A stretch of DNA of 64,000 bases from Chiloscyllium plagiosum. Lineage: Eukaryota. The DNA is taken from the NCBI RefSeq assembly GCF_004010195.1, contig NC_057718.1, positions 7,011,579 through 7,075,578 on the forward strand. Direction: 5' to 3'. Numbering within the stretch: position 1 is the stretch's first letter; every line of letters begins with the position of its first letter. Both the position numbers and the translations under genes were made by a program. The notes beneath the pieces were generated by a model, which saw only the letters and a program-made list of their open reading frames with translations, had not been told where the DNA came from and made no database searches. This document shows positions 1-64,000 of this stretch, piece by piece.

Positions 1-67
1 GCTCCACTTGAGAAATGAGATTGTTCTAAAGAAGTGTTCAGGGAGAGCTACAGGTAGGGAGATGGAT

Positions 68-820
68 AGGTGTCAATGTTACAGATGTGTCACTGTATAG
101 GTGTGTCAGTGTATAGGTGTGTCAGTGTGACAGGTGTGTCAGTGTATAGATGTGTCAGTGTATAGATGTGACAAGTGTGTCAGTGTGACAAGTGTTTCAG
201 TGTGACAGGTGTGTCTGTATGCAAATGTATCAGTGTGACAGTCATGCTGATGTACAGGTGTATTAGTGTACAGGTGTGTCCGAATGACAGCTGTGTCAGT
301 GTAGAAGTGTTATTAGTTTAGATATGTGTTACAGGTGTGTTAGTGTGGCAGGTGTGTCAATGTACAGATGTGTCAGTGTGACAGGTGTAGCAGTGTACAG
401 GTGTGACAGTTGTGTGGGTGTACAGTTGTGGGGGTGTACAGGTGTGTTAGTGTGACAGGTGTGTGGATGTACAGGTATGTCAGTGTGACAGGTGTAGCAG
501 TGTACAGGTGTGACAGTTGTGTGGGTGTACAGTTGTGTGGGTGTACAGCTGTATGGGTATACAGTTATGTGTCAGTATGACGGGTGTGTTAGTGTGACAG
601 GTGTGTCAATGTACAGATGTGTCAGTGTGCAGGTGTCAATGTACAGATGTGTCAGTGTGACAGGTGTAGCAGTGTGCAGCTGTGTCAGTTTAGATATGTG
701 TTGGTGTACAGGTGTGACAGTTGCATCAGTGTACAGTTGTGTGGGGGTACAGAAGTATCGGTGTAAGGGTGTGTCACTGTACAGCTTAGTAAGTGGCTGT
801 TGGGGTGTGTGTATCATTGT
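68..820. repeat. Degenerate GT-rich minisatellite (~16-bp unit TGTCAGTGTACAGGTG)
   Basis: Recurrent gtgtcagtgt(a/g)(c/t)agg units across ~750 bp. Confidence 0.9.
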
Positions 821-1399
821 TACGATGGATCTATAACTCTTTATATAGCAAGGCAGATGGGGATGGGGGTCAGTGCAGGTTAGCGGTCTGTGGCTTGGCA
901 TCTGCACAATGTTTCAACAGGGAAGCTATGATATCCCGTTTGAAATGATGTGATGCAGCCATTTCGTTGCTGGAAAGTCATGTTATTTTCATCAAGCTTT
1001 TAGTCAGAGAGCCAGTCAAAGTTCATTCGATCAGATTAAGTGCTGTGGAACATTTGCATCAATAAACAGATTTCATTTCCAACCCATAAATGGGATTTTA
1101 TCTGTTAGTTTACTTTAGACTGGATTCTCTATTAAATAATCTGGCTCTCTCTAAGCTCCCTCCCTTCTGTGCGCATCTGAGTGAGTTTGACAAAATAATT
1201 AGTGCTGCAGAAATACTCTGCATGCATGAATATCTCGAACATTTCACTTTGCAAGGGAAATTTATGTTTTTACCTGACCTTTGGGAGTACAGCGCTGGTG
1301 CCTAGGAGTATCTCTGTTTGCTAGCTTAGGTCTAATGTTCCAGAACTTACTGTTAAGTCAGTAACTGACGTTAGGTAAGACACTGTGTTTCTATAGGAA

Positions 1400-1905
1400 G
1401 CTTTGCTTTTTTTATTGCAAAAGTATGCTTTTATTCATTAAAAAAATTGTAAGTATGCATTAAAAGGTTCTCCTTCTGCTCTGTGCAATCTTTCCAATGA
1501 TACATTGGAATTTCACATCACACAGAGCTGCCATGCAATTGCAAATAACAAGGGCATCTTTAACTCACGCAGGAAGAAAATGTTTGCATTTCATGGCAGG
1601 CAAACAGAGCCCTGTTTTACTTTGGCAGAAAGACCTTAGGCAGTGGGCAACATCTCTGTCTCAGGCTGGCTGCAGTGCTCCAGTGAAGCTCACCACAAGC
1701 TGGAAGGACAACACTTCATTTTCCACGTGGGGACTCTGCAGCCCTCCGGACTTAATACTGAGTTCAATAATTTTCGGGTTTGAGGCACCCTCTCCCATGT
1801 CCTTAACCCAACCCCCACACACCAGGTCTGATCATCACATAGGCTGCTCCCATATCCAACTCATTGCCAGCATCTCACAGTCCCCATTAGCAGTGATTCA
1901 TTGTC
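1400..1905 (-). mobile_element. Possible Tx1/L1-clade retrotransposon 3' end
   Basis: T tract and two tttatt at 1405-1435 (poly(A) tail and signals on minus). Family assignment is tentative. Confidence 0.4.
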
Positions 1906-3594
1906 CTAGAAATTAAGGGCTATGGGGCGAGTGCAGGGTAAGCAGAATTGAAAAACCCATCAGCCATGGATAAATGGTGGAGTGGACTTAATGGGCCAAA
2001 TGGCCTTGCTTCCACTCCTATGTCTTATGGTCTTACAGTCCTAGGCTGATCCTTGCCTATTCCTTTGTCTGTCCAACTCTCTCTCTGGGCTCTAACCCCA
2101 CCCATCGTTTACTCCTCCTCCCCACCCTCACCCCATAAATACCAACCATCTCCCTGAGCTACCATCAGTTCTGAGAAAGGACTACTAGACCCGAAATGTT
2201 AACTCTGCTTTTTCTCCGCAGATGCTGCCAGATACGTTGAGATTTTCCAGCGGTTTCTGTCTTTGTTCCTTAGACGTTGGTCTTGGCATCACGTTGGCCA
2301 GATGTCCCAGAATGCTTTAGAGTTTGCATTCTTTTTTTCAGGTCTTTATGGAACTGCAGGGCATCCCAATGTGTGTAGCCGCTTTTGGAGAGTGGTGACC
2401 ATTGTAGCAAATACAAGTGTCAGTTTGTGCACAGAAAACCCACACTAAAGATAACAACATGGTCATGACCCCATCATTACTTTTAGGTATTTGATATTTT
2501 GGGTTTCGAAGGCGCTGCCTGAGGATCTTTGGTGAATTTCTGCAGTGTGTCTTGTAGATAGTACACACTGCTGTTACTGAGTGTCAGTGGTGGGGGGAGT
2601 GGGCGTTTATGGATGTGGTGCCAATCAAGCTTAAAATTGAGGGGTGATAGATATAGGACAGATATAGTCAGAGAGTAGTAAGGGTGTGGAACGCACTGCC
2701 TGCAAAAGTAGTAGACTCGCCAATTTTAAGATCATTTAAATGGTCATTGGATAAACATATGGATGATAATGGAATAGTGTAGGTTAGATGCACGTTAGAT
2801 TGGTTTCACAGGTCGGCGTGACATTGAGTGCCAAAGGGCCAGTACTGTGCTTAAATGTTCTATGTTCTAAGGAGACCAAAACTAGACACAATATTCCAGG
2901 TGTGAAATTACCAAGGCTCTGTACAGTTGCAGCAAGACATCCCTGACCCTGTACAAAAAGACACAACATCCAGGAAACGATACAGTGGCCTAGATTCCAG
3001 ATCTGAAAGCATCTTTAGTCAGTCTAAGCCTCCTCCATCTGCCCAGACCCCGTGGCATATGGAACATCTTCCCACTCCAGGGGGCACTGGTTCTTGGGCC
3101 AGAATGAGCCACAATTAATTCCAACTCCACACAAGCGAGGAGCCCCAGGGAACTGTAATCATTTCAAGTGAATCGAGAAAGGAGCTGATCCCGCACTGTT
3201 CCCAGACGGTCTGGAATCCACATCTGTTTGGACTTAGGAAGGAGTGTAGATATGAGTACTCTCTGATCTCACTATGCCTCTGCAGTTCCACCTGGTACGA
3301 AGAGATTAAGTAAAGCGGCTGTATGTGGTCTTACTGTATAAATGTCTTCCCTTTATTCTGAGGCTTAGTGGGCGGCACGGTGGCACAGTGGTTAGCACTG
3401 CTGCCTCACAGCGCCTGAGACCCGGGTTCAATTCCCGCCTCAGGCGACTGACTGTATGAGTACTCTCTGATCTCACTCTGCCTCTGCAGTTCCACCTGGT
3501 ACGAAGAGATTAAGTAAAGCGGCTGTATGTGGTCTGACTGTATAAATGTTGGTGACGAAACAAAGATCAATGGATCCATCCAACCTACCCCAAC

Positions 3595-4033
3595 CCATAA
3601 GACCATAAGATATAGGGGCAGAAGTTAGGCCATTCAGCCCATCACGTCTGCTCTGTCACTCAATCATGGCTGATAAGTTTCTCAACCCCATTCTCCTGCT
3701 TTCTCCCTGTAACTCTTGATCCCCTTGACACTGAAGAACCTATCCATCTCAGACTTAAATATATTCAATGACCTGGCCTCCACAGCCTTCTGTGGCAATG
3801 AATTCCACAGATTCACCCCTCTCTGGACGAAGCTCCTCCTAACCTCCATTCCAAAGTGTCTTCCCTTTATTCTGAGGCTATGCCCTTGGGTTTTAGTCTC
3901 TCTTGCCAAATGGAAACATCTTCTCACCATCTATTCTGTCCAGGCCATTCAGCATTCTGTAAGTTTCAATTAAATCCCCCCCCCCCCCCCCTCGTCCTTC
4001 TAAACTCCATTGCGTATAGACCCAGAGTCCTCA
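3595..4033 (-). mobile_element. CR1 3' fragment
   Basis: QRGVNLWNSLP peptide; cataagac tail repeats. Confidence 0.85.
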
Positions 4034-5426
4034 TGATAACTCGGGCATTGTACCAGATCCTCACCCCTACACCTTCCAGTACATATTGCCCTCACCCCAC
4101 ACTACCTCCTTCAAGAGTAAAATGCTTCAGAAGCGACCAAAACACAACTTCCCCAAAAATCCTCTCCAGATCCCTCAGACAATTGAAACTTGTCCAGGAG
4201 ATGTCATGCGTGAAAGGTAATCTGGAAAGATGTTTACCTGCTGTAGGAAGGTGAATCTCCTGGAGTAATCCATATCCAAATGCAGCAAGGTCTGGACAAC
4301 ATCCGGACTTGGGGTGACCACTCCTGAAGATATTGTGGCAAACAGCTGCCAAGCAATGACTATCTCCAACAAGAGAGTCTAACCAACGGCCATTGATATT
4401 TGATGGCCAAACCATCACTGAATTCCCCCACCATCAACCTCCTAGGGATGACCATCGACCAGAAGCCAGTCATAGAGATATGACAACAATAACCCATCCC
4501 TAATTGCCCAGGGGGCAGTTAAGAGCCAACCACATTGCTGTGGGTCTGGAGTCACATGTAGGCCAGACCAGGTCAGGATGGCAGTTTCCTTCCCTAAAGG
4601 GGATTAGTGAACCAGGTGGGTTTTTTTCCTGGCAATTGAATCACGATCATCATTAAAGCTTTAATTCAGAATTTTCTTTAAAATTGAATTTAAATTCCAT
4701 CATCTGCCATGGCATGATTCAAATCCAGATCCCCAGAACATTACTTCAGTCTCTGAATTAACAAATCCACAAATAATACAACTAGACCATCAACTCCCCT
4801 CCTGCCTCCCCAAAGCCTGTCCAGCATAGTATCCACGTGGAATTTGGTGGCATGTTCTCCACCTATTCAAGGGGATTGACAAATTAGATGTAGACAGGAT
4901 CTGTCCTAATGTTGTGTGATCTAAAACGAGAGGACACAGTTTTAGGATAAGGGATATCAGATTTAAAACCAAGATGAGGAGGAATTTTGTTACCCCAGAA
5001 TGTAATGGACACTGACTAAATTTAAGAAGGTGATAGATTTTTAACGAGTAATGCGTTGAAGGGGCGGGAGAGTGGGCAAGAAAGTGGAGTTGAGGCCAAG
5101 GTGAGATCAGCATGATAGCACCAAAAGGCAGAGAAGGGGCTGAAAGGCCTACTCCTGTTCCCAGTTCTTATGTTCTCAGAGTTGCCTCCCAAGTAACTGC
5201 ACAAAGATAGGAGTTGTTCTGATCGCCGTGGAAACAGAGCTGAATAAAATGATAGCACAAATGGGTAATAACTCCATCCACCCTCCTCACATCGGGCCTA
5301 GAAAACAGCATTTCCCACAGCCTAGCTGATTGGAACAAGACTAACAATCAGGACGTTTGGGAATGGTGGAACCAAAGTTACAAAACAAGGATAAAGGCTT
5401 ATTTTGTCAGATAAGACTTTTAATTT

Positions 5427-6466
5427 TTCAAATGATTTGGATGCAAGCATAAGAGGTACAGTTAGCAAGTTTGCAGATGACACCAAAATTGGAGGTGTAG
5501 TGGATTGCGAAAAGGGTTAGCTCAGATTACAACAGGATCTGGATCAGATGGGCCAATGGGCTGAGAAGTGGCAGAATGGAGTTTAATTCAGATAAATGCG
5601 AGGTGCTGCATTTAGGAGCGTCCTGATGAAGGAGCGTCGCTCCGAAATCTAGTGTGCTTCCAATTAAACCTGTTGGACTATAACCTGGTGTTGTGTGATT
5701 TTTAACTTAGCAGGACTTATACACTTAATGGTAAGGTCCTAGGGAGTGTTGCTGAACAAAGAGACCTTGGAGTGCAGGTTCATAGCTCCTTGAAAGTGGA
5801 GTCGCAGGTAGATAGGATAGTGAAGACGGTGTTTGGTACGCTTTCCTTTATTGGTCAGAGCATTGAGAACAGGAGTTGGGAGGTCATGTTGCGGCTGCAC
5901 AGGACATTGGTTAGGCCACTGTTGGAATATTGCGTGCAATTCTGGTTTCCTTCCTATTGGAAAGATGTTGTGAAACTTGAAAGGGTTCAGAAAAGATTTA
6001 CAAGGATGTTGCCAGGGTTGGAGGATCTGAGCTACAGGAAGAGGCTGAACAGGCTGGGGGCTGTTTTCCCTGAAGCGTCGGAACCTTATAGAGGTTTACA
6101 AAATTATGAGGGGCATGGATAGGATAAATAGGCAAAGTCTTTTCCCTGGGTTCGGGGAGTCCACAACTAGAGGACATAGGTTTAGGGTGAGAGTGGAAAG
6201 ATATAATAGAGACCTAAGGGGCAACTTTTTCACGCAGAGGGTGGTATTTGTATGGAATGAGCTATCAGAGGAAGTGGTGGAGGCTGGTACAATTGCAACA
6301 TTTAAGAGGCATTTGGATGGGTATATGAATAGGAAGGGTTTAGAGGGGTATGGGCCGGGTGCTGGCAGGTGGGACTAGATTGGGTTGGGATATCTGGTCG
6401 GCATGGAAGGGTTGGACCGAAGGGTCTGTTTCCATGCTGTACATCTCTATGACTCTATGACTCTAA
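5427..6466 (+). mobile_element. CR1/HER1 LINE 3' fragment
   Basis: KFADDTK, LVRPLLEYCVQFW, RGNFFTQRVV; tail ctctatga repeats. Confidence 0.93.
5621..5708 (+). mobile_element. Single arm of the 30915-31361 family inserted in a CR1; hammerhead with mutated palindrome
   Basis: CTGATGA-A-GGAGC/GTC/GCTCC-GAAATCTA followed by a tail nearly identical to 31309-31362. Confidence 0.8.
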
Positions 6467-6532
6467 GTCTGTGATAGCAATTGCCAAATGTGGTTGAAAC
6501 AAAAGAATTCACGGTGGGGGAATGATGGCTCA

Positions 6533-6870
6533 GGGCGGCACGGTGGCTCAGTGGTTAGCACTGCTGCCTCACAGCGCTAGGGACCCGGGTTCGATTCTGT
6601 CCTCATAGTGACTGTGTGTGTAGAGTTTGCACATTCTCCCCTTGTCTGTGTGGGTTTCCTCTGGCTGCTCATGTTTCCCCGGCAGTCCAAACATTTGCAG
6701 TTTAGGGTGGATTGGCAATGCTGAGTTGTCCCATAGTGTTTGGGGATATGCAGGCTGTGTGGGTTAGCCAGTGTTATGGGGATGGGGTGCGTCTGGAAGG
6801 GACGCTGTTTGGAGAGTCAGTATAGACTTGATGGACCAAATAGTCTGCTTCCACACTGTAGCGATTCTAT
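6533..6870 (+). mobile_element. HE1-type V-SINE; other copies at 3370-3454(+, head only), 7466-7746(+), 19375-19583(+), 19593-19850(-), 32521-32873(+), 33074-33413(+), 40045-40350(-), 43917-44277(-), 50026-50546(-), 59691-60010(+), 63236-63582(+)
   Basis: Shared ggcacggtggc(t/a)cagtggttagcactgctgcctcacag head and gagtttgcacattctcccc...gggtttcctcc body. Confidence 0.9.
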
Positions 6871-7392
6871 AAAAATGAATGAGAACGATAGATCATTTAT
6901 AACAGAACTAGGCAAGGTAAATACAGGAAGAAACAGGAACAGCTGGAGAAACTCAGCAGATCTGGCAGTATCCGTGGAGAGAAAGCAGACTTAATGTTTC
7001 AATGGTGGAGATGGATACAATGACAAGATTTAAAAGGCGTTTGGATGGGTATATGAAGAGGAAGTGTTTAGAGCGCTATGGGCCAATTCTTGCAGAGTAA
7101 TCTTTCTGGCTGTATATTTAATAGAGTCCATTGTCTATTAGTGAGGGTGCTGTGTCAACTTATTTATTGTTTTGTACAGAATACAGCCATTTTCCACGTT
7201 GTGGAAATTCATTGGAAGAAAAGACTGGATTTCAAAAACAGACAGTGTTCATCTTCCTAATGTATAATTAGCCTGACCTTAAGAAGGAAATATGAATTTG
7301 ATAAGCATATATAGTATGGAGCTGTTAAATAATGGAATGATATTGGGGACTAAATATTATATCTGGTTCATTGGACATTTATTGTGGAGCAA

Positions 7393-7411
7393 TACTGCTC
7401 CCTAGTGGTAA
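7393..7411 (-). promoter_or_regulatory. CTCF-like motif TTACCACTAGGGAGCAGTA
   Basis: Close match to the vertebrate CTCF core; lies in non-repeat DNA. Confidence 0.5.
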
Positions 7412-8544
7412 ATGGCCATAACTAGAGGAAAGAGATATGAAAGAACTGTGGGTGTTGGAAGTTACGGCACGGTGGCACAGTGGTTAGTACTGCTGCCTCA
7501 CAGCACCAGAGACCTAGATTCAATTCCTGCCTCAGGCAACTGACTGTGTGGAGTTTGCACATTCTCCCCATGCCTGTGTGGGTTTGCTCCGGTTTCCTCC
7601 CACAGTCCGAAGATGTGCAGGCCGGGTGAATTGGCCATGCTAATTTGCCCGTAGTGTTAGGTGTAGGGGTATGGGTGGGTTGCACTTTGGTGGGTCGGTG
7701 TGGATTTGTTGGGCCGAATGGTCTGTTTCCACACTGTAGGGCATCTAAAGAACTGGTAGTATCTGTGTGAGCAGTCAGAGTTAATGCTTTGGGTTCCTCA
7801 GAACTGGAAAGGGTTATATTTAGCTACCCGTAGACTTGATTATTTTAATGCAAACTTGGCTGCCTCCCACCTCACACCTTACATTAACCTGAACTCATCC
7901 AAAATTTTGTTTTCTGTACGCGCTGTGGCATCGAGTCGTTCACTTACTTCTTATTAAATTATACCAGCTGCCTGTTCAGTTAAGCATCAGTTTTAACATT
8001 CTCATTTTTGAATTCCATTATTTCACTCCTCCTGATCTCTATAACCTGCACCAGCCCTCCAACCCTCTGAGATCTCCGTGCTGTATGAATTTTGGCCTTC
8101 CAGAACAACTGTTGCACCATTAGTTGTTATGTAACCAGCAGTCTGAATTCCTTCCTGGAGCTTCCCTCTTAAAGGCAATCCTTAAAACTTACCTCAAAGC
8201 CGCTTACATGGTCCCATGTTGAATTTTAGCTCATAGCAAATCACACATTTATCTTGGAACATTTCACCACACTACGATACCATTCCTATGCAAGTTGTTG
8301 CTATCATTACTGTAATTCTTACAACATCTCCAGATTACTTCCAGTATTTTTCTATTAATGCACTGATCACCTAAGAACATGAGAAATAAGGGAATTAACT
8401 CTTGGTTTTCCAAATCCTGTCCCTTCCACAGGCCATGGTTACTCAGGTCTATCATGGAGTCTGCCATAAGTCTTCTGCCCCCTGCTGGAAGGTTCTATTA
8501 CACGTATCTCTGCTCCAAAGTCTGGACCAAAGAAGCTTATCACA

Positions 8545-9165
8545 GAGTCATGGAGATGTACAGCACAGAAACAAACCCTTCAGTACAACTCTTCCACGCC
8601 GACTGGATATCCAAAATTAATTTAGTCCCATTTGCCAGCATTTGGCCCATATCCCTCTAAACCCTTCCTATTCATATACCCATTCAGATGCCTTTTAAAT
8701 GTTGTCATTGTACCAGCCTCCACCACTTCCTCTGGCAGCTTATTCCACACATGCACCAGCCTCTGTGTAAAACAGGTGCCCCTAAGGTCCCTTTTCAGTC
8801 TTTGCCATCTCACCTTAAACCTATGGCATCTAGTTCTGGACTCCCCTATGCTGGGGAACAATTCGTGGTTATTTACCCTCTCCATGCCCCTCATGATTCT
8901 ATAAACCTCTAAAAGGTCACCCCTCAGCCTCCAACGCTCCAGGGAAAGTAGCCTATGGCTCTATTTCAAACCATCGAATGCTGGTAACATCCTTGTAAAT
9001 ATTTTCTGAACCCTTTCTAGTCTCACAACATCTTTCTTATAGCAAGGATTATACGCAATATTCCAAAAGTGGCCTAACCAATGTCCTGTACAGCTGCAAC
9101 GTGACCTCCCAACTCCTATACTCAATGCACTGACCAATAAAGGCAAGCATACCAAATGCCTCCTT
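8545..9165 (-). mobile_element. CR1/HER1 3' fragment
   Basis: LYRTLVRPLLEYCV and FTQRLVHVWNKLP peptides. Confidence 0.9.
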
Positions 9166-10146
9166 CAGATTCTCAGTTCTGTTTACTTTTCTTTCAGTTG
9201 GGTAACTAAACCAAGGCATTATCTGTCCTCTCAATTGGACATTAAAAATTCCAAGACATTATTTTTAAAATCGTAGTGGTGTTCTCCTTGTGCCCTGGCT
9301 AATTCATTCCTTGAACCCCCCACGAACATACTAATCAATGATTCACAGTAGTGTTGTTTGTGTGAGTTTTCTGTGTGTAAATTGGTTGCTGCATCCTTTA
9401 CATTTACATAGTGATTATGACTTAAAAAGTCTTTCCTTGCTTTTAAGAGTGTCGGGAAATTGTGAGGATGTGCAAACTGTTAGTTAAATATAATTTCATG
9501 CTGATATACAATAGTTCCAATATTGCACATTCTGCACAAATTTGAATTATTTACCTGTCACTTTCACCATGGTAATACTTCAGTCAACTTGCCGACCAAT
9601 CAGCTAATATTTTCTCCTACAGTGTAAATTGCTGTGATTGAAATTTGGCATTCTTGCATTGGTCCTGATGAGTGCAGGTTGAAAAACTTTAGCAAAATGT
9701 CTCTCTTTCCAGTGGGATTCAATCTTTCTGGACTTATTCAAATACTGTGCTCCATTTTACTCCCTATGTGGAGAAAAACTAGTTGTGAGAGAGAGAGAGA
9801 GCGAGCAAGAGAGACTGAAACCAATAAAGGTCCAGTGATCTCTTGGTTCGACTAATGTAAGTTTGGTCATTTATTCTTCAAATGTTTTCTGCAGAAAAAC
9901 AGCTGTGACAATTGTGACTGTGCTCATGTAGCAATGGGAAAGCTCAATTACTTAAGAAAATAAATAAATTGCACTTGTCCTGGAACAAAGAGAGGGATAA
10001 TATTCTCTGAGGCAGGGTCAGAATTCACAAACTGAACTGCTGCCCTATTGGACACTGATGTATATCCCTGTCCCAGCCCTGACTATTCTCACAAGAGAAC
10101 ACAAGCCACAGGAGCAGGGGAAGGCTGTACACACCTTATTGACAGA

Positions 10147-10352
10147 GGTTGGTTAGCTCAGTTGGCTGGCCTGTGATTGAGAGTGACACCTAATTGAGTG
10201 GGTTCAATTCCTACCTCAGCTGAAGTTACAATGATGGAATCTCCTTCGCAATCTCTCTCCTTACCAGAGGCATGGTGACCCTCAGGTTAAAGCCTCTCCC
10301 GAGTTATCTCCCTCTAATGACAGATCAATTCTGACCCAAGAAAACTGTGGTG
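10147..10352 (+). mobile_element. Third tRNA-derived SINE family (copies at 20830-21030 and 25553-26190, the latter interrupted)
   Basis: A box tagctcagttgg, B box gggttcaattcc, shared gctgaggttaccatga body. Confidence 0.65.
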
Positions 10353-10689
10353 ACGTTATAGTTCAGACAGATTGGTTGATCTACTTTGAGTCCACTTTCT
10401 CACCCTGTCCCCAGATTCTTGGAATCTCTGAGTGTCCAGGTTCCTACGGATCTTGATCTTGATGAGAGCTCTTTGAGGTAAGACAGTTCAAAGGATTCAC
10501 AATCCATGAAAAAATTCGTCCTGACCTCAGTTCTCAACCCATTGGAGGGTTCTGTTGGCATACAGGCTTCCTCTAACCCACGCCCGGGGAAATGGATTCA
10601 AGGGGAGGCAGATTGCCCCCAGTTTCTCAAAGGCAACCTAGCAATGGACAATAAGCAATGGCCTTGTCCCTTATCCCAGTATTATCCAC

Positions 10690-11062
10690 ACAAAATCCTG
10701 ATGGGACTGGACAGGCCAGATGCAGGAAGAATGTTCCCGTTGCTGGGGAAGTCCAGAACTAAGGATCACAGTTGAATAATAAGGAGTAAGCCATTCAGGA
10801 CTGAGACGAGGAAGAATGTCTTCACTCAGAGAGATGTGAACCTGGGGCATTCTCTCCCACAGGAAGCTGTTGAGGCCGGTTCATTAGGTATATTCAAGAG
10901 GTCACTGGACATGGCCCTTGCAGCTAAAGGGATAAAGGGGTATGGGGAGAAAGTGGGAGTGGGATACCGAGATTGCATGATCAGCCATGATCATATTAGA
11001 TGGTGGTTCAGGCCCAAAGGGCCGAACGGCCTACTCCTGCACCTATTTTCAATGTTTCTATT
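10690..11062 (+). mobile_element. CR1 3' fragment
   Basis: CR1 ORF2 C-terminus and 3' UTR (gatcagccatgatc...ggcctactcctg). Confidence 0.8.
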
Positions 11063-11459
11063 CCAGGGTGGGGTAGCAGGTTTAGCAGGTGCGGCCTTCC
11101 TCTGACAAAGCTGGCAAGAGGGATAACTATTAGATGGAAGGTGAAAGGTGAGTTTAGCTTTCAGTGTCCCAAACCTTGCACAGGACACCAACAATTTGCA
11201 GGTCCCTGTGCTTGACCCTAACAACCCATTGTCCTGTCACAGCAAAAGAGGTAAACCTCAATGAAATGTCAGAATAGCATCATCAGTGAAATTGACACAG
11301 AGTTTCAATCCGATACAATAACTGTTCCTGTTCTCTTTTCAGGTGTTGCTAAGCTAGTTCTGCTGAAATATGTGGGGGAGGAAGGGCAATTCATTTCACG
11401 CTGTTACAATCCATAATGCACTGTCTCATTTTGGATGGAGATTCAGTAATAACTATGAA

Positions 11460-12385
11460 CTGTTTGTCATTTTTATAAATGACTTGGACACAGGCATAGG
11501 TGGATGGGTTAATAAGTTTGCAGATGACACTAAAGTCGGTGGAGTAATGGACAGTGTGGAAGAGTGTTACAGGTTGCAGGAGGACTTGGATAAACTGCAG
11601 AATTGGGCTGACAGGTGGCAAATGGAGTTCAATGCAGCTAAATGTGAGGTGATTCACTTTGGAAGGAATAACAGGAAGGCAGTGTACTGGGTCAATGGAA
11701 AGATTCTCAATAGTGTGGATGTGCAGAGGGATCTTGGAGTCCCTGAAAGTTGCCACCCAGGTGGATAGTGCTGTTAAGAAGGCATACAGCGTGTTATGTT
11801 TTATTGGTAGAGGGATTGAGTTCCGGAGACGTAATGTCATGCTGCAACTGTAGAAAACATTTGTGCAGCCACAGTTGGAATATTGTGTATGGCTCTGGTC
11901 ACTACATTACAGGAAGGATGTGGAAGCATTGGAAAAGATGCAGAGGAGATTTACCAGGATGTTGCCTGGTCTGGAGGGAAGGTCTTATGAGGGACTGAGG
12001 GACTTGGATCTGTTCTCATTGGAAAGAAGGCGGCTAAGAGGGGATTTGATAGAGACATACAAGATGATCAGAGGATTAGATAGGGTAGACAGTGGAAGTC
12101 TTTTTCCTAGGATGATGACGTCAGCTTGTACAAGGGGCCATAACTACAAATTGAGGGGTGATAGATTTAAGACAGATGTCAGTGGTAGGTTCTTTACTCA
12201 GAGAGAGGTAAGGGCGTGGAATGCCCATCCTGCCAATGTAGTTAGCTCAGCCACATTAGGGAGATTTAAACAAAACTTGGATAAGCACATGGATGATGAT
12301 GGGCTTAGATCAGTTCATAGGTTGGTGCAACATCAAGGGCCGAAGGGCCTGTTCTCTGCTGTAATGATGTACATTCTATGTTCTG
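11460..12385 (+). mobile_element. CR1 3' fragment, same subfamily as 27980-30612
   Basis: FINDLD...KFADDTK...WQMEFN; sequence close to 29640-30612. Confidence 0.93.
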
Positions 12386-12719
12386 TGAATATATATACAT
12401 GTGGCTATACACGTTGCAGGCCTTTTGGCAGACAGAGAAGGAGGGAGCATCGTGAATTGGGGATTCCTTTAACTAACAGGAGCTCCCTTTGTGTTATAAG
12501 GGTTTTATAATGTGTAACGCTGCAGAATTCTCTGTGCTTTATATCCCATCAATCAGGACACCCATCACTGTGGATAAACCTCATGTAAGTGTTCTCAGTG
12601 CTGTGTGTTAACCTGTCAGTATCACAGTACCCACTGTAAAGTATTAGAGTGTGTGACTCACCAAAAGCTTACATGTGAAGTTAAGATACTGCAGCCCCAT
12701 GAGCTGAAGAATAGAGATG

Positions 12720-12857
12720 TTATTAAAAGTGTCTCATTTCAATAATGTCTGTGGATGGTTTAATTCTACTGTGGTGATTTCTCAATGAAAAACTGCCAAG
12801 AACATAGGGGCAAAACTTGATTTTATTTTTACTTACGTTATAACATCAAGATTTATT
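12720..12857 (-). terminator. Candidate CD109 polyadenylation signals (three AATAAA)
   Basis: Plus-strand tttatt at 12720-12725, 12822-12827 and 12852-12857, 0.6-0.75 kb past the stop. Which one is used is unknown. Confidence 0.4.
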
Positions 12858-13467
12858 TTACAGCAGTATTAGCCAGACCTGATCCCTTTGCTGCACATAC
12901 ACGCATACACAAGTTAATTATGATTTGGTCTCAGCGGATTAAAAATTTTCTTTTACTTCTTTTGCGAATCAGTAGTTGCATGTGGAAAAACAAACACACA
13001 CACCCATACACAAAGCAAACGCAGGAAAGAGGCCAGAGGAGAAAGTTAGGGAACTTTATGCACTATGTGAATATTTGAAAGACGCCAGTTTCCGAACACA
13101 GCAAGCTGATAGATCCACAGTTTGTTCCAGTGAGTTTAGGAGGACCATAACTCAGTCAGCAGTTGTAAATTCAGGATAGTCTTGCTTACTGTGAAATCTG
13201 GAGAGGTTAAGTTCAATAGAGTATAAAGGTGGGATAAAAGTGGAGAAACATTCATGAAAAACGCATACCTTTTCACTGAACAAATCGACAAAAGGAGGAC
13301 GTTGAAGAAATCATGAACAGAGAGCTTGCAAAAAGCAGTTTGCTCAGTTCCGGTGGTTTCCAAGACAGCGTCAAACATGTCTCTGCCAGTCTTTCTGCAC
13401 TCCTCTCCCAATTAAAGCAATAATTATTTCACCAAGAGGAAATTTATATTCAATGATAGCTGTGTAA

Positions 13468-13661
13468 TTAAGACAAGCTGAGATAAACACTGAGGAGAGA
13501 GAGCAGGAGGACATTCAGACATCCGGCCAGAGTTGGAGCTGTGGACTGGTCGGATATAGAGTTGAACTGGGAGCGACACAGGTTACAGCCAATGCCACAG
13601 AAGGTGCACGTGTCGGTGTCTGACATCACCTTCGAGTTGTACGTCCTCACGACCATCTTCG
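13468..13661 (-). CDS. CD109: CD109 terminal coding exon: KMVVRTYNSKV...CTFCGIGCNLC...LLLSLLSVYLSLS* (GPI signal)
   Basis: Acceptor aaatacag, phase 1; Cys cluster, then small-residue spacer and hydrophobic tail with no cytoplasmic domain; TAA at 13468-13470. Confidence 0.93.
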
Positions 13662-14860
13662 CTGTATTTAAAGCAAAACATGACAATCAATCAATTCACC
13701 CAATCCTATTCCAAAAGACCTCTTTATACAAAACATTGAATGTCTTCAAGATAGAGTTCAATATAGTTCTTACGGCTAAAGGGATGAAGGGGTATGGGGA
13801 GAAAGCAGGGACAGGGGGACTGAGTTAGATGGTCAGCCATGATCATATTGAATGTTGGAGCAGGCTCAAGGGGCTGAATGGTCTACTTTATATATCTTTA
13901 TTTATTTCTAATTTAGCAAAGAATTCCCTCTGAGACACTCATACACCATCCAAATGGACTTTCATCTGCTCTTCCTTCATAGTCACTGATACTTCCAATA
14001 TAAGTAGGCAAAAAAAAAGACATTGAATAATTCCACAGAGGCTGGTATCTGGTCGCCAATCAGGCTTTATTTACTCATGGGGAATCCTTGACACTGATCC
14101 AGCTCCCTCAGAGCCAACTCACTCTAACACTCCCGTTTATTTTTTTCAGGATGTGTGACACTAATGCTCTTTTCTCTTTTTTTTTAATTCTCCCCCCACA
14201 CTACTGCCTGACAGCGGTGGTGCTTATTTTTCCCCAGCATCCATGTTGTGTGTGTGCAGGTGTCGGACACAGCAAAGAACAAGAAGTGCGTGAATCTTTA
14301 TTTATATTCCATCCCCAGGAAGAAAGGAAACACCCGAGTGGCCAGTGACAAGCAGTGCCCTTCTCAAAAGACAATGCTGCATGATCAAACAGTGAAGGGG
14401 AGGGCAGGGATTAAATCAAAATAGAGTTTGAGGGGACATTCTTGTTTTTTTCTCTTAATATGAGTTGGAAAAAACTCCAGAGGTCGGCATACCCTCACCA
14501 AGTCACCCTTTATTTACACATAGAGAGTCCTTGACCCTGATCCAGCTCCCTTAGAGCCAACTCTCAGAGTGAACAGAACCTCTGACACAACTGCTTTTTT
14601 TTTCTCCTTTTTTTTCTTCTTTTTGGATGTGGGCAGCTGGTCCACAGTCAGTTCCCTCCCCTCTGACACAATCAAGAGGAGAGTCCTTGCACATACTGAT
14701 CCAGCTCCCTCAGAGGCAGCTCTCAGCGTGAATAGAATTTCTGAACAGAACTCCTGTTCTTTTATTTTCGTTTTTTTCTCTTTTTGTTATATCCCCACAC
14801 TACCACCTAACTGTGGTAGTTTAGGGTGTAGGTTTGCTCGCTGAGCTGTAGGTTTGATAT

Positions 14861-14900
14861 CCAGACGTTTCATTACCTGGCTAGGTAACATCATCAGTAG
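14861..14900 (-). ncRNA. Minimal hammerhead ribozyme motif, sense to the CD109 last intron
   Basis: Reverse complement of the 15207-15240 core; stem I is CTA/TGG (one U-G pair). Confidence 0.75.
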
Positions 14901-15203
14901 CGACCTCCAAGTGAAGCGAAGCTGTTGTCTCCTGCTTTCTATTTATATGTTTGTCCTGGATGGGGTTCCTGGGGTTTGTGGTGATATCATTTCCTTTTCG
15001 TTTTCTGACACATGCCAGAGAATTCCTAGAGGCCTGGCACTCCAACCACAACGCCATAAACAAACACATAGATCTCGATGCCATCTATCAACCCCTCAGA
15101 AAACGAACAGGAAATGACATCACCACAAACCCCAGGAACCCCATCCAGGACAAACATATAAATAGAAAGCAGGAGACAACAGCTTCGCTTCACTTGGAGG
15201 TCG

Positions 15204-15243
15204 CCACTGATGATGTTACCTAGCCAGGTAATGAAACGTCTGG
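15204..15243 (+). ncRNA. Minimal type-I hammerhead ribozyme motif (Penelope-associated)
   Basis: CCA-CTGATGA-T-GTTACCT/AGCC/AGGTAAT-GAAAC-GTC-TGG: intact core, 7-bp stem II, 3-bp stem I, ACGT palindrome in place of stem III. Confidence 0.8.
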
Positions 15244-15811
15244 ATATCAAACCTACAGCTCAGCGAGCAAACCTACACCCTAAACCTCAACCTGAGCTAC
15301 AAACCTTCACAAATCTTGCAAATAACTGCAGTGGTGCTTATTTTTCCCCAGCATCCATGTTGTGTGTGTGCAGGTGTGAGACACAGTGAGAGACACAAGG
15401 TGTACGAATCTTTATTCAATTCCCACCACCAGGAAGAAAGGAAACCCCCGAGTGGCCAGTGACAAGCAGTGCCCTTCTCAAAGGGCAATGTTGTGTGATC
15501 AAACAGTGAAGGGGAGGGCATGGATTAAATCAAAATAGAGTTTGAGGGGACATTCTTGTTTATAATATTTTATTAAACAAATTACAACACAATTTACAAA
15601 AAACAGTTAACATTTACAGCTGTATACAACAGCAATTTTACAAGGGAGAGGAGCAGTAAAGCTAGGCCCCAAACCTTACTGTTCAACCAGTTTACAGGGA
15701 AATGAGGACATTCTTGTTTATATCTGTCAGCCAAGGCTCCCTTATTGGACCAGATTAACAGCCTCAATCAGGGAACTTGTATTCCATTCGGCTGACCTTG
15801 TTATGATCTTT

Positions 15812-16243
15812 ACAAGGTGTACCAGGATGTTGTCTGGATTGGATTGTATTAGCTATAAGAAGTGGGTGGACAAATTGCATTGTTTTTACTAGGGTATCCA
15901 AGGCTGAGGACTGACCTGATAGAAAACTATAAAGGTATGAGAGGTGTGGATAGTGTGCATAGTTGGAGACTTTTTCCCAGGATAGAAATGTCAAATACTA
16001 GGGGGCATAGGTTTAAGGTGAGAGGGGAAAGTATGTGTAAAAGGCAAGTTTTTTTACACAGAGGGAGGTGGTAGGTGCAGAGACAGTAGTAAGGTTTCAG
16101 AGGCATTTAGACAGACATGCACAGACAGAATAGAGGGATACAGACTATGTGCAGGCAAAAGAGATCAGTTTAGAATAGCATCATGGTCAGCACAGACATG
16201 GTGGGCCGAAGGGCCTGTTCCTGTGCTGTAGTGTTCTATGTTC
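15812..16243 (+). mobile_element. CR1 3' fragment
   Basis: TRGHRFKVRG peptide and CR1 tail. Confidence 0.8.
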
Positions 16244-16706
16244 TAGGATCGAGGCTGTAGGTTCTCTGCTATCTGCTGTATGTGTGAGAAACACCCCTCC
16301 TCACAATCCAGTGATATACAGAGAACAGGCAGCACCACCTTCTCCAGGGGCACTGGCAATGAATGTTGTCCCAGCCAAAAATGCCAACATCCTGAGAATG
16401 TGTATTTAAAATAGTAGGGTTGTGTCATTATTTTCTTTTGAGAGATTACGGTGGAGAGCCAACCCACTCTGACAGCAGGATATTGGATATGCCAAATTTG
16501 GATGGAACTAATTTTGAGACATGTCCCAGATCCTCCCTGCTGTGGTCAGTCAGGGTCTGGACAGTATAATTAGAGATACACATTGTCATCCTACAGAGAT
16601 CCTGATGCACTGACTCTGTGGGAACTGCGATGAACAATGCCAGGCCCCTGGGCAAATGACTCCAACTTGAAGTTAGAGTCAGAGACATCACATGACTGTG
16701 ATTTAA

Positions 16707-16790
16707 GAAGGGCTTATGCCCGAAACGTCGATTCTCCTGTTCCCTGGATGCTGCCTGACCTGCTGCGCTTTTCCAGCAACACATTTTCAG
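16707..16790 (+). mobile_element. 5'-truncated arm of the same palindromic family
   Basis: GGGC/TTAT/GCCC-GAAACGTC with CTGA lost; TSD CTGTGATTTAA at 16696-16706 and 16791-16801. Confidence 0.85.
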
Positions 16791-17120
16791 CTGTGATTTA
16801 ATCCTCCCTGGAGAGTTCCCCTGGAAATATTAAACCTGAATCTGCCTCCTGGGTAACTCAACAACTGGCTCTTTTGATGCTATCCTCCTCCCAAGCCCCG
16901 CTCAACACCCTCACCCTCGATTCTACCCCCTCATCCTGAACTGACCACTCCCCCACAACACAAGACCCCCTGACACTCCGAAATGCTCCATTACACCAGC
17001 CGACAACCCAGCTTGCCCCCACGCCCTGACCGACTCCAGAGAAATTAGACCAACGTTTCCATATTGGCGAGGGATACAGATCCACACCCAAACTTCAAAC
17101 CAAAAAATTCAGGGACTCAC

Positions 17121-17223
17121 CTGGCTCATAATACTGAAGTACTCTGACCGTGGCATCCTGGGCATTTGCAACTTTGGAGTCCCTTATCATGGGGATGCTC
17201 ACACAGATCTCAGTGTCATTAAG
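17121..17223 (-). CDS. CD109: CD109 exon, 103 nt: LNDTEICVSIPMIRDSKVANAQDATVRVLQYYEP
   Basis: YYEP motif; acceptor tctttctag, donor gtgagt; phase 0 to 1; preceded by a 171-nt intron. Confidence 0.95.
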
Positions 17224-17394
17224 CTAGAAAGAAGAAAACACCAAGTCATAGAGAGTCATGTTTCTAAGTGTCCAAATCTGAACTTTCTACGATTTACACG
17301 AGAACATTCCCACAGAAACCTCTTCTCCGAAACATTGAAGAGAGGTACCAGGGGTGGACACACCCTCCACATGAAAGAAAAATCCCTGACTCAC

Positions 17395-17551
17395 CGAGTC
17401 AAAATACAGAATGACTTGTCCAGCTTCAAACTCGACTCTTTTCATTGGGTTCTTGACCTGGATCTTGTTCATTTCTGGGATAAAGCCACTCAGCATTCCG
17501 ACTTCCATCAGAACCATTCCCGTGCTGGACATGTTTCCCTCACCTCGATAC
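17395..17551 (-). CDS. CD109: CD109 exon, 157 nt: YRGEGNMSSTGMVLMEVGMLSGF...VILYFDS
   Basis: A2M receptor-binding motif (MxxMEVxxLSGF ... LYxD); acceptor tcctcaag, donor gtgagt; phase 2 to 0. Confidence 0.95.
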
Positions 17552-20500
17552 CTTGAGGAACAAAGGCAAAATCAATTTCATCTTTATTGCTATTTTACAT
17601 GAGTTGCAATATTATCTTTCCCCTTCCCCCACTGGCCGTCCATCCATCATTACTCAAGTATGTTTTAGGGAGTGTTATTTCTCTCCATTAAAGTGGAAGG
17701 GGTTAGGTATTGGGTATGTCCAGAAGTGCTCTGTCTCATCACCAAATCACCCATTATATTTTTTAACTACCACCAGTCAATCACCATGTTTTCCCAATTC
17801 ATCAATTTCCACACAAAACCCATTGACAGCAATGAAGATCCCCACTGGTGATGGAGAGAGGGAGAAAATTCCAGATTTTATTCATTGGATTCAAAGTCCA
17901 CCAGCAGCTCCATTGTGGGTCATTGAGATTGTTTCTCTTATGGATATTAATAATATCAACAAGACCACAAAAACATAGCTAAAAAGTGACACAGGTTGTT
18001 AAAACTTTTCAGTTGGCAGTTATCAGGAAACGTGGAAGAAGACAAATTTTCACCAGATTGTAACAATTGAGAAAGGATTGTAACAATTCATCGGCAAGTT
18101 TGCTGTGATTGGCTACGGCATTGCCATGGAAGCAGATATGCCAAACTATAGGCTGCCCAAGTTCCTGGGTAATTCAAACAGGGCAGAAAGTCTTGAATGT
18201 ATTTGTTGCACAGAATGTGAATGCACCTTGGTTCAAGCTAATATAAGTCAGCCATGCTGTAAATGTTTTCTAATTAATAAACAAGATAAATCTACCTTAG
18301 AGAAATAAAAAAGCTAATACTAGACAGGCAACATGGTTGTGTCAAGGGCAGGTCATGTCTGACAAATTTAGTTTGAGTTCTATAACAAGGTGACACAGGT
18401 AGTGGATGAGTGTAGTGCTGCGGATGCTCAGTATTTGGACTTTCATATGACGCCATTTGGCAGGTTAGTTAGCAAATTGGAAATGTTTGGGATTGATGGT
18501 CTTTGGCAGCAAGGATTGAAGTTCGATAAAGGAGCTGAAACAGAGGGTAGGTACGGATGGGCATTTCTCAGACTGGAGATGAGCTGTAAGTGGTGTTCCC
18601 CAGGAATCAATGTTGGGACTCTGGCTTTTTGTGATTTATATTAATGAATTTGGAGATGGGCGTTGCAGGCAAAATCTCTAAATTTGCAGATGATCTGCAG
18701 AGTCCCGGATGTTTGGTTGAGTGCACATGGTGCTGACAAATGCTGAATTTAGTGAGGGGCAGTGGTTGAGAAAACGCTTGATGCCTCACTTAATAAATCA
18801 CAAGACAGGCTCTCCAAAGAGCCAACTCCCACTCTGTCCTTATTATAACATCCAGCTGCTGGTCAAGATAATCCTGACCCCTGGATATTGGCCATCATTC
18901 CTGGCAACTTGTCATACGTTTGAACACCAGACTGAAGCACTCAATGAACACCATTTCCAAGTCTTGATTGTCATTTAGAAAGTGATAATTCTCTCTACAC
19001 AGGAGGACATACTGCCTTACTTGTACAATCCTTGTAAAGCACTTTATTGTTCCTTATGATACTTTATTCATTCTTTTTCCACGTACTCACTCCTTTCCAT
19101 CCTTCCTCATCCTTTACTTCTCTTATTCTCCTTTACTTTCAAGTCTTCATTACTATACTAACTATCTCTCTGGATGAGACCCCATTAGAGATTTTTAAAA
19201 TGATGAGAGAGTTGGATGGGTCAAGCCTAGAGAAGGTGGTCATACTTGTGGATGCAGACTAGAGGCTTGGGTTATTAGGCAAAGTCAGTAATAAATCCAA
19301 GAGGAAATGTAACAGAAACGTCTTCAGCTTGGAGGTGGGGTCAGAATGTGCAACTGCAACTTACACCAGTTGGTGACGCAGAGGTGAACACTACTGCCTT
19401 ACAGTGCCAGGGACCTGGGTTCAGTTCCCCCCTTGGGTGACTGTCTATTTGGACTTTGCATGTTCTCCCTGTGACTGTGTGGGTTTCCTCCCACAATCCA
19501 AAAATGTGCAGATTAGGTAGATTGGCCATGGGAAATATGGGGATAGAGTAGGGGGCTCCCTTCAGAAGTTTGGCACAGACATGATTTTCATGTGTGGAAA
19601 TAGGCCATTCAGCTCAAAATGTCCACACCAACTCTCCAAAGAGCATCCCACCCAGACTCAACCCCCTACATTATCCCTTTAAACCTGCATTTTCCCTGGC
19701 CAATGCATCTAACCTGTACAACTTTGGACTGTGGGAGGAAACCCAGAGGAAACCCACGCAGACACGGGGAGAATGTGCAAACTCCACACACACAATCACC
19801 CAAAGGTGGAATTGAACCCATGTCCCTGTGAGGTAGCAGTTCTAGCCACTATGATGGGTCAACTGGCCTCTTTCTGCACTGTAGGGATTCTACCTTTGAT
19901 AATTACAGGGAAACTAAATGAAGTAAGGAAAACAGAACACTAGCTGAGTACTTGGCTTTGTGCTGTTAAGTCCAATATATTATAATAGGCCTTAATCATC
20001 CATTTTAGTTGTTTTCCAACTTTGTTGCTCAACTATAATTTTCTGAAATAAAGAACATCTTTATTGACTTAAATGGATCTATTGAGTTGGTACTTTTACT
20101 GCCTCCTTTTAAAAATGCCAATGTTTACTCTCCACTCCTGGGAGCTTATTCCTCCTTCCACTTCACCTGAGCCAGCACAGTCCTCATCCCCTGAAAACCA
20201 CCAAAACATAACCTGGTGCTCTGGTGACCTCTCAACTCCTGCACATCAGCAATCCCAGTGAGGGACACCAGATAGCGATCAGGGGCAGGTTCACAGCTGA
20301 TTTTGCCTCTCGTTGTCCTGGGGATGGTCAGGAAACCTCCACTGCTGCCCCCAGCTCAGATTTGTCAAGTTGTTGGCGATAATGATGGGCAAGGCGTTGT
20401 CATCAAGTGCGCAACTGACACTGTGGACTTGTCGGTTGCCCCTTGATTCAAGGAGACGAATTTCTGTCGTGGCTCTTCATGTGACTGAGCGGGCTGGTTT

Positions 20501-21038
20501 CCAATTCCCAGATCCTTGACCTAATTGGGCAAGATGGCCCCTGAGGTATTTGGATCTGGACAGCAGGATTTTCTTTGCTTCCCCACTCTGCCTCATCGTT
20601 AAGCCATTTGGATTCAGAAAGATGCAGCTGGATGGAAGGCTAGCCAACATTTTGAACAATTGGTAGAAAGTTCCTTGTGGTCATTCATGTCAATGCTGCT
20701 GTGATTCAGGGAGAGCTTCTGCGCATTTTTATTCAAGCTTCTTTGTCCTCTCCCGAGTCTTTTGTGAACTGAGAGAACAGTTAGTTGGCCAGTTGTTTTT
20801 CAAGCACACAGTGTCCAGTCCAGGAGAGAGGGTTGGTGTAGCTCAGTTGGCTGGATAGCAAGGCCCAGTGACATTAACATCATCCCTGCTTCAGCTGAGG
20901 TTACCATGAAGGATTCTCCTTCTCAACCTTCCGCACCACCCTCCCGCTTCAAGTGAAGCAAGGCGACCTTCGCGTTAGCCCACCACCAGTCATCACTCTC
21001 TAATGAGACAGCAGCCCTATTTGTCTGGGAAGAGTTTT

Positions 21039-21340
21039 TGAAACGATTTGTAGCTCGGGTTGTGAAGGAAGTCGTGGATTCATTGCTGAGCTGCTGTGGT
21101 TTTCTGCAGATGTTTCATCACTTCGCTAGGGTGACATTGCCAGTGCGTCCTCAATAAAGTGTTGGTAGTCTGTCCCGCCTGCTATTTATGTGTGTCTGTG
21201 TTTTAGTACTTCTGGATCTGTATCTGAGTGGCTTGCATATGTGTTGATTTTGCAGCAGTTTTGCTTAAATGCTTGAAACGATTTGTAGCTCGGGTTGTAA
21301 ATGAAGCTGTAGATTCGTTGCTGAGCTGCTGTGGTTTTGC
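21039..21340 (-). mobile_element. Old Penelope terminal-repeat fragment with partial tandem copy
   Basis: Reverse complement matches the cagctcagc...aacccgagctacaaa tail at 15257-15305; 21039-21103 is repeated at 21273-21338. Confidence 0.65.
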
Positions 21341-22123
21341 AGCAGTTTTGCTTAAATGTTTCCAGAATTGGCTTCAAGACACACTGTTCAGCAGCCCTCT
21401 GATTAGATCTGATTAATGTCATGGAGCTATTGCTGGGGGATTTTCTCTAACACATTTTGGTATCTCTGATACCCAGTCCTGGGCTCCCTGAAGCACAGTG
21501 CTGACCCTGCTCTGTACCCTGGGACTGCTGTGGACTGTGATGTCAAACACTCTCTGCAGGAGCTGAGCTGGTCCAGCTGTGCTCATCCTATCCACGGCAT
21601 GGTATTCTTTCAAGAAACGTGACTGCCAACTTATGGAAGGCAATTGAGAATAAAAAATTTCAAAGTAGGCATATTTAACACTGATGTGTGCCAGAGACAG
21701 ATGATCTTTAATGAGATCTTAATGACTGTATGTTTTTGTTTTTCCATAGTTTTCACTGTGGACTGAATTTGAAAAGGGCTTTACAACAAAGGACTATGCA
21801 AAGTATTGCAGTACTTTTAAAAAGCAAGTTACTCAAACTCATTGCCAGTTTTGTTTACATTGTTGCTTGGCAAGCAGCAGGTGAAGGTGTAGGAGGAGAT
21901 AGCCCAGATCCAGGAATCTGTGCGGAAAGCGAGATTCGGCCAGCAACAGGTTGCTGATTGGTTTGTGGGGTTGTGATCAGTTGTGAATGAAAAAGGCCAT
22001 CAGCCTGGTAACAGCTATCTGATGGTCTTCCTGGAAGCTGAACAGCTTGTGGGTGTGAACGATACAGGCAGAAGCTTTCAGACTGCTACAAGTCTTGGTG
22101 GTGGGAGTGTGTGTGTGTGGTCG

Positions 22124-22124
22124 G

Positions 22125-22168
<44 letters not shown>
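22124..22168. repeat. (CT)n microsatellite
   Basis: Directly visible. Confidence 0.95.
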
Positions 22169-23339
22169 CCCCCACCTCCCCCAAGTAAAATACCTACAGC
22201 TTGAAGAAAGCCATTTTATTTCCTTCCACTTAAAGTGCGACCTTTGACTGGCAACTAAGCCACTTTGCAGTTAGAATACTAAACACTTGAGCCCCCTGTG
22301 AAGGAGTAAAAAGCCTTGGAGAGCAGAAGGATAATCTCAGTGACCTGGTGACATTGAACTGTTCTCCCAGTATTCATTCCTTTCTCCTGCCCATATCACT
22401 ATTTGTTTTGCTTGTCTGTGCCTATCTGTACATAGGCTTTTAGAAGAGGATTTAGAAGTTTTTAGAAGGTTTCCAAATTTGAACTAATAGATTTAAATGT
22501 CAACAATAGCCATTTACCTGGGAGTTAGACTCTATTTATTTATAATTAGTTTGAAATTGATCATTGAATTTATAATTCTTTTCAAATATAAACGTTTGTT
22601 GTATATTTTCTTGTAACCTGTGTCTATCAGGCAGGGAAACTGGGGATTTTCTCTACCCTGATAAAATCTTTAATGACAATCCTAGGAAGAGTGGAGCTTG
22701 GTTTCTAGTATGTTACCCCAGTAAGATGTAACACGTACAGCCCAACCAACATGGAAAAGAAGGCAACTGCAGTAACGCTGGGAAGAATAGGATTTGAAGC
22801 TCAATCATTGAGACCAAACAGAGATCTTAAGCCCACACATGCTGTGAGTTGGGAGAGGAAGGGCATTTTCCATCCAACAGCCTCCTAACAAGGCTCTTCC
22901 GTGCTCACGGCCCAATGAAGGCAGGTTGGACCATTGAAGCTGCCCTCCAAATTGCAGGGCTCTATCACAGCAGCACCATGGAGAGCACTGGGCAGCCTGG
23001 AGAAAATAAGGACCCCTCAACATGATGTTCCTCTGGGGCTGAGAGAAGGTACCACTTAAAATTAAATCTTTCGAGGGTCAAGCTGGAAGGGCATGTGGAT
23101 TGGAGGGGAAGCCCTCCGGTACAGTCTCTGCTTCCAGAGGCCAGTGCTGAGGTGGAGTCTCCAGCTCTGATGGACTCCAATCCTCTGCAGGGAGGCCACC
23201 TCCATCGAAGTGGGAGACTTGCCACCACTGGCAAGTCCCGGAAATGGGAATACATGACGAAGCCATCCAGGCTGATCAGTGACAAGCAAGATTCAAGCCA
23301 AATAAGTTCAGTAGATGATCATCTCTGGCAACAGAAAAT

Positions 23340-24100
23340 CTAACCATTTGTGCCTTGATATTCAATGGCATTACCATCACTGAAGCCCCCTCTATCAACA
23401 TCCTGGGGGTGGCCATGGACCAGAAACTCAACTGGATTCATCACATAAACACAGTGGCTGCAGGAGCATGTCAGACAGCGGGAAGTTTGTGGACAGTAAC
23501 TCATCCCCTGGCTCCCCAAAGCCTGTCCACCATCTACAGGAGTGTGATGGAATACTCCCCACTTGCCTGGATGGGGGCAGCTCCAACAACACTCAGAACG
23601 CTCGACACCATCCAGGACAAAGCTGCCCAGTTGATTGGCACCATATCCACAAGCATTCAGTCCCTCCACCATCGACACTCAGTAGCAGCAGTGTGTACTA
23701 TCTACAAGATGCACCGCAGAAGTTCGCCAAAGATCCTTAGATAGCACTTTCCAAACTCTGAAGAAGGATAATTGGACCTGAAACATTAACCTTGCTTTCT
23801 TCACACACATGCTGCCAGACCTGTTGAGTTTCTCCAACAATTTCTGTTTTTATTTTCCTTCCGAACCCATCATAACTTCCATCTAGAAGGACAAGGGCAG
23901 CAGACATGTGGGAACATTACCACTTGCAAGTTCCCTTCCACTGACCATCCTGACTTGGAAATATATCGCTGCTCTTTCTCTGTTGCTGGGTCAAAAACCT
24001 GGAACTCCCTCCCTAACAGCACTGTCCTCAGTTTGAGGACAATTAGTCAAGGACAATATCTGCTGTTTGTGCTAGTACCACCCACATAACATGAAAGAAG
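23340..24100 (+). mobile_element. CR1-group LINE 3' fragment
   Basis: ILGVAMDQKLNWIHHIN...RSVMEYSPLAW: C-terminal part of a LINE ORF2. Confidence 0.8.
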
Positions 24101-24177
24101 AAATTAAAACAAAACACAGCTCCCTACTCACTTCCCAGCTCCCTCACCTCCAGGCCAACCATCCGAGGTTGTGAAAA

Positions 24178-24196
24178 TACTGCCCCCTAGTGCTCG
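24178..24196 (-). promoter_or_regulatory. CTCF-like motif CGAGCACTAGGGGGCAGTA
   Basis: Close match to the CTCF core, inside a CD109 intron. Confidence 0.5.
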
Positions 24197-24351
24197 CTGG
24201 GACTTATTGTGTAACACTCCTGCCTCTGTCAGAAAGCTATTCATTCTAATCCCGCTCCAGAGACTTAAATGCAACAGTTCTGAGAATTAAAGTGGAGTAC
24301 TGAGACAGTGCTGCACTGTCAGAGGTGCAGTTTTTCAGGTGAACTGAGGTT

Positions 24352-24856
24352 TTAGCTACACTCTGTTGACATTATTCCAACACCAGCACAGCCAATACAT
24401 GGCTTGGTTTGGTAACTGCTCTGTCCAGGGCCATAAGAAACTGCAGAGAGTTGTGAACACAGCCCAGCCCAGCACGCAAACCAACCTTCCATCCATTGAC
24501 TCCCATCTACACTTCTCATTTCCTCGGGAAGGCAGCCAACATCATCAAAGAGCCCTCCCACCTCGGTTATAATCTCTTCCAACTTCTTCCATCAGGCAGA
24601 AGATACAAAAGCTTAAACACACTTACCAACAGATTCAAGGACAGCATTTACCCTGCTGCTATCAGACTTCTGATTGAACCTCTCAAATTTTAAATTTAAT
24701 GTTGATCTCGCTCTCTGTGCCCCTTCTCTGCAGCTGTATTCCTCGCTCTGTTCTATTACCCTAATGCATTTTGTATGATATGATCTGCCAGTACTGCATG
24801 CAAAACAAAACTTTTCACTGAATTGCGGTACATGTGATAATAATAAATCAAATCGA
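24352..24856 (+). mobile_element. Rex1/Babar-type LINE 3' end (second copy at ~39205-39598, minus strand)
   Basis: AWFGNCSVQGHKKLQRVVNTAQ; LLPSGRRY...TNRFKDSIYPAAIRLL; aataaatcaaatc tail. Confidence 0.75.
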
Positions 24857-25317
24857 TACCATACTCACAAAGAGTCATCAATGTTGTGATGTAGGGGACA
24901 CTGCAGTCCCAGTGTGTGCCCACCAAGCTCCCAGATAATCGGTCTATAAGGAACCCAAATGGGTCATGAATGTTCTTTAGGGAAGGAAGCCTTCTATCTT
25001 TAATCAGAGTGGACCTTTATGTGAATCAAGCCACATATCAATATTCGTCACTTCAAAATGTCTTCCCACATTTCTCATATTCATCTGTCAGCATCTCAGG
25101 GCAACGAAGGATGGACAACAAATGACATTCTATTCAAGTGTGGTCACTCTTGTGCTGGAAGGAAGATGGCGATTAATTTGTTCACAGTAAGCTCCTACCA
25201 ACAGCCAGGTAATAAATTACCAGCCAATCACAGGATAACTGAGCTGCAGAAGCAGTTAGTTCTTTTATTGCATTGGAGGAAGAAAGGTTGACCAGTTAAA
25301 ATGAGAGCGGTGTTTAC

Positions 25318-25457
25318 CTGGTACAGATATGAAGTAATAGGTGATTCAGGTCATCCATATTGTCTACAACATCAACTTCTAAATCAAATATTTCCATCTC
25401 CACAGATCGCCGTTTCTTTGATACGACTTCACTCTCCAGATTGAACTGAATGTTGAG
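25318..25457 (-). CDS. CD109: CD109 exon, 140 nt: LNIQFNLESEVVSKKRRSVEMEIFDLEV...DDLNHLLLHICT(R)
   Basis: Multibasic processing site and start of the MG8/receptor-binding domain; acceptor tcttaaag, donor gtaaac; phase 0 to 2. Confidence 0.94.
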
Positions 25458-27329
25458 CTTTAAGAACAAAATCCACCAATCAAATTCTCTTCCTGTTTTG
25501 TTATAACACATGTGACAGTTTATGTGCACTACTTCAACAGGGTGGGAGGGGTGTTGGTTAGCTCAGTTGGCTGGATGGCTGGTTTACAATGCAGAGTAAC
25601 ACTAGCCCCTGCCCTGGCTGAGGTTCCCGTGAAGGACTCTCCTGCGTTCACAAGAATGATAACTTAACCCCTGGGATCAAGGTGTTGAGGAGAGATTACA
25701 CAAGTTATGCCTGTTTTCTGTAGAATTTAGAAAGTTAGGGGGTGGTCTGATCAAAGACTTTGAAATATTACCAGGTAAAGATAAACTGTTGCCAATTGAT
25801 TAGGAATTCTATGAGGGATAATCTGAGAATTAGGGCCAGACCATTCAGGAAAGATGTTAGGAAGCACTTCAACACACAAAGGTGGTAGGTGTTCAGAACT
25901 CTCATCCACTTTGGATGTAGGATCATGTAGCTGTTAATTTTAAACCTGAGATAGATGTTTTTTTTATAAGTGATACAGACTGAAGGCAGGGTTATGGCGT
26001 TAGGACACATATCAATCATTATCTCAATGTAAAGTGGGACAGATTCAAAGGGCTGAATGGCCTACTCCTGTTGCTCTGCTCCATCTCAACCTCTCCCCTT
26101 ATTTGAGGCGTGGTGACCTTCAGGTTAAATCACCACCAGTTGTCTCTGTCGTGGAGAAGCAGCCTATGTTTGTTCGGGCCATGGTGATGTTACAATGGTG
26201 TATCCTGATTTCACTGCTCACAATGCAGTCTCTACCTAGGGAAAGCAGACTAACTGATTGTTTTGCTGAACCCCGACATTAGTTCACAAACAGTTGAAGT
26301 TTCTGATCCCAATCAACTTAATCTGGTGCCCTATCCTCACCCCTGTATCTTCGATCTCTTAGAAATTTCAACAGAATTCCAAAGGAAGCTATCAGGAAGG
26401 CACGTCATTTTTTTTCCCATTTTGAAAATTTACTCTTCTCGAGATTCAAGAATTTCAGACCGTGAACACTGCTCCCATTTCATTCAGATGCTAGCAGTCG
26501 GTCACAATCCTCCAGCCCCAGTTCTCTACCAGATATACTAGCTGCAGGTTTAGTAGTCTCCCCCTATGAATGAAAATGTGTTTGGGGTTCAATTGTCCCT
26601 TGTGCATGTAGATACATCTTTTATGATTCCCCCTCTTTGGTTTCCTCAAACCCCTTCGTCACTTTACAGACCCTTGTCACGCCATTCCTGACTGTCCTCT
26701 CTTCTCCTGTAATGGCTCAATCGGTAACCTGCTGTTTCTGACTCTTATCATGGCTAATTCATTTAGAAGCGTAAAGTTTTATGACTCAGATGAAGACTCT
26801 TCGGCCCTCCATGCCTGGGTCAGTTCTTTGAGACCGTGATCAAGCCAGTCCCATTCTTCAATGTATTCCAAATGAAGCATTTATCTAATTCTCTTTTACA
26901 AGTTCAACTGAATATGTTTCCACCATTCCTTCAGGAAATCCCTTCCAGACGATTAATCTTTTGACTAGATTACATTTTTTGCAAAAAGTATTATAAACGG
27001 CTGTCTGCCTTTGTAGGAGTCAAACTAACAAAATTGACAGTTTTAAAGCCCATGAACGTCTGAGAATCCATTCCTATTGATGGCCCGGAAATCATAAAGA
27101 AACACAGTCAGTGTCCTGTTTTTCATTAATGGTGGAATTTCACTGTCCTAATTTACGAAATCATAAAATTACAGAATGGTAGATTAAATCATGAGAGAAA
27201 AACAATCAATATAACATTCAAAACCACCCTATGGACCAATATTTGACGAGCAGAGCACTGCACTTCCCGTTGAATATTTGGAAAGGACCTTATTCATTTT
27301 ATTACCTCGTGACTCAATTATTCCAACAA

Positions 27330-27600
27330 CTCCTGGCTGACCTCCCAAGTTCTACCCTTCATAAATGCAAGGTCATCCAAAACTCTGCTGCCTGTGTATT
27401 AGCACATAACAAGTCCCCTTCTCCTCACATGCCTGTGCTCACCAACATACATCAGCTCCCGATCAAGCGATGCCTTGACTTTAAAATTCTCACCCTCATT
27501 TGCATGTGTTCACCTCCCCCTCCCCAACTCTCTCTGGAATCTCCCCCTAACCCACCCTCTGGGATACCTGCCTTCACACAATTCTGACATCTTTGTCTAT
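27330..27600 (+). mobile_element. L2-type LINE 3' fragment (relatives at ~7855-8205 and ~56110-56570)
   Basis: IQNSAACVL...HMPVLTNIHQLPIKRCLDFKIL resembles the L2 ORF2 end. Confidence 0.7.
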
Positions 27601-27979
27601 CTGTAATTTTTTTGAAAATTCATTCATAAGATGCGGATATCACTGGCCAGGCCAATATTTATTGCCCATCCCTAATTACTCAGCGGGCACGTGAGAAGCG
27701 AATTGCTGTTTGTCTGGAGTCACATGTAGGTCAGACCACGTAAGGATGGCAGATTTCCTTCCCTTAGGAGCATTAGTGAACAAGATGGGTTTTTCCAACA
27801 ATTGGCAACAGGTTCATAGTCATCATTAGATTCTTAATCACAGATTTTAATTGAATTCAAATTCCACCATCTGCCATGGCAGGATTCAAGCCTAGGTCCT
27901 CAGAACATTACTAGTACCTTTGGATTAATAGTCCAGTGATAATACCACTAGGCCACCATCTTCCCTTAATTAGTACAAT

Positions 27980-30612
27980 CACTCCAAGATGTTTTCAGTT
28001 CCCTGGGACTCCGATGGTGTGGCCATTACTGAGACATGGATAGAGCAGGGTAAGGAATGGATGTTGCAGGTTCCAGGGTTTAGAGCTTTCATTAAAAACA
28101 GGCAAGGCAGTAAAAGAGGACAAGGTGTGGCTTTGTTAGTCAAGGATAATATAACGGTGGCTGAAAAAACGTTTGACGAGGACCAGTCTACTAAGGTGGT
28201 ATGGGCTAAGGTTAGAAACAGGGGAGGAAAGGTCACACTGCTGGGAGCTTTTTGTAGACCCCAGCAAAGTTCCAGGGATGTGGAGGAGAGGATTGGCAAA
28301 TCGATTCTAGGCAGGAGTGAAAGGAACAGGATGGTCATTATGGGGGACTTTAACTTCCCCATCAGTGACTGGAACCACTATAATTCTAGTATGTCGGATG
28401 GATCAGTTTTTGTCCAATATGTGCAGGAAGGTTTCCTGACACACTGTGTCAAAGGGCAGACAAGAGGGGAGGCCACACTGGATCTGGTGCTTGGTAATGA
28501 ACCAGGCCAGGTGTTTGATTTAGTGATAGGTAAGCACTTTGGAGAGAGTGATCATAATTCGGTTACGTTTAGTTTGGTGATAGAAAGGGAAAGGCACATG
28601 CCACAGGGCAAGAGTTATAGATGGGGAAATGGCAATTACAATGCGATTAGGCAAGACTTAGCATGCCTAGAATGGGCTAGCAAAATGCAGGGGATGGGGA
28701 CAACCAAAATGTGGAGCTGGTTTAATGAACAGATATTGTGTGTCCTTGATAGATATGTCCCTGTCAGGCAGGGAGGAAGTGATAAGGTAAGGGAGCCGTG
28801 GTTTACTACAGAAATTATAAATTTCTATAGTATTATAAATAATAAATTTCTATAGATGTGTGAAGAATAAAAGGATGATTAGGGCAGGAATAGGGCTAGT
28901 CAAGACAGAAGTGGGAAGTTGAGTGTGGACCCTGTGGAGAGGTGCTAAATGAAAATTGCTCAGCTGTTTTCACTCAGGAAAAGGACAATATTGTAGAGAA
29001 GACTCAAATAATGGCTATTAGACTTGAAAGGATTGAGGTTAGTAAGGAGGAAGTGATATCATTCTAGAAGGTGTGAAGTCCGCTGGGCTGTATGGGATTT
29101 TTCCAAGAATTCACTGGGAAGCTAGGAAGGAGATGGCCGAGTCTTTGGCCTTGATTTTTGAGTCATCTTTGTCTACAGGTTTAGTACCTGAGGGCTGGAG
29201 GATTGCAAATGTTATGCCCTTGTTCATGAAGAGCAGTAGAGATGACCCAGGTAATTATAGACCAGTGAGCCTTACGTCTGTTGTAGGAAAAGTTTTGGAA
29301 AGGATTATAAAAGATAGGATTTATAATCATCTAGCAAGCAACAATTTGGTTGGAAATAGTCAACATGGATTCATCAAGGGCAGGTCGTGTCTCACAAACC
29401 TCATTGAGTTTTTTGAGAAGGTGACCTAGCATGTAGGGCAGTTGACATGGTGTACATGGACTTCAGCAAAGCTTTTGATAAGGTTCCACATGATAAGCTT
29501 TTGGAGAAAATGCAGAGGCATGGGATTGAGGGTGATTTAGCAGTTTGGATTAGAAACTGGCTTTCTGTATGAAGGTAGCGAGTGGTATTTGATGGAAAAT
29601 ATTCAGCTTGGAGTCCAGTTACTAGTGGTGTGCCATTTAGATAAATGACTTGGATGCAGGCATAGGTGGATGGGTTAGTAAGTTTGCAGATGACATTAAA
29701 GTCAGTGGAGTGGTGGACAGTGTGGAAGAATGTTGAAGGTTGCAGGGGGACTTAGATAAACTGCAGAATTGGGCTGAGAGGTGGCAAATGGAGTTCAATG
29801 CAGCTAAATGCGAGGAGATTTTCTTTGGGAATAACAGGAAGGCAGAGTACTGAGTCAATGGAAAGATTCTTGGTAATGTGGGTGTGGCGAAGGATCTTGG
29901 AGTCCATGTACATAAATCCCTGAAAGTTGCCACCCAGGTTAATAGTGCTGTTAAGAAGGCATTAGGTTCATTGGGAGAGGGATTGAGTTCCGGAGCCGCA
30001 ATATCATGCTCCAACTATACAAAACGCTGGTGCGGCCACACTTGGAATTGCAGGGGGACTTAGATAAACTTCAGAATTGGGCTGAGAGGTAGCAAATGGA
30101 GTTTGCTCTGGAGTTCTGGTCGCCCCATTACAGGAAGGATGTGGAAGCATTGGAAAAGGTGCAGAGGAGATTTACCAGGATGTTGCCTGGTCTGGAGGAA
30201 AGGTCTTATGAGGAAAGGTTGAGGGACTTGGATCTGTTCTCATTGGAAAGAAGAAGGGTAAGGGGGGATTTGATAGAGACATACAAGATGATTAGAGGAT
30301 TAGATAGGGTGGACAGTGAGAGTCTTTTTCCTAGGATGATGACATCTGCTTGTACGAGGGGGCATTGCTGCAAATTGAGGGATGACAGATTTAAGACAGA
30401 TGTCAGAGGCTGGTTCTTCACTCAGAGAGAGGTAAGGGTGTGGAATGCCCTGCCTGCCAATGTAGTTAACTCAGCCACATTAGGGAGATTTAAACAATCC
30501 TTGATTAAGCACATGGAGGATGATGAGATAGTGTAGGGTGAAGGGCTTAGATTAGTTCACAGGCGGGTGCAACATCGAGGGCCGAAGGGCCTGTCCTGCA
30601 CTGTATTGTTCT
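27980..30612 (+). mobile_element. CR1 (HER1-like) LINE, decayed ORF2 with internal deletions
   Basis: APE endonuclease (AITETW, MGDFNFP, LDLVL, SDHN), RT (NYRPVSLTS, QHGF, SCLTNL, FADD), CR1 3' end; stops and frameshifts. Confidence 0.95.
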
Positions 30613-30771
30613 CTGATCTGTCTAGTCCTTATATAATGCTGGAAAATCTGCCCTGCAAACTCCCTGAGGCCTGAACATATTTCCTCAAAGTATAGCATCT
30701 GTAAAAGGTCAGCCGCCATTAATGACACAGCGTCAAGAGAACGTTCTGAACAAGTGAGAAGGTTACGGTAC

Positions 30772-30837
30772 CTGAAAAATGGCCAATCCTTGACCCTGTG
30801 CTGTTACAGTGACCAGCATGGGCTGCTGAATTCCAAT
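30772..30837 (-). CDS. CD109: CD109 exon, 66 nt: IGIQQPMLVTVTAQGQGLAIFQ
   Basis: AxGxGxAxxQ motif; acceptor tgatgcag, donor gtaccg; phase 0 to 0. Confidence 0.92.
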
Positions 30838-30914
30838 CTGCATCAAACAGAAGAAAAGGAGGGCATTAGGTGAAGTGCAACACTGAGAGCTCAAGATGCA
30901 GTAATAGAGAAAAC

Positions 30915-31361
30915 GATTTGGAGATGCCGGTGTGGGACTGGGGTGTACAAAGTTAAAAATCACACAACACCAGGTTATAGTCCAACAGGTTTAATTGGAA
31001 GCACACTAGCTTTCGGAGTGTCGTTCCTTCATCAGGATATGTGGATATGTCAACATTTGTCTAGCTAACACCAATTGTTACAGTTAACCTGAGAATGCAA
31101 CTTTTGAAAAAAAAGGTTTTGTGATTTACACATGAAAGAAGTGAAACTATCATGGTATTCGAACAGATGAAAGATTCAACAGACAATCAAGGTATTTTTC
31201 AATGTATAATTTCAGTTACATCACACTGTAAATTTTTGCGATAAATTCTGTGCCTTACAATTGTGCCCTCCACAACCACCTGATGAAGGAGCGGCGCTCC
31301 GAAAGCTAGTGCTTCCAATTAAACCTGTTGGACTGTAACCTGGTGTTGTGTGATTTTTAAC
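30915..31361 (+). mobile_element. Penelope-derived element (second family) with ~85-bp inverted ends and hammerheads
   Basis: Arms ~30951-31036 and 31279-31362; TSD TAGAGAAAAC at 30905-30914 and 31362-31371. Confidence 0.8.
31277..31311 (+). ncRNA. Minimal hammerhead ribozyme motif (CUA cleavage triplet)
   Basis: CAC-CTGATGA-A-GGAGC/GGC/GCTCC-GAAAG-CTA-GTG; AGCT palindrome. Confidence 0.75.
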
Positions 31362-33808
31362 TAGAGAAAACAATGCTGATCAGAATCATTCTGAATGTGA
31401 AGAAGTTCCAACATTGCTCCATCTCAATTAAGGTGTAGCTATTTTACTAAATCAATTAATCCAGAGGGTATAAGCTGTGGCAGTAAACATTTTCACCTCG
31501 GAATAATTAAATCACAGGTTCCTTCCAGATCTAGACATTCATGTCAAGAACATTCTAGGGACCAACAATAAATGCTTCCCCAGTCAGTCGCATGACTGAA
31601 TAAAAACAATTCACTTTTCACAGCATTGTGAGGCTGTGGAGTGCCCAGGTTTGTTCTTTATTCATTGCCAGGATGAAGGCATCTCTGGCCAGGCCAACAT
31701 TTATTGCCCCTCCCTAATTGCCCAGAGGGCAGTTAAGGGTCAACCACATTGCTGTGGGTCTGGAGTCACATGTAGGCCAGACCCGGTAAGGATGGCAGTT
31801 TCCTTCCCTAACTCACTCTTTGACTCCCCATGGGACTGCAGCAGTTCAAGAAGGCAACTCACCATCACCTTCTTCAGGGCAACCAGTTGGCTGGATGGCT
31901 GCTTTACAATACAGAGTGACACCATCCCCTGCCCTGGCTGAGGTTCCCATGAAGAACTTTCCTGTGTTCACAAGAATGATAACTTAACCCCTGAGATCAT
32001 AGTGTTGAGGAGAGATTATACAAGTTACGGCGGTTTTCTGTAAAATTTAGATATTTAAGGGGTGGTCTGATCAAAGACTTTGAGATATTAACAGGTAAGG
32101 ATAAGTTGCTAACTGATTAGGAATTCTGAGAATTAGGACCAGATCATTCAGGAGAGATGTTAGAAAGCACTTTGACACACAAAGGGTGCTAGGTGTTCAG
32201 AACTCTCATCCACATTGGATGTAGTTGTTAATTTTAAACCTGAGATAGTTTTTTTTTGTAAAAGGATATGGACTGAAGGCAGGGAAATGGAGTTAGGACA
32301 CAGATCAATCATTATCTCATTGAAAGGTGGGACAGGCTTAAAAGGCTAAATGGCCTACTCCTGTTCACTCCCTGACTCTCCAAGGGACATGAATTGCAGC
32401 GGTTCAAGAAGGCAGCTCACCATCACCTTTGTAAGGGCAACTAGGGACAGGCAATAAAGGCTGGCCCAGCCACTGATGCCCTCGTCGCACAAGCCAATAA
32501 AAACCAGACAGGTGGGTGATGGGTGGCACGGTATCTCAGTGATTAGCATGGCTGCCTCACAGCACTAGGGCCCTGGGTTTGAGCCCACCCTCAGGTTACT
32601 GTCTGCGTGGAGTTTGCACATTCTCCTGGATGGATTTCCTCTGAGTGCTCTGGTTTCCTCCCACAGTCCAAAGGTTAGGTGCAGGTTAGATGGGTTGGTT
32701 GTGCTAAATTGCCCATAGTGTTCAGGGGTGTGCAGGTTGGGTGGATTACCCACGGGAAATGTCAGGTTACAGGTATAGTGTAGGGAGTGGGTCTGAGTGG
32801 AATGCACTTTGCAGGGTTAGTGTGGACTCGATGGGCCAAATGGCCTGCTTCCCCACTGCAGGGATTCTATGATTGAATGCTCCCCACTTGCCGGGATGGG
32901 TGTAGCTTCAGCAACACTCAAGGACCTGACACCATCCAGGACATGGAATGTTAAAGTGGAAACAGGGTCAAATCCTTCGAGGCTTGAGTATGTGTGTGGT
33001 TGTTGTTGAGGATAAATGGGTGGAAAACTTTATATCTGATCTTTGTAATCCAATCATTTCAGTTAGTTCTTATGGACAACATGGTGGCTCAGTGGTTAGC
33101 ATTGCTGCCTCACAGTGCCAGGGACCCTGGTTTGATTTCAACCTTGAGTGACTGTCGGTGTGGAGTTTGCATGTTCTCCCTGAGTTTGTTTGGGTTTCCC
33201 CTGGGTGGTTCAGTTTCATCCCACAGTCCAAGGATGTGCAGGTTAGGTGAATTGACCAAGCTAAATTGTCCATAGTGTTCAGGGGTGTGTAGGTTAGGTG
33301 CATTAGTCAGGGATAAATGTAGAGTAATGGGTCTGGGTGGGTTACTCTTTGGAGGGTCAGTGTGGACTTGTTGGGCTGAAGGGCCTCTTTCAATGCTGCA
33401 GGGATTCTATGATGTATATGGTAGAGATAGAGACATTTCAGAAGCATTTAGACGTGCACCTGTGAGGACAAGACCATAAGCTAAGTCCTGGAAAATGGGA
33501 TTAATACTTCTTTGTCCAGTACAGGACTCAATGGGCTGAAGGGCTTTTTTGTGTGTTGTAGATCTACATGAGTCCATGGCCCAATGCTGTAACATAGTTT
33601 GTGATGTTTTTTTAACCGCGTAATGAACTTTGATGCTCTTTTATTCAAAGTACATTGGCAGCCTCTTGAGGATGTACTCCAGTAACTGACCACAACAATG
33701 CGCAAACTGCAGGATTAACACTCCTGGTCTGTCAAGTCAGGTTTCGCCTGATTTGCTGTGCGTTATCATCAGCTGGATTTGTAATGGAGATGGCACGTTG
33801 TTGCATAC

Positions 33809-33964
33809 CTGCACGCTCTGAAGTACAATCGCGTTGGCGGGGTTGATGGTGAAGTTTGCAGGCGCGGGTAGCCCTGGTGCTGTGACCGACACCGTGAGAT
33901 TCATCATAGGAGAGAAGATCTGAGCTGCAAACTGAGACAAGGCCTGGAGAGCCATAATTGTGTC
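33809..33964 (-). CDS. CD109: CD109 exon, 156 nt: DTIMALQALSQFAA...IVLQSVQ
   Basis: Continues STQ|DTxxALxAL; acceptor ggtttcag, donor gtatgc; phase 0 to 0. Confidence 0.95.
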
Positions 33965-34778
33965 CTGAAACCAAGAGAACATCATAGAACCTGAGAAACA
34001 ACCTGCGATGAGATGAGACTCTCAGAGAAAGGTGAATCGTGGGAGGGGAGGTTGGCTGCCGCATTCCCTTCATTCATGCGCATTCCAACAAACAGAGTTC
34101 TGAATCTGAAACTGGGAAGTGGGACCAACCCGCAAGCAACGCGGGCAAGATCGAGAAACATATCCCACAGGAGTGTGGCTCTCTCACCGAACCCCCTCTA
34201 CCCCCGTGCAGCTCCAGCTGGACAGAGAGCCGAGAGAAGTTGGGGTTATTCACCTCTGAGCAAGATGGAGTCAAGCAGAAATTGAGAAGTGGGATTCAAC
34301 GCAACGAGAGGCTCTGTTGAGTAAATGAGAAAGTGTAACCTCGGCCAATAGAGGAGACGGTTTTAAGATGATCAGAGGGGTTTTGGGATAGAGAAAGGGG
34401 TGGGTGGAGCGGATGGATGACTCGTTCAAAGAACCAGCGCAGGCAGGATGGGCTGAATGGCCTGCTGTTGAGTAACATAATTCTACAATTTCACTGCATA
34501 CATCAAAACAAAAGCAAACACAAGGAATGTGAATCAGGAAGAAAAGCAGAAATTGCTGTAAAAACTCAGTAGGTCTGACAGAATCTGTAGAGAGAAAGTG
34601 GAGTCCATGCCTGGGGTCCACTGACCCTTCCTCAGAACAGGGGCAATGGACCCAAACATTAGCTCTGCTTTCTCTCCACAGATCTACTGAGTTTTTACAG
34701 CAATTTCTGCCTTTGTTCCAGCATCTGCAATTCTCCGATTTCTTTCTGGTTGGATGTGAATCAGTGGATAGATTTTAC

Positions 34779-34975
34779 CTGAGTTGAGGAGAAGCCTCCA
34801 AGATGGTTCCTGCGCTCACTGAGCCAGTGCATAATGGGAATGCCATCCAGGAGCAAGCCCTGCTTCAGGTGTGACAACAGAGCATAGGCAGCAACCTCGA
34901 TATCTGACGAGAGGGGCTGGTGACTCCATCGGGAGGATGGTGTGTTCACAGGAGATGACCAGAACCTTCCACCAT
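34779..34975 (-). CDS. CD109: CD109 exon, 197 nt: GGRFWS...DIEVAAYALLSH...WLSERRNHLGGFSSTQ
   Basis: Conserved end of the thioester domain; acceptor tgtctcag, donor gtaaaa; phase 1 to 0. Confidence 0.96.
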
Positions 34976-35029
34976 CTGAGACAAGAGAGGAAGGTGATGA
35001 GCAATACTGACTCAGGATTGTCCTGCTCT

Positions 35030-35345
35030 GAAGGCAATGGCCTTGTGGTATTGTTGTGTGACTGTTAACCCAAGGACCTGGATTCAAATCCCACCACAGC
35101 AGATCGTGGAATTTAAATTTCATTTTTTAAAAATCTAGAGTCTAATGATGACCATGAATCGATCGTCAGGAAAATTCTATCTGGTTCATTAATGTGCCTT
35201 GGACAAGGAAAAAGCCATCCTTACCTGGTCTGACTCCAGACCCACAGCAATTTGGTTGACTCTTAACTGCCCTGTGGGCAATTAGGGATGGGTAAAAATG
35301 GCTGGTCTTGCCAGCAATGCCCTCATCTTGTGAACGGATAAAGAA
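35030..35345 (+). mobile_element. Second tRNA-derived SINE family (copies at ~4490-4795, 27615-27965, 31650-31810, 42785-43130, all minus)
   Basis: B-box-like ggattcaaatccc; tail ggcaattagggatggg...gccagc matches the LINE end at 47330-47398. Confidence 0.65.
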
Positions 35346-36299
35346 ATAAGTTCTGCCTTGGTCCATTTCATCCACAGAGGAAATTGTGTGGATTGATTCC
35401 TGAGTAAAACAGGATTGATTTTTGGGGAGGATTTCGTGAAGGGCAATGGAAATGTTCTCCCCTTGCGATAAATAGGTGTCATTGGCACAACAACTTACAT
35501 TAATATAAAGGGCTTGAACTTAGTTGTGAACAGACTACAAGCTAAGTCATAAAGAGGGGTAGTGAGGCAGGTGACCAGTTGGTCAATGGTGTAAGTACAA
35601 GGAACAATTTAGGGGAGACTAAAGAGGGGGTTGTTTAGGGAGGGAACTCAAGAGATTCAGCCCCAGCCAGCTCCAAGTACAACTGTCAACACTTCAGAGA
35701 AAGAAAGTGAGGCTGGACAAGAATGCTCAAGTAGCTCACTGCCATCCGAGACCAAATCAGTCTGTCTGATCAGGAGCCCATCCAACAGTTTAAACATTCA
35801 GTGCTCCCACCATCAGCACACTGTGACTGCAGTGTGTATCATTGACTGGACACAGAAAAGCATTCTGTCAATTCCTCAACTGCACCTTCCAAAACCTACA
35901 GCCTCCACTATCCAGAAAGACAAGCTGGTGGACTGGATCAGCACCATCGATTCCACCTCTGTGTGATGGGAAGTCTTTCAAGGGGCAATTGTATCAATTT
36001 GCAGAGGGAAGGCTCCCATCACTTTCAATCAGACCATCGGGCACGTGACCATTACCCATTACTGGTCATAGCAATGTGCATTGTGTCAGTGATCCCCAGA
36101 GGGATATGGGCCAAACGCAGGGCAGGCAGGACTAGTTTAATTTGTGACAGCATGGACTAGTTGGACCAAAGAATCTGTTTCCGTGTTGTATGACTCTATG
36201 ACTGCATTTCTCATTAGGAAACTAGGCAGGCATCTCTGTGTATTCATAGACAGCAGATAGCTGTGGATCACAATGTACATAGTTAATGAAAGACATCCA

Positions 36300-37068
36300 T
36301 GGTAATGATGGGGCACAGAGCACCCTGCGGAAACAAACAAGAGTAGGGCTTATGTAATAAAAAGTAGAGCCTTGGATAGTATTGTAGAACAGAGAGATCT
36401 GTGAGTTCAGGTACATAATTCATTGAAATTTGTGGCACAGGTAGGCAGGGTGGTCAAGAAGGTGTTTAGCATGCTTGCATTCATTGCTCAGACCTTTGAG
36501 TAGGAAGTAGGACATCATGTTGAGGTTATACAGGATGTAGGTCTCTTCTGGAGCACTGTGTCCAGTTCTGGTCACCTTGTCATGGGAAGGATATTGCTAA
36601 ACTGAAGAGAGTTCAGAAGAGATTTACCAGGATGTTGTCAGGACTGGAGGATTGAGTGATAAGGAAAGGTTGCATAGGCTGGGACTTTTTTAACTGGAGG
36701 CTGAGAGATGCCCTCATAGAAGTTTATAAGATCATGAGGGGCATGGATAAGGTGAATGGCAGGTTTGTTTTCCCTAGAGTGGGGGATGTCAAGACTAGGG
36801 GCATATTTTTAAGATGAGAGGAGAAAGATTTTAAAAAGGCATGAGGGGCAATTTTTGTTTTACGCAGAGTAGTTCATATGTGGAATGAACTTCCAGAGGA
36901 AGTAGTGGATGCAGGTACAACATGTGAAAGATATTTGGATAAGTGCATGAATAAGAAATGTTTGGAGGGATATGGGCCAAACGCAGGCCAGGTATAACTA
37001 GTTTAATTTGTGACAGCATAGACTGGTTGGACCAAAAAGTCTGTTTGCGTGTTGTATGACTCTATGAC
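36300..37068 (+). mobile_element. CR1/HER1 3' fragment
   Basis: Decayed ORF2 end plus ctctatga tail; a second tail lies at 36098-36203. Confidence 0.85.
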
Positions 37069-37229
37069 TGCATCCCTCATTCGGACCCAGAGACAGAGAG
37101 CCGAAGCAAATCTGCCTTTCTACGTTCAGTGTTTAATACCCAAAGTCCAGTGTTTAAATCTGATCAAAGACAAATCCATACTGTTGATAAAAATTTGTGT
37201 TATTTCAAGATGCTGACTTTCTACCATAC

Positions 37230-37401
37230 CTTGTTTATCTGCCCGTTGATTTAACTCATTCAGGGCTTCTGTTGCGTAGGTGCTGTTGGCCAAGGTTAAA
37301 GCGTATGTCACAAGAGAGAGGGTGTAGTTGCTGCTAATTCCATCTTGCAGCTTGGTTTCGAGATACCTCACAGCACCTGACACCTGGCCTAAAACTTTGC
37401 T
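37230..37401 (-). CDS. CD109: CD109 exon, 172 nt: SKVLGQVSGAVRYLE...NYTLSLVTYAL...LNQRADKQ
   Basis: Acceptor tttcttccag, donor gtatgg; phase 0 to 1; YTLxLxTYAL motif. Confidence 0.92.
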
Positions 37402-38749
37402 CTGGAAGAAACAGCATTTAAATCATTATCAAGTATATTCAAGGTGGAGACAGTCAGATGTTTTAATGAGGGAAACGATCAAGGGTTATGGGAAAAAGGC
37501 AGGAAAGTGGAGTTGAGGAATATCAGATCAGCCATGATCTCATTGAATGGCAGATCAGTCTTGAGGGGCTGAATGGCCTACTTCAGCTCCTATGTTTCCT
37601 GGCAAGCGAGGGTTAGAAATGGGCATTTGTGTTAAAATATTGAGGGAGTCTAAGAGGGTTTGTCCAATAATTAGCGTGTCTCCAAACTCAGAAATGTCAA
37701 ACTGGATCACAGTGATGATAATCAACTAGCGATGGGCACTATTTTCTCTTATCTCTGTTGTCCATCGTTTTCTGGGGCTGGCCACTAACATTTCCATCAG
37801 GCGATGGGGTTTCACACATAAGGTCAAAGTGTCTGTTCTTGTCAATATTACGTACAGGGAGACAGCTGCACTTTATATGTACCCCCACCTTGACCAGTTC
37901 CACGCGATGGCTTCTCTGAGAATCTTCGACAGGATGCATTCCAGCCTCTCAATCAGGTCTTTCGTTTCAGCTGCACCTCACGCAGTATAACCCCCTGTGA
38001 CAAAGCAGGGTGGAAGCAGCAGTAACACTGAATCCTCATGCACTGCCTTGACTTGTACTGCTGCCTCCTTACCCGATGGCTCCTTACCTTCGATAGTGGG
38101 AATACTTCAACACATCCACTGCAGTGGATCGAGAATGTTGCTCACCACTGCAAAGTCAGACACAGTCAGCGGAAGACTATAACGGCTGATCTTAGCAGTA
38201 AACCCCATTTATTTGTTTCAACAAACTTGTTTTCTTTTGTTTAAAGAACATTATTGAGCACTGTAAGTAATGCTTTCCTTTCCTTTTAATCCTCCTTTGT
38301 ATAACAACACTATATTGTTTTTACACTGTAAGATTTGTACCTGGGTATTTGTACCTAAGATGGCGCCATTAAAAGGCAGCCATTGTACAAACCTTTCACT
38401 GCACATCTGTATTGGAGTACAAGTGACAATAAAGGATATTCAATTCAATATTCTGCGAATACTTGATTTGATTTGATTTATCATTGTCACATACACCAAG
38501 GTGTGGATGTGCAGGTGTTGGACTGGGGTAGACAAAGTCAGAAGTCACAGGACACCAGGTTATAGTCCAACAGACTTCACCTGACAAAGGAGCAGCCCTC
38601 CAAAATCTTGTGATTTCAAATAAGCCTGTAGGACTGGGGTAGACAAAGTCAGCTTGGTGTTGTGTGATTTCTGGAAAAGCACAGCCGGTCAGGCAGCATC
38701 CAAGGAGAAGGAGAATCAACATTTCGGATGAAGTCCTGATTAGCTTAGC

Positions 38750-39052
38750 TTACATTACAGTGTGGAAACAGGCCCTTCAGCCCAACAAGTCCACACCGAC
38801 CCGCCGAAGCGCAACCTACCCATACCCCTATATTTACCCCTTACCTAACACTACGGGCAATTTAACATGGCCAATTCACCTGACCTGCACATCTTTGGAC
38901 TGTGGGAGGAAATCGGAGCACCCGGAGGAAACCCACGCAGACACGGGGAGAATGTGCAAACTCCACACAGTCAGTCGCCTGAGGCGGGAATTGAACCCGG
39001 GTCTCTGGCGCTGTGAGGCAGCAGTGCTAACCACTGTGCCACCGTGCCACCC
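38750..39052 (-). mobile_element. HE1-type V-SINE, well preserved
   Basis: tRNA-derived head (A box TGGCACAGTGG, B box GGTTCAATTCC), V-domain, tail matching the CR1/HER1 3' end. Confidence 0.9.
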
Positions 39053-40936
39053 ACGATGAGGGGCTCTTGCCCGAAAAATCAACTCTCCTGCTCCTCAGAT
39101 GCTGCCTGACTGGCTGTGCTTTCCCGGCACCACACCCTCAACTCTGATCTCCAGCATCTGCAGCCCTCACTTTCTACTAGTCATGTGGCTTCTGACACGA
39201 ACCTAGGAACAGTGAAAAGTTTTGTTTTGTGTACAGTACAGGCAGATTATACCAGAGGGTAATAGAACAGAGTGAAGAATACAAGGTTACAGCTGCAGGG
39301 AAGGTGCGCAAAGATCGAGATCAACATTAAATTTTAAATTTGAGAGGCCCACGCAAGAGTATGATAACAGCAGGAAAGAAGCTGTTCTTGAATGTGTTGG
39401 TCCTTGTAGTCAAACTTTTATGTCTTCTGCCCAATGGAAGAGGGTGGAAAGGAGTTTAACTGGGTTGGGAGGGGTCTTTGATGATGTTGGTTGCTTTCGC
39501 AAGGCAGCGGGAGGTACAGATGGAGTCAATGGATGGAAGGCTGGTTTGCGTGATGGACTGGGTTATGTTCATAGTACTCTGTCAGTTTCTTGTGGCCTTA
39601 AACACTTTTCTTCAAAAAAAACAAACAAAAAAATCCACTAGAATTAAATTTTCTTGGTGGAGCTGGGAAAGAGAATGTAGAAGGCTGAGATAGACAGATT
39701 TTAATCAGGAAGGGAATCAAGGGACATAGGGGAAAAGGCAGGAAAGTGAACGTGAGGATCAGCCAGGATCTTATTGAATGGTCCGATGGACCAAATGGCC
39801 TATTTCTGCTCCTACATCATACACTCGTATGATCTTTTAGCAATGGAGGGAATAGGGTAAGGAGGGAAATCTGCAACAATAGGTGGTCTGGGTCTGGGGT
39901 GCTGAAGGAGAGGAGATGAAGGCTGTGCTCCAAAGCACTCTACCTGACAATGCGTATCCAATGATAAATAGTCATATGAAAGGACAGAGCCCACGTTTTG
40001 CTCAGAAGAGAAACCTGAAGGCCAAACTTTTGACCTTGGGATCTCACAGAATCCCTCATGTGCAGATAGAGGCCATTCGGTCCACTGAAGTCTGCATTGA
40101 CCTTCCAAAGAGCATCCCACCCTATCGCTATAGCCCTACATTTACCATAGTTAACCCACCTAACCTGCATACTATGAGCAACTTAGCATGGCCAATCTTG
40201 CATGTTTGGACTGTGAGAGGAGACCAGACCATCCAGAGGAAACCCACGCTGACGTGGGGAGAGTGTGCAGACTCCACACAGACAGTCACCCGAGGGTGGG
40301 ATCGAACCTGGGTCCCTGGCGCTGTGAGGCAGCAGTACTCACCACTGTGTGCCTGCACCCACCGTACAGGACAAATACAGGAATATCAAATGCTTTATAA
40401 TCACAACAATGTATATTACAGGAGAATAGATGCTTTTTTTTTGGCAAGTTGATTCTGATAGGCTGAGGCGATGCCGTGGAGAAAGCAATGGGGAGCTGCT
40501 GGTTCTCCAAGCTGCTGGGAAACTCATTAAAAAACAGCAAGACTTCAACATCCTCTATCTGCTTATAGAGAAAGGGTCGTGAAGAACCTATTGTTTCTCA
40601 CGAGCAGAATGAGCCACACCGTGAGCTCAACTGATTATCTTAAATTGGTTGGTATTGACACACTCAGACTTGTTCAGTAAGCGCTGTCCAATTCGCATCT
40701 AATTGAAGAGATTTTGTTTTACACGGACTCTCTGTGTACTGTCTACACACTGATTCTGGTTCCTTTATCAGGCTGTAAACATATATATATATATATAGTC
40801 CTGAGGCACCAGACACTCTCACTGCATGCGACAATGTAAACAATGGATATTCCACAGTATACGTGAGGTCAGCTTTTAAACATGCCTCCCTGTTTATGGA
40901 ATAATAATTTATTGAGGAAAACGTACAAAGACATAC

Positions 40937-41165
40937 CATGGAACTCTGATCTTCCAGAAGGGCTGCCAGTATGTAGGCAGTCAGAGATACGGATCCGCTC
41001 TGTCCACCCTGTAACTCTGTGTGGATAACTCGTCCAGGCTCCTGGAATTCACCATCCTTATTCAGGTGTGTGAGTATCCAGGAAATGGTCTCTTCCAGAA
41101 CCATCTTGTCAATGTAAATGAAATCCTGGGCCTGCAGGAAGCACTTTACCACGAAAGCTGACAAC
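40937..41165 (-). CDS. CD109: CD109 exon, 229 nt: LSAFVVKCF...EPGRVIHTELQGG...LTAYILAALLEDQSSM
   Basis: Thioester-domain motifs; catalytic His codon at 41021-41023; donor gtatgt; acceptor is GAG after a pyrimidine tract; phase 2 to 0. Confidence 0.95.
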
Positions 41166-41514
41166 CTCCATGAAGAGAAAGAGAAAATATTAAATCCATA
41201 ATTCTGACCATATCATATGAACGTGCTGCAGAGTTCTACACGGACATACCCAGAGCTGCAAGAATTATACGACAAAACAAGATAAAACAGCGGGCAAATT
41301 CTAAAGACCTGGGAATGTATGTGCACTGATCATTGTAGGTGGCAGACAAGAGCAGAAATTGCCGGAAAAGCTCAGCAGGTTCAGTAGACAGTCACAAGGG
41401 GAGGCAGTGGCGGAGTGGAAATAACGTGCAAGTAAAATCTCCAACGTCAAACTAATCACTGATGTCGTCAGGTTTGAATCTCACCACGGCACATCATCAA
41501 ATTTGAATTTTGCG

Positions 41515-42752
41515 TAGATTATTTTCTAAATGGGGAAAGGCTTCAGAAATCTGAAGCATAAAGGGACTTAAGAGTCCTGATTCAGGATTCTCTTAAGGTT
41601 AACAGGCAGGTTCTGTGGCAGTTAGGAAATGCAAATGCAATGATAGTGTTCATTTCAAGAGGGCTAGAATTCAAGAGCAGGAGGCTGTGGAAGGCTCTGG
41701 TCAGATCCCTATTGGAACATTGTGAGCAGCTTTGGGCCCCGTTTCCAAGGAAGGATGTGTTGGCATTGGAGGCAGTCCAGAGGGGGTTTACAAGGATGAT
41801 CCCAGGGATGGAGGGCTTTTCATATGAGGAGTGGTTGGGGTGCCTGGGTCTGTACTCATTGGAATTTAGAAGGATGAGGATGGGTCTGGCTGAAACTTAC
41901 AGAACACCGAGAGGCCCGGATAGAGTGGACATGGAGAAGATGTTTCCACTAGGAGGAGAGACTAGGACCCAAGGGTACAGCCTCAGAGTGAAGGGATGAC
42001 CATTTAGAACTGAGATGAGGAGGAATTTCTTCAGCCAGAGGGTGGTGACTCTGTGGAACTCACTGCTACAGAGGACTGTGGAGGCCAAGTCATTAAATGT
42101 CTTTAAGACAGTGATAGATAGGTTCTTGATGGGTAAGGGGATCAAGGGGAGAAGGCAGGAGAATGTGGTTGAGGAAGATGTTTCCACTAGTAGGAGAGAC
42201 TAGACCCAAGGGCACAGCCTTAGAGAGAAGGGAGGACCCCATAAAACTGAGATGAAGAGGAATTTCTTTAGCCAGAGAGTGGGGAATCTGTGGAGCAGTT
42301 TACCACAGAAGGCTTTGGAGGCTAAGACATTAAGTGTATTTAACACAGAGATAGCTAGGGTCCTATTTAAAACCGAAAGGACTGCGGATGCTGTATAAAT
42401 CACAAACAAAAACAGAAGTTGCTGGAAAAGCTCAGCAGGTCTGGCAGCATCTGTGAAGAGAAATCAGAGTGAACATTTCATGTCGTTGATCCTCCCTCAG
42501 AACCCTCTGTTCCTCAGTCCTGAGGCAGGGTCAGCAGACATTAACCCTGATTTCCCTTCACAGATGCTGCCAGACATGCTGAGCTTTTCTAGCAACTTCT
42601 ATGGATAGGTTCTTGATTGGTAAGGAGATCCAAAGGTTACAGAGAGAAGGCAGGATGTAGGGGTTGAGAAAAATATCAGCCATGACTGAATCCAGAGGAG
42701 ATTCAATGGGCCAAATGGCCCTATTCTGCTCCAATCCCTTATGGTCTTATGG
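41515..42752 (+). mobile_element. CR1 3' fragment with internal duplication and nested palindromic element
   Basis: LVRSLLEHCEQLW and RRNFFSQRVV peptides; 41936 onward is repeated from 42175. Confidence 0.85.
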
Positions 42753-43728
42753 TCAGTCAACTGCTGTCCAGTTATCTATCGTTATTTGTTTGAGGGATGT
42801 GTGTATCACTAGCAGGGCCGGTACTGATTGCCGATCCCTCATTGCTTTTAAATTGAGTGGTTTGCTGAGCTATTCACATGTCCTTGGATTTGGCATGACA
42901 TGTAGGCCAGACCTTGTAAAACTGGCAGATTTCCTTCCTTGAAGTACATCAGTGAATCAAATGGGTTTTTACAGCAATTAATAATATTCTCATGGTCAGA
43001 TTTGACCAGCTATCTATTCCAGATGTAAGAACTGAATTTAACTGTGGAGATTTAAACCACGGTCCCCACAGCATTAGCCTGGGCGTCTGAATTTCTAATC
43101 TACTGACATAACCATGAGGTCATCTCCCCAAGAAGGTTAGATGCAGTAAAAGAAAATATATTTGACATAAGGCAACGCCCTGTTTTCCCAGATCAGTAAC
43201 ATTATTTCTGAAACTTGACTCCTTTAAGAGCTGGATAGTGTCAATAAACAAACCTCAGCACACTGTGAAATGCTGTTAGCTGTTAGCTGAATGACTGGTT
43301 TAAGTGGACGTCCAATGTTGGAGGTTTGCCAAAGTCACTTACCGCCTTGCAAGACTTACTGACCACAAAAATTAGCAATGTTTATCTTTGAATCACTTTT
43401 ACTTTAACTGTTTTTTAAAATAAGTGAGTAATAGAACTCAGTGATTGTACATCCACTGTATGAGGTACTCTAGCCTTCAAAAACTTCTAATGTGCATATT
43501 AGGTGTTGCTTACACCTTTTTGGAATCTGCAGCCAGCTGATTGACACACTCATCAATACTTAAAGGGGGAAGGGTATGAAAGGAGGAGCAAAGAAAACTA
43601 TTGTATTTGTTTGCAAGTTATGTGTCAGGAGTTCCTTTCTAACTAATCCCTTTTGAGAAGCTGAAGGGTAAGCTGTCTGGTCCTTAGCAGGAGCAAAATA
43701 GGACATTGTAATAAAGTATTGATAGCTG

Positions 43729-43917
43729 GGAGCAAGTGAGGACTGCAGATGCTGGAGATCAGAGTCAAATAGTGTGGTGCTGGAAAAGCACAGCAGGTCA
43801 GGCAGCATCCGAGGAGCAGGAGAGTCAGTGTTTCAAGCATTAGCTCTTCATCACAAATGTGATTCCTGATGAAGAGCTTATGCTCCAAAATGTTGATTCT
43901 CCTGCTCCTCAGATGCT
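43729..43917. mobile_element. Older palindromic Penelope-derived copy; relatives near 2165-2265, 23757-23855, 34525-34745, 38505-38740 with 39054-39177, 42377-42600, 48047-48262, 62863-63052
   Basis: Shared gatgctgcc(t/a)gacctgctg...ttttccagca arms and decayed CTGANGA-stem-GAAA cores. Confidence 0.75.
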
Positions 43918-44354
43918 ATAATAGAATAGAATCCCTACACTGTGGAAACAGGCTCTTCCGCCCAACAAGTCCACACCGACCCTCTGAAGAGTAACCCACC
44001 CAGACACATTCCCCTACCTTATTGTCCTATATTTACCTCTGACTAATGCACCTAACCTACACATCCCTGAACACTTTGGACAATTTAGCATGGCCAATTC
44101 ACCTGACCTGCACATCTTTTGGATTGTGGGAGGAAACCAGAGCACCCAGAGGAAACCCACGCAGCCACGGGGCAAATGTGCAAACTCCACATAGACAGAC
44201 GCCTGAGGGTGGAATTGAACCCAGGTCCCAGCCACTGTGAGGCAGCAGTGTTAACCACTGAGCCACTGTGCCACCCCAGGATACTACCTGACTGGCTGTG
44301 CTTTGCCAGCATCACACTGTTTGACTCTAAAGTACCGATAGCAGCAACATCCAA

Positions 44355-44755
44355 CAGAGAGGGAGAGGGAAAAGGGGGAAGAGTAAAACAGCAAGAGGGA
44401 GAAAGTGAGACAGCAGGAAGAAAGAGTGAGAGAGTGGGGCAATGCAAGAGAGGCAATAAGACAGGATGAAAGAGATTGAGATGGTAGGAGAGACAAATTG
44501 AGATGGTGGGAGACACAGAATGAGACAGCAAGACAGAAAGGATGAGAAAGTGGGAGAGAGGATTAGGCATTGAGAGAGAGAATGAGAAAGCAGGAGAGAG
44601 AGGGAATGGAGAGAACAAAACAGCAAGAGAGAAAACATGAGAAGAATGAAAGAGTGAGGAAGGTAGAAAGCATGAGTGAACAAAGGTACAAGAGACAGTG
44701 AGGGAGAGTCAGAAAGTGAGAATGAGACAACACGAGAGGGAGAGAGAGAAGAACA
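44355..44755. repeat. Purine-rich (GA) low-complexity tract
   Basis: ~400 bp dominated by A and G. Confidence 0.85.
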
Positions 44756-44970
44756 TTATTCATATTCACTTATGTGAGTTGGTCATTCCTTCCTAACATT
44801 TGATAGTAATCCCCTTGGCATTATTCAGTAATTAAACTGAAGAAAACTAGTTATAAATCTTGCAACAGATTTTTTTGGGTTGTTTCCACAGTCAAGTGAA
44901 TGAGAGCTTTGTAACCAGAGGTAGAAACGGAAGGGGCCTTCAGTTACTTTGCGCCAAAAAAATTTCTTAC

Positions 44971-45052
44971 CAAGTACTTCCAGAAGAATCAGAATTTCCA
45001 AAAGCACTGAAGGAACCATCCGATCTTTGGTATGTCAACTCCCTTTGGTAAC
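44971..45052 (-). CDS. CD109: CD109 exon, 82 nt: [26 protein letters not shown](W)
   Basis: Thioester-domain motif DGSFSAFG; acceptor ttattcag, donor gtaaga; phase 1 to 2. Confidence 0.95.
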
Positions 45053-45599
45053 CTGAATAACAACATTACAGATTGAGAACTGGATTGATGCTTTGGGGGA
45101 AATTGAATCCAAATGTTGAAGTGCCGGTGGGGTTGGGGGAAGGTGGGGTGGGGGGGGAGTCGAATAGACTTGTGTTAGAGCGATGTTTCCCTAAGCTGGT
45201 CCTGGAGATGAGAGAGATGACCAATGGTGAGAGACAGAGCAAATTGAATCTATAATGTTTGGACTTTGGAAGAACAATCTCACTGAGCTATTTCGGGCTG
45301 GGAAGTGTTTGGACAGGTGAGAGATAATGTGACAGAGAGAGAGAGAAAATGAGATAATATGAAAACTTCTTCTGCTAACTGGGGAGTCTGAACAACAGGG
45401 GCACAGGTTCAGATAAAGAGTTCATCATTCAGGGCTGAAATGAGGGGAACTTTCTTTACTTAAAGCGTTGTGAATCTTGAGAGGGCTCTGTACCAATTCA
45501 TTGCAGTTGCTGCATCTTTTGTATCGATTGAAGGTTGGGGTAGACAGAGTTTTGATCCAGCGAGATGGGGAGTTGGTGGAAAGTGTATTTCAAGCCCAA

Positions 45600-47398
45600 G
45601 CTCAGCTATGATTGTATTAATGTCCCAGACCCCACCATCACCATCCTGGATATATCCTATCCCACCGACAGGACAGACTCAGCAGAGGTGGTGGCACAGT
45701 GGGATACTGTCAGGGGGGAGGTGTGCTGGGAGCCCTCAACATTGACTCAGGACCCCATAAAATCTTATGGCTTCAGGTAAACATGGGCAAGGAAACCTCC
45801 TGCTGATTATCACGTACCATCCTCCTTCAGCTAATGTTGAACACTGAGAGGAAGCACAGAGCATGGAAAAGGTACATAATGTACTCTGGGTGGGGATTTC
45901 TATGCCAATTACCAAGAATGGCTTACTAGCAGTACTACTGATGGAGCTGGTCGGGTCCTAAAGGAGATAACTGCTAGACTGGCACTGTGGCAGGTGGTGA
46001 GGGAACCAACAAGAGGGAAAAATATACCAGACCTCATCCTTACCAATCTGCCAGCTGCAGATACAGCTGTCCATGACAGTATCGGTAAAAGTGACCACCG
46101 CACAGTCCTTGTGGAGACAAAGTCCCACCTTCACATTGAGAATAACCTCCATTGCATTGTGTGGCACTATCACCATGTTAATTGGGACAGATTTCACACA
46201 GATCTAGCAGCTCAGGACTGGGCATCCATGAGGTGCTGTGGGCCATCAACAGCAGGAGAACTGTACTTCAGCACAACCTGCAACCTCATGGCCTGGCATA
46301 ACCCCCACTCAACCATTGCCATCAAGCCAGGAGATCAACCCTGGATGTCTCGGATCGAGTCTAAAGGGGGAGCAGCAAGAAATTGTAGTGCATATCAGTA
46401 CCAATGACACAGGGAGGGAAAGGGAGGAGGACCTGAAAATTGAATATAGGGAGTTAGGTTGGGAGCTAAAAAGAAGGACAAGCAGAGTAGTAATCTCAGA
46501 ATTACTACTGGTGCCACGGGCTAGTGAGGCTAGGAACAGAGAGCAAGTGCAGATGAACACGTGGCTGCACAGCTGGTGTAGGAGAGAGGGCTTCAGATAT
46601 GTGGATCATTGGGATACTTTCTGGGGAAGGTGTGACCTGTACAAGGAGGATGGTTGTACCTGAACTAGAAGGGCACCAATATCCTGGGTGGGAGGTTTAC
46701 TAGAGCTCTTCAGGAGCGTTTACACTAGGTTAGCAGGGGGATGGGCCAGAGTTTTGGATCAGACGATGGGGTAGTTGGTGAACAGGCAGGTACAACGTGC
46801 AGGAGGGCATGTCATGAGCAGCACCAGGTGTACCTGAAGATGAGGTGTCAATCTGGTGAAACTACCAAACAGGATTACTTGGATGCCAAACAACATAAGC
46901 AGCAAACGATAGATAGAGCTAAGGGATCCCACAACCAACGGATCAGATCTATGCGCTGCAGTAAAGAAATTTGACACCATCCAAGATAAAGCGGCCAAAA
47001 ACATGCACGCTCTCCACCACTGACACTCAGCAGCTGCATTGTGTACCATGTACAAAATCCTCTGCAGACATTCACCAATAGCCCTTAGACAGCTCCTTCC
47101 AAACCCACAGCCACTTCCATCTAGAAGGACAAGGGCAGCAAATACATGGCAATGCCACCTCTTTGCAAGTTCCCCTCCACTCACCATCCTGAGTTGGAAA
47201 TATATCGCTATTCCTTCAGTGTTGCTGGGTCAAAATCCTGGATCACTTTCGCTAACAGCACTGTGGGTAATACCCACAGCACATGGACTGCAGTGGTTCA
47301 AGAAGGCAGCTCACCACCACCTTCTCAAGTGCAACTAGGGACAGGCAATAAATGCTGGGCCCAGCCAGCGACACCTAAGCCCCATAAGGGAATAAAAA
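45600..47398 (+). mobile_element. Internally deleted CR1-group LINE (APE fragment plus 3' end) carrying a CR1 ORF1 esterase fragment
   Basis: VREPTRGKNIPDLILTN...SDH (APE). Same 3' end family as 23340-24100, ~35720-35925 and 62085-62262. Confidence 0.75.
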
Positions 47399-48280
47399 GA
47401 AATCGTACATCTGGCTTTCTAATTCAGGCTGGTCTAAAGCTGTTCCTGTTCCTTGTGCCCCCTTATGTTAGTGCTGTCATTTCTGGAAATAGATATAGAC
47501 AGAACAGGCATAACAAAGTGTTGGAGGAATTTGCAACGTCTGACTAACTTTCCTTTGTCACATATTGTCACAATAATAGAGGTCGGGCAGGCACCAAAAT
47601 AAGAAACCTGCCCACCATTTGTAAATGAATAATTAAGAAATATTGAGCTCATTAACAGTTCCATCCACCCTGCCCTCACCAAACCCCAGCTGGCCAGGGG
47701 CAGTTGCATGGGAATGGACATATTACCTTTGTAAGGAAGTTTTCAAACTGAGGAAAGAAAGGGGTATGACTGTCTTCTGGGTGTGCACTTTGTAATAACA
47801 CTACTCCCCAACAGATGGTGATACCCCACCCTTCATACCAACTTGCTGGCTCTGAAAAACCTGCTCCCCAAAAACCCATCCCCACCCACCCCACGCCCCT
47901 GAGCCTTCAAAACCCTCCCTGAACCCATATTTCAGATTTTCCTGAATCTGTGATCTACCCTGTCTTCCTTTTGGGACTGCCATGTGTCTGAACTCTTCCA
48001 TTCACCCCTTCTCCCCTCCCCTCTCCCTGTGATTGTACAAAACCCAGAGAAAGTGCGTACTGCAGACGCTGGAGATCAGAGTTGAAAAGTGTGGCACTGG
48101 AAAAGCACAGCTGGTCAGGCAGCATCCGAGGAGCAGGAGAATTGATGTTTGGAGTATAAGCTCTTCATCAGAAATGAGGAATGGCTTAGGGTCGAAACGT
48201 CCATTCTTCTCCTCCACGGATGCTGCCTGACCAGCTGTGCTATTGCAGCGCCACACTTTTTGACAAAGTACAAAACCCAC

Positions 48281-48457
48281 CTTGCATCAAAAATAACAAA
48301 GCTTTCTCCTTAATCTCCTTATTAACTTGGTTTATGGCTGTTAGGTATTGTAAAATGTAGACATTTGGAGCAAATCTGATCATGTTTTGTTCACCACATC
48401 CATAAGGCATCTGAAGAAGATCCTCGATTCCATTGATGGAAGGTCCAAGGATATCAC
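48281..48457 (-). CDS. CD109: CD109 thioester exon, 177 nt: DILGPSINGIEDLLQMPYGCGEQNMIRFAPN...KALLFLMQ
   Basis: GCGEQ at 48387-48401; acceptor tctctttcag, donor gtgggt; phase 1 to 1. Confidence 0.97.
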
Positions 48458-49464
48458 CTGAAAGAGAGAACCAATTGTCACAATCCATTTCATTTACACT
48501 TGAACTGCAATTGCCACAAACCGACCCAGTTCCCAAAGAGATTAATATTCTGCCATAATCTGGGTTTGTGTATGTTTTGTAAAAAACTTCTTAAAATCTA
48601 AAAACAAACCAGTTAACAAAGGGTGCCCTGCAGGGAGCCTGGATAATGAATCAGATGTTTGTTAGAGCAACTGTTTCCTCATTGACTATGTACAATTTTG
48701 ACCTGTTACTTCCTAGACAAGAGGTATGATGTGTTAGTCAAGATGTCAGATAGTCTTCTCTGCAGACTACAGAAGTTCCCCAGGTGGGCAGTGAGGGTTA
48801 AGGGACAGCTCGTGTCCACTCCGGAGTTATTTATGGACTTATTTAGTGTGATGGGAGGTCTCTTCCACTGACTGACCTGAGTGGCCATCTGCATGGTGCC
48901 AATCCTGATAGGGAGTGTGATGAATACCATTCCCAGCTGGTATTGCTCAAGTACAAGTGGAAAGGTCAGGGGACCCTGGTATCAGGGAATGCAGATATCA
49001 GGGAACCAGGTATGTAGGAGTCTTTACAACAACTGGCTTATATACAGAATAGCTCAGGCATTAGCTGACTTAAATAAATTGATGCCTGTCTCTCAGGAAA
49101 ACACCCCCTTCATGTGGTCCAGCCTAAAAAGATAAACAGAAGGAAATGAATTATGAAAAAGCCTCAACAAAAAGCAAAACCCTCACCACCATCCAGGTCA
49201 ATGCGATTGGTATCTCATCCACCACCTTCAACATTCACTTCCTCCATGATCCCTGCTATGGGCCACGAGCCAGATGGGAGTAGAATAGTTTGATGCAGAC
49301 TCAATGGGCTGAAGGGCCTTTTCCTGTACTGTAGACCTCTCTGACTTTTTGATTCCCCAACAGTGACAGCAGAATACAGATATTATTTATTCAACTTGTT
49401 CAGGTATGCTATGACACAAGTCTGTGACAGGTGGGATTTCTACCAGGTACATTGCAACATCCCA

Positions 49465-49990
49465 AATGTGGTCAGACCACATTTGGAGATCTGTGTTCAG
49501 TTCTGGACATCTTATTTCTGGAGAGAATGCAAAGGAGATTTACTAGGTTGATGCCAGGAATGAGGGATTTTAGATACAAGGAAAGATTAGAGAGCTTGGG
49601 CTTGTCCTCCTTGGAACAGAGAAGATTAAGAGGTGACCTTATTGAGGTGTTCAAAATGATGAACAATTTTGACAGGGTAAAGAAGGATATTGTGTTCCAT
49701 GAGTTGGTATGTCAGTAACTGGGGCGGGGGGGGTCACAATTTCAAGAATGTCAGAAGACAGCAAGGAGTGAGATGAGGAAAAATTTCTTTATTCAGAGAG
49801 TTGTTGGGATTTCGAATGTGCTGCCTGGGAGGGTGGGGGAGGCGGATTGCATAGGAGATTTCAAAAGAGAGCTGGATAAATATTTGTGGGCCCAGAAATA
49901 GGGCTGGAGAGTGGGACCAGCTGGGTAGCTCTTTCAGGAGCTGGTACAGCAAGGATGGGTCAAATGGCCTCCTCCTGTACTGTAAAATAC
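49465..49990 (+). mobile_element. CR1 3' fragment
   Basis: LERMQRRFTRL...RRLRGDLIEVFK. Confidence 0.85.
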
Positions 49991-50127
49991 AGTAAAATTC
50001 TTTCACTCACCAAGGCACTTTTTTTAGATTAGATTCACTACAATGCAGAAACAGGGCCTTTAGCCCAACAAGTCCACACTGACCCTCTGAAGAGTAACCC
50101 ACCCAGTCCCATTTCCCTCTGACTAAT

Positions 50128-50341
50128 GCTGAAAATGTGTTGCTGGAACAGCGCAGCAGGTCAGGCAGCATCCAGGGAACAGGAGAATCAACGTTTCAGG
50201 CATAAGCCCTTCTTCAGGAATGAGGAAGGGCTTATGCCCGAAACGCGATTCTCCTGTTCCCTGGATGCTGCCTGACCTGCTGCGCTGTTCCAGCAACACA
50301 TTTTCAGCTCTGATCTCCAGCATCTGCAGACCTCACTTTCT
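50128..50341. mobile_element. Short palindromic Penelope-derived element (third family) inserted in an HE1 SINE
   Basis: Near-perfect palindrome 50128-50308; TSD CCTCTGACTAATGC at 50116-50129 and 50342-50355; minus-strand core CTGAAGA-A-GGGC/TTAT/GCCT-GAAACGTT at 50190-50217. Confidence 0.85.
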
Positions 50342-51025
50342 CCTCTGACTAATGCACCTAACACTACAGGCAATTTAGCGTGGCCAATTCACCTAACCTG
50401 TACATCTTTGGACTATGGGAGGAAACCCACACAGACACAGGGAGAATGTGCAAACTCCACACAGACAGTCACCCGAGGCCGGAATCGAACCTGTGACCCT
50501 TGTGCTGTGAGGCAGCAGTGCTAACCACTGAGCCACCGCGCTGCCCACTTGATGACATCTTTCAGATCTGTGACCTCTACTACCTCAAAAGATGACAGAT
50601 CCAAAGGCACACCACAGCATCCTGAATTGGAATAATATCATTGTTCCTTCGATGTGAGTGTGTGTGAATACTGGAACCCCCTTTCCTCACCTCACTCTGA
50701 GAGGAGCTATACCACACGGGCTGTGGGGGCTCGGCAATGCCGCTGACCATGATCATTACAAGGCCAATTTGCAATGTACAATAAAAGCTGCCCTGGACTG
50801 TGACATCTACATCCTGAAGATGACTTTTCTTTTAATCTAATGAACCCACTTTTGCACAGAGAGATCTCACAGATATGTGAATCAGAACTGTCTTTCAGTG
50901 GACATTGAGTGACAGAGGCAGCATTTGTGGATAGAGAAGCAGGTAATGATTTATCTTTTAGCTAAACTTGACACATACTGACCATTGCTTTCCTAAGAAA
51001 CTAGGATTCCATTTTAGAAACCATT

Positions 51026-51558
51026 GCTGTACAGGACATTGGTTAGAACACCTTTGGAATATTCTGTTCAATTCTGGTCTCCCCGCTTTTGTGAAACTTG
51101 AAAGGGTTCAGAAAAGATTTACAAGCATGTTGCCAGGGTTGGAGGACTTGAGCTATAGGGAGAGGCTGAACAGGCTCGGGTTGTTTTCCCTGAAGCGTCG
51201 GAGGCTGAAGGGTGACCTTATAGAGGTTTACAAAATCATGGGGGGCATGGATAGGGTAAATAGAAAAAGTCTTTTCCCTGGGGTGGGGGAATCCAGAACT
51301 AGACAGCAAAGGTATAAGGCAAGAAGGGAACGATTTAAAAGGGACCTAAGTGGCAACGTTTTCACACAGAGGGTGGTGCGTGTATGGAATGAGCTGCCAG
51401 AGGAAGTGGTGGAGGCTGGTACAATTGCAATATTTAAAAGGCATTTGGATGGGTATATGAATAGGAAGGGTTTGGAGGGATATGGGCCAAGTGCTGGCAG
51501 GTGGGACTAGATTAATTTAGGATATTTGGTCGGCATGGGCGAGTTGGAAATAAGGGTA
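51026..51558 (+). mobile_element. CR1/HER1 3' fragment
   Basis: KLERVQKRFTSMLPG...GYGPSAGRWD. Confidence 0.9.
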
Positions 51559-51560
51559 TT

Positions 51561-51712
51561 GCCTCTGATCAGCCATGTTATCACTGAATGGTAGACCTGA
51601 TGGGCTGAATGGCCCCTGACCATCCATGTTATCACTGAATGGTAGACCTGATGGGCTGAATTGCCTCTGATCAGCCACGATATCACTGAATGGTAGATAC
51701 GATGGACTGAAG
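51561..51712 (+). repeat. 3 x 51-bp tandem repeat derived from a CR1 3' UTR
   Basis: Units start at 51561, 51612 and 51663. Confidence 0.9.
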
Positions 51713-51764
51713 GACTAGTTCTGTTCCTGCAGCTCATGGTCTTTGTATTAATCAAGTGAATGGG

Positions 51765-51998
51765 AACGTCCCCATGCCCTTCTCTGAAGTAGTACTTCTG
51801 GATCTTTTATGTCCTCCTGAGAGGACAGGCTGGGGGGAGGGGGATGAGCGTGCCTTGGATTTAGGCGGTCTCTCTGACAGCACCGTCATCCCTTTTGCAC
51901 TGCTCTGGGAAGACCAGCATGAACTGCATTCTCCAGCGTTTGGAACAGCTACTGACCTTCTGACTCAGAGGTGACTGCGCTACCCACTGAGCCAAGGT
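51765..51998 (-). mobile_element. Ancient Deu-domain SINE relic (SacSINE1/AmnSINE1-like); others at ~24205-24350 and ~9195-9490
   Basis: Head ccttggctcagtgggtagc...cctctgagtcagaagg; gtgctgcactgtcagaggtgc at 24309; ctgtcctctca..tggac.taaaa.atcc motif. Family assignment from memory. Confidence 0.55.
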
Positions 51999-53069
51999 TG
52001 ACACCAAGACAAGTCATAAAGAGTTCTCAGCCTTGGATACTAATCAAAAGTCCTTGGATGAAAAACGTAGAGAGTACAGTGTGGAAGGACCTGAGCTGAT
52101 GAGAGCTTTCCAGCTGGAGTAAACTCAATACTCCCAGATTCCTGGCTCAGTCCCTGGTCCATTTATATTTATATTAAGTGGTTGTTCCCAAGGGATCAGT
52201 AGTCTTGATAAGTCTTCAAGATCACTGAAGCTAATATATTAAAGGCAAATGGAGGGCCAATGATGCATTTCAAAATTATTTGCTTCCAATGAAAGTGTCC
52301 AGACTATGTACGTTCAGATACAGAATTCTAATGCATAAGAGCTTCCATAAAATTCGGATAATGCTGTAGAGAACTGAACTGATATTTACTGCACGTGAAT
52401 ATTTTTGTTAGAAGCTCTTGTGACATAAGTTGTCTGCCAAGAGCAGAGAGGTGGTTATAAAGCTAGGTTATATTCTCTGGAATTTAGAAGGTTCAGTGGA
52501 GAGTTGATTGAGGTTATCAAGATAGTTTGGGAGAACAGGGGACCCTCTTGTGGTGCAGTGGTTAGTGTCTCTACTCTTGAACTGAAAGATGCAGATTCCA
52601 GTCCCAACTGCTCGAAAAGTGCGTAATGACATCTCTGAGCAGGTTGATTAGAAAAATAGGTTAAAAAAAACAGAACAGCCTGTGTAGATAGATGAAAGAC
52701 ATTTCTGCTGCTCAGAGCAGTCAGGGCTAGGGTACAGAGCCTAAAACCGAGAGATAGACTGTATGGGAATGACATTAAAACACTTTTGTGCACAATAATT
52801 ACAGGTGTTTAGAAATCTCTTTTGCAAATGGCAATTGAAGCTCAATCAATTCTGAAATGGAGACAGATGAATTTTTCTTAGCCAAATCAATTTGGGGAAA
52901 TGTGAGTTTGGGAGTTAGGTTGTCGACTGACCAGGATAGCACTGAATGGTAGAACAGACTCGATAAACTAAATGGCCTCCTCCTGTTCCTATGTACACAT
53001 GAGTATTACTTGGCTTGGAGCACTTCAGTGTCAGCATGGAAAGAAAATGCCAACAGGCAAGTATTATTA

Positions 53070-55290
53070 GCGAGTTGTGAGAATATTTGTAGCTCAGGTT
53101 GAAGTTCTGAATGTAGGTTTGCTCGTTGCGGTGGAAGGTTCATTTTCAGATGTTTTGTCACCATACTAGGTAACATCTTCAGTGAGTCTCCAAATGAAGC
53201 ACTGGTGATGTAACCCACCTTCTATTTATATGTTTGAGTTTCCTTGGGCTGGTAATGTCATTTCCTGTGGTGACATCATTTTCTATGGTGATGTCATTTC
53301 CCATGGTGACATCATGTCCTATGATTATGTCACCTCCTGTTCTTTTTCTCAAGAGTTGGTCAATGGGATCCAAGTCAATGTGTTTGTTGATAGAGTTCCA
53401 GTTGGAATGCCATGCTTCTAGGAATTCTCGTGCATATCTCTGTTTGGCTTATCCTACGATGGATGTGTTGTCCCAGTCGAAGTGGTGTCCTTCATCATCC
53501 ATATCTAAGAATACTAGTGAGAGAGGGTCATATTGTTTTATGGCTAGTTGATGTTCATGTATCCTGGTGGCTAGTTTTCTGCCTGTCTATCCAGTGGCTA
53601 ACAAGTGACGATAGACTGGACCTCACAGCTAGAGAACTGAATCACAGCCTACTCAAAAACCCCAGACATCTGGAGAAATAATTAAGACTGACTTCCAAAA
53701 AATGAAACCAGACAGATCCAACATATCACGCTTCTACAAATTACCCAAAATTCACAAACCAGGAGACCCCATCCCCCACCCCGCCTTCAGACCCATAGTC
53801 TGACTACATGGAAACCAACTTACAGATTAGCCAAGGAGCTACACCAAAGACTAAAACACTTAGTCGAAGACTCACGCCACTACATCCACTCCACCCAAGA
53901 ATTCCTGAAGACGATCAAAGACACCAAGATAGAAGAGGATGAAATAATGATCTCCTTTGATGTAACAGCCTTGTTCACATCCATCAACATCAACCAGGCC
54001 AAGCAAACACTGACTACATTATTGGAGAACCAAGGACACATACACCACAACACCACCAACTTCATCAACAAAGACAGTATTGTCAAGCTAGTGGACCTAT
54101 GCCTTACCACCCACTTCACCATCAACAACAAAACCTACAGACAAACCAACAGAACACCCATGGGATCTCTGATCTCCGATATCAGGGTTCTTAGCAGAGG
54201 CAGTAATGCAGAGACTTGAACAAACAGCTCTGCCAACCATCCAACCCAAGCTTTGGGTCTGCTATATGGATGACTGAATGAAACAAATTAGAGGAAACCT
54301 TCAAGACCATCAATAATACCCTTACTGGCATAAAGTTCACTAAAGAGGAGGGAAACAACAAACAGCCATCCCTAGATGTCGCAGTAGAACAAACAGCCAA
54401 TGGGGAACTTCAAACCAGCGTCTACAGGAAAACAACACATATGGACTACAGAAGCAATCATCTCAACATCCACAAATGAAGCTGCATTAGGACATTATTC
54501 CAATGAGCCACCACACACTGCAGCACAGAGGAACTATGCAGAGCAGAGGAAAATCGTCTATTTGTGTATTCAAAAAGAATGGGTACCCAATGAACTCAGT
54601 CCACTGATTTCTGAGCAACAAACTCAAACAAACAAACAAGACATGTCCAGAAACCCTCGCCACTCTCCCCTACATCAAAGACATCTCAGGAATGACTGCC
54701 AGACTACTTAGACCCCTCAGCATCATGGTAGCCCACAAACCCACCAACACACTAAAACAGCAGCTAATGAACTTGAATGACCCTACACAGACAAGCAAAA
54801 CTAATGTTATCTACAAAATACCATGCAAGAACTTTAACAAACACTATATTGGACAAACAGGCAGAAAACTAGCCACCAGGGTACATGAACATCAACTAGC
54901 CACAAAATGACATGATCCATTCTCACTAGTATCCTTACATACAGATGAGGAAAGACACCACTTCAACTGGGACAACACAACTGGGCAAGCCAAACAAAGA
55001 CACAGAGAATTCCTAGAAGCATGGCATTCCAACTGGAACACTATCAACAAACATATTGACTTGGATCCCATTTACCACCCCTTGAGAAAATGAACAGGAG
55101 ATGACATCACCATAGGAAATGATGTCACCATAGGAAATGACATCACCAGCACAAGGAAACTCAAACATATAAATAGACGGCAGGCTACACAACCAGAACT
55201 TCATCTGGAGGCTCACAGAAGATGTTACCTAGTATGGTGACAAAATGTTGGAAAATGAACCTTCCATCTCAGCAAGCAAACCTACATCCA
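53070..55290 (+). mobile_element. Penelope-like retroelement relic (RT + GIY-YIG endonuclease) with inverted terminal segment
   Basis: Fragmented ORFs: ISFDVTALFTSI (RT), TPMGS, YMDD near 54263, YKIPC...YIGQTGR (GIY-YIG). 53070-53594 is an inverted copy of ~54850-55290. 13-bp TSD GCAAG(T/G)ATTATTA at 53057-53069 and 55291-55303. Confidence 0.92.
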
Positions 55291-57509
55291 GCAAGGATTA
55301 TTATCATGTTAAGAATGAGCAAAAACATATCCAGTCATGGCATTAACAATTGCTGGTGTGTGAACATCCTGCATGTAAGATCTTCTAACCCCTTGCTTAT
55401 TTGCACGGTCTCCCACATTTTAAACATTTACCGAAGGATCTGCAACTGCCTTTGCCCCCGATATATTTTATCCCCTTTCTCTGGATCTTTAGAAGGTTTG
55501 GGTGGTGCTCAGTTCAATGATGTACAATCAGACTCCATGCAACTGGAAGCTGTAGTTTGGAACACAGGAGCAGATGGAGGCCCTTCAGCCCTTCCAGCCT
55601 GCCTTGCCATACAGTTAGATCATAAGACCAGTAGTAGAAGCAGACCATTTAGCCCATTGAGTTGGCTCCACCATTCAATGAGACCACGAATGATCTGATC
55701 AACTCCACTTCCCTGCCTTTTCCCCATCACCTATGATTCCTTTACAGATTAAAAATCTGTCTCTCTCAGTCTTGAGTATATTTAATGATCCAACTTCAAT
55801 CTATCCAATCTATTAAGCCATCTTTAGTTCCTATCTCTTGCTCATATTTGGCCCTCAGGTGATCTCCCTTATCCACCATCTCCCTTGGCAACAGTCTAAT
55901 ATTAAGGCAATTGGATCACAAACTTGGTGCCGAATTTGATCCTAACTTGATCTCATAGTCTGGCCATAACCAGGATCATCTGTTTCCACCTCCATAAATC
56001 CACCTGATTTCTTTCTTGACTCAGCTGACGTTCTGTAGAAACCCTCATTCATGCCTACATTACCCTTAAGCTTGACTGTTGCACCACACTCAGGACTGAT
56101 CTCCCACATTCTACCTTCTCTAAGCTTGAGATTATCTAAAACTCCGCTAATCAAGTCCTTATTCTCACCAAGTCCACTTGCCTAACACCCCTGTGCTTGC
56201 TGATCAACATTGACTCTTGGTTATAAGCAGCATCTTGATTGTATAATTCTCAACCTTGTTTTCTCTGTGGCCTCAGGCCTTTCAACCTTTGTTAAGTTTC
56301 ACAATGTTTGCAATACTCTTATTCTGGCCTCTTGAGCATTTTAATCATTCCACTATGGGTGTCCTTGTCTTGAGCTGCCTGTGCTCTCAACTCTGGATTT
56401 CCCTCTTTAAACCAGGCTTGGCCTCTCTGTCTCACTTGCTTCCTTTAAGCCTACCTCTTTGGCCAAGGACCTGTCCTAAAGTCTCCTGATCTCGCTCAGT
56501 GACACGTTTTAACATGCTCCCTGAAAGCATGTTTGGGGGTTTTACTGCATTAAGGGCACTATACAATTGTCATTTTTTTTTTTATTCTTACCCCTACCTG
56601 ACAAAAATCTCAATAAGTTCAATATATTTTTGAGGGGATGTTATCCTTTGCCCTTTGTGTGTAGAAAGTACTTCCTGACACCATCCCCAAACAGCTTGGT
56701 TCAAAGTGCATAAAAGTCTAAACCTCAACAGAGGAACATCATTTTCTCCCATCTAATCCTTAAGCATTTTACACTGATCGGATCATCCCACAGTCTCCTA
56801 TACTCAAGGATCTGTTTAAAGAAAATTAATGAAGAACATTCTCTTTATTTAAGTTTCTAAATCTGAGTGTTCATTGAACGGATGTTGAGGTGAAGATTCA
56901 TGGTCATATTTGCTTTTAGTGTTCCTCAATGAAGGTCTGACAAAATCGACAAGGATTCCCACTCCCGCAAGCTTTCTGCCTCCCCTCCCAGATATTGTAC
57001 CCATGGAGGATCAGTTCCTGTTGTGATATCCCAACATAGTCATAGAATCCTACAAAACAAAAAAGACCCTTCGGCCCATTGTACTGCCAAAGCTACACTA
57101 AATCTACACTAGTCCCACTTTCCAAAACTAGGCCCAAAGCCTTGAATGTTACGACACTTCAAGTGCTCATCAAAGTACCTTTTGAAGGTTGTGAGGTTTC
57201 CTGCTTCAATTACCCCTCCCCCACCCCCAGGGAGGGCAGTCCAGACCCTCACCACCCTCTGGGTGAAGAAATATTTCCTTAAATCCCCTCACAACCTCCT
57301 GCCTTCCACCTTAAGATTAATCTCCCTTGTTATGGATTCTTTGACCGAGTTGCTGTCTATCCACTCTGTGCATGACTCTCATAATCTTACACACCTCTCG
57401 ACCAATGTGCTCTAAAGAAAATAACCTGGGCCTATCCAGCCTCTCTTCATCGCCGAAATGCTCTTTCCCAGCTGACCAACAAATCAGGGACATTTGAACA
57501 ACATGGCAG

Positions 57510-58252
57510 AACATGCTTTGAACAAGTGCGTATAATTCTGGTCATCCTGCTATAGGAAGGACGTTACTAAACTGGCAAGGGTGCATAAAGTATTTGCAAG
57601 GATGTTACAACGACTGGAAGATTTAAGGAAAGGCTAGATAGGCTGGGACCTTTTATCCCTGGAGTGTTGGAGGCTGAGGGAGTGACCTTATAGAGGTTTA
57701 TAAAATCATGAGGGGCATGGATAAAGTGAATAGTCACAGTCTTTTCCCCAGGGTAGGGGAGTCCAAAACTAGAGGGCATAGGTTAAACGTGAGAAGGGAA
57801 AGATTTAAATGGACCTGAGGGGCAGCTCTTTCACACAGAGGGTAGTGCATGTATGAAATGGGCTGCCAGAGGAAGTGGTGGAGGTAGGTTTGTGTAGCTG
57901 TAATGTAATTTCTGATCTTCATTTCTCTTTTCTGTACCTAAGATATTGCCATGCATCGGTGACATTGTTAAACTGTAACAATTGTGTGACTGAAGAAGCT
58001 GTACTTTGGGACCTTTGTCCCTAAAGCTAGCACCATAACTGGTGATTATAAACTTTTCACATGTCTCATTTGTGCACATGTGACAATAAAGGTAATTCAA
58101 TGTATTTACAACATATAAAGGACATTTGGACAGGTACAGGAATAGGAAAGCTTTAAAGAGCAGGCAAATGAGCCCAGTTCCATTTGGGAAACCTGGATGG
58201 CGTGGACGAGTTGGGTCGAAGGATCTGTTTCCGTGCTGTATGACTCTGTGAC
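57510..58252 (+). mobile_element. CR1/HER1 3' fragment interrupted (~57886-58103) by a Rex-like 3' end; minus-strand CR1 piece at ~57035-57450
   Basis: CR1 sequence resumes after gtgacaataaa...attcaat; a similar tail lies at ~38230-38450. Confidence 0.75.
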
Positions 58253-59264
58253 TCCACAGAAGGACAAGCAGCACTCACTGATCTGCAGCCAAGCACAGAG
58301 CAGTGTTCTCAGGCAAGAGTAGAGAACAATGACAGACAGAAGCAAAAGAAAAGAAGCTGGAAAATACTCCACATCTGGGCCACAACATAGTCTAAACAAA
58401 ACGACTGTTTAGAAATGAGATAGATTAGACACAGATGTGTCCTGTGAAAACAATTGAATTCAGCAGGAAGAAAAAGAAAGTTTCTTTGTAAGAATAAAGA
58501 ATCTTGCCGAAAATAGACATGTTAGCCTGAGAATAACATTCAGATGAAAAACACATGCTTCTCAAAACTGGAAACATTGCGAATGATTGGACGACAAAGC
58601 CCAGTGAATTAGACGCTAGATCTGTCAGTAATCTATTAAGCACCTTGTTGTTGAAAGCCTGCTTCTGTGTCACGCTCAACACCAAGGCTGCATCAGACTT
58701 TATCTGTCCGCTGGTCAGAGACTAACCCTCAGCAGGTGTTGTTGGCGGGCACTGTGAGCGGCGCCCACCCTGCAATATCGTCATCCTCCCTTGGTGACTC
58801 TGGTGTTATCCCTTTTTCTTGATATAAAGGCACGCTCAACCTCACATTGACAGGACACAAACAGGCCATTCAGCCCAACTGGTCTTTGCTAATGTTAATG
58901 TTCCATCCTCCAATTTGACTCAACCTATCAGCATAATTTCTGCTCCTTATGTTAACATGCTTTTATCAAGCTTCTCCCTAAAAACACCGATGCAAACCCA
59001 CTCGTAACTTCAAAGGCCTTTATTCAGTTGCCTCTCAGTTAGCTGTTTTCCAGATAGGAGCTTTTCAGTTCTTGAAGACCATAAATCTCTCCTCAAGCTG
59101 CTTATCCTTGCCAAATACATCATGACCTTTAACTGTTTGATTCCTCAACCAGATAAAAATTATGATTGCTCAGAGCTTGATCAAAATTGATGCTCACTTG
59201 ACTAAGGTCAGTGTGGACTCAGAGAAATGTATAAAAGATGTAGAAAGAATTGTCAACAATGAGC

Positions 59265-60095
59265 TAGAGTCATTGAGTCATGCAGCACAGAAACAGGCCC
59301 TTCAGTCCATGTTGAGCATAATCCCAAATGAAACTAATCTCACCTGCCTGCTCCTGGCTCATATCCCTCCAAACATTTCCTATTCATGTCCTTATCCAAA
59401 TGTCTCTTAACCATTGTAACTGTACCCACATCCACCACCTCCTCAGGAAGCTCATTCCACACATGAACCACACTCTGTGTAAAAAAATCTGCTCCACATG
59501 CCTTTTTTAAAATCTCCTCTCACCTTAAAAAATGTGCCTCCTGGTCTTTAAGTTTCCCCATCCTAGAGAAAAGACAACTACTATTAACCCTATCTATACT
59601 GCTCATTATTTTATAGACTTCTATGAGGTCACCTCTCAACTTCTTACACTCCAATGAAAAAAGTCCCAGCCTATCCAGCCTTTCTTTATAGGGTGGCACG
59701 GTGGCACAGTGGTTAGCACTGCTGCCTCACAGCACCAAAGACCCTGGTTCAATTCCCGCCTCAGGCAACTATCTGTGTGGAGTTTGTACATTCTCCCCGT
59801 GTTTGTGTGTGTTTCCTCCAGGTGCTCCGGTTTCCTCCCACAGTCCAAAAGTGTGCAGGTTAGTGGATTGGCCACGCTAAATTGCCTGTAGTGTTAGATG
59901 AAGGGGTAAATGTAAGGGAATTGGTCTGGGTGGGTTGCTCTTCGGAGGGTCAGTGTGGACTTGTTGGGCCAAAGGGCCTGTTTCCTCACTGTAAGTAATC
60001 TGATCTAATCAAACCTTCCATACGCACCAACATCATGGTAAATCTCCTCTGAACCTTCTCCAGGTTTACAATATCCTTCCTGTAGCAGGGTGACC
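59265..60095 (-). mobile_element. CR1/HER1 3' fragment interrupted by an HE1 SINE
   Basis: Reverse complement resembles 36600-37060. Confidence 0.85.
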
Positions 60096-60704
60096 ATCAC
60101 AGTGAATAAAACCAGTTACATAGACATCAGTTTCATCTCTGCATAGACACTGAGCACAAAATATACAACAAGGATCATTGGCCATTGACCATCCTCAAGT
60201 TCTCTACACCTTATTACAGTCAACTAAAATATTCCCATCCAACAACCTTCTCCTTGTCCAACTCAATAGGTAATCACTCAAGCCCCAGCCTTCAACATTA
60301 AACACCTTGTCACCTTCTAAGACACGAGTCCATTTGAGTGGTTTGCCAGCCTCATTTCAGTGGGTAAGAGCCATCACCATAGTGCAGGACTAGTGCCACA
60401 TGGAGACCATATTGTACAAGGATGGCACGATTCCTTCCTGAAAGTGCCATTTGGGTTTTAGTACTGACCTGTACAGATGAAAATCTTCCAATTCGAGAAT
60501 TCGTTCTGCTTACCACAGTCAACTCAAACTGCTCCATGAGGGAGATTTCAACTTACATGTCAAGACTACGGGTCCAATATGGAGAGTCACCAGTTTAGCA
60601 ACATAATCTGTAAACTACCATGCTCAAGATTAAATAGGTTATGAGAAGAAGGGAGAGATGTAATGGACATGTTGAAAATGTTAGAAGGACTCAACTGGGT
60701 CGAT

Positions 60705-61391
60705 ATCGTGTTCTGCTAATTAAACCAACCACACAGGAAAGCTCACATCACCTCTGTTATAAAGTATGAGTGACAGAGAACTGCCCCAAATTTCACTATT
60801 TAAAGAAAAAATAACAATTTTATTCCTTAACTCCAAAAGTGAACATTAAGCAACAATTCACAACCCTAATCCTCCCATCGCTTAAAAAATTTGTTAACTA
60901 CCTCCCACTCTATGACAATATACTGATCCAATAAAGCCTCTATTAAATTACAGCAAGTCAACTTTCAAAACCAGCCAGCAATGTCGATCCTCCTTTGTAG
61001 TCGTATTCTGTCTTCTGCTGCACAGATTTTTCATAAGAACAAAAAAGATACCTTTTAGATGATGGAAGAAGGTGGTCTTTTTCTGGCTAACTATCCAAAA
61101 TGCCTGCTTTTTATACCCCAAGACATTGGATCATCTCATTGGTTCAATGTTGTCAAAACAATAACGTTCAAATTCAGTTGGGTTTTAGTATCTTGGGGCA
61201 TAATTTAAACTGATTGGCTAAATTCAAAATGTTGTGAAAACAACTCAGTATCTGAGTTACAGATCAAATATTACATCTTCAACTTGTCCAGTACACTTTG
61301 TGCCTGTAGTCAGTCACATGACAGGTGTTTGCCAGCTTTTCAGTTTTCACGCTCTCTTAAAGGTACAGCACACACCTTCAACTTCATAACA
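60705..61391 (-). mobile_element. Probable solo LTR inserted in a CR1 fragment
   Basis: Minus strand starts TGTTATGAAG; TATAAAA near 61108-61115, AATAAA near 60819-60824; CR1-like sequence on both sides. 3' end and TSD unclear. Confidence 0.5.
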
Positions 61392-61771
61392 ATAGAAAAA
61401 TGATTTCCTCTGATGGGTGAATGAAGAACAAGGAAAATGATCATAAAGTAAGCAACAAAATGGAAAAGCATTTCTCACACAAGAGAGAGTGGCAAGCTGT
61501 AAATCTGTCCCCCAAAGAACTATGAATGTTTGGAGTCAAATGGCGCCTTCAGGCCTTCAGAGATTAATATATTTTTGTTGGTTAGAGGGGTCAAGAGAAG
61601 ACAGGTAAATGGACTCAAGATACCAATTAGGACTGATTGAGCTGATAAATCAAGTAGGCTTAAGTAATTGGATGCTCAAATCTGTTTCTCATATTGTGAC
61701 TGTCTTGTCTCACTAAGTGGAGATTCAGAGAAGATCTTGATTAGGCAGAAGAAGTAACCAGGCTGACTTAC

Positions 61772-61913
61772 CAATCACAGTGACATGGGCAATTTCACTG
61801 CCAACCACCACATTTTCTGGGAAGGTGAACTGTATATCCTTGGACCAAAGCTGTCCCTCATCCTCTGGGGCAATGAACAGAGCCTGAGAGAAGGACTGCT
61901 GTATTCCTTCAGC
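61772..61913 (-). CDS. CD109: CD109 exon, 142 nt: AEGIQQSFSQ...FTFPENVVVGSEIAHVTVI(G)
   Basis: Acceptor gtccag, donor gtaagt; phase 0 to 1; A2M-family segment preceding the thioester domain. Not in the ORF track. Confidence 0.92.
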
Positions 61914-63589
61914 CTGGACACAGAAGGGGAAACAAGTTGTTAAACACTGTCAGGTAAAAATCATAGCCTGAAAATCTGGAATAATAAAGAAAAGCAAGAC
62001 AACTAATCAGGAGTCAAATTGTAATAAATAAATCAGGAGTTCTGATGTTTATGGAGCTACAAATTTTATCAAAGCTAGGAATCCTGCAGCGAGTGTAACT
62101 CACCTCCCCAAAACTTGCCCACAAACTACAAGTCAGGAGTATGATGGATTTACTCCCCATTGGCCTGGATGGGTGCAGTATCGACAACATTCAAGAAGTT
62201 TGATGCCTTCCAGGACAGACCGGCCCTCTAGATTGACACCACATCCATAAACATTCATTCCCTGTGGTGGAGGCTGGTACATTTACAGTATTTAAAAAGC
62301 ATCTGGATGGGTATATGAATAGGAAGGATTTAGAGGGATATTGGCCATATGCTGGCAAATGGGACTAGGTTAATTTAAGATATCTGGACAGCACAGGGGA
62401 ATTGGACCGAAGGGTCTGTTTCTGTGCTGTATAAATCTGTGACTCTATGCTCAAATCTGTTTTCAAATTCCTATTTGACAGTTTGAATCCACCTTAATCA
62501 CACTTTCAATTAACACAAACCAGATCACAACAAGTTACTGTGTAAAATTATTAATGTCAGACCATTTCTGGCTCTTTCACCAACCAGCCTTAAATCTGTG
62601 CTCCTTCGATTAGCAACCCACCGGAAACAAAAATTATTCTATCAAAGATACTCATGACTTTGAACACAGAAGTTAAATCTCAATCAGATCGAGGTTGGCT
62701 AAGGTACACTGCATTGTTTTCATGCTCTGGTACATTCTTTTAGATATCATTCTGGCAAGAAAGATAAATTCTAGCAAGAGGTAACTGTGATTAAACCAGG
62801 GATGTTAAGGATTGCATCACTATGTGAGAAAAAATATTTAATATGGTCAATAAAAACCCAAAGAACTGAGGATGCTGTAAATCAGAAACAAAAACAGAAA
62901 TTGCTGGAAAAACTTAACAGGTCTGGCAGTATCTGTGGAAAGAAATCAGAGTCAACATTTCAAGTCCGGTGACCCTTCCTCAGAACTGGGGATCCTTCTT
63001 CAGAAACAGTGGACCCAAAATGTTAATTCTGATTTATCTTCACAGATGCTGTCATATAGTATGCTCAAGATTAGTGGTAAGCCAGAGGAATGAAAACATT
63101 TTAAAAAGCAACAAAAGACAAATAAAAAATGAACAATGCTGAGTGAGAAAATAAACTTTGAAGTTAAACATGCAAGTAATATCAAGATGGACAGCAAGAT
63201 CTTCTTTAAATATATAAAAAGGAAGAGATACATCAGGATGACACAGTGGCTCTGTGCTTAACACTGCAGCCTCACAGCACCAGGGCCCTAGTTTTGATTT
63301 CAGATTTGTGTGACTGTCTGTGGGGAGTTTGCACATTCTCCCCGTGTCTGCGTGGGTTTCCTCTGCGTACTTTGGTTTCTTCCAAAAATCCCAAGTTGTG
63401 CAAATTAGGTGGATTGACCATGGGAAGTGGCCTACAGTGGCCAGGGATATGCAGGCTGGGTAGATTAGTCATGCGAAATGTAGGAATAGGGTAGGAGTAT
63501 GGGTCTGGGTGGGATGCTCTTTGGAGGGTTGGTGCGAGCTCGATGGGCTGAATGGCCTGCTTCCACACTGGAAGGTTTCTGTAATGAAA

Positions 63590-64000
63590 TGGGGAGCCAG
63601 GAAATTGCAGAGAAGTTAAGTTAATGCTTTGCGTCAGTTTTCACAGCAGGAAACTCTGGTAATCTTTCAGAAATTACTGAGGAATCAAGGGGTAGTAGGA
63701 GGAGAGGAAAGAATTGTAATTATATCTTGAGGAAAAAGTGACAGGAGAACTAATGGGGCTAAAGAGAGATACTTCTGCTGGACGTGATGGGATACATTCT
63801 GGGAAAACAGAGATAATTAATGCACTGATAGTAAGTTCCAAAAATCCTTATGTTCTGGAAAAGACCCAGAGAATTGGAAAATTACTAATGTAGCACCTTC
63901 AGTTAAAAAGGGAAGGGGTCAAGGAAAAGGTATTGATAAGCTAGTTTGCTTAATGTCCATTATGCTATGGAAAAAGTTAAAAGTATATTGTAAAAGATGT
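63590..64000 (+). mobile_element. Decayed CR1 ORF2 middle fragment (another RT piece at ~18325-18695)
   Basis: Nucleotide similarity to 28940-29320. Confidence 0.6.

Follow-up and report, generated by a model that had tools for sequence, protein, structure and literature searches.

Minimal hammerhead motifs at the probable 3' ends of Penelope-like elements in the shark Chiloscyllium plagiosum

In a 64-kb stretch of DNA from the shark Chiloscyllium plagiosum (the window), we found hammerhead-like loci, very probably the 3' termini of Penelope-like elements (PLEs) that belong to four or more families of this elasmobranch genome. We are almost certain that these loci are PLE minimal hammerhead modules. 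This kind of hammerhead is itself already known (Cervera and De la Peña 2014, PMC4209133); the families are new, the host is an elasmobranch, and the density is unusually high. The anatomy of the motif, the covariation between its families, its placement 3' of RT/GIY-YIG frames of the same orientation, the insertion signatures, and the copy numbers were observed directly here. Catalysis and dimer action are inferred from published PLE families; the young family masters may self-cleave in vivo, at a chance we place slightly below even. Of the 17 copies in the window, 13 are dead and decaying, as are most copies overall.

Anatomy of the motif

The motif opens with a helix I of only 2–4 bp, followed by a CUGANGA box, one unpaired base, and a helix II hairpin of 4–7 bp. 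Next come GAA, a self-complementary A-CG-U or A-GC-U, which replaces the helix III hairpin, and the cleavage-site base H. The motif belongs to the 3' untranslated region (pseudo-LTR), and in each family it sits 43–64 nt upstream of a short 3' terminus.

Four families (A, B, C, and D) were distinguished, whose helix I and helix II sequences are unrelated and whose pairing is kept. The commonest forms of helix II are GGAGC/GCUCC, GUUACCU/AGGUAAU, GUUACC/GGUGAC, GGGC/GCCC, GAGC/GCUC, and GGGUC/GACCC; helix I takes the forms CAC/GUG, CCA/UGG, UCA/UGA, UC/GA, and AGUU/AACU. The unpaired base follows A9 in all 89 parsed rows. G10.1-C11.1 is the commonest pair in families A and C and occurs in two of five family D rows; a G-U pair occupies this position in three of five D rows and in 15 of 17 family B rows. 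In family C, the third pair of helix I is U-U in 29 of 47 rows. Among the stem II pairings listed in an earlier note on this DNA, GTTACCT/AGGTAAT, GGAGC/GCTCC, GGGC/GCCC, and GAGC/GCTC were found as named, while GGGTC/GACTT, at 62958-62983(-), pairs only through two G-U wobbles.

Motif counts in the window

The loose pattern CTGANGA-N5-30-GAAA matched the window 16 times, compared with 6.7 ± 2.6 times in 100 shuffles. A strict descriptor (core, one bulge, helix II of at least 4 bp, GAAA, a self-complementary dinucleotide, U, and then H) gave four matches in the window and none when the window was reversed; 200 dinucleotide shuffles averaged 0.02 matches, with a maximum of 1. Only the motifs at 15207+, 14897-, 31280+, and 50217- retain all required elements; the remaining copies in the window show CpG decay, stem mutations, or truncation within the CUGANGA box. 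The covariance model built here, which scores every position and was seeded with 38 sequences (four from this window), returned 17 window matches at E ≤ 1, 14 of them at E < 0.01, and BLAST added about 10 further decayed copies, mostly of family D. The earlier figure of roughly 15 loci was therefore right as a count of family members, and all of the coordinates named with it were verified in the sequence. The window is not special within its genome: one search gave 13 model matches in the 64-kb window, and arbitrarily chosen stretches totalling 50 kb gave 11.

Loci of the four families

The family A loci in the window are:

31272..31317 (+): minimal hammerhead, intact; strict descriptor and covariance model; element ~31053-31365
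30998..31043 (-): inverted partner; covariance model; core present, helix II decayed (GGAAC/ACUCC); element 30951-31036
5615..5660 (+): copy truncated just 5' of CUGAUGA; covariance model, BLAST; AGCU changed to AUCU; element 5622-5707
38573..38618 (+): old family-A-like copy; CUGACAA-A-GGAGC/CCUCC-AAAAUCU; E 0.014

The intact motif has helix I CAC/GUG and reads CUGAUGA-A-GGAGC(GGC)GCUCC-GAAAGCU-A17, with A17 at 31308. As DNA, 31280-31308(+) is CTGATGA-A-GGAGC/GCTCC-GAAAGCTA, and decayed copies lie at 5623(+) and 31035(-).

For family B, we found:

15199..15250 (+): minimal hammerhead, intact; strict descriptor; covariance model 41.6 bits, E 9e-9
14854..14905 (-): inverted head-to-head partner, motif intact; strict descriptor and covariance model
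53139..53190 (-): older family B2 motif; covariance model; CUGAAGA-U-GUUACC../..GGUGAC, GAAA decayed to AAAA
53633..55290 (+): 5'-truncated PLE copy; RT-to-GIY-YIG frame remnants with frameshifts, 53633-55090

The motif at 15199..15250(+) has helix I CCA/UGG and reads CUGAUGA-U-GUUACCU(AGCC)AGGUAAU-GAAACGU-C17, with C17 at 15240 (as DNA, 15207-15240(+), CTGATGA-T-GTTACCT/AGGTAAT-GAAACGTC; inverted twin 14864-14897(-)). Its element begins within the endonuclease frame, of which the last 31 codons remain (15011-15103), and has its 3' end near 15285-15300; the inverted arm, 14819-15008, shows 98.4% identity to 15096-15285. The B2 motif sits near the 3' terminus of a PLE fragment on the minus strand, 53064-53595, with endonuclease coding remnants at 53332-53595. 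Head-to-head with this fragment stands the copy at 53633..55290(+), whose frame remnants align with residues ~208-702 of RT+GIY-YIG proteins of 705-712 aa and are followed by a 3' UTR with a decayed B2 hammerhead near 55216.

Family C is represented by:

50180..50225 (-): minimal hammerhead, passes the strict descriptor; 49 bits; CUGAAGA-A-GGGC(UUAU)GCCU-GAAACGU-U
50216..50256 (+): head-to-head partner; box AUGAGGA; ACGU short by one base
16697..16739 (+): copy 5'-truncated within the CUGANGA box; helix II, GAAACGUC, and 3' part intact; element 16707-16797
43817..43904: compensated subfamily C2, head-to-head pair; minus copy 43817-43862, plus copy 43858-43904; cores CpG-decayed
48134..48179 (-): second C2 copy (GAGC/ACUC); covariance model, BLAST; weaker inverted partner from 48174(+)
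39049..39090 (+): old family-C-like copy, weak match; E 0.061

The GGGC/GCCC helix II lies at 16710(+), 50217(-), and 50228(+). In subfamily C2, it is replaced by GAGC/GCUC, with GAGC/GCTC at 43866(+) and its inverted partner at 43854(-). The C2 pair at 43817..43904 folds into a hairpin with a weak Rfam resemblance to miRNA precursors.

The family D loci are:

62944..62991 (-): motif; covariance model; weak inverted partner from 62995(+)
2163..2210 (+): decayed copy; CUGAGAA; GGACU/GACCC; AUGU; E 0.0017
23750..23797 (+): decayed copy; E 0.026
34560..34710: decayed head-to-head pair, motif starts 34635(-) and 34632(+); BLAST only
42420..42600: decayed head-to-head pair, motif starts 42500(-) and 42513-42520(+); BLAST only

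The motif at 62944..62991(-) has helix I AGUU/GACU and reads CUGAGGA-A-GGGUC(ACCG)GACUU-GAAAUGU-U, CpG decayed.

Abundance and covariation across the genome

A family-agnostic descriptor search of the whole genome (3.56 Gb), as the earlier note had suggested, found 204,451 intact-core motifs (158,206 with ACGU and 46,245 with AGCU), a lower bound for intact cores; the reversed patterns matched 191 times (165 and 26). When a G/C dinucleotide of any kind was allowed at 15.2-16.2, there were 208,495 motifs, of which 204,451 (98%) were self-complementary at the helix III site.

The helices of the four or more families covary, as had been proposed. In 98 distinct rows, the covariation tool counted 75.1% of cells as paired, compared with 57.3% in shuffles, and the covariation score of 0.494 (0.218 when shuffled) was reached by none of 500 shuffles; slid controls were at most 49% paired. 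A family-aware parse found 408 of 432 helix II cells and 214 of 267 helix I cells paired. Among family C copies with A at 10.2 (4,422), 58 of the first 100 listed have a compensating U at 11.2. Family B1 is the youngest and has reached ~6,000 near-identical copies despite G-U at 10.1-11.1 (15/17 rows), so full catalytic fitness may not be required for spread.

We considered whether the hammerhead resemblance is a chance feature of ordinary LINE/SINE tails. Rfam finds no hammerhead, and the loose pattern arises by chance about 7 times per window, as such an explanation would have it. However, the excess over reversed patterns (204,451 versus 191), the 98% self-complementarity of the helix III site, the four families with unrelated yet paired helices, and the physical linkage to GIY-YIG/RT frames refute it, and we give it virtually no credence.

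Association with Penelope-like elements

The Penelope origin suggested earlier is borne out by RT/GIY-YIG frames upstream of the motifs on the same strand and by PLE insertion signatures. The upstream ORF link was established for families A, B, and C, with D not among them. In family B locus L060, a GIY-YIG frame in the same orientation as the motif stops 101 nt short of it, and the homologues of this frame are RT+GIY-YIG proteins from sharks and flukes. Endonuclease coding sequence precedes the motif in 26 of 30 family B loci, and a TATAAATA box lies 50 nt upstream of it in 25 of the 30. Among the B matches listed, same-strand motifs were 3,751 and 3,903 bp apart, a spacing compatible with full-length copies between pseudo-LTRs. 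Locus L075 of family A has an endonuclease frame ~850 nt 5' of the motif, in the same orientation. For family C, the link is a short C-terminal peptide, with an endonuclease frame ending ~220 nt before the motif at L037 and L035.

The earlier note had taken these repeats to be non-autonomous. A separate short class, SINE-like or retrozyme-like and mobilised in trans, would account for the facts that most copies are <150 bp, that many begin at or near the CUGANGA box, and that family A homology in the first eight loci stopped ~335 nt upstream in AT-rich non-coding sequence; in addition, a 2026 preprint argues for a derivation of animal retrozymes from PLE pseudo-LTRs (10.64898/2026.07.22.740005). 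However, the upstream boundaries are ragged, as expected of 5' truncation, the 26 B loci keep endonuclease coding sequence, the longer family A copies (L075 and L076) continue into endonuclease and RT frames, and tandem arrays of motif units are absent from the window. A separate class is thus very unlikely; most copies are instead dead, 5'-truncated 3' ends of autonomous PLEs.

Insertion signatures and proposed mechanism

PLE copies carrying the motif are 5'-truncated, often lie in head-to-head inverted pairs, and have two alternative termini 33–38 nt apart (the PLE "tail"). The tail is present in 12, absent from 12, and unclassed in six of 30 family B loci; the corresponding numbers for 30 family C loci are 14, 11, and five. 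Family A pairs within 1.2 kb, among the first 100 matches listed, were minus-then-plus in 11 cases and plus-then-minus in one.

By analogy with published elements, the element RNA would be transcribed from a promoter in the upstream pseudo-LTR or from tandem copies. Two motifs might then pair via the 4-nt palindrome to form a shared helix III, and each strand would be cleaved behind C17, A17, or U17, in a reaction that is probably slow and assisted by the element's protein; the predicted cleavage would trim the 5' side of the transcript. The RT may begin cDNA at either of two internal sites 3' of the motif, so that some copies have the tail and others lack it. Reverse transcription would start 43–100 nt past the motif and usually abort early; nearly every insertion, however short, would then carry the motif, which could explain its abundance.

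In one RNA run (X22), a poly(A)-selected single-cell library poorly suited to detecting cleavage, there was no pile-up of molecule ends at any place; reads of both orientations mapped over the B and C copies and crossed the predicted cleavage sites. The commonest paired arrangement has two motifs on opposite strands, and one transcript of such a pair cannot supply the two sense copies for a dimer. In thermodynamic cofolding, the expected helix III between two molecules formed with the C copy only; A and B preferred a helix II strand swap. PLE hammerheads in the literature cleave poorly in vitro (PMC4209133), and for the anole element PMC11167929 reports catalytic mutants without effect on in vitro insertion and no RNA-seq reads ending at the site.

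It is possible, if rather unlikely, that the hammerhead fold serves as a structured 3' module for RT recognition or for positioning the start of reverse transcription, with self-cleavage incidental or dispensable. This would fit the fixed spacing, in all four families, of 43–64 nt between the motif and the downstream RT start sites by which the 3' ends are defined, the spread of B1 with its G-U wobble at 10.1-11.1, and the lack of cleavage-site read ends in the poly(A)-selected single-cell RNA of X22. It would also fit the anole PLE, where the hammerhead cleaved only with the protein and in vitro insertion was normal in catalytic mutants (PMC11167929). In contrast, the invariant catalytic boxes CUGANGA and GAAA persist across families with unrelated helices, together with the U-H of the cleavage site and the self-complementary tetramer; all of these would be superfluous for a mere protein-binding hairpin, and fungal and plant PLEs bear fully active hammerheads (PMC4209133).

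Comparison with known hammerheads and elements

The Rfam hammerhead models (Hammerhead_1 and relatives) have the same catalytic core as the shark motifs and gave no match in the window, nor at E ≤ 10 when a 91-nt slice was searched; the missing helix III and the very short helix I are the presumed reason. Rfam thus detects none of the window copies, as predicted earlier for library annotation.

The metazoan PLE minimal hammerheads, which sit in pseudo-LTRs (Cervera and De la Peña 2014, PMC4209133) and are also treated by Lünse, Weinberg and Breaker in RNA Biol (as cited in PMC6765202), share with the shark motifs the type I order, the catalytic boxes, an unpaired base separating A9 from 10.1, a G10.1-C11.1 pair in most families, a short helix I, and a palindromic 15.1-16.1 tetramer without a helix III hairpin. 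There, too, several covarying consensus families occur per genome, and copies are mostly solitary and tied to truncated PLEs, with some opposite-strand pairs 100–700 bp apart (PMC4209133). The host differs: the animals named in PMC4209133 are bony fishes, coelacanth, Xenopus, and reptiles. The shark helix II has mostly 4–5 bp, that of Schistosoma 7–8 bp, and one young shark family differs in having G-U at 10.1-11.1. The at least 204,451 intact cores in the shark far exceed the ~4,000 in coelacanth and ~9,000 in Xenopus (PMC4209133), numbers that are not strictly comparable since the descriptors differ.

Non-LTR retrozymes and amphibian satellite hammerheads (PMC7229834; 10.64898/2026.07.22.740005) are likewise type I with a weak helix III and act as dimers, as the shark motifs may do, and an evolutionary link to PLE pseudo-LTRs has been proposed. 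Retrozymes form tandem arrays of 150–450 bp units, in which the loops make canonical contacts with each other and helix III is real though short, whereas the shark motifs are without loop 1 and a helix III hairpin, and no retrozyme-like tandem arrays were found in the 64-kb window.

As described by Craig et al. (2021, PMC8557442), PLEs in general are strongly 5'-truncated, have an inverted 5'-truncated copy next to their 5' end and a tail of 30–40 bp, and in canonical clades carry a hammerhead within the pseudo-LTR; the shark elements share these features and differ in nothing substantive. Similar to PAc, a Poseidon PLE of Anolis carolinensis (PMC11167929), they combine an RT plus GIY-YIG ORF with a pseudo-LTR hammerhead. 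The PAc ORF starts inside the hammerhead. In the shark, the comparison covered the 3' side of the elements, where the motif follows the ORF stop at a distance of 101 nt in family B, ~850 nt in family A, and ~220 nt in family C. Two adjacent internal RT start sites give PAc an optional 30–40 bp tail, and the shark tails are PAc-like, at 33–38 nt in about half of classifiable copies.

Four families of a minimal hammerhead motif

All of the sequences quoted in the earlier note were found in the window at the positions it gave for them. They belong to a motif in which the catalytic boxes CUGANGA ... GAAA ... U-H stand in type I order with helix I open, as in the minimal hammerheads (min-HHRs) of Penelope-like elements (PLEs). 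In this genome the motif occurs in four families (A, B, C and D) that have a common layout and unlike helix sequences.

Motif families, with the commonest form of each family and its variants
Family A: helix I CAC/GUG; CUGAUGA-A-GGAGC(GNC)GCUCC-GAA-AGCU-A
Family B1: helix I CCA/UGG; CUGAUGA-U-GUUACCU(AGCC)AGGUAAU-GAA-ACGU-C
B2, an older relative of B: helix I UCA/UGA, helix II GUUACC/GGUGAC; window 53182 (minus strand) and 55216 (plus strand)
B3: helix II GUCACCU/AGGGGAC; among the genome descriptor matches listed
Family C1: helix I UC/GA, then U-U, then A-U; CUGAAGA-A-GGGC(UUAU)GCCC-GAA-ACGU-C
Family C loop variants: UUUU, CUGU and UCAU; among the genome descriptor matches listed
Subfamily C2: helix II GAGC/GCUC; window 43866 (plus strand), 43854 (minus strand) and 48171 (minus strand)
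Family D: helix I AGUU/AACU; CUGARGA-A-GGGUC(ACUG)GACCC-GAA-ACGU-U

One unpaired nucleotide separates A9 from position 10.1 of helix II in all 89 parsed distinct rows, under a parse that presupposed a single bulged base there; the base is A in every family but B, which has U in 16 of its 17 rows. The pair G10.1-C11.1 is present in 18 of 20 family A rows and 39 of 47 family C rows. Family D has G-C in two of its five rows and G-U, a product of CpG decay, in the other three. Young family B1 departs from this pairing: 15 of the 17 family B rows have G-U, as does the commonest form genome-wide, and the related B2 and B3 have G-C. No hairpin occupies the helix III site; all families have a 4-nt self-complementary stretch instead. 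It was intact in 67 of the 89 parsed rows, the remainder being mostly ACAU and AUGU, which are CpG decay forms of the tetramer, with other single changes in a few. Helix I is short, at 2–4 bp across families. The features listed for metazoan PLE min-HHRs by Cervera and De la Peña include the unpaired base after A9 and the palindromic tetramer (PMC4209133). The structural features that define that class are shared here except for the G-C pair in B1, and the motifs may cleave as that class does, after H17 with Mg2+ and more strongly as dimers.

Motif copies in the window and in the genome

A loose pattern, CTGANGA-N5-30-GAAA, matched 16 times in the window as against 6.7 ± 2.6 times in 100 shuffles. 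A strict descriptor (the CTGANGA box followed by a single bulged base, a helix II with 4 bp or more, GAAA, and a dinucleotide complementary to itself before T and a non-G base) identified four copies, at 15207 and 31280 on the plus strand and 14897 and 50217 on the minus strand, relative to a mean of 0.02 in 200 dinucleotide shuffles; the reversed window gave none. When every window position was scored with a covariance model seeded with 38 natural copies, four of them from the window itself, there were 17 matches at E<=1, 14 of them at E<0.01. BLAST with family references added about 10 further copies, all decayed and for the most part from an older family. The figure of roughly 15 loci proposed earlier is thus fair as a count of family members; every required motif element is retained in only the four strict copies.

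The window is typical of the genome, because the density of model matches is similar in arbitrary stretches: one model search returned 13 matches in the 64 kb of the window and 11 in 50 kb drawn from five arbitrarily chosen 10 kb stretches, or about 200–220 per Mb in each. Sequence sampled from the genome came to 309 kb in all, and genome matches were used through the first 100 of each search. The 3.56 Gb assembly was searched with patterns for each family and with general descriptors, using reversed patterns as the control.

Pattern matches in the assembly, forward and reversed
Family A 32-mer, up to 2 mismatches: 37,794 matches; reversed 0
Family B 37-mer, up to 3 mismatches: 5,998 matches; reversed 0
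Family C 31-mer, up to 1 mismatch: 87,877 matches; reversed 0
Family D 29-mer, free at two CpG sites, up to 3 mismatches: 32,223 matches; reversed 0
Descriptor CTGANGA-N-G-N6-20-Y-GAAA-CG-T-H, 0 mismatches: 158,206 matches; reversed 165
Same descriptor with GC in place of CG, 0 mismatches: 46,245 matches; reversed 26
Same descriptor with any G/C dinucleotide, 0 mismatches: 208,495 matches; reversed 796

Motifs with ACGU or AGCU together numbered 204,451, as against 191 for the reversed patterns. They make up nearly all of the 208,495 motifs with a G/C dinucleotide, in which the non-self-complementary CC or GG accounts for 4,044 (1.9%) and no abundant family without the palindrome was found. 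The assembly therefore holds at least 204,451 intact-core motifs, about 57 per Mb. Recognisable copies, by a crude extrapolation from 114 kb, number roughly 0.7 million.

Covariation in helices I and II

Pairing was assessed on 137 model matches (98 distinct rows), in an alignment that the model itself fitted to the structure and whose rows are related. Standard pairs occupied 75.1% of cells, compared with 57.3% in shuffles, and cells differing on both sides numbered 146, compared with 54. Such two-sided changes were present in all eight modelled pairs, and sliding the partner strand by 1–3 columns brought pairing down to 24–49%. Helices I and II covary between families, in agreement with the earlier proposal: the covariation score was 0.494 relative to 0.218 in shuffles, and the observed values were reached by none of 500 shuffles. 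The model-based pair counts are a lower bound, because family A lies one column out of register in the MAFFT alignment A1 and a model built on A1 keeps this misalignment. A second MAFFT alignment, A2, was dropped because it split the 3′ strand of helix II. A family-aware parse, which takes as given the structure it counts, had 408 of 432 cells paired in helix II and 214 of 267 in the first three pairs of helix I.

A at position 10.2 was found in 4,422 family C copies, and the compensating U at 11.2 in 58 of the first 100 of these listed; by eye, among the descriptor matches listed, U at 11.2 was absent from every row that has the UUAU loop and G at 10.2. The 58 compensated copies reflect one amplified GAGC/GCUC lineage rather than 58 independent events. 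In family C stems among the first 100 ACGU-descriptor matches listed, also counted by eye, wobble-preserving changes numbered six away from the CpG site and about 10 further at that site, against five disruptive ones. Within-family variation looks like the neutral decay expected of dead copies, and speaks neither for nor against selection on them.

The motif lies at the 3′ end of Penelope-like elements

The coding sequence upstream of the motif was clearest in family B. At L060, a family B locus elsewhere in the genome, a reading frame on the same strand stops 101 nt upstream of the motif. It has a GIY-YIG-type motif (IIYKFPCKDCHKHYVGQTGR...) and the C-terminal end ...IYQPLRK, and Pfam GIY-YIG matches it with an E of 0.0049, under the curated cut-off. 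Its database relatives are carpet shark and fluke proteins, at 44–89% identity, many with a reverse transcriptase (RT) domain. Two of these (P0008 and P0012, of 705–712 aa) scan as RVT_1 followed by GIY-YIG, the RVT_1 score of P0012 falling just under the Pfam cut-off and GIY-YIG below it in both. An endonuclease frame was upstream of the motif in 26 of 30 family B loci. The corresponding stretches of the window are:

15011–15103: the last 31 residues of the family B endonuclease frame, just upstream of the 15207 motif
53633–55090, plus strand: aligns with frameshifts to residues ~208–702 of P0008 and P0012, with a decayed motif downstream
53064–53595, minus strand: an inverted fragment adjoining the 5′ end of the 53633–55090 copy

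Between the endonuclease stop and the hammerhead, the older B2 copies have short tandem repeats of an 18-nt unit (AGGAAATGACATCACCAT or its complement), at 53250–53332 and 55096–55148; the young B1 copy (15104–15206) has none.

In family A, the first loci had only ~335 nt of non-coding upstream sequence; L075, a longer family A locus, has an endonuclease frame (VVYLIRC...WYIGETEQRL...) ~850 nt upstream of the motif, and at L076 a longer copy runs into RT-like sequence. Two family C loci, L037 and L035, have a frame end (LEEERLIFxLGTLQPxGxN) ~220 nt upstream of the motif. Overlapping peptides link this end to the GIY-YIG match in L009, which was the one match above the Pfam cut-off among the 150 scored of 14,403 candidates in the genome; the sequences thus suggest a partial link between family C and a GIY-YIG frame. 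The elements have a canonical PLE organization, a single ORF with RT and then a C-terminal GIY-YIG endonuclease, and the motif sits in their terminal repeat (pseudo-LTR) or 3′ region in families A and B, with the frame end alone seen for C.

The copies also have the marks of PLE insertion. Their upstream ends are ragged, and six or more head-to-head pairs are present in the window:

14819–15008 with 15096–15285: head-to-head pair, 98.4% identical
30951–31036 with 31279–31362: head-to-head pair
43817–43862 with 43858–43904: head-to-head pair
50128–50216 with 50218–50314: head-to-head pair
53064–53595 with 53633–55290: head-to-head pair
several further sites: head-to-head pairs of family D

Among the first 100 family A genome matches, 11 minus-then-plus pairs fell within 1.2 kb, versus one plus-then-minus pair. 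The 3′ end has two forms 33–38 nt apart, according to whether a tail is present: 12 with, 12 without and 6 unclassed of 30 in family B; 14, 11 and 5 of 30 in family C; and 1, 4 and 3 of 8 in family A. Described hallmarks of PLE insertion are 5′ truncation, an inverted 5′-truncated copy and a 30–40 bp tail (as set out in PMC8557442), the tail being explained, in the account of PMC11167929, by a pair of neighbouring internal start sites for the RT; all three hallmarks were found here. Among the family B matches listed, two pairs of motifs on the same strand are separated by 3,751 and 3,903 bp, a spacing that fits full-length copies flanked by pseudo-LTRs.

Together, these data make us nearly certain that the motifs are PLE min-HHRs. 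The earlier reading of the loci as Penelope-derived is supported, while its separate class of short non-autonomous repeats is not, the copies being mainly truncated autonomous PLEs. A search of the window for tRNAs found nothing, and so no sign of the head of a tRNA-derived SINE. Non-LTR retrozymes, which also carry type I hammerheads, have one in each unit of a tandem array of 150–450 bp units; we rejected such arrays as the source, because none of the window's motif copies overlaps a tandem array.

At two loci, L001 (1579–1711) and L028, the 3′ ends of different PLE families adjoin tail to tail or are nested, one case being a family A end that meets an inverted family C tail. PLEs are reported to insert next to or inside existing copies, and this arrangement fits that habit.

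Annotation and comparison with other genomes

The Rfam hammerhead models had no match in the window, either at the gathering score or at E<=10, and none at E<=10 in a 91-nt slice around 15207, which bears out the expectation that annotation would miss these motifs. Weak miRNA-precursor-like Rfam matches at 43810–43911 and 50190–50247 (E 0.18–4.5) were rejected as hairpins of head-to-head element ends; these ends would form dsRNA wherever they are transcribed.

Minimal, dimer-type hammerheads in PLEs are an established class. Our literature search found no report on hammerhead-bearing PLEs in sharks or other cartilaginous fish; a 2026 preprint surveys retrozymes in one chondrichthyan. Coelacanth and Xenopus have 4,000–9,000 min-HHRs (PMC4209133), and 126,247 canonical type I motifs are given for the much larger axolotl genome in PMC7229834, a rough comparison, since the descriptors differ. 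The present genome is notable for its density, with intact cores at 57 per Mb or more, not for mechanism. The findings change nothing in the knowledge of ribozymes, and their value is descriptive: they document at least four hammerhead-bearing PLE families in a cartilaginous fish, with a very high motif load of which Rfam-based annotation misses every copy. Natural material for the question of whether PLE transposition needs cleavage is at hand in the GAGC/GCUC subfamily, with its compensated pair, and in young B1, which has G-U at 10.1-11.1.

Transcription and possible cleavage

Of 30 family B loci (L040–L069), 25 have a TATAAATA box 50 nt upstream of the motif, and three of seven family A loci (L001, L003 and L004) have a TATAAAT box at positions -36 to -40; family C has no such box upstream of the hammerhead (1 of 30). 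Promoters are reported in PLE terminal repeats in PMC6765202, with which the family B box is in line. By analogy, the box is possibly a pseudo-LTR promoter, which would start transcripts ~20 nt upstream of the ribozyme.

On the model of known PLEs, element RNA begun in an upstream repeat or tandem copy would carry the motif; two motifs could then join through ACGU or AGCU into a common helix III, each strand would be cleaved after H17, and the RT would prime downstream of the motif. Because cDNA synthesis would start just past the motif and usually end early, nearly every insertion would have the motif, and its abundance would be explained without a host role. By the same analogy, young family masters may self-cleave in vivo, a proposal that we hold tentatively and lean slightly against. 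The 2–4 bp helix I and the G-U of B1 temper it, and the frequent motif pairs, being on opposite strands, are unable to form sense-sense dimers. In ViennaRNA cofolding, the expected dimer helix III appeared for the family C copy only, families A and B favouring trivial swaps of helix II strands, an uninformative outcome. In X22, a poly(A)-selected single-cell RNA sequencing run of a kind ill-suited to the purpose, reads over family B and C copies ran in both directions and crossed the predicted cleavage sites, where read ends did not accumulate. PLE hammerheads in the literature cleave slowly in vitro (PMC4209133), and for an anole element the hammerhead is described as dispensable for insertion in vitro in PMC11167929.

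Alternatively, the hammerhead module might be kept not for RNA cutting but as a folded 3′ handle for the RT, with cDNA starting 43–64 nt downstream. We consider this unlikely. If true, it would explain why thousands of near-identical copies exist despite a weakened core pair (G-U, 10.1-11.1), why no cleaved ends were seen in RNA, and the exceptionally dense load, much of it as head-to-head hairpins in host transcripts.

Surroundings of the motif copies

The stretch at 15011–15300 is present in twenty Logan-contig runs under four organism codes; since the 31-letter words of the family B 3′ end in them are near-identical, this family is common, with hardly any change, to several labelled species. 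No RNA run was among those listed with the stretch; X23, a second single-cell RNA run besides X22, placed no reads, and X1 and X5, being contigs, are silent on expression. An A2M or complement-type gene probably encloses the window, and the repeats would then sit in its introns. Other features in it are as follows:

40664–41212, minus strand: open frame coding for a TED domain of alpha-macroglobulin/complement type (Pfam PF07678, E 1.7e-20)
27974–28855, plus strand: AP-endonuclease-type LINE fragment (Exo_endo_phos, E about 1e-10), of a retroelement class other than PLE
15325–15561 and 14211–14447: direct copies of another interspersed repeat, 237 bp and 89% identical, flanking the family B inverted pair
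70–752: minisatellite built of GTGTCAGTGTACAGGT-type units, its periods of 16, 33 and 107 nt nested in one another

The 237 bp repeat was covered in X22 in one direction only, to a depth of 180–400, far above its surroundings.
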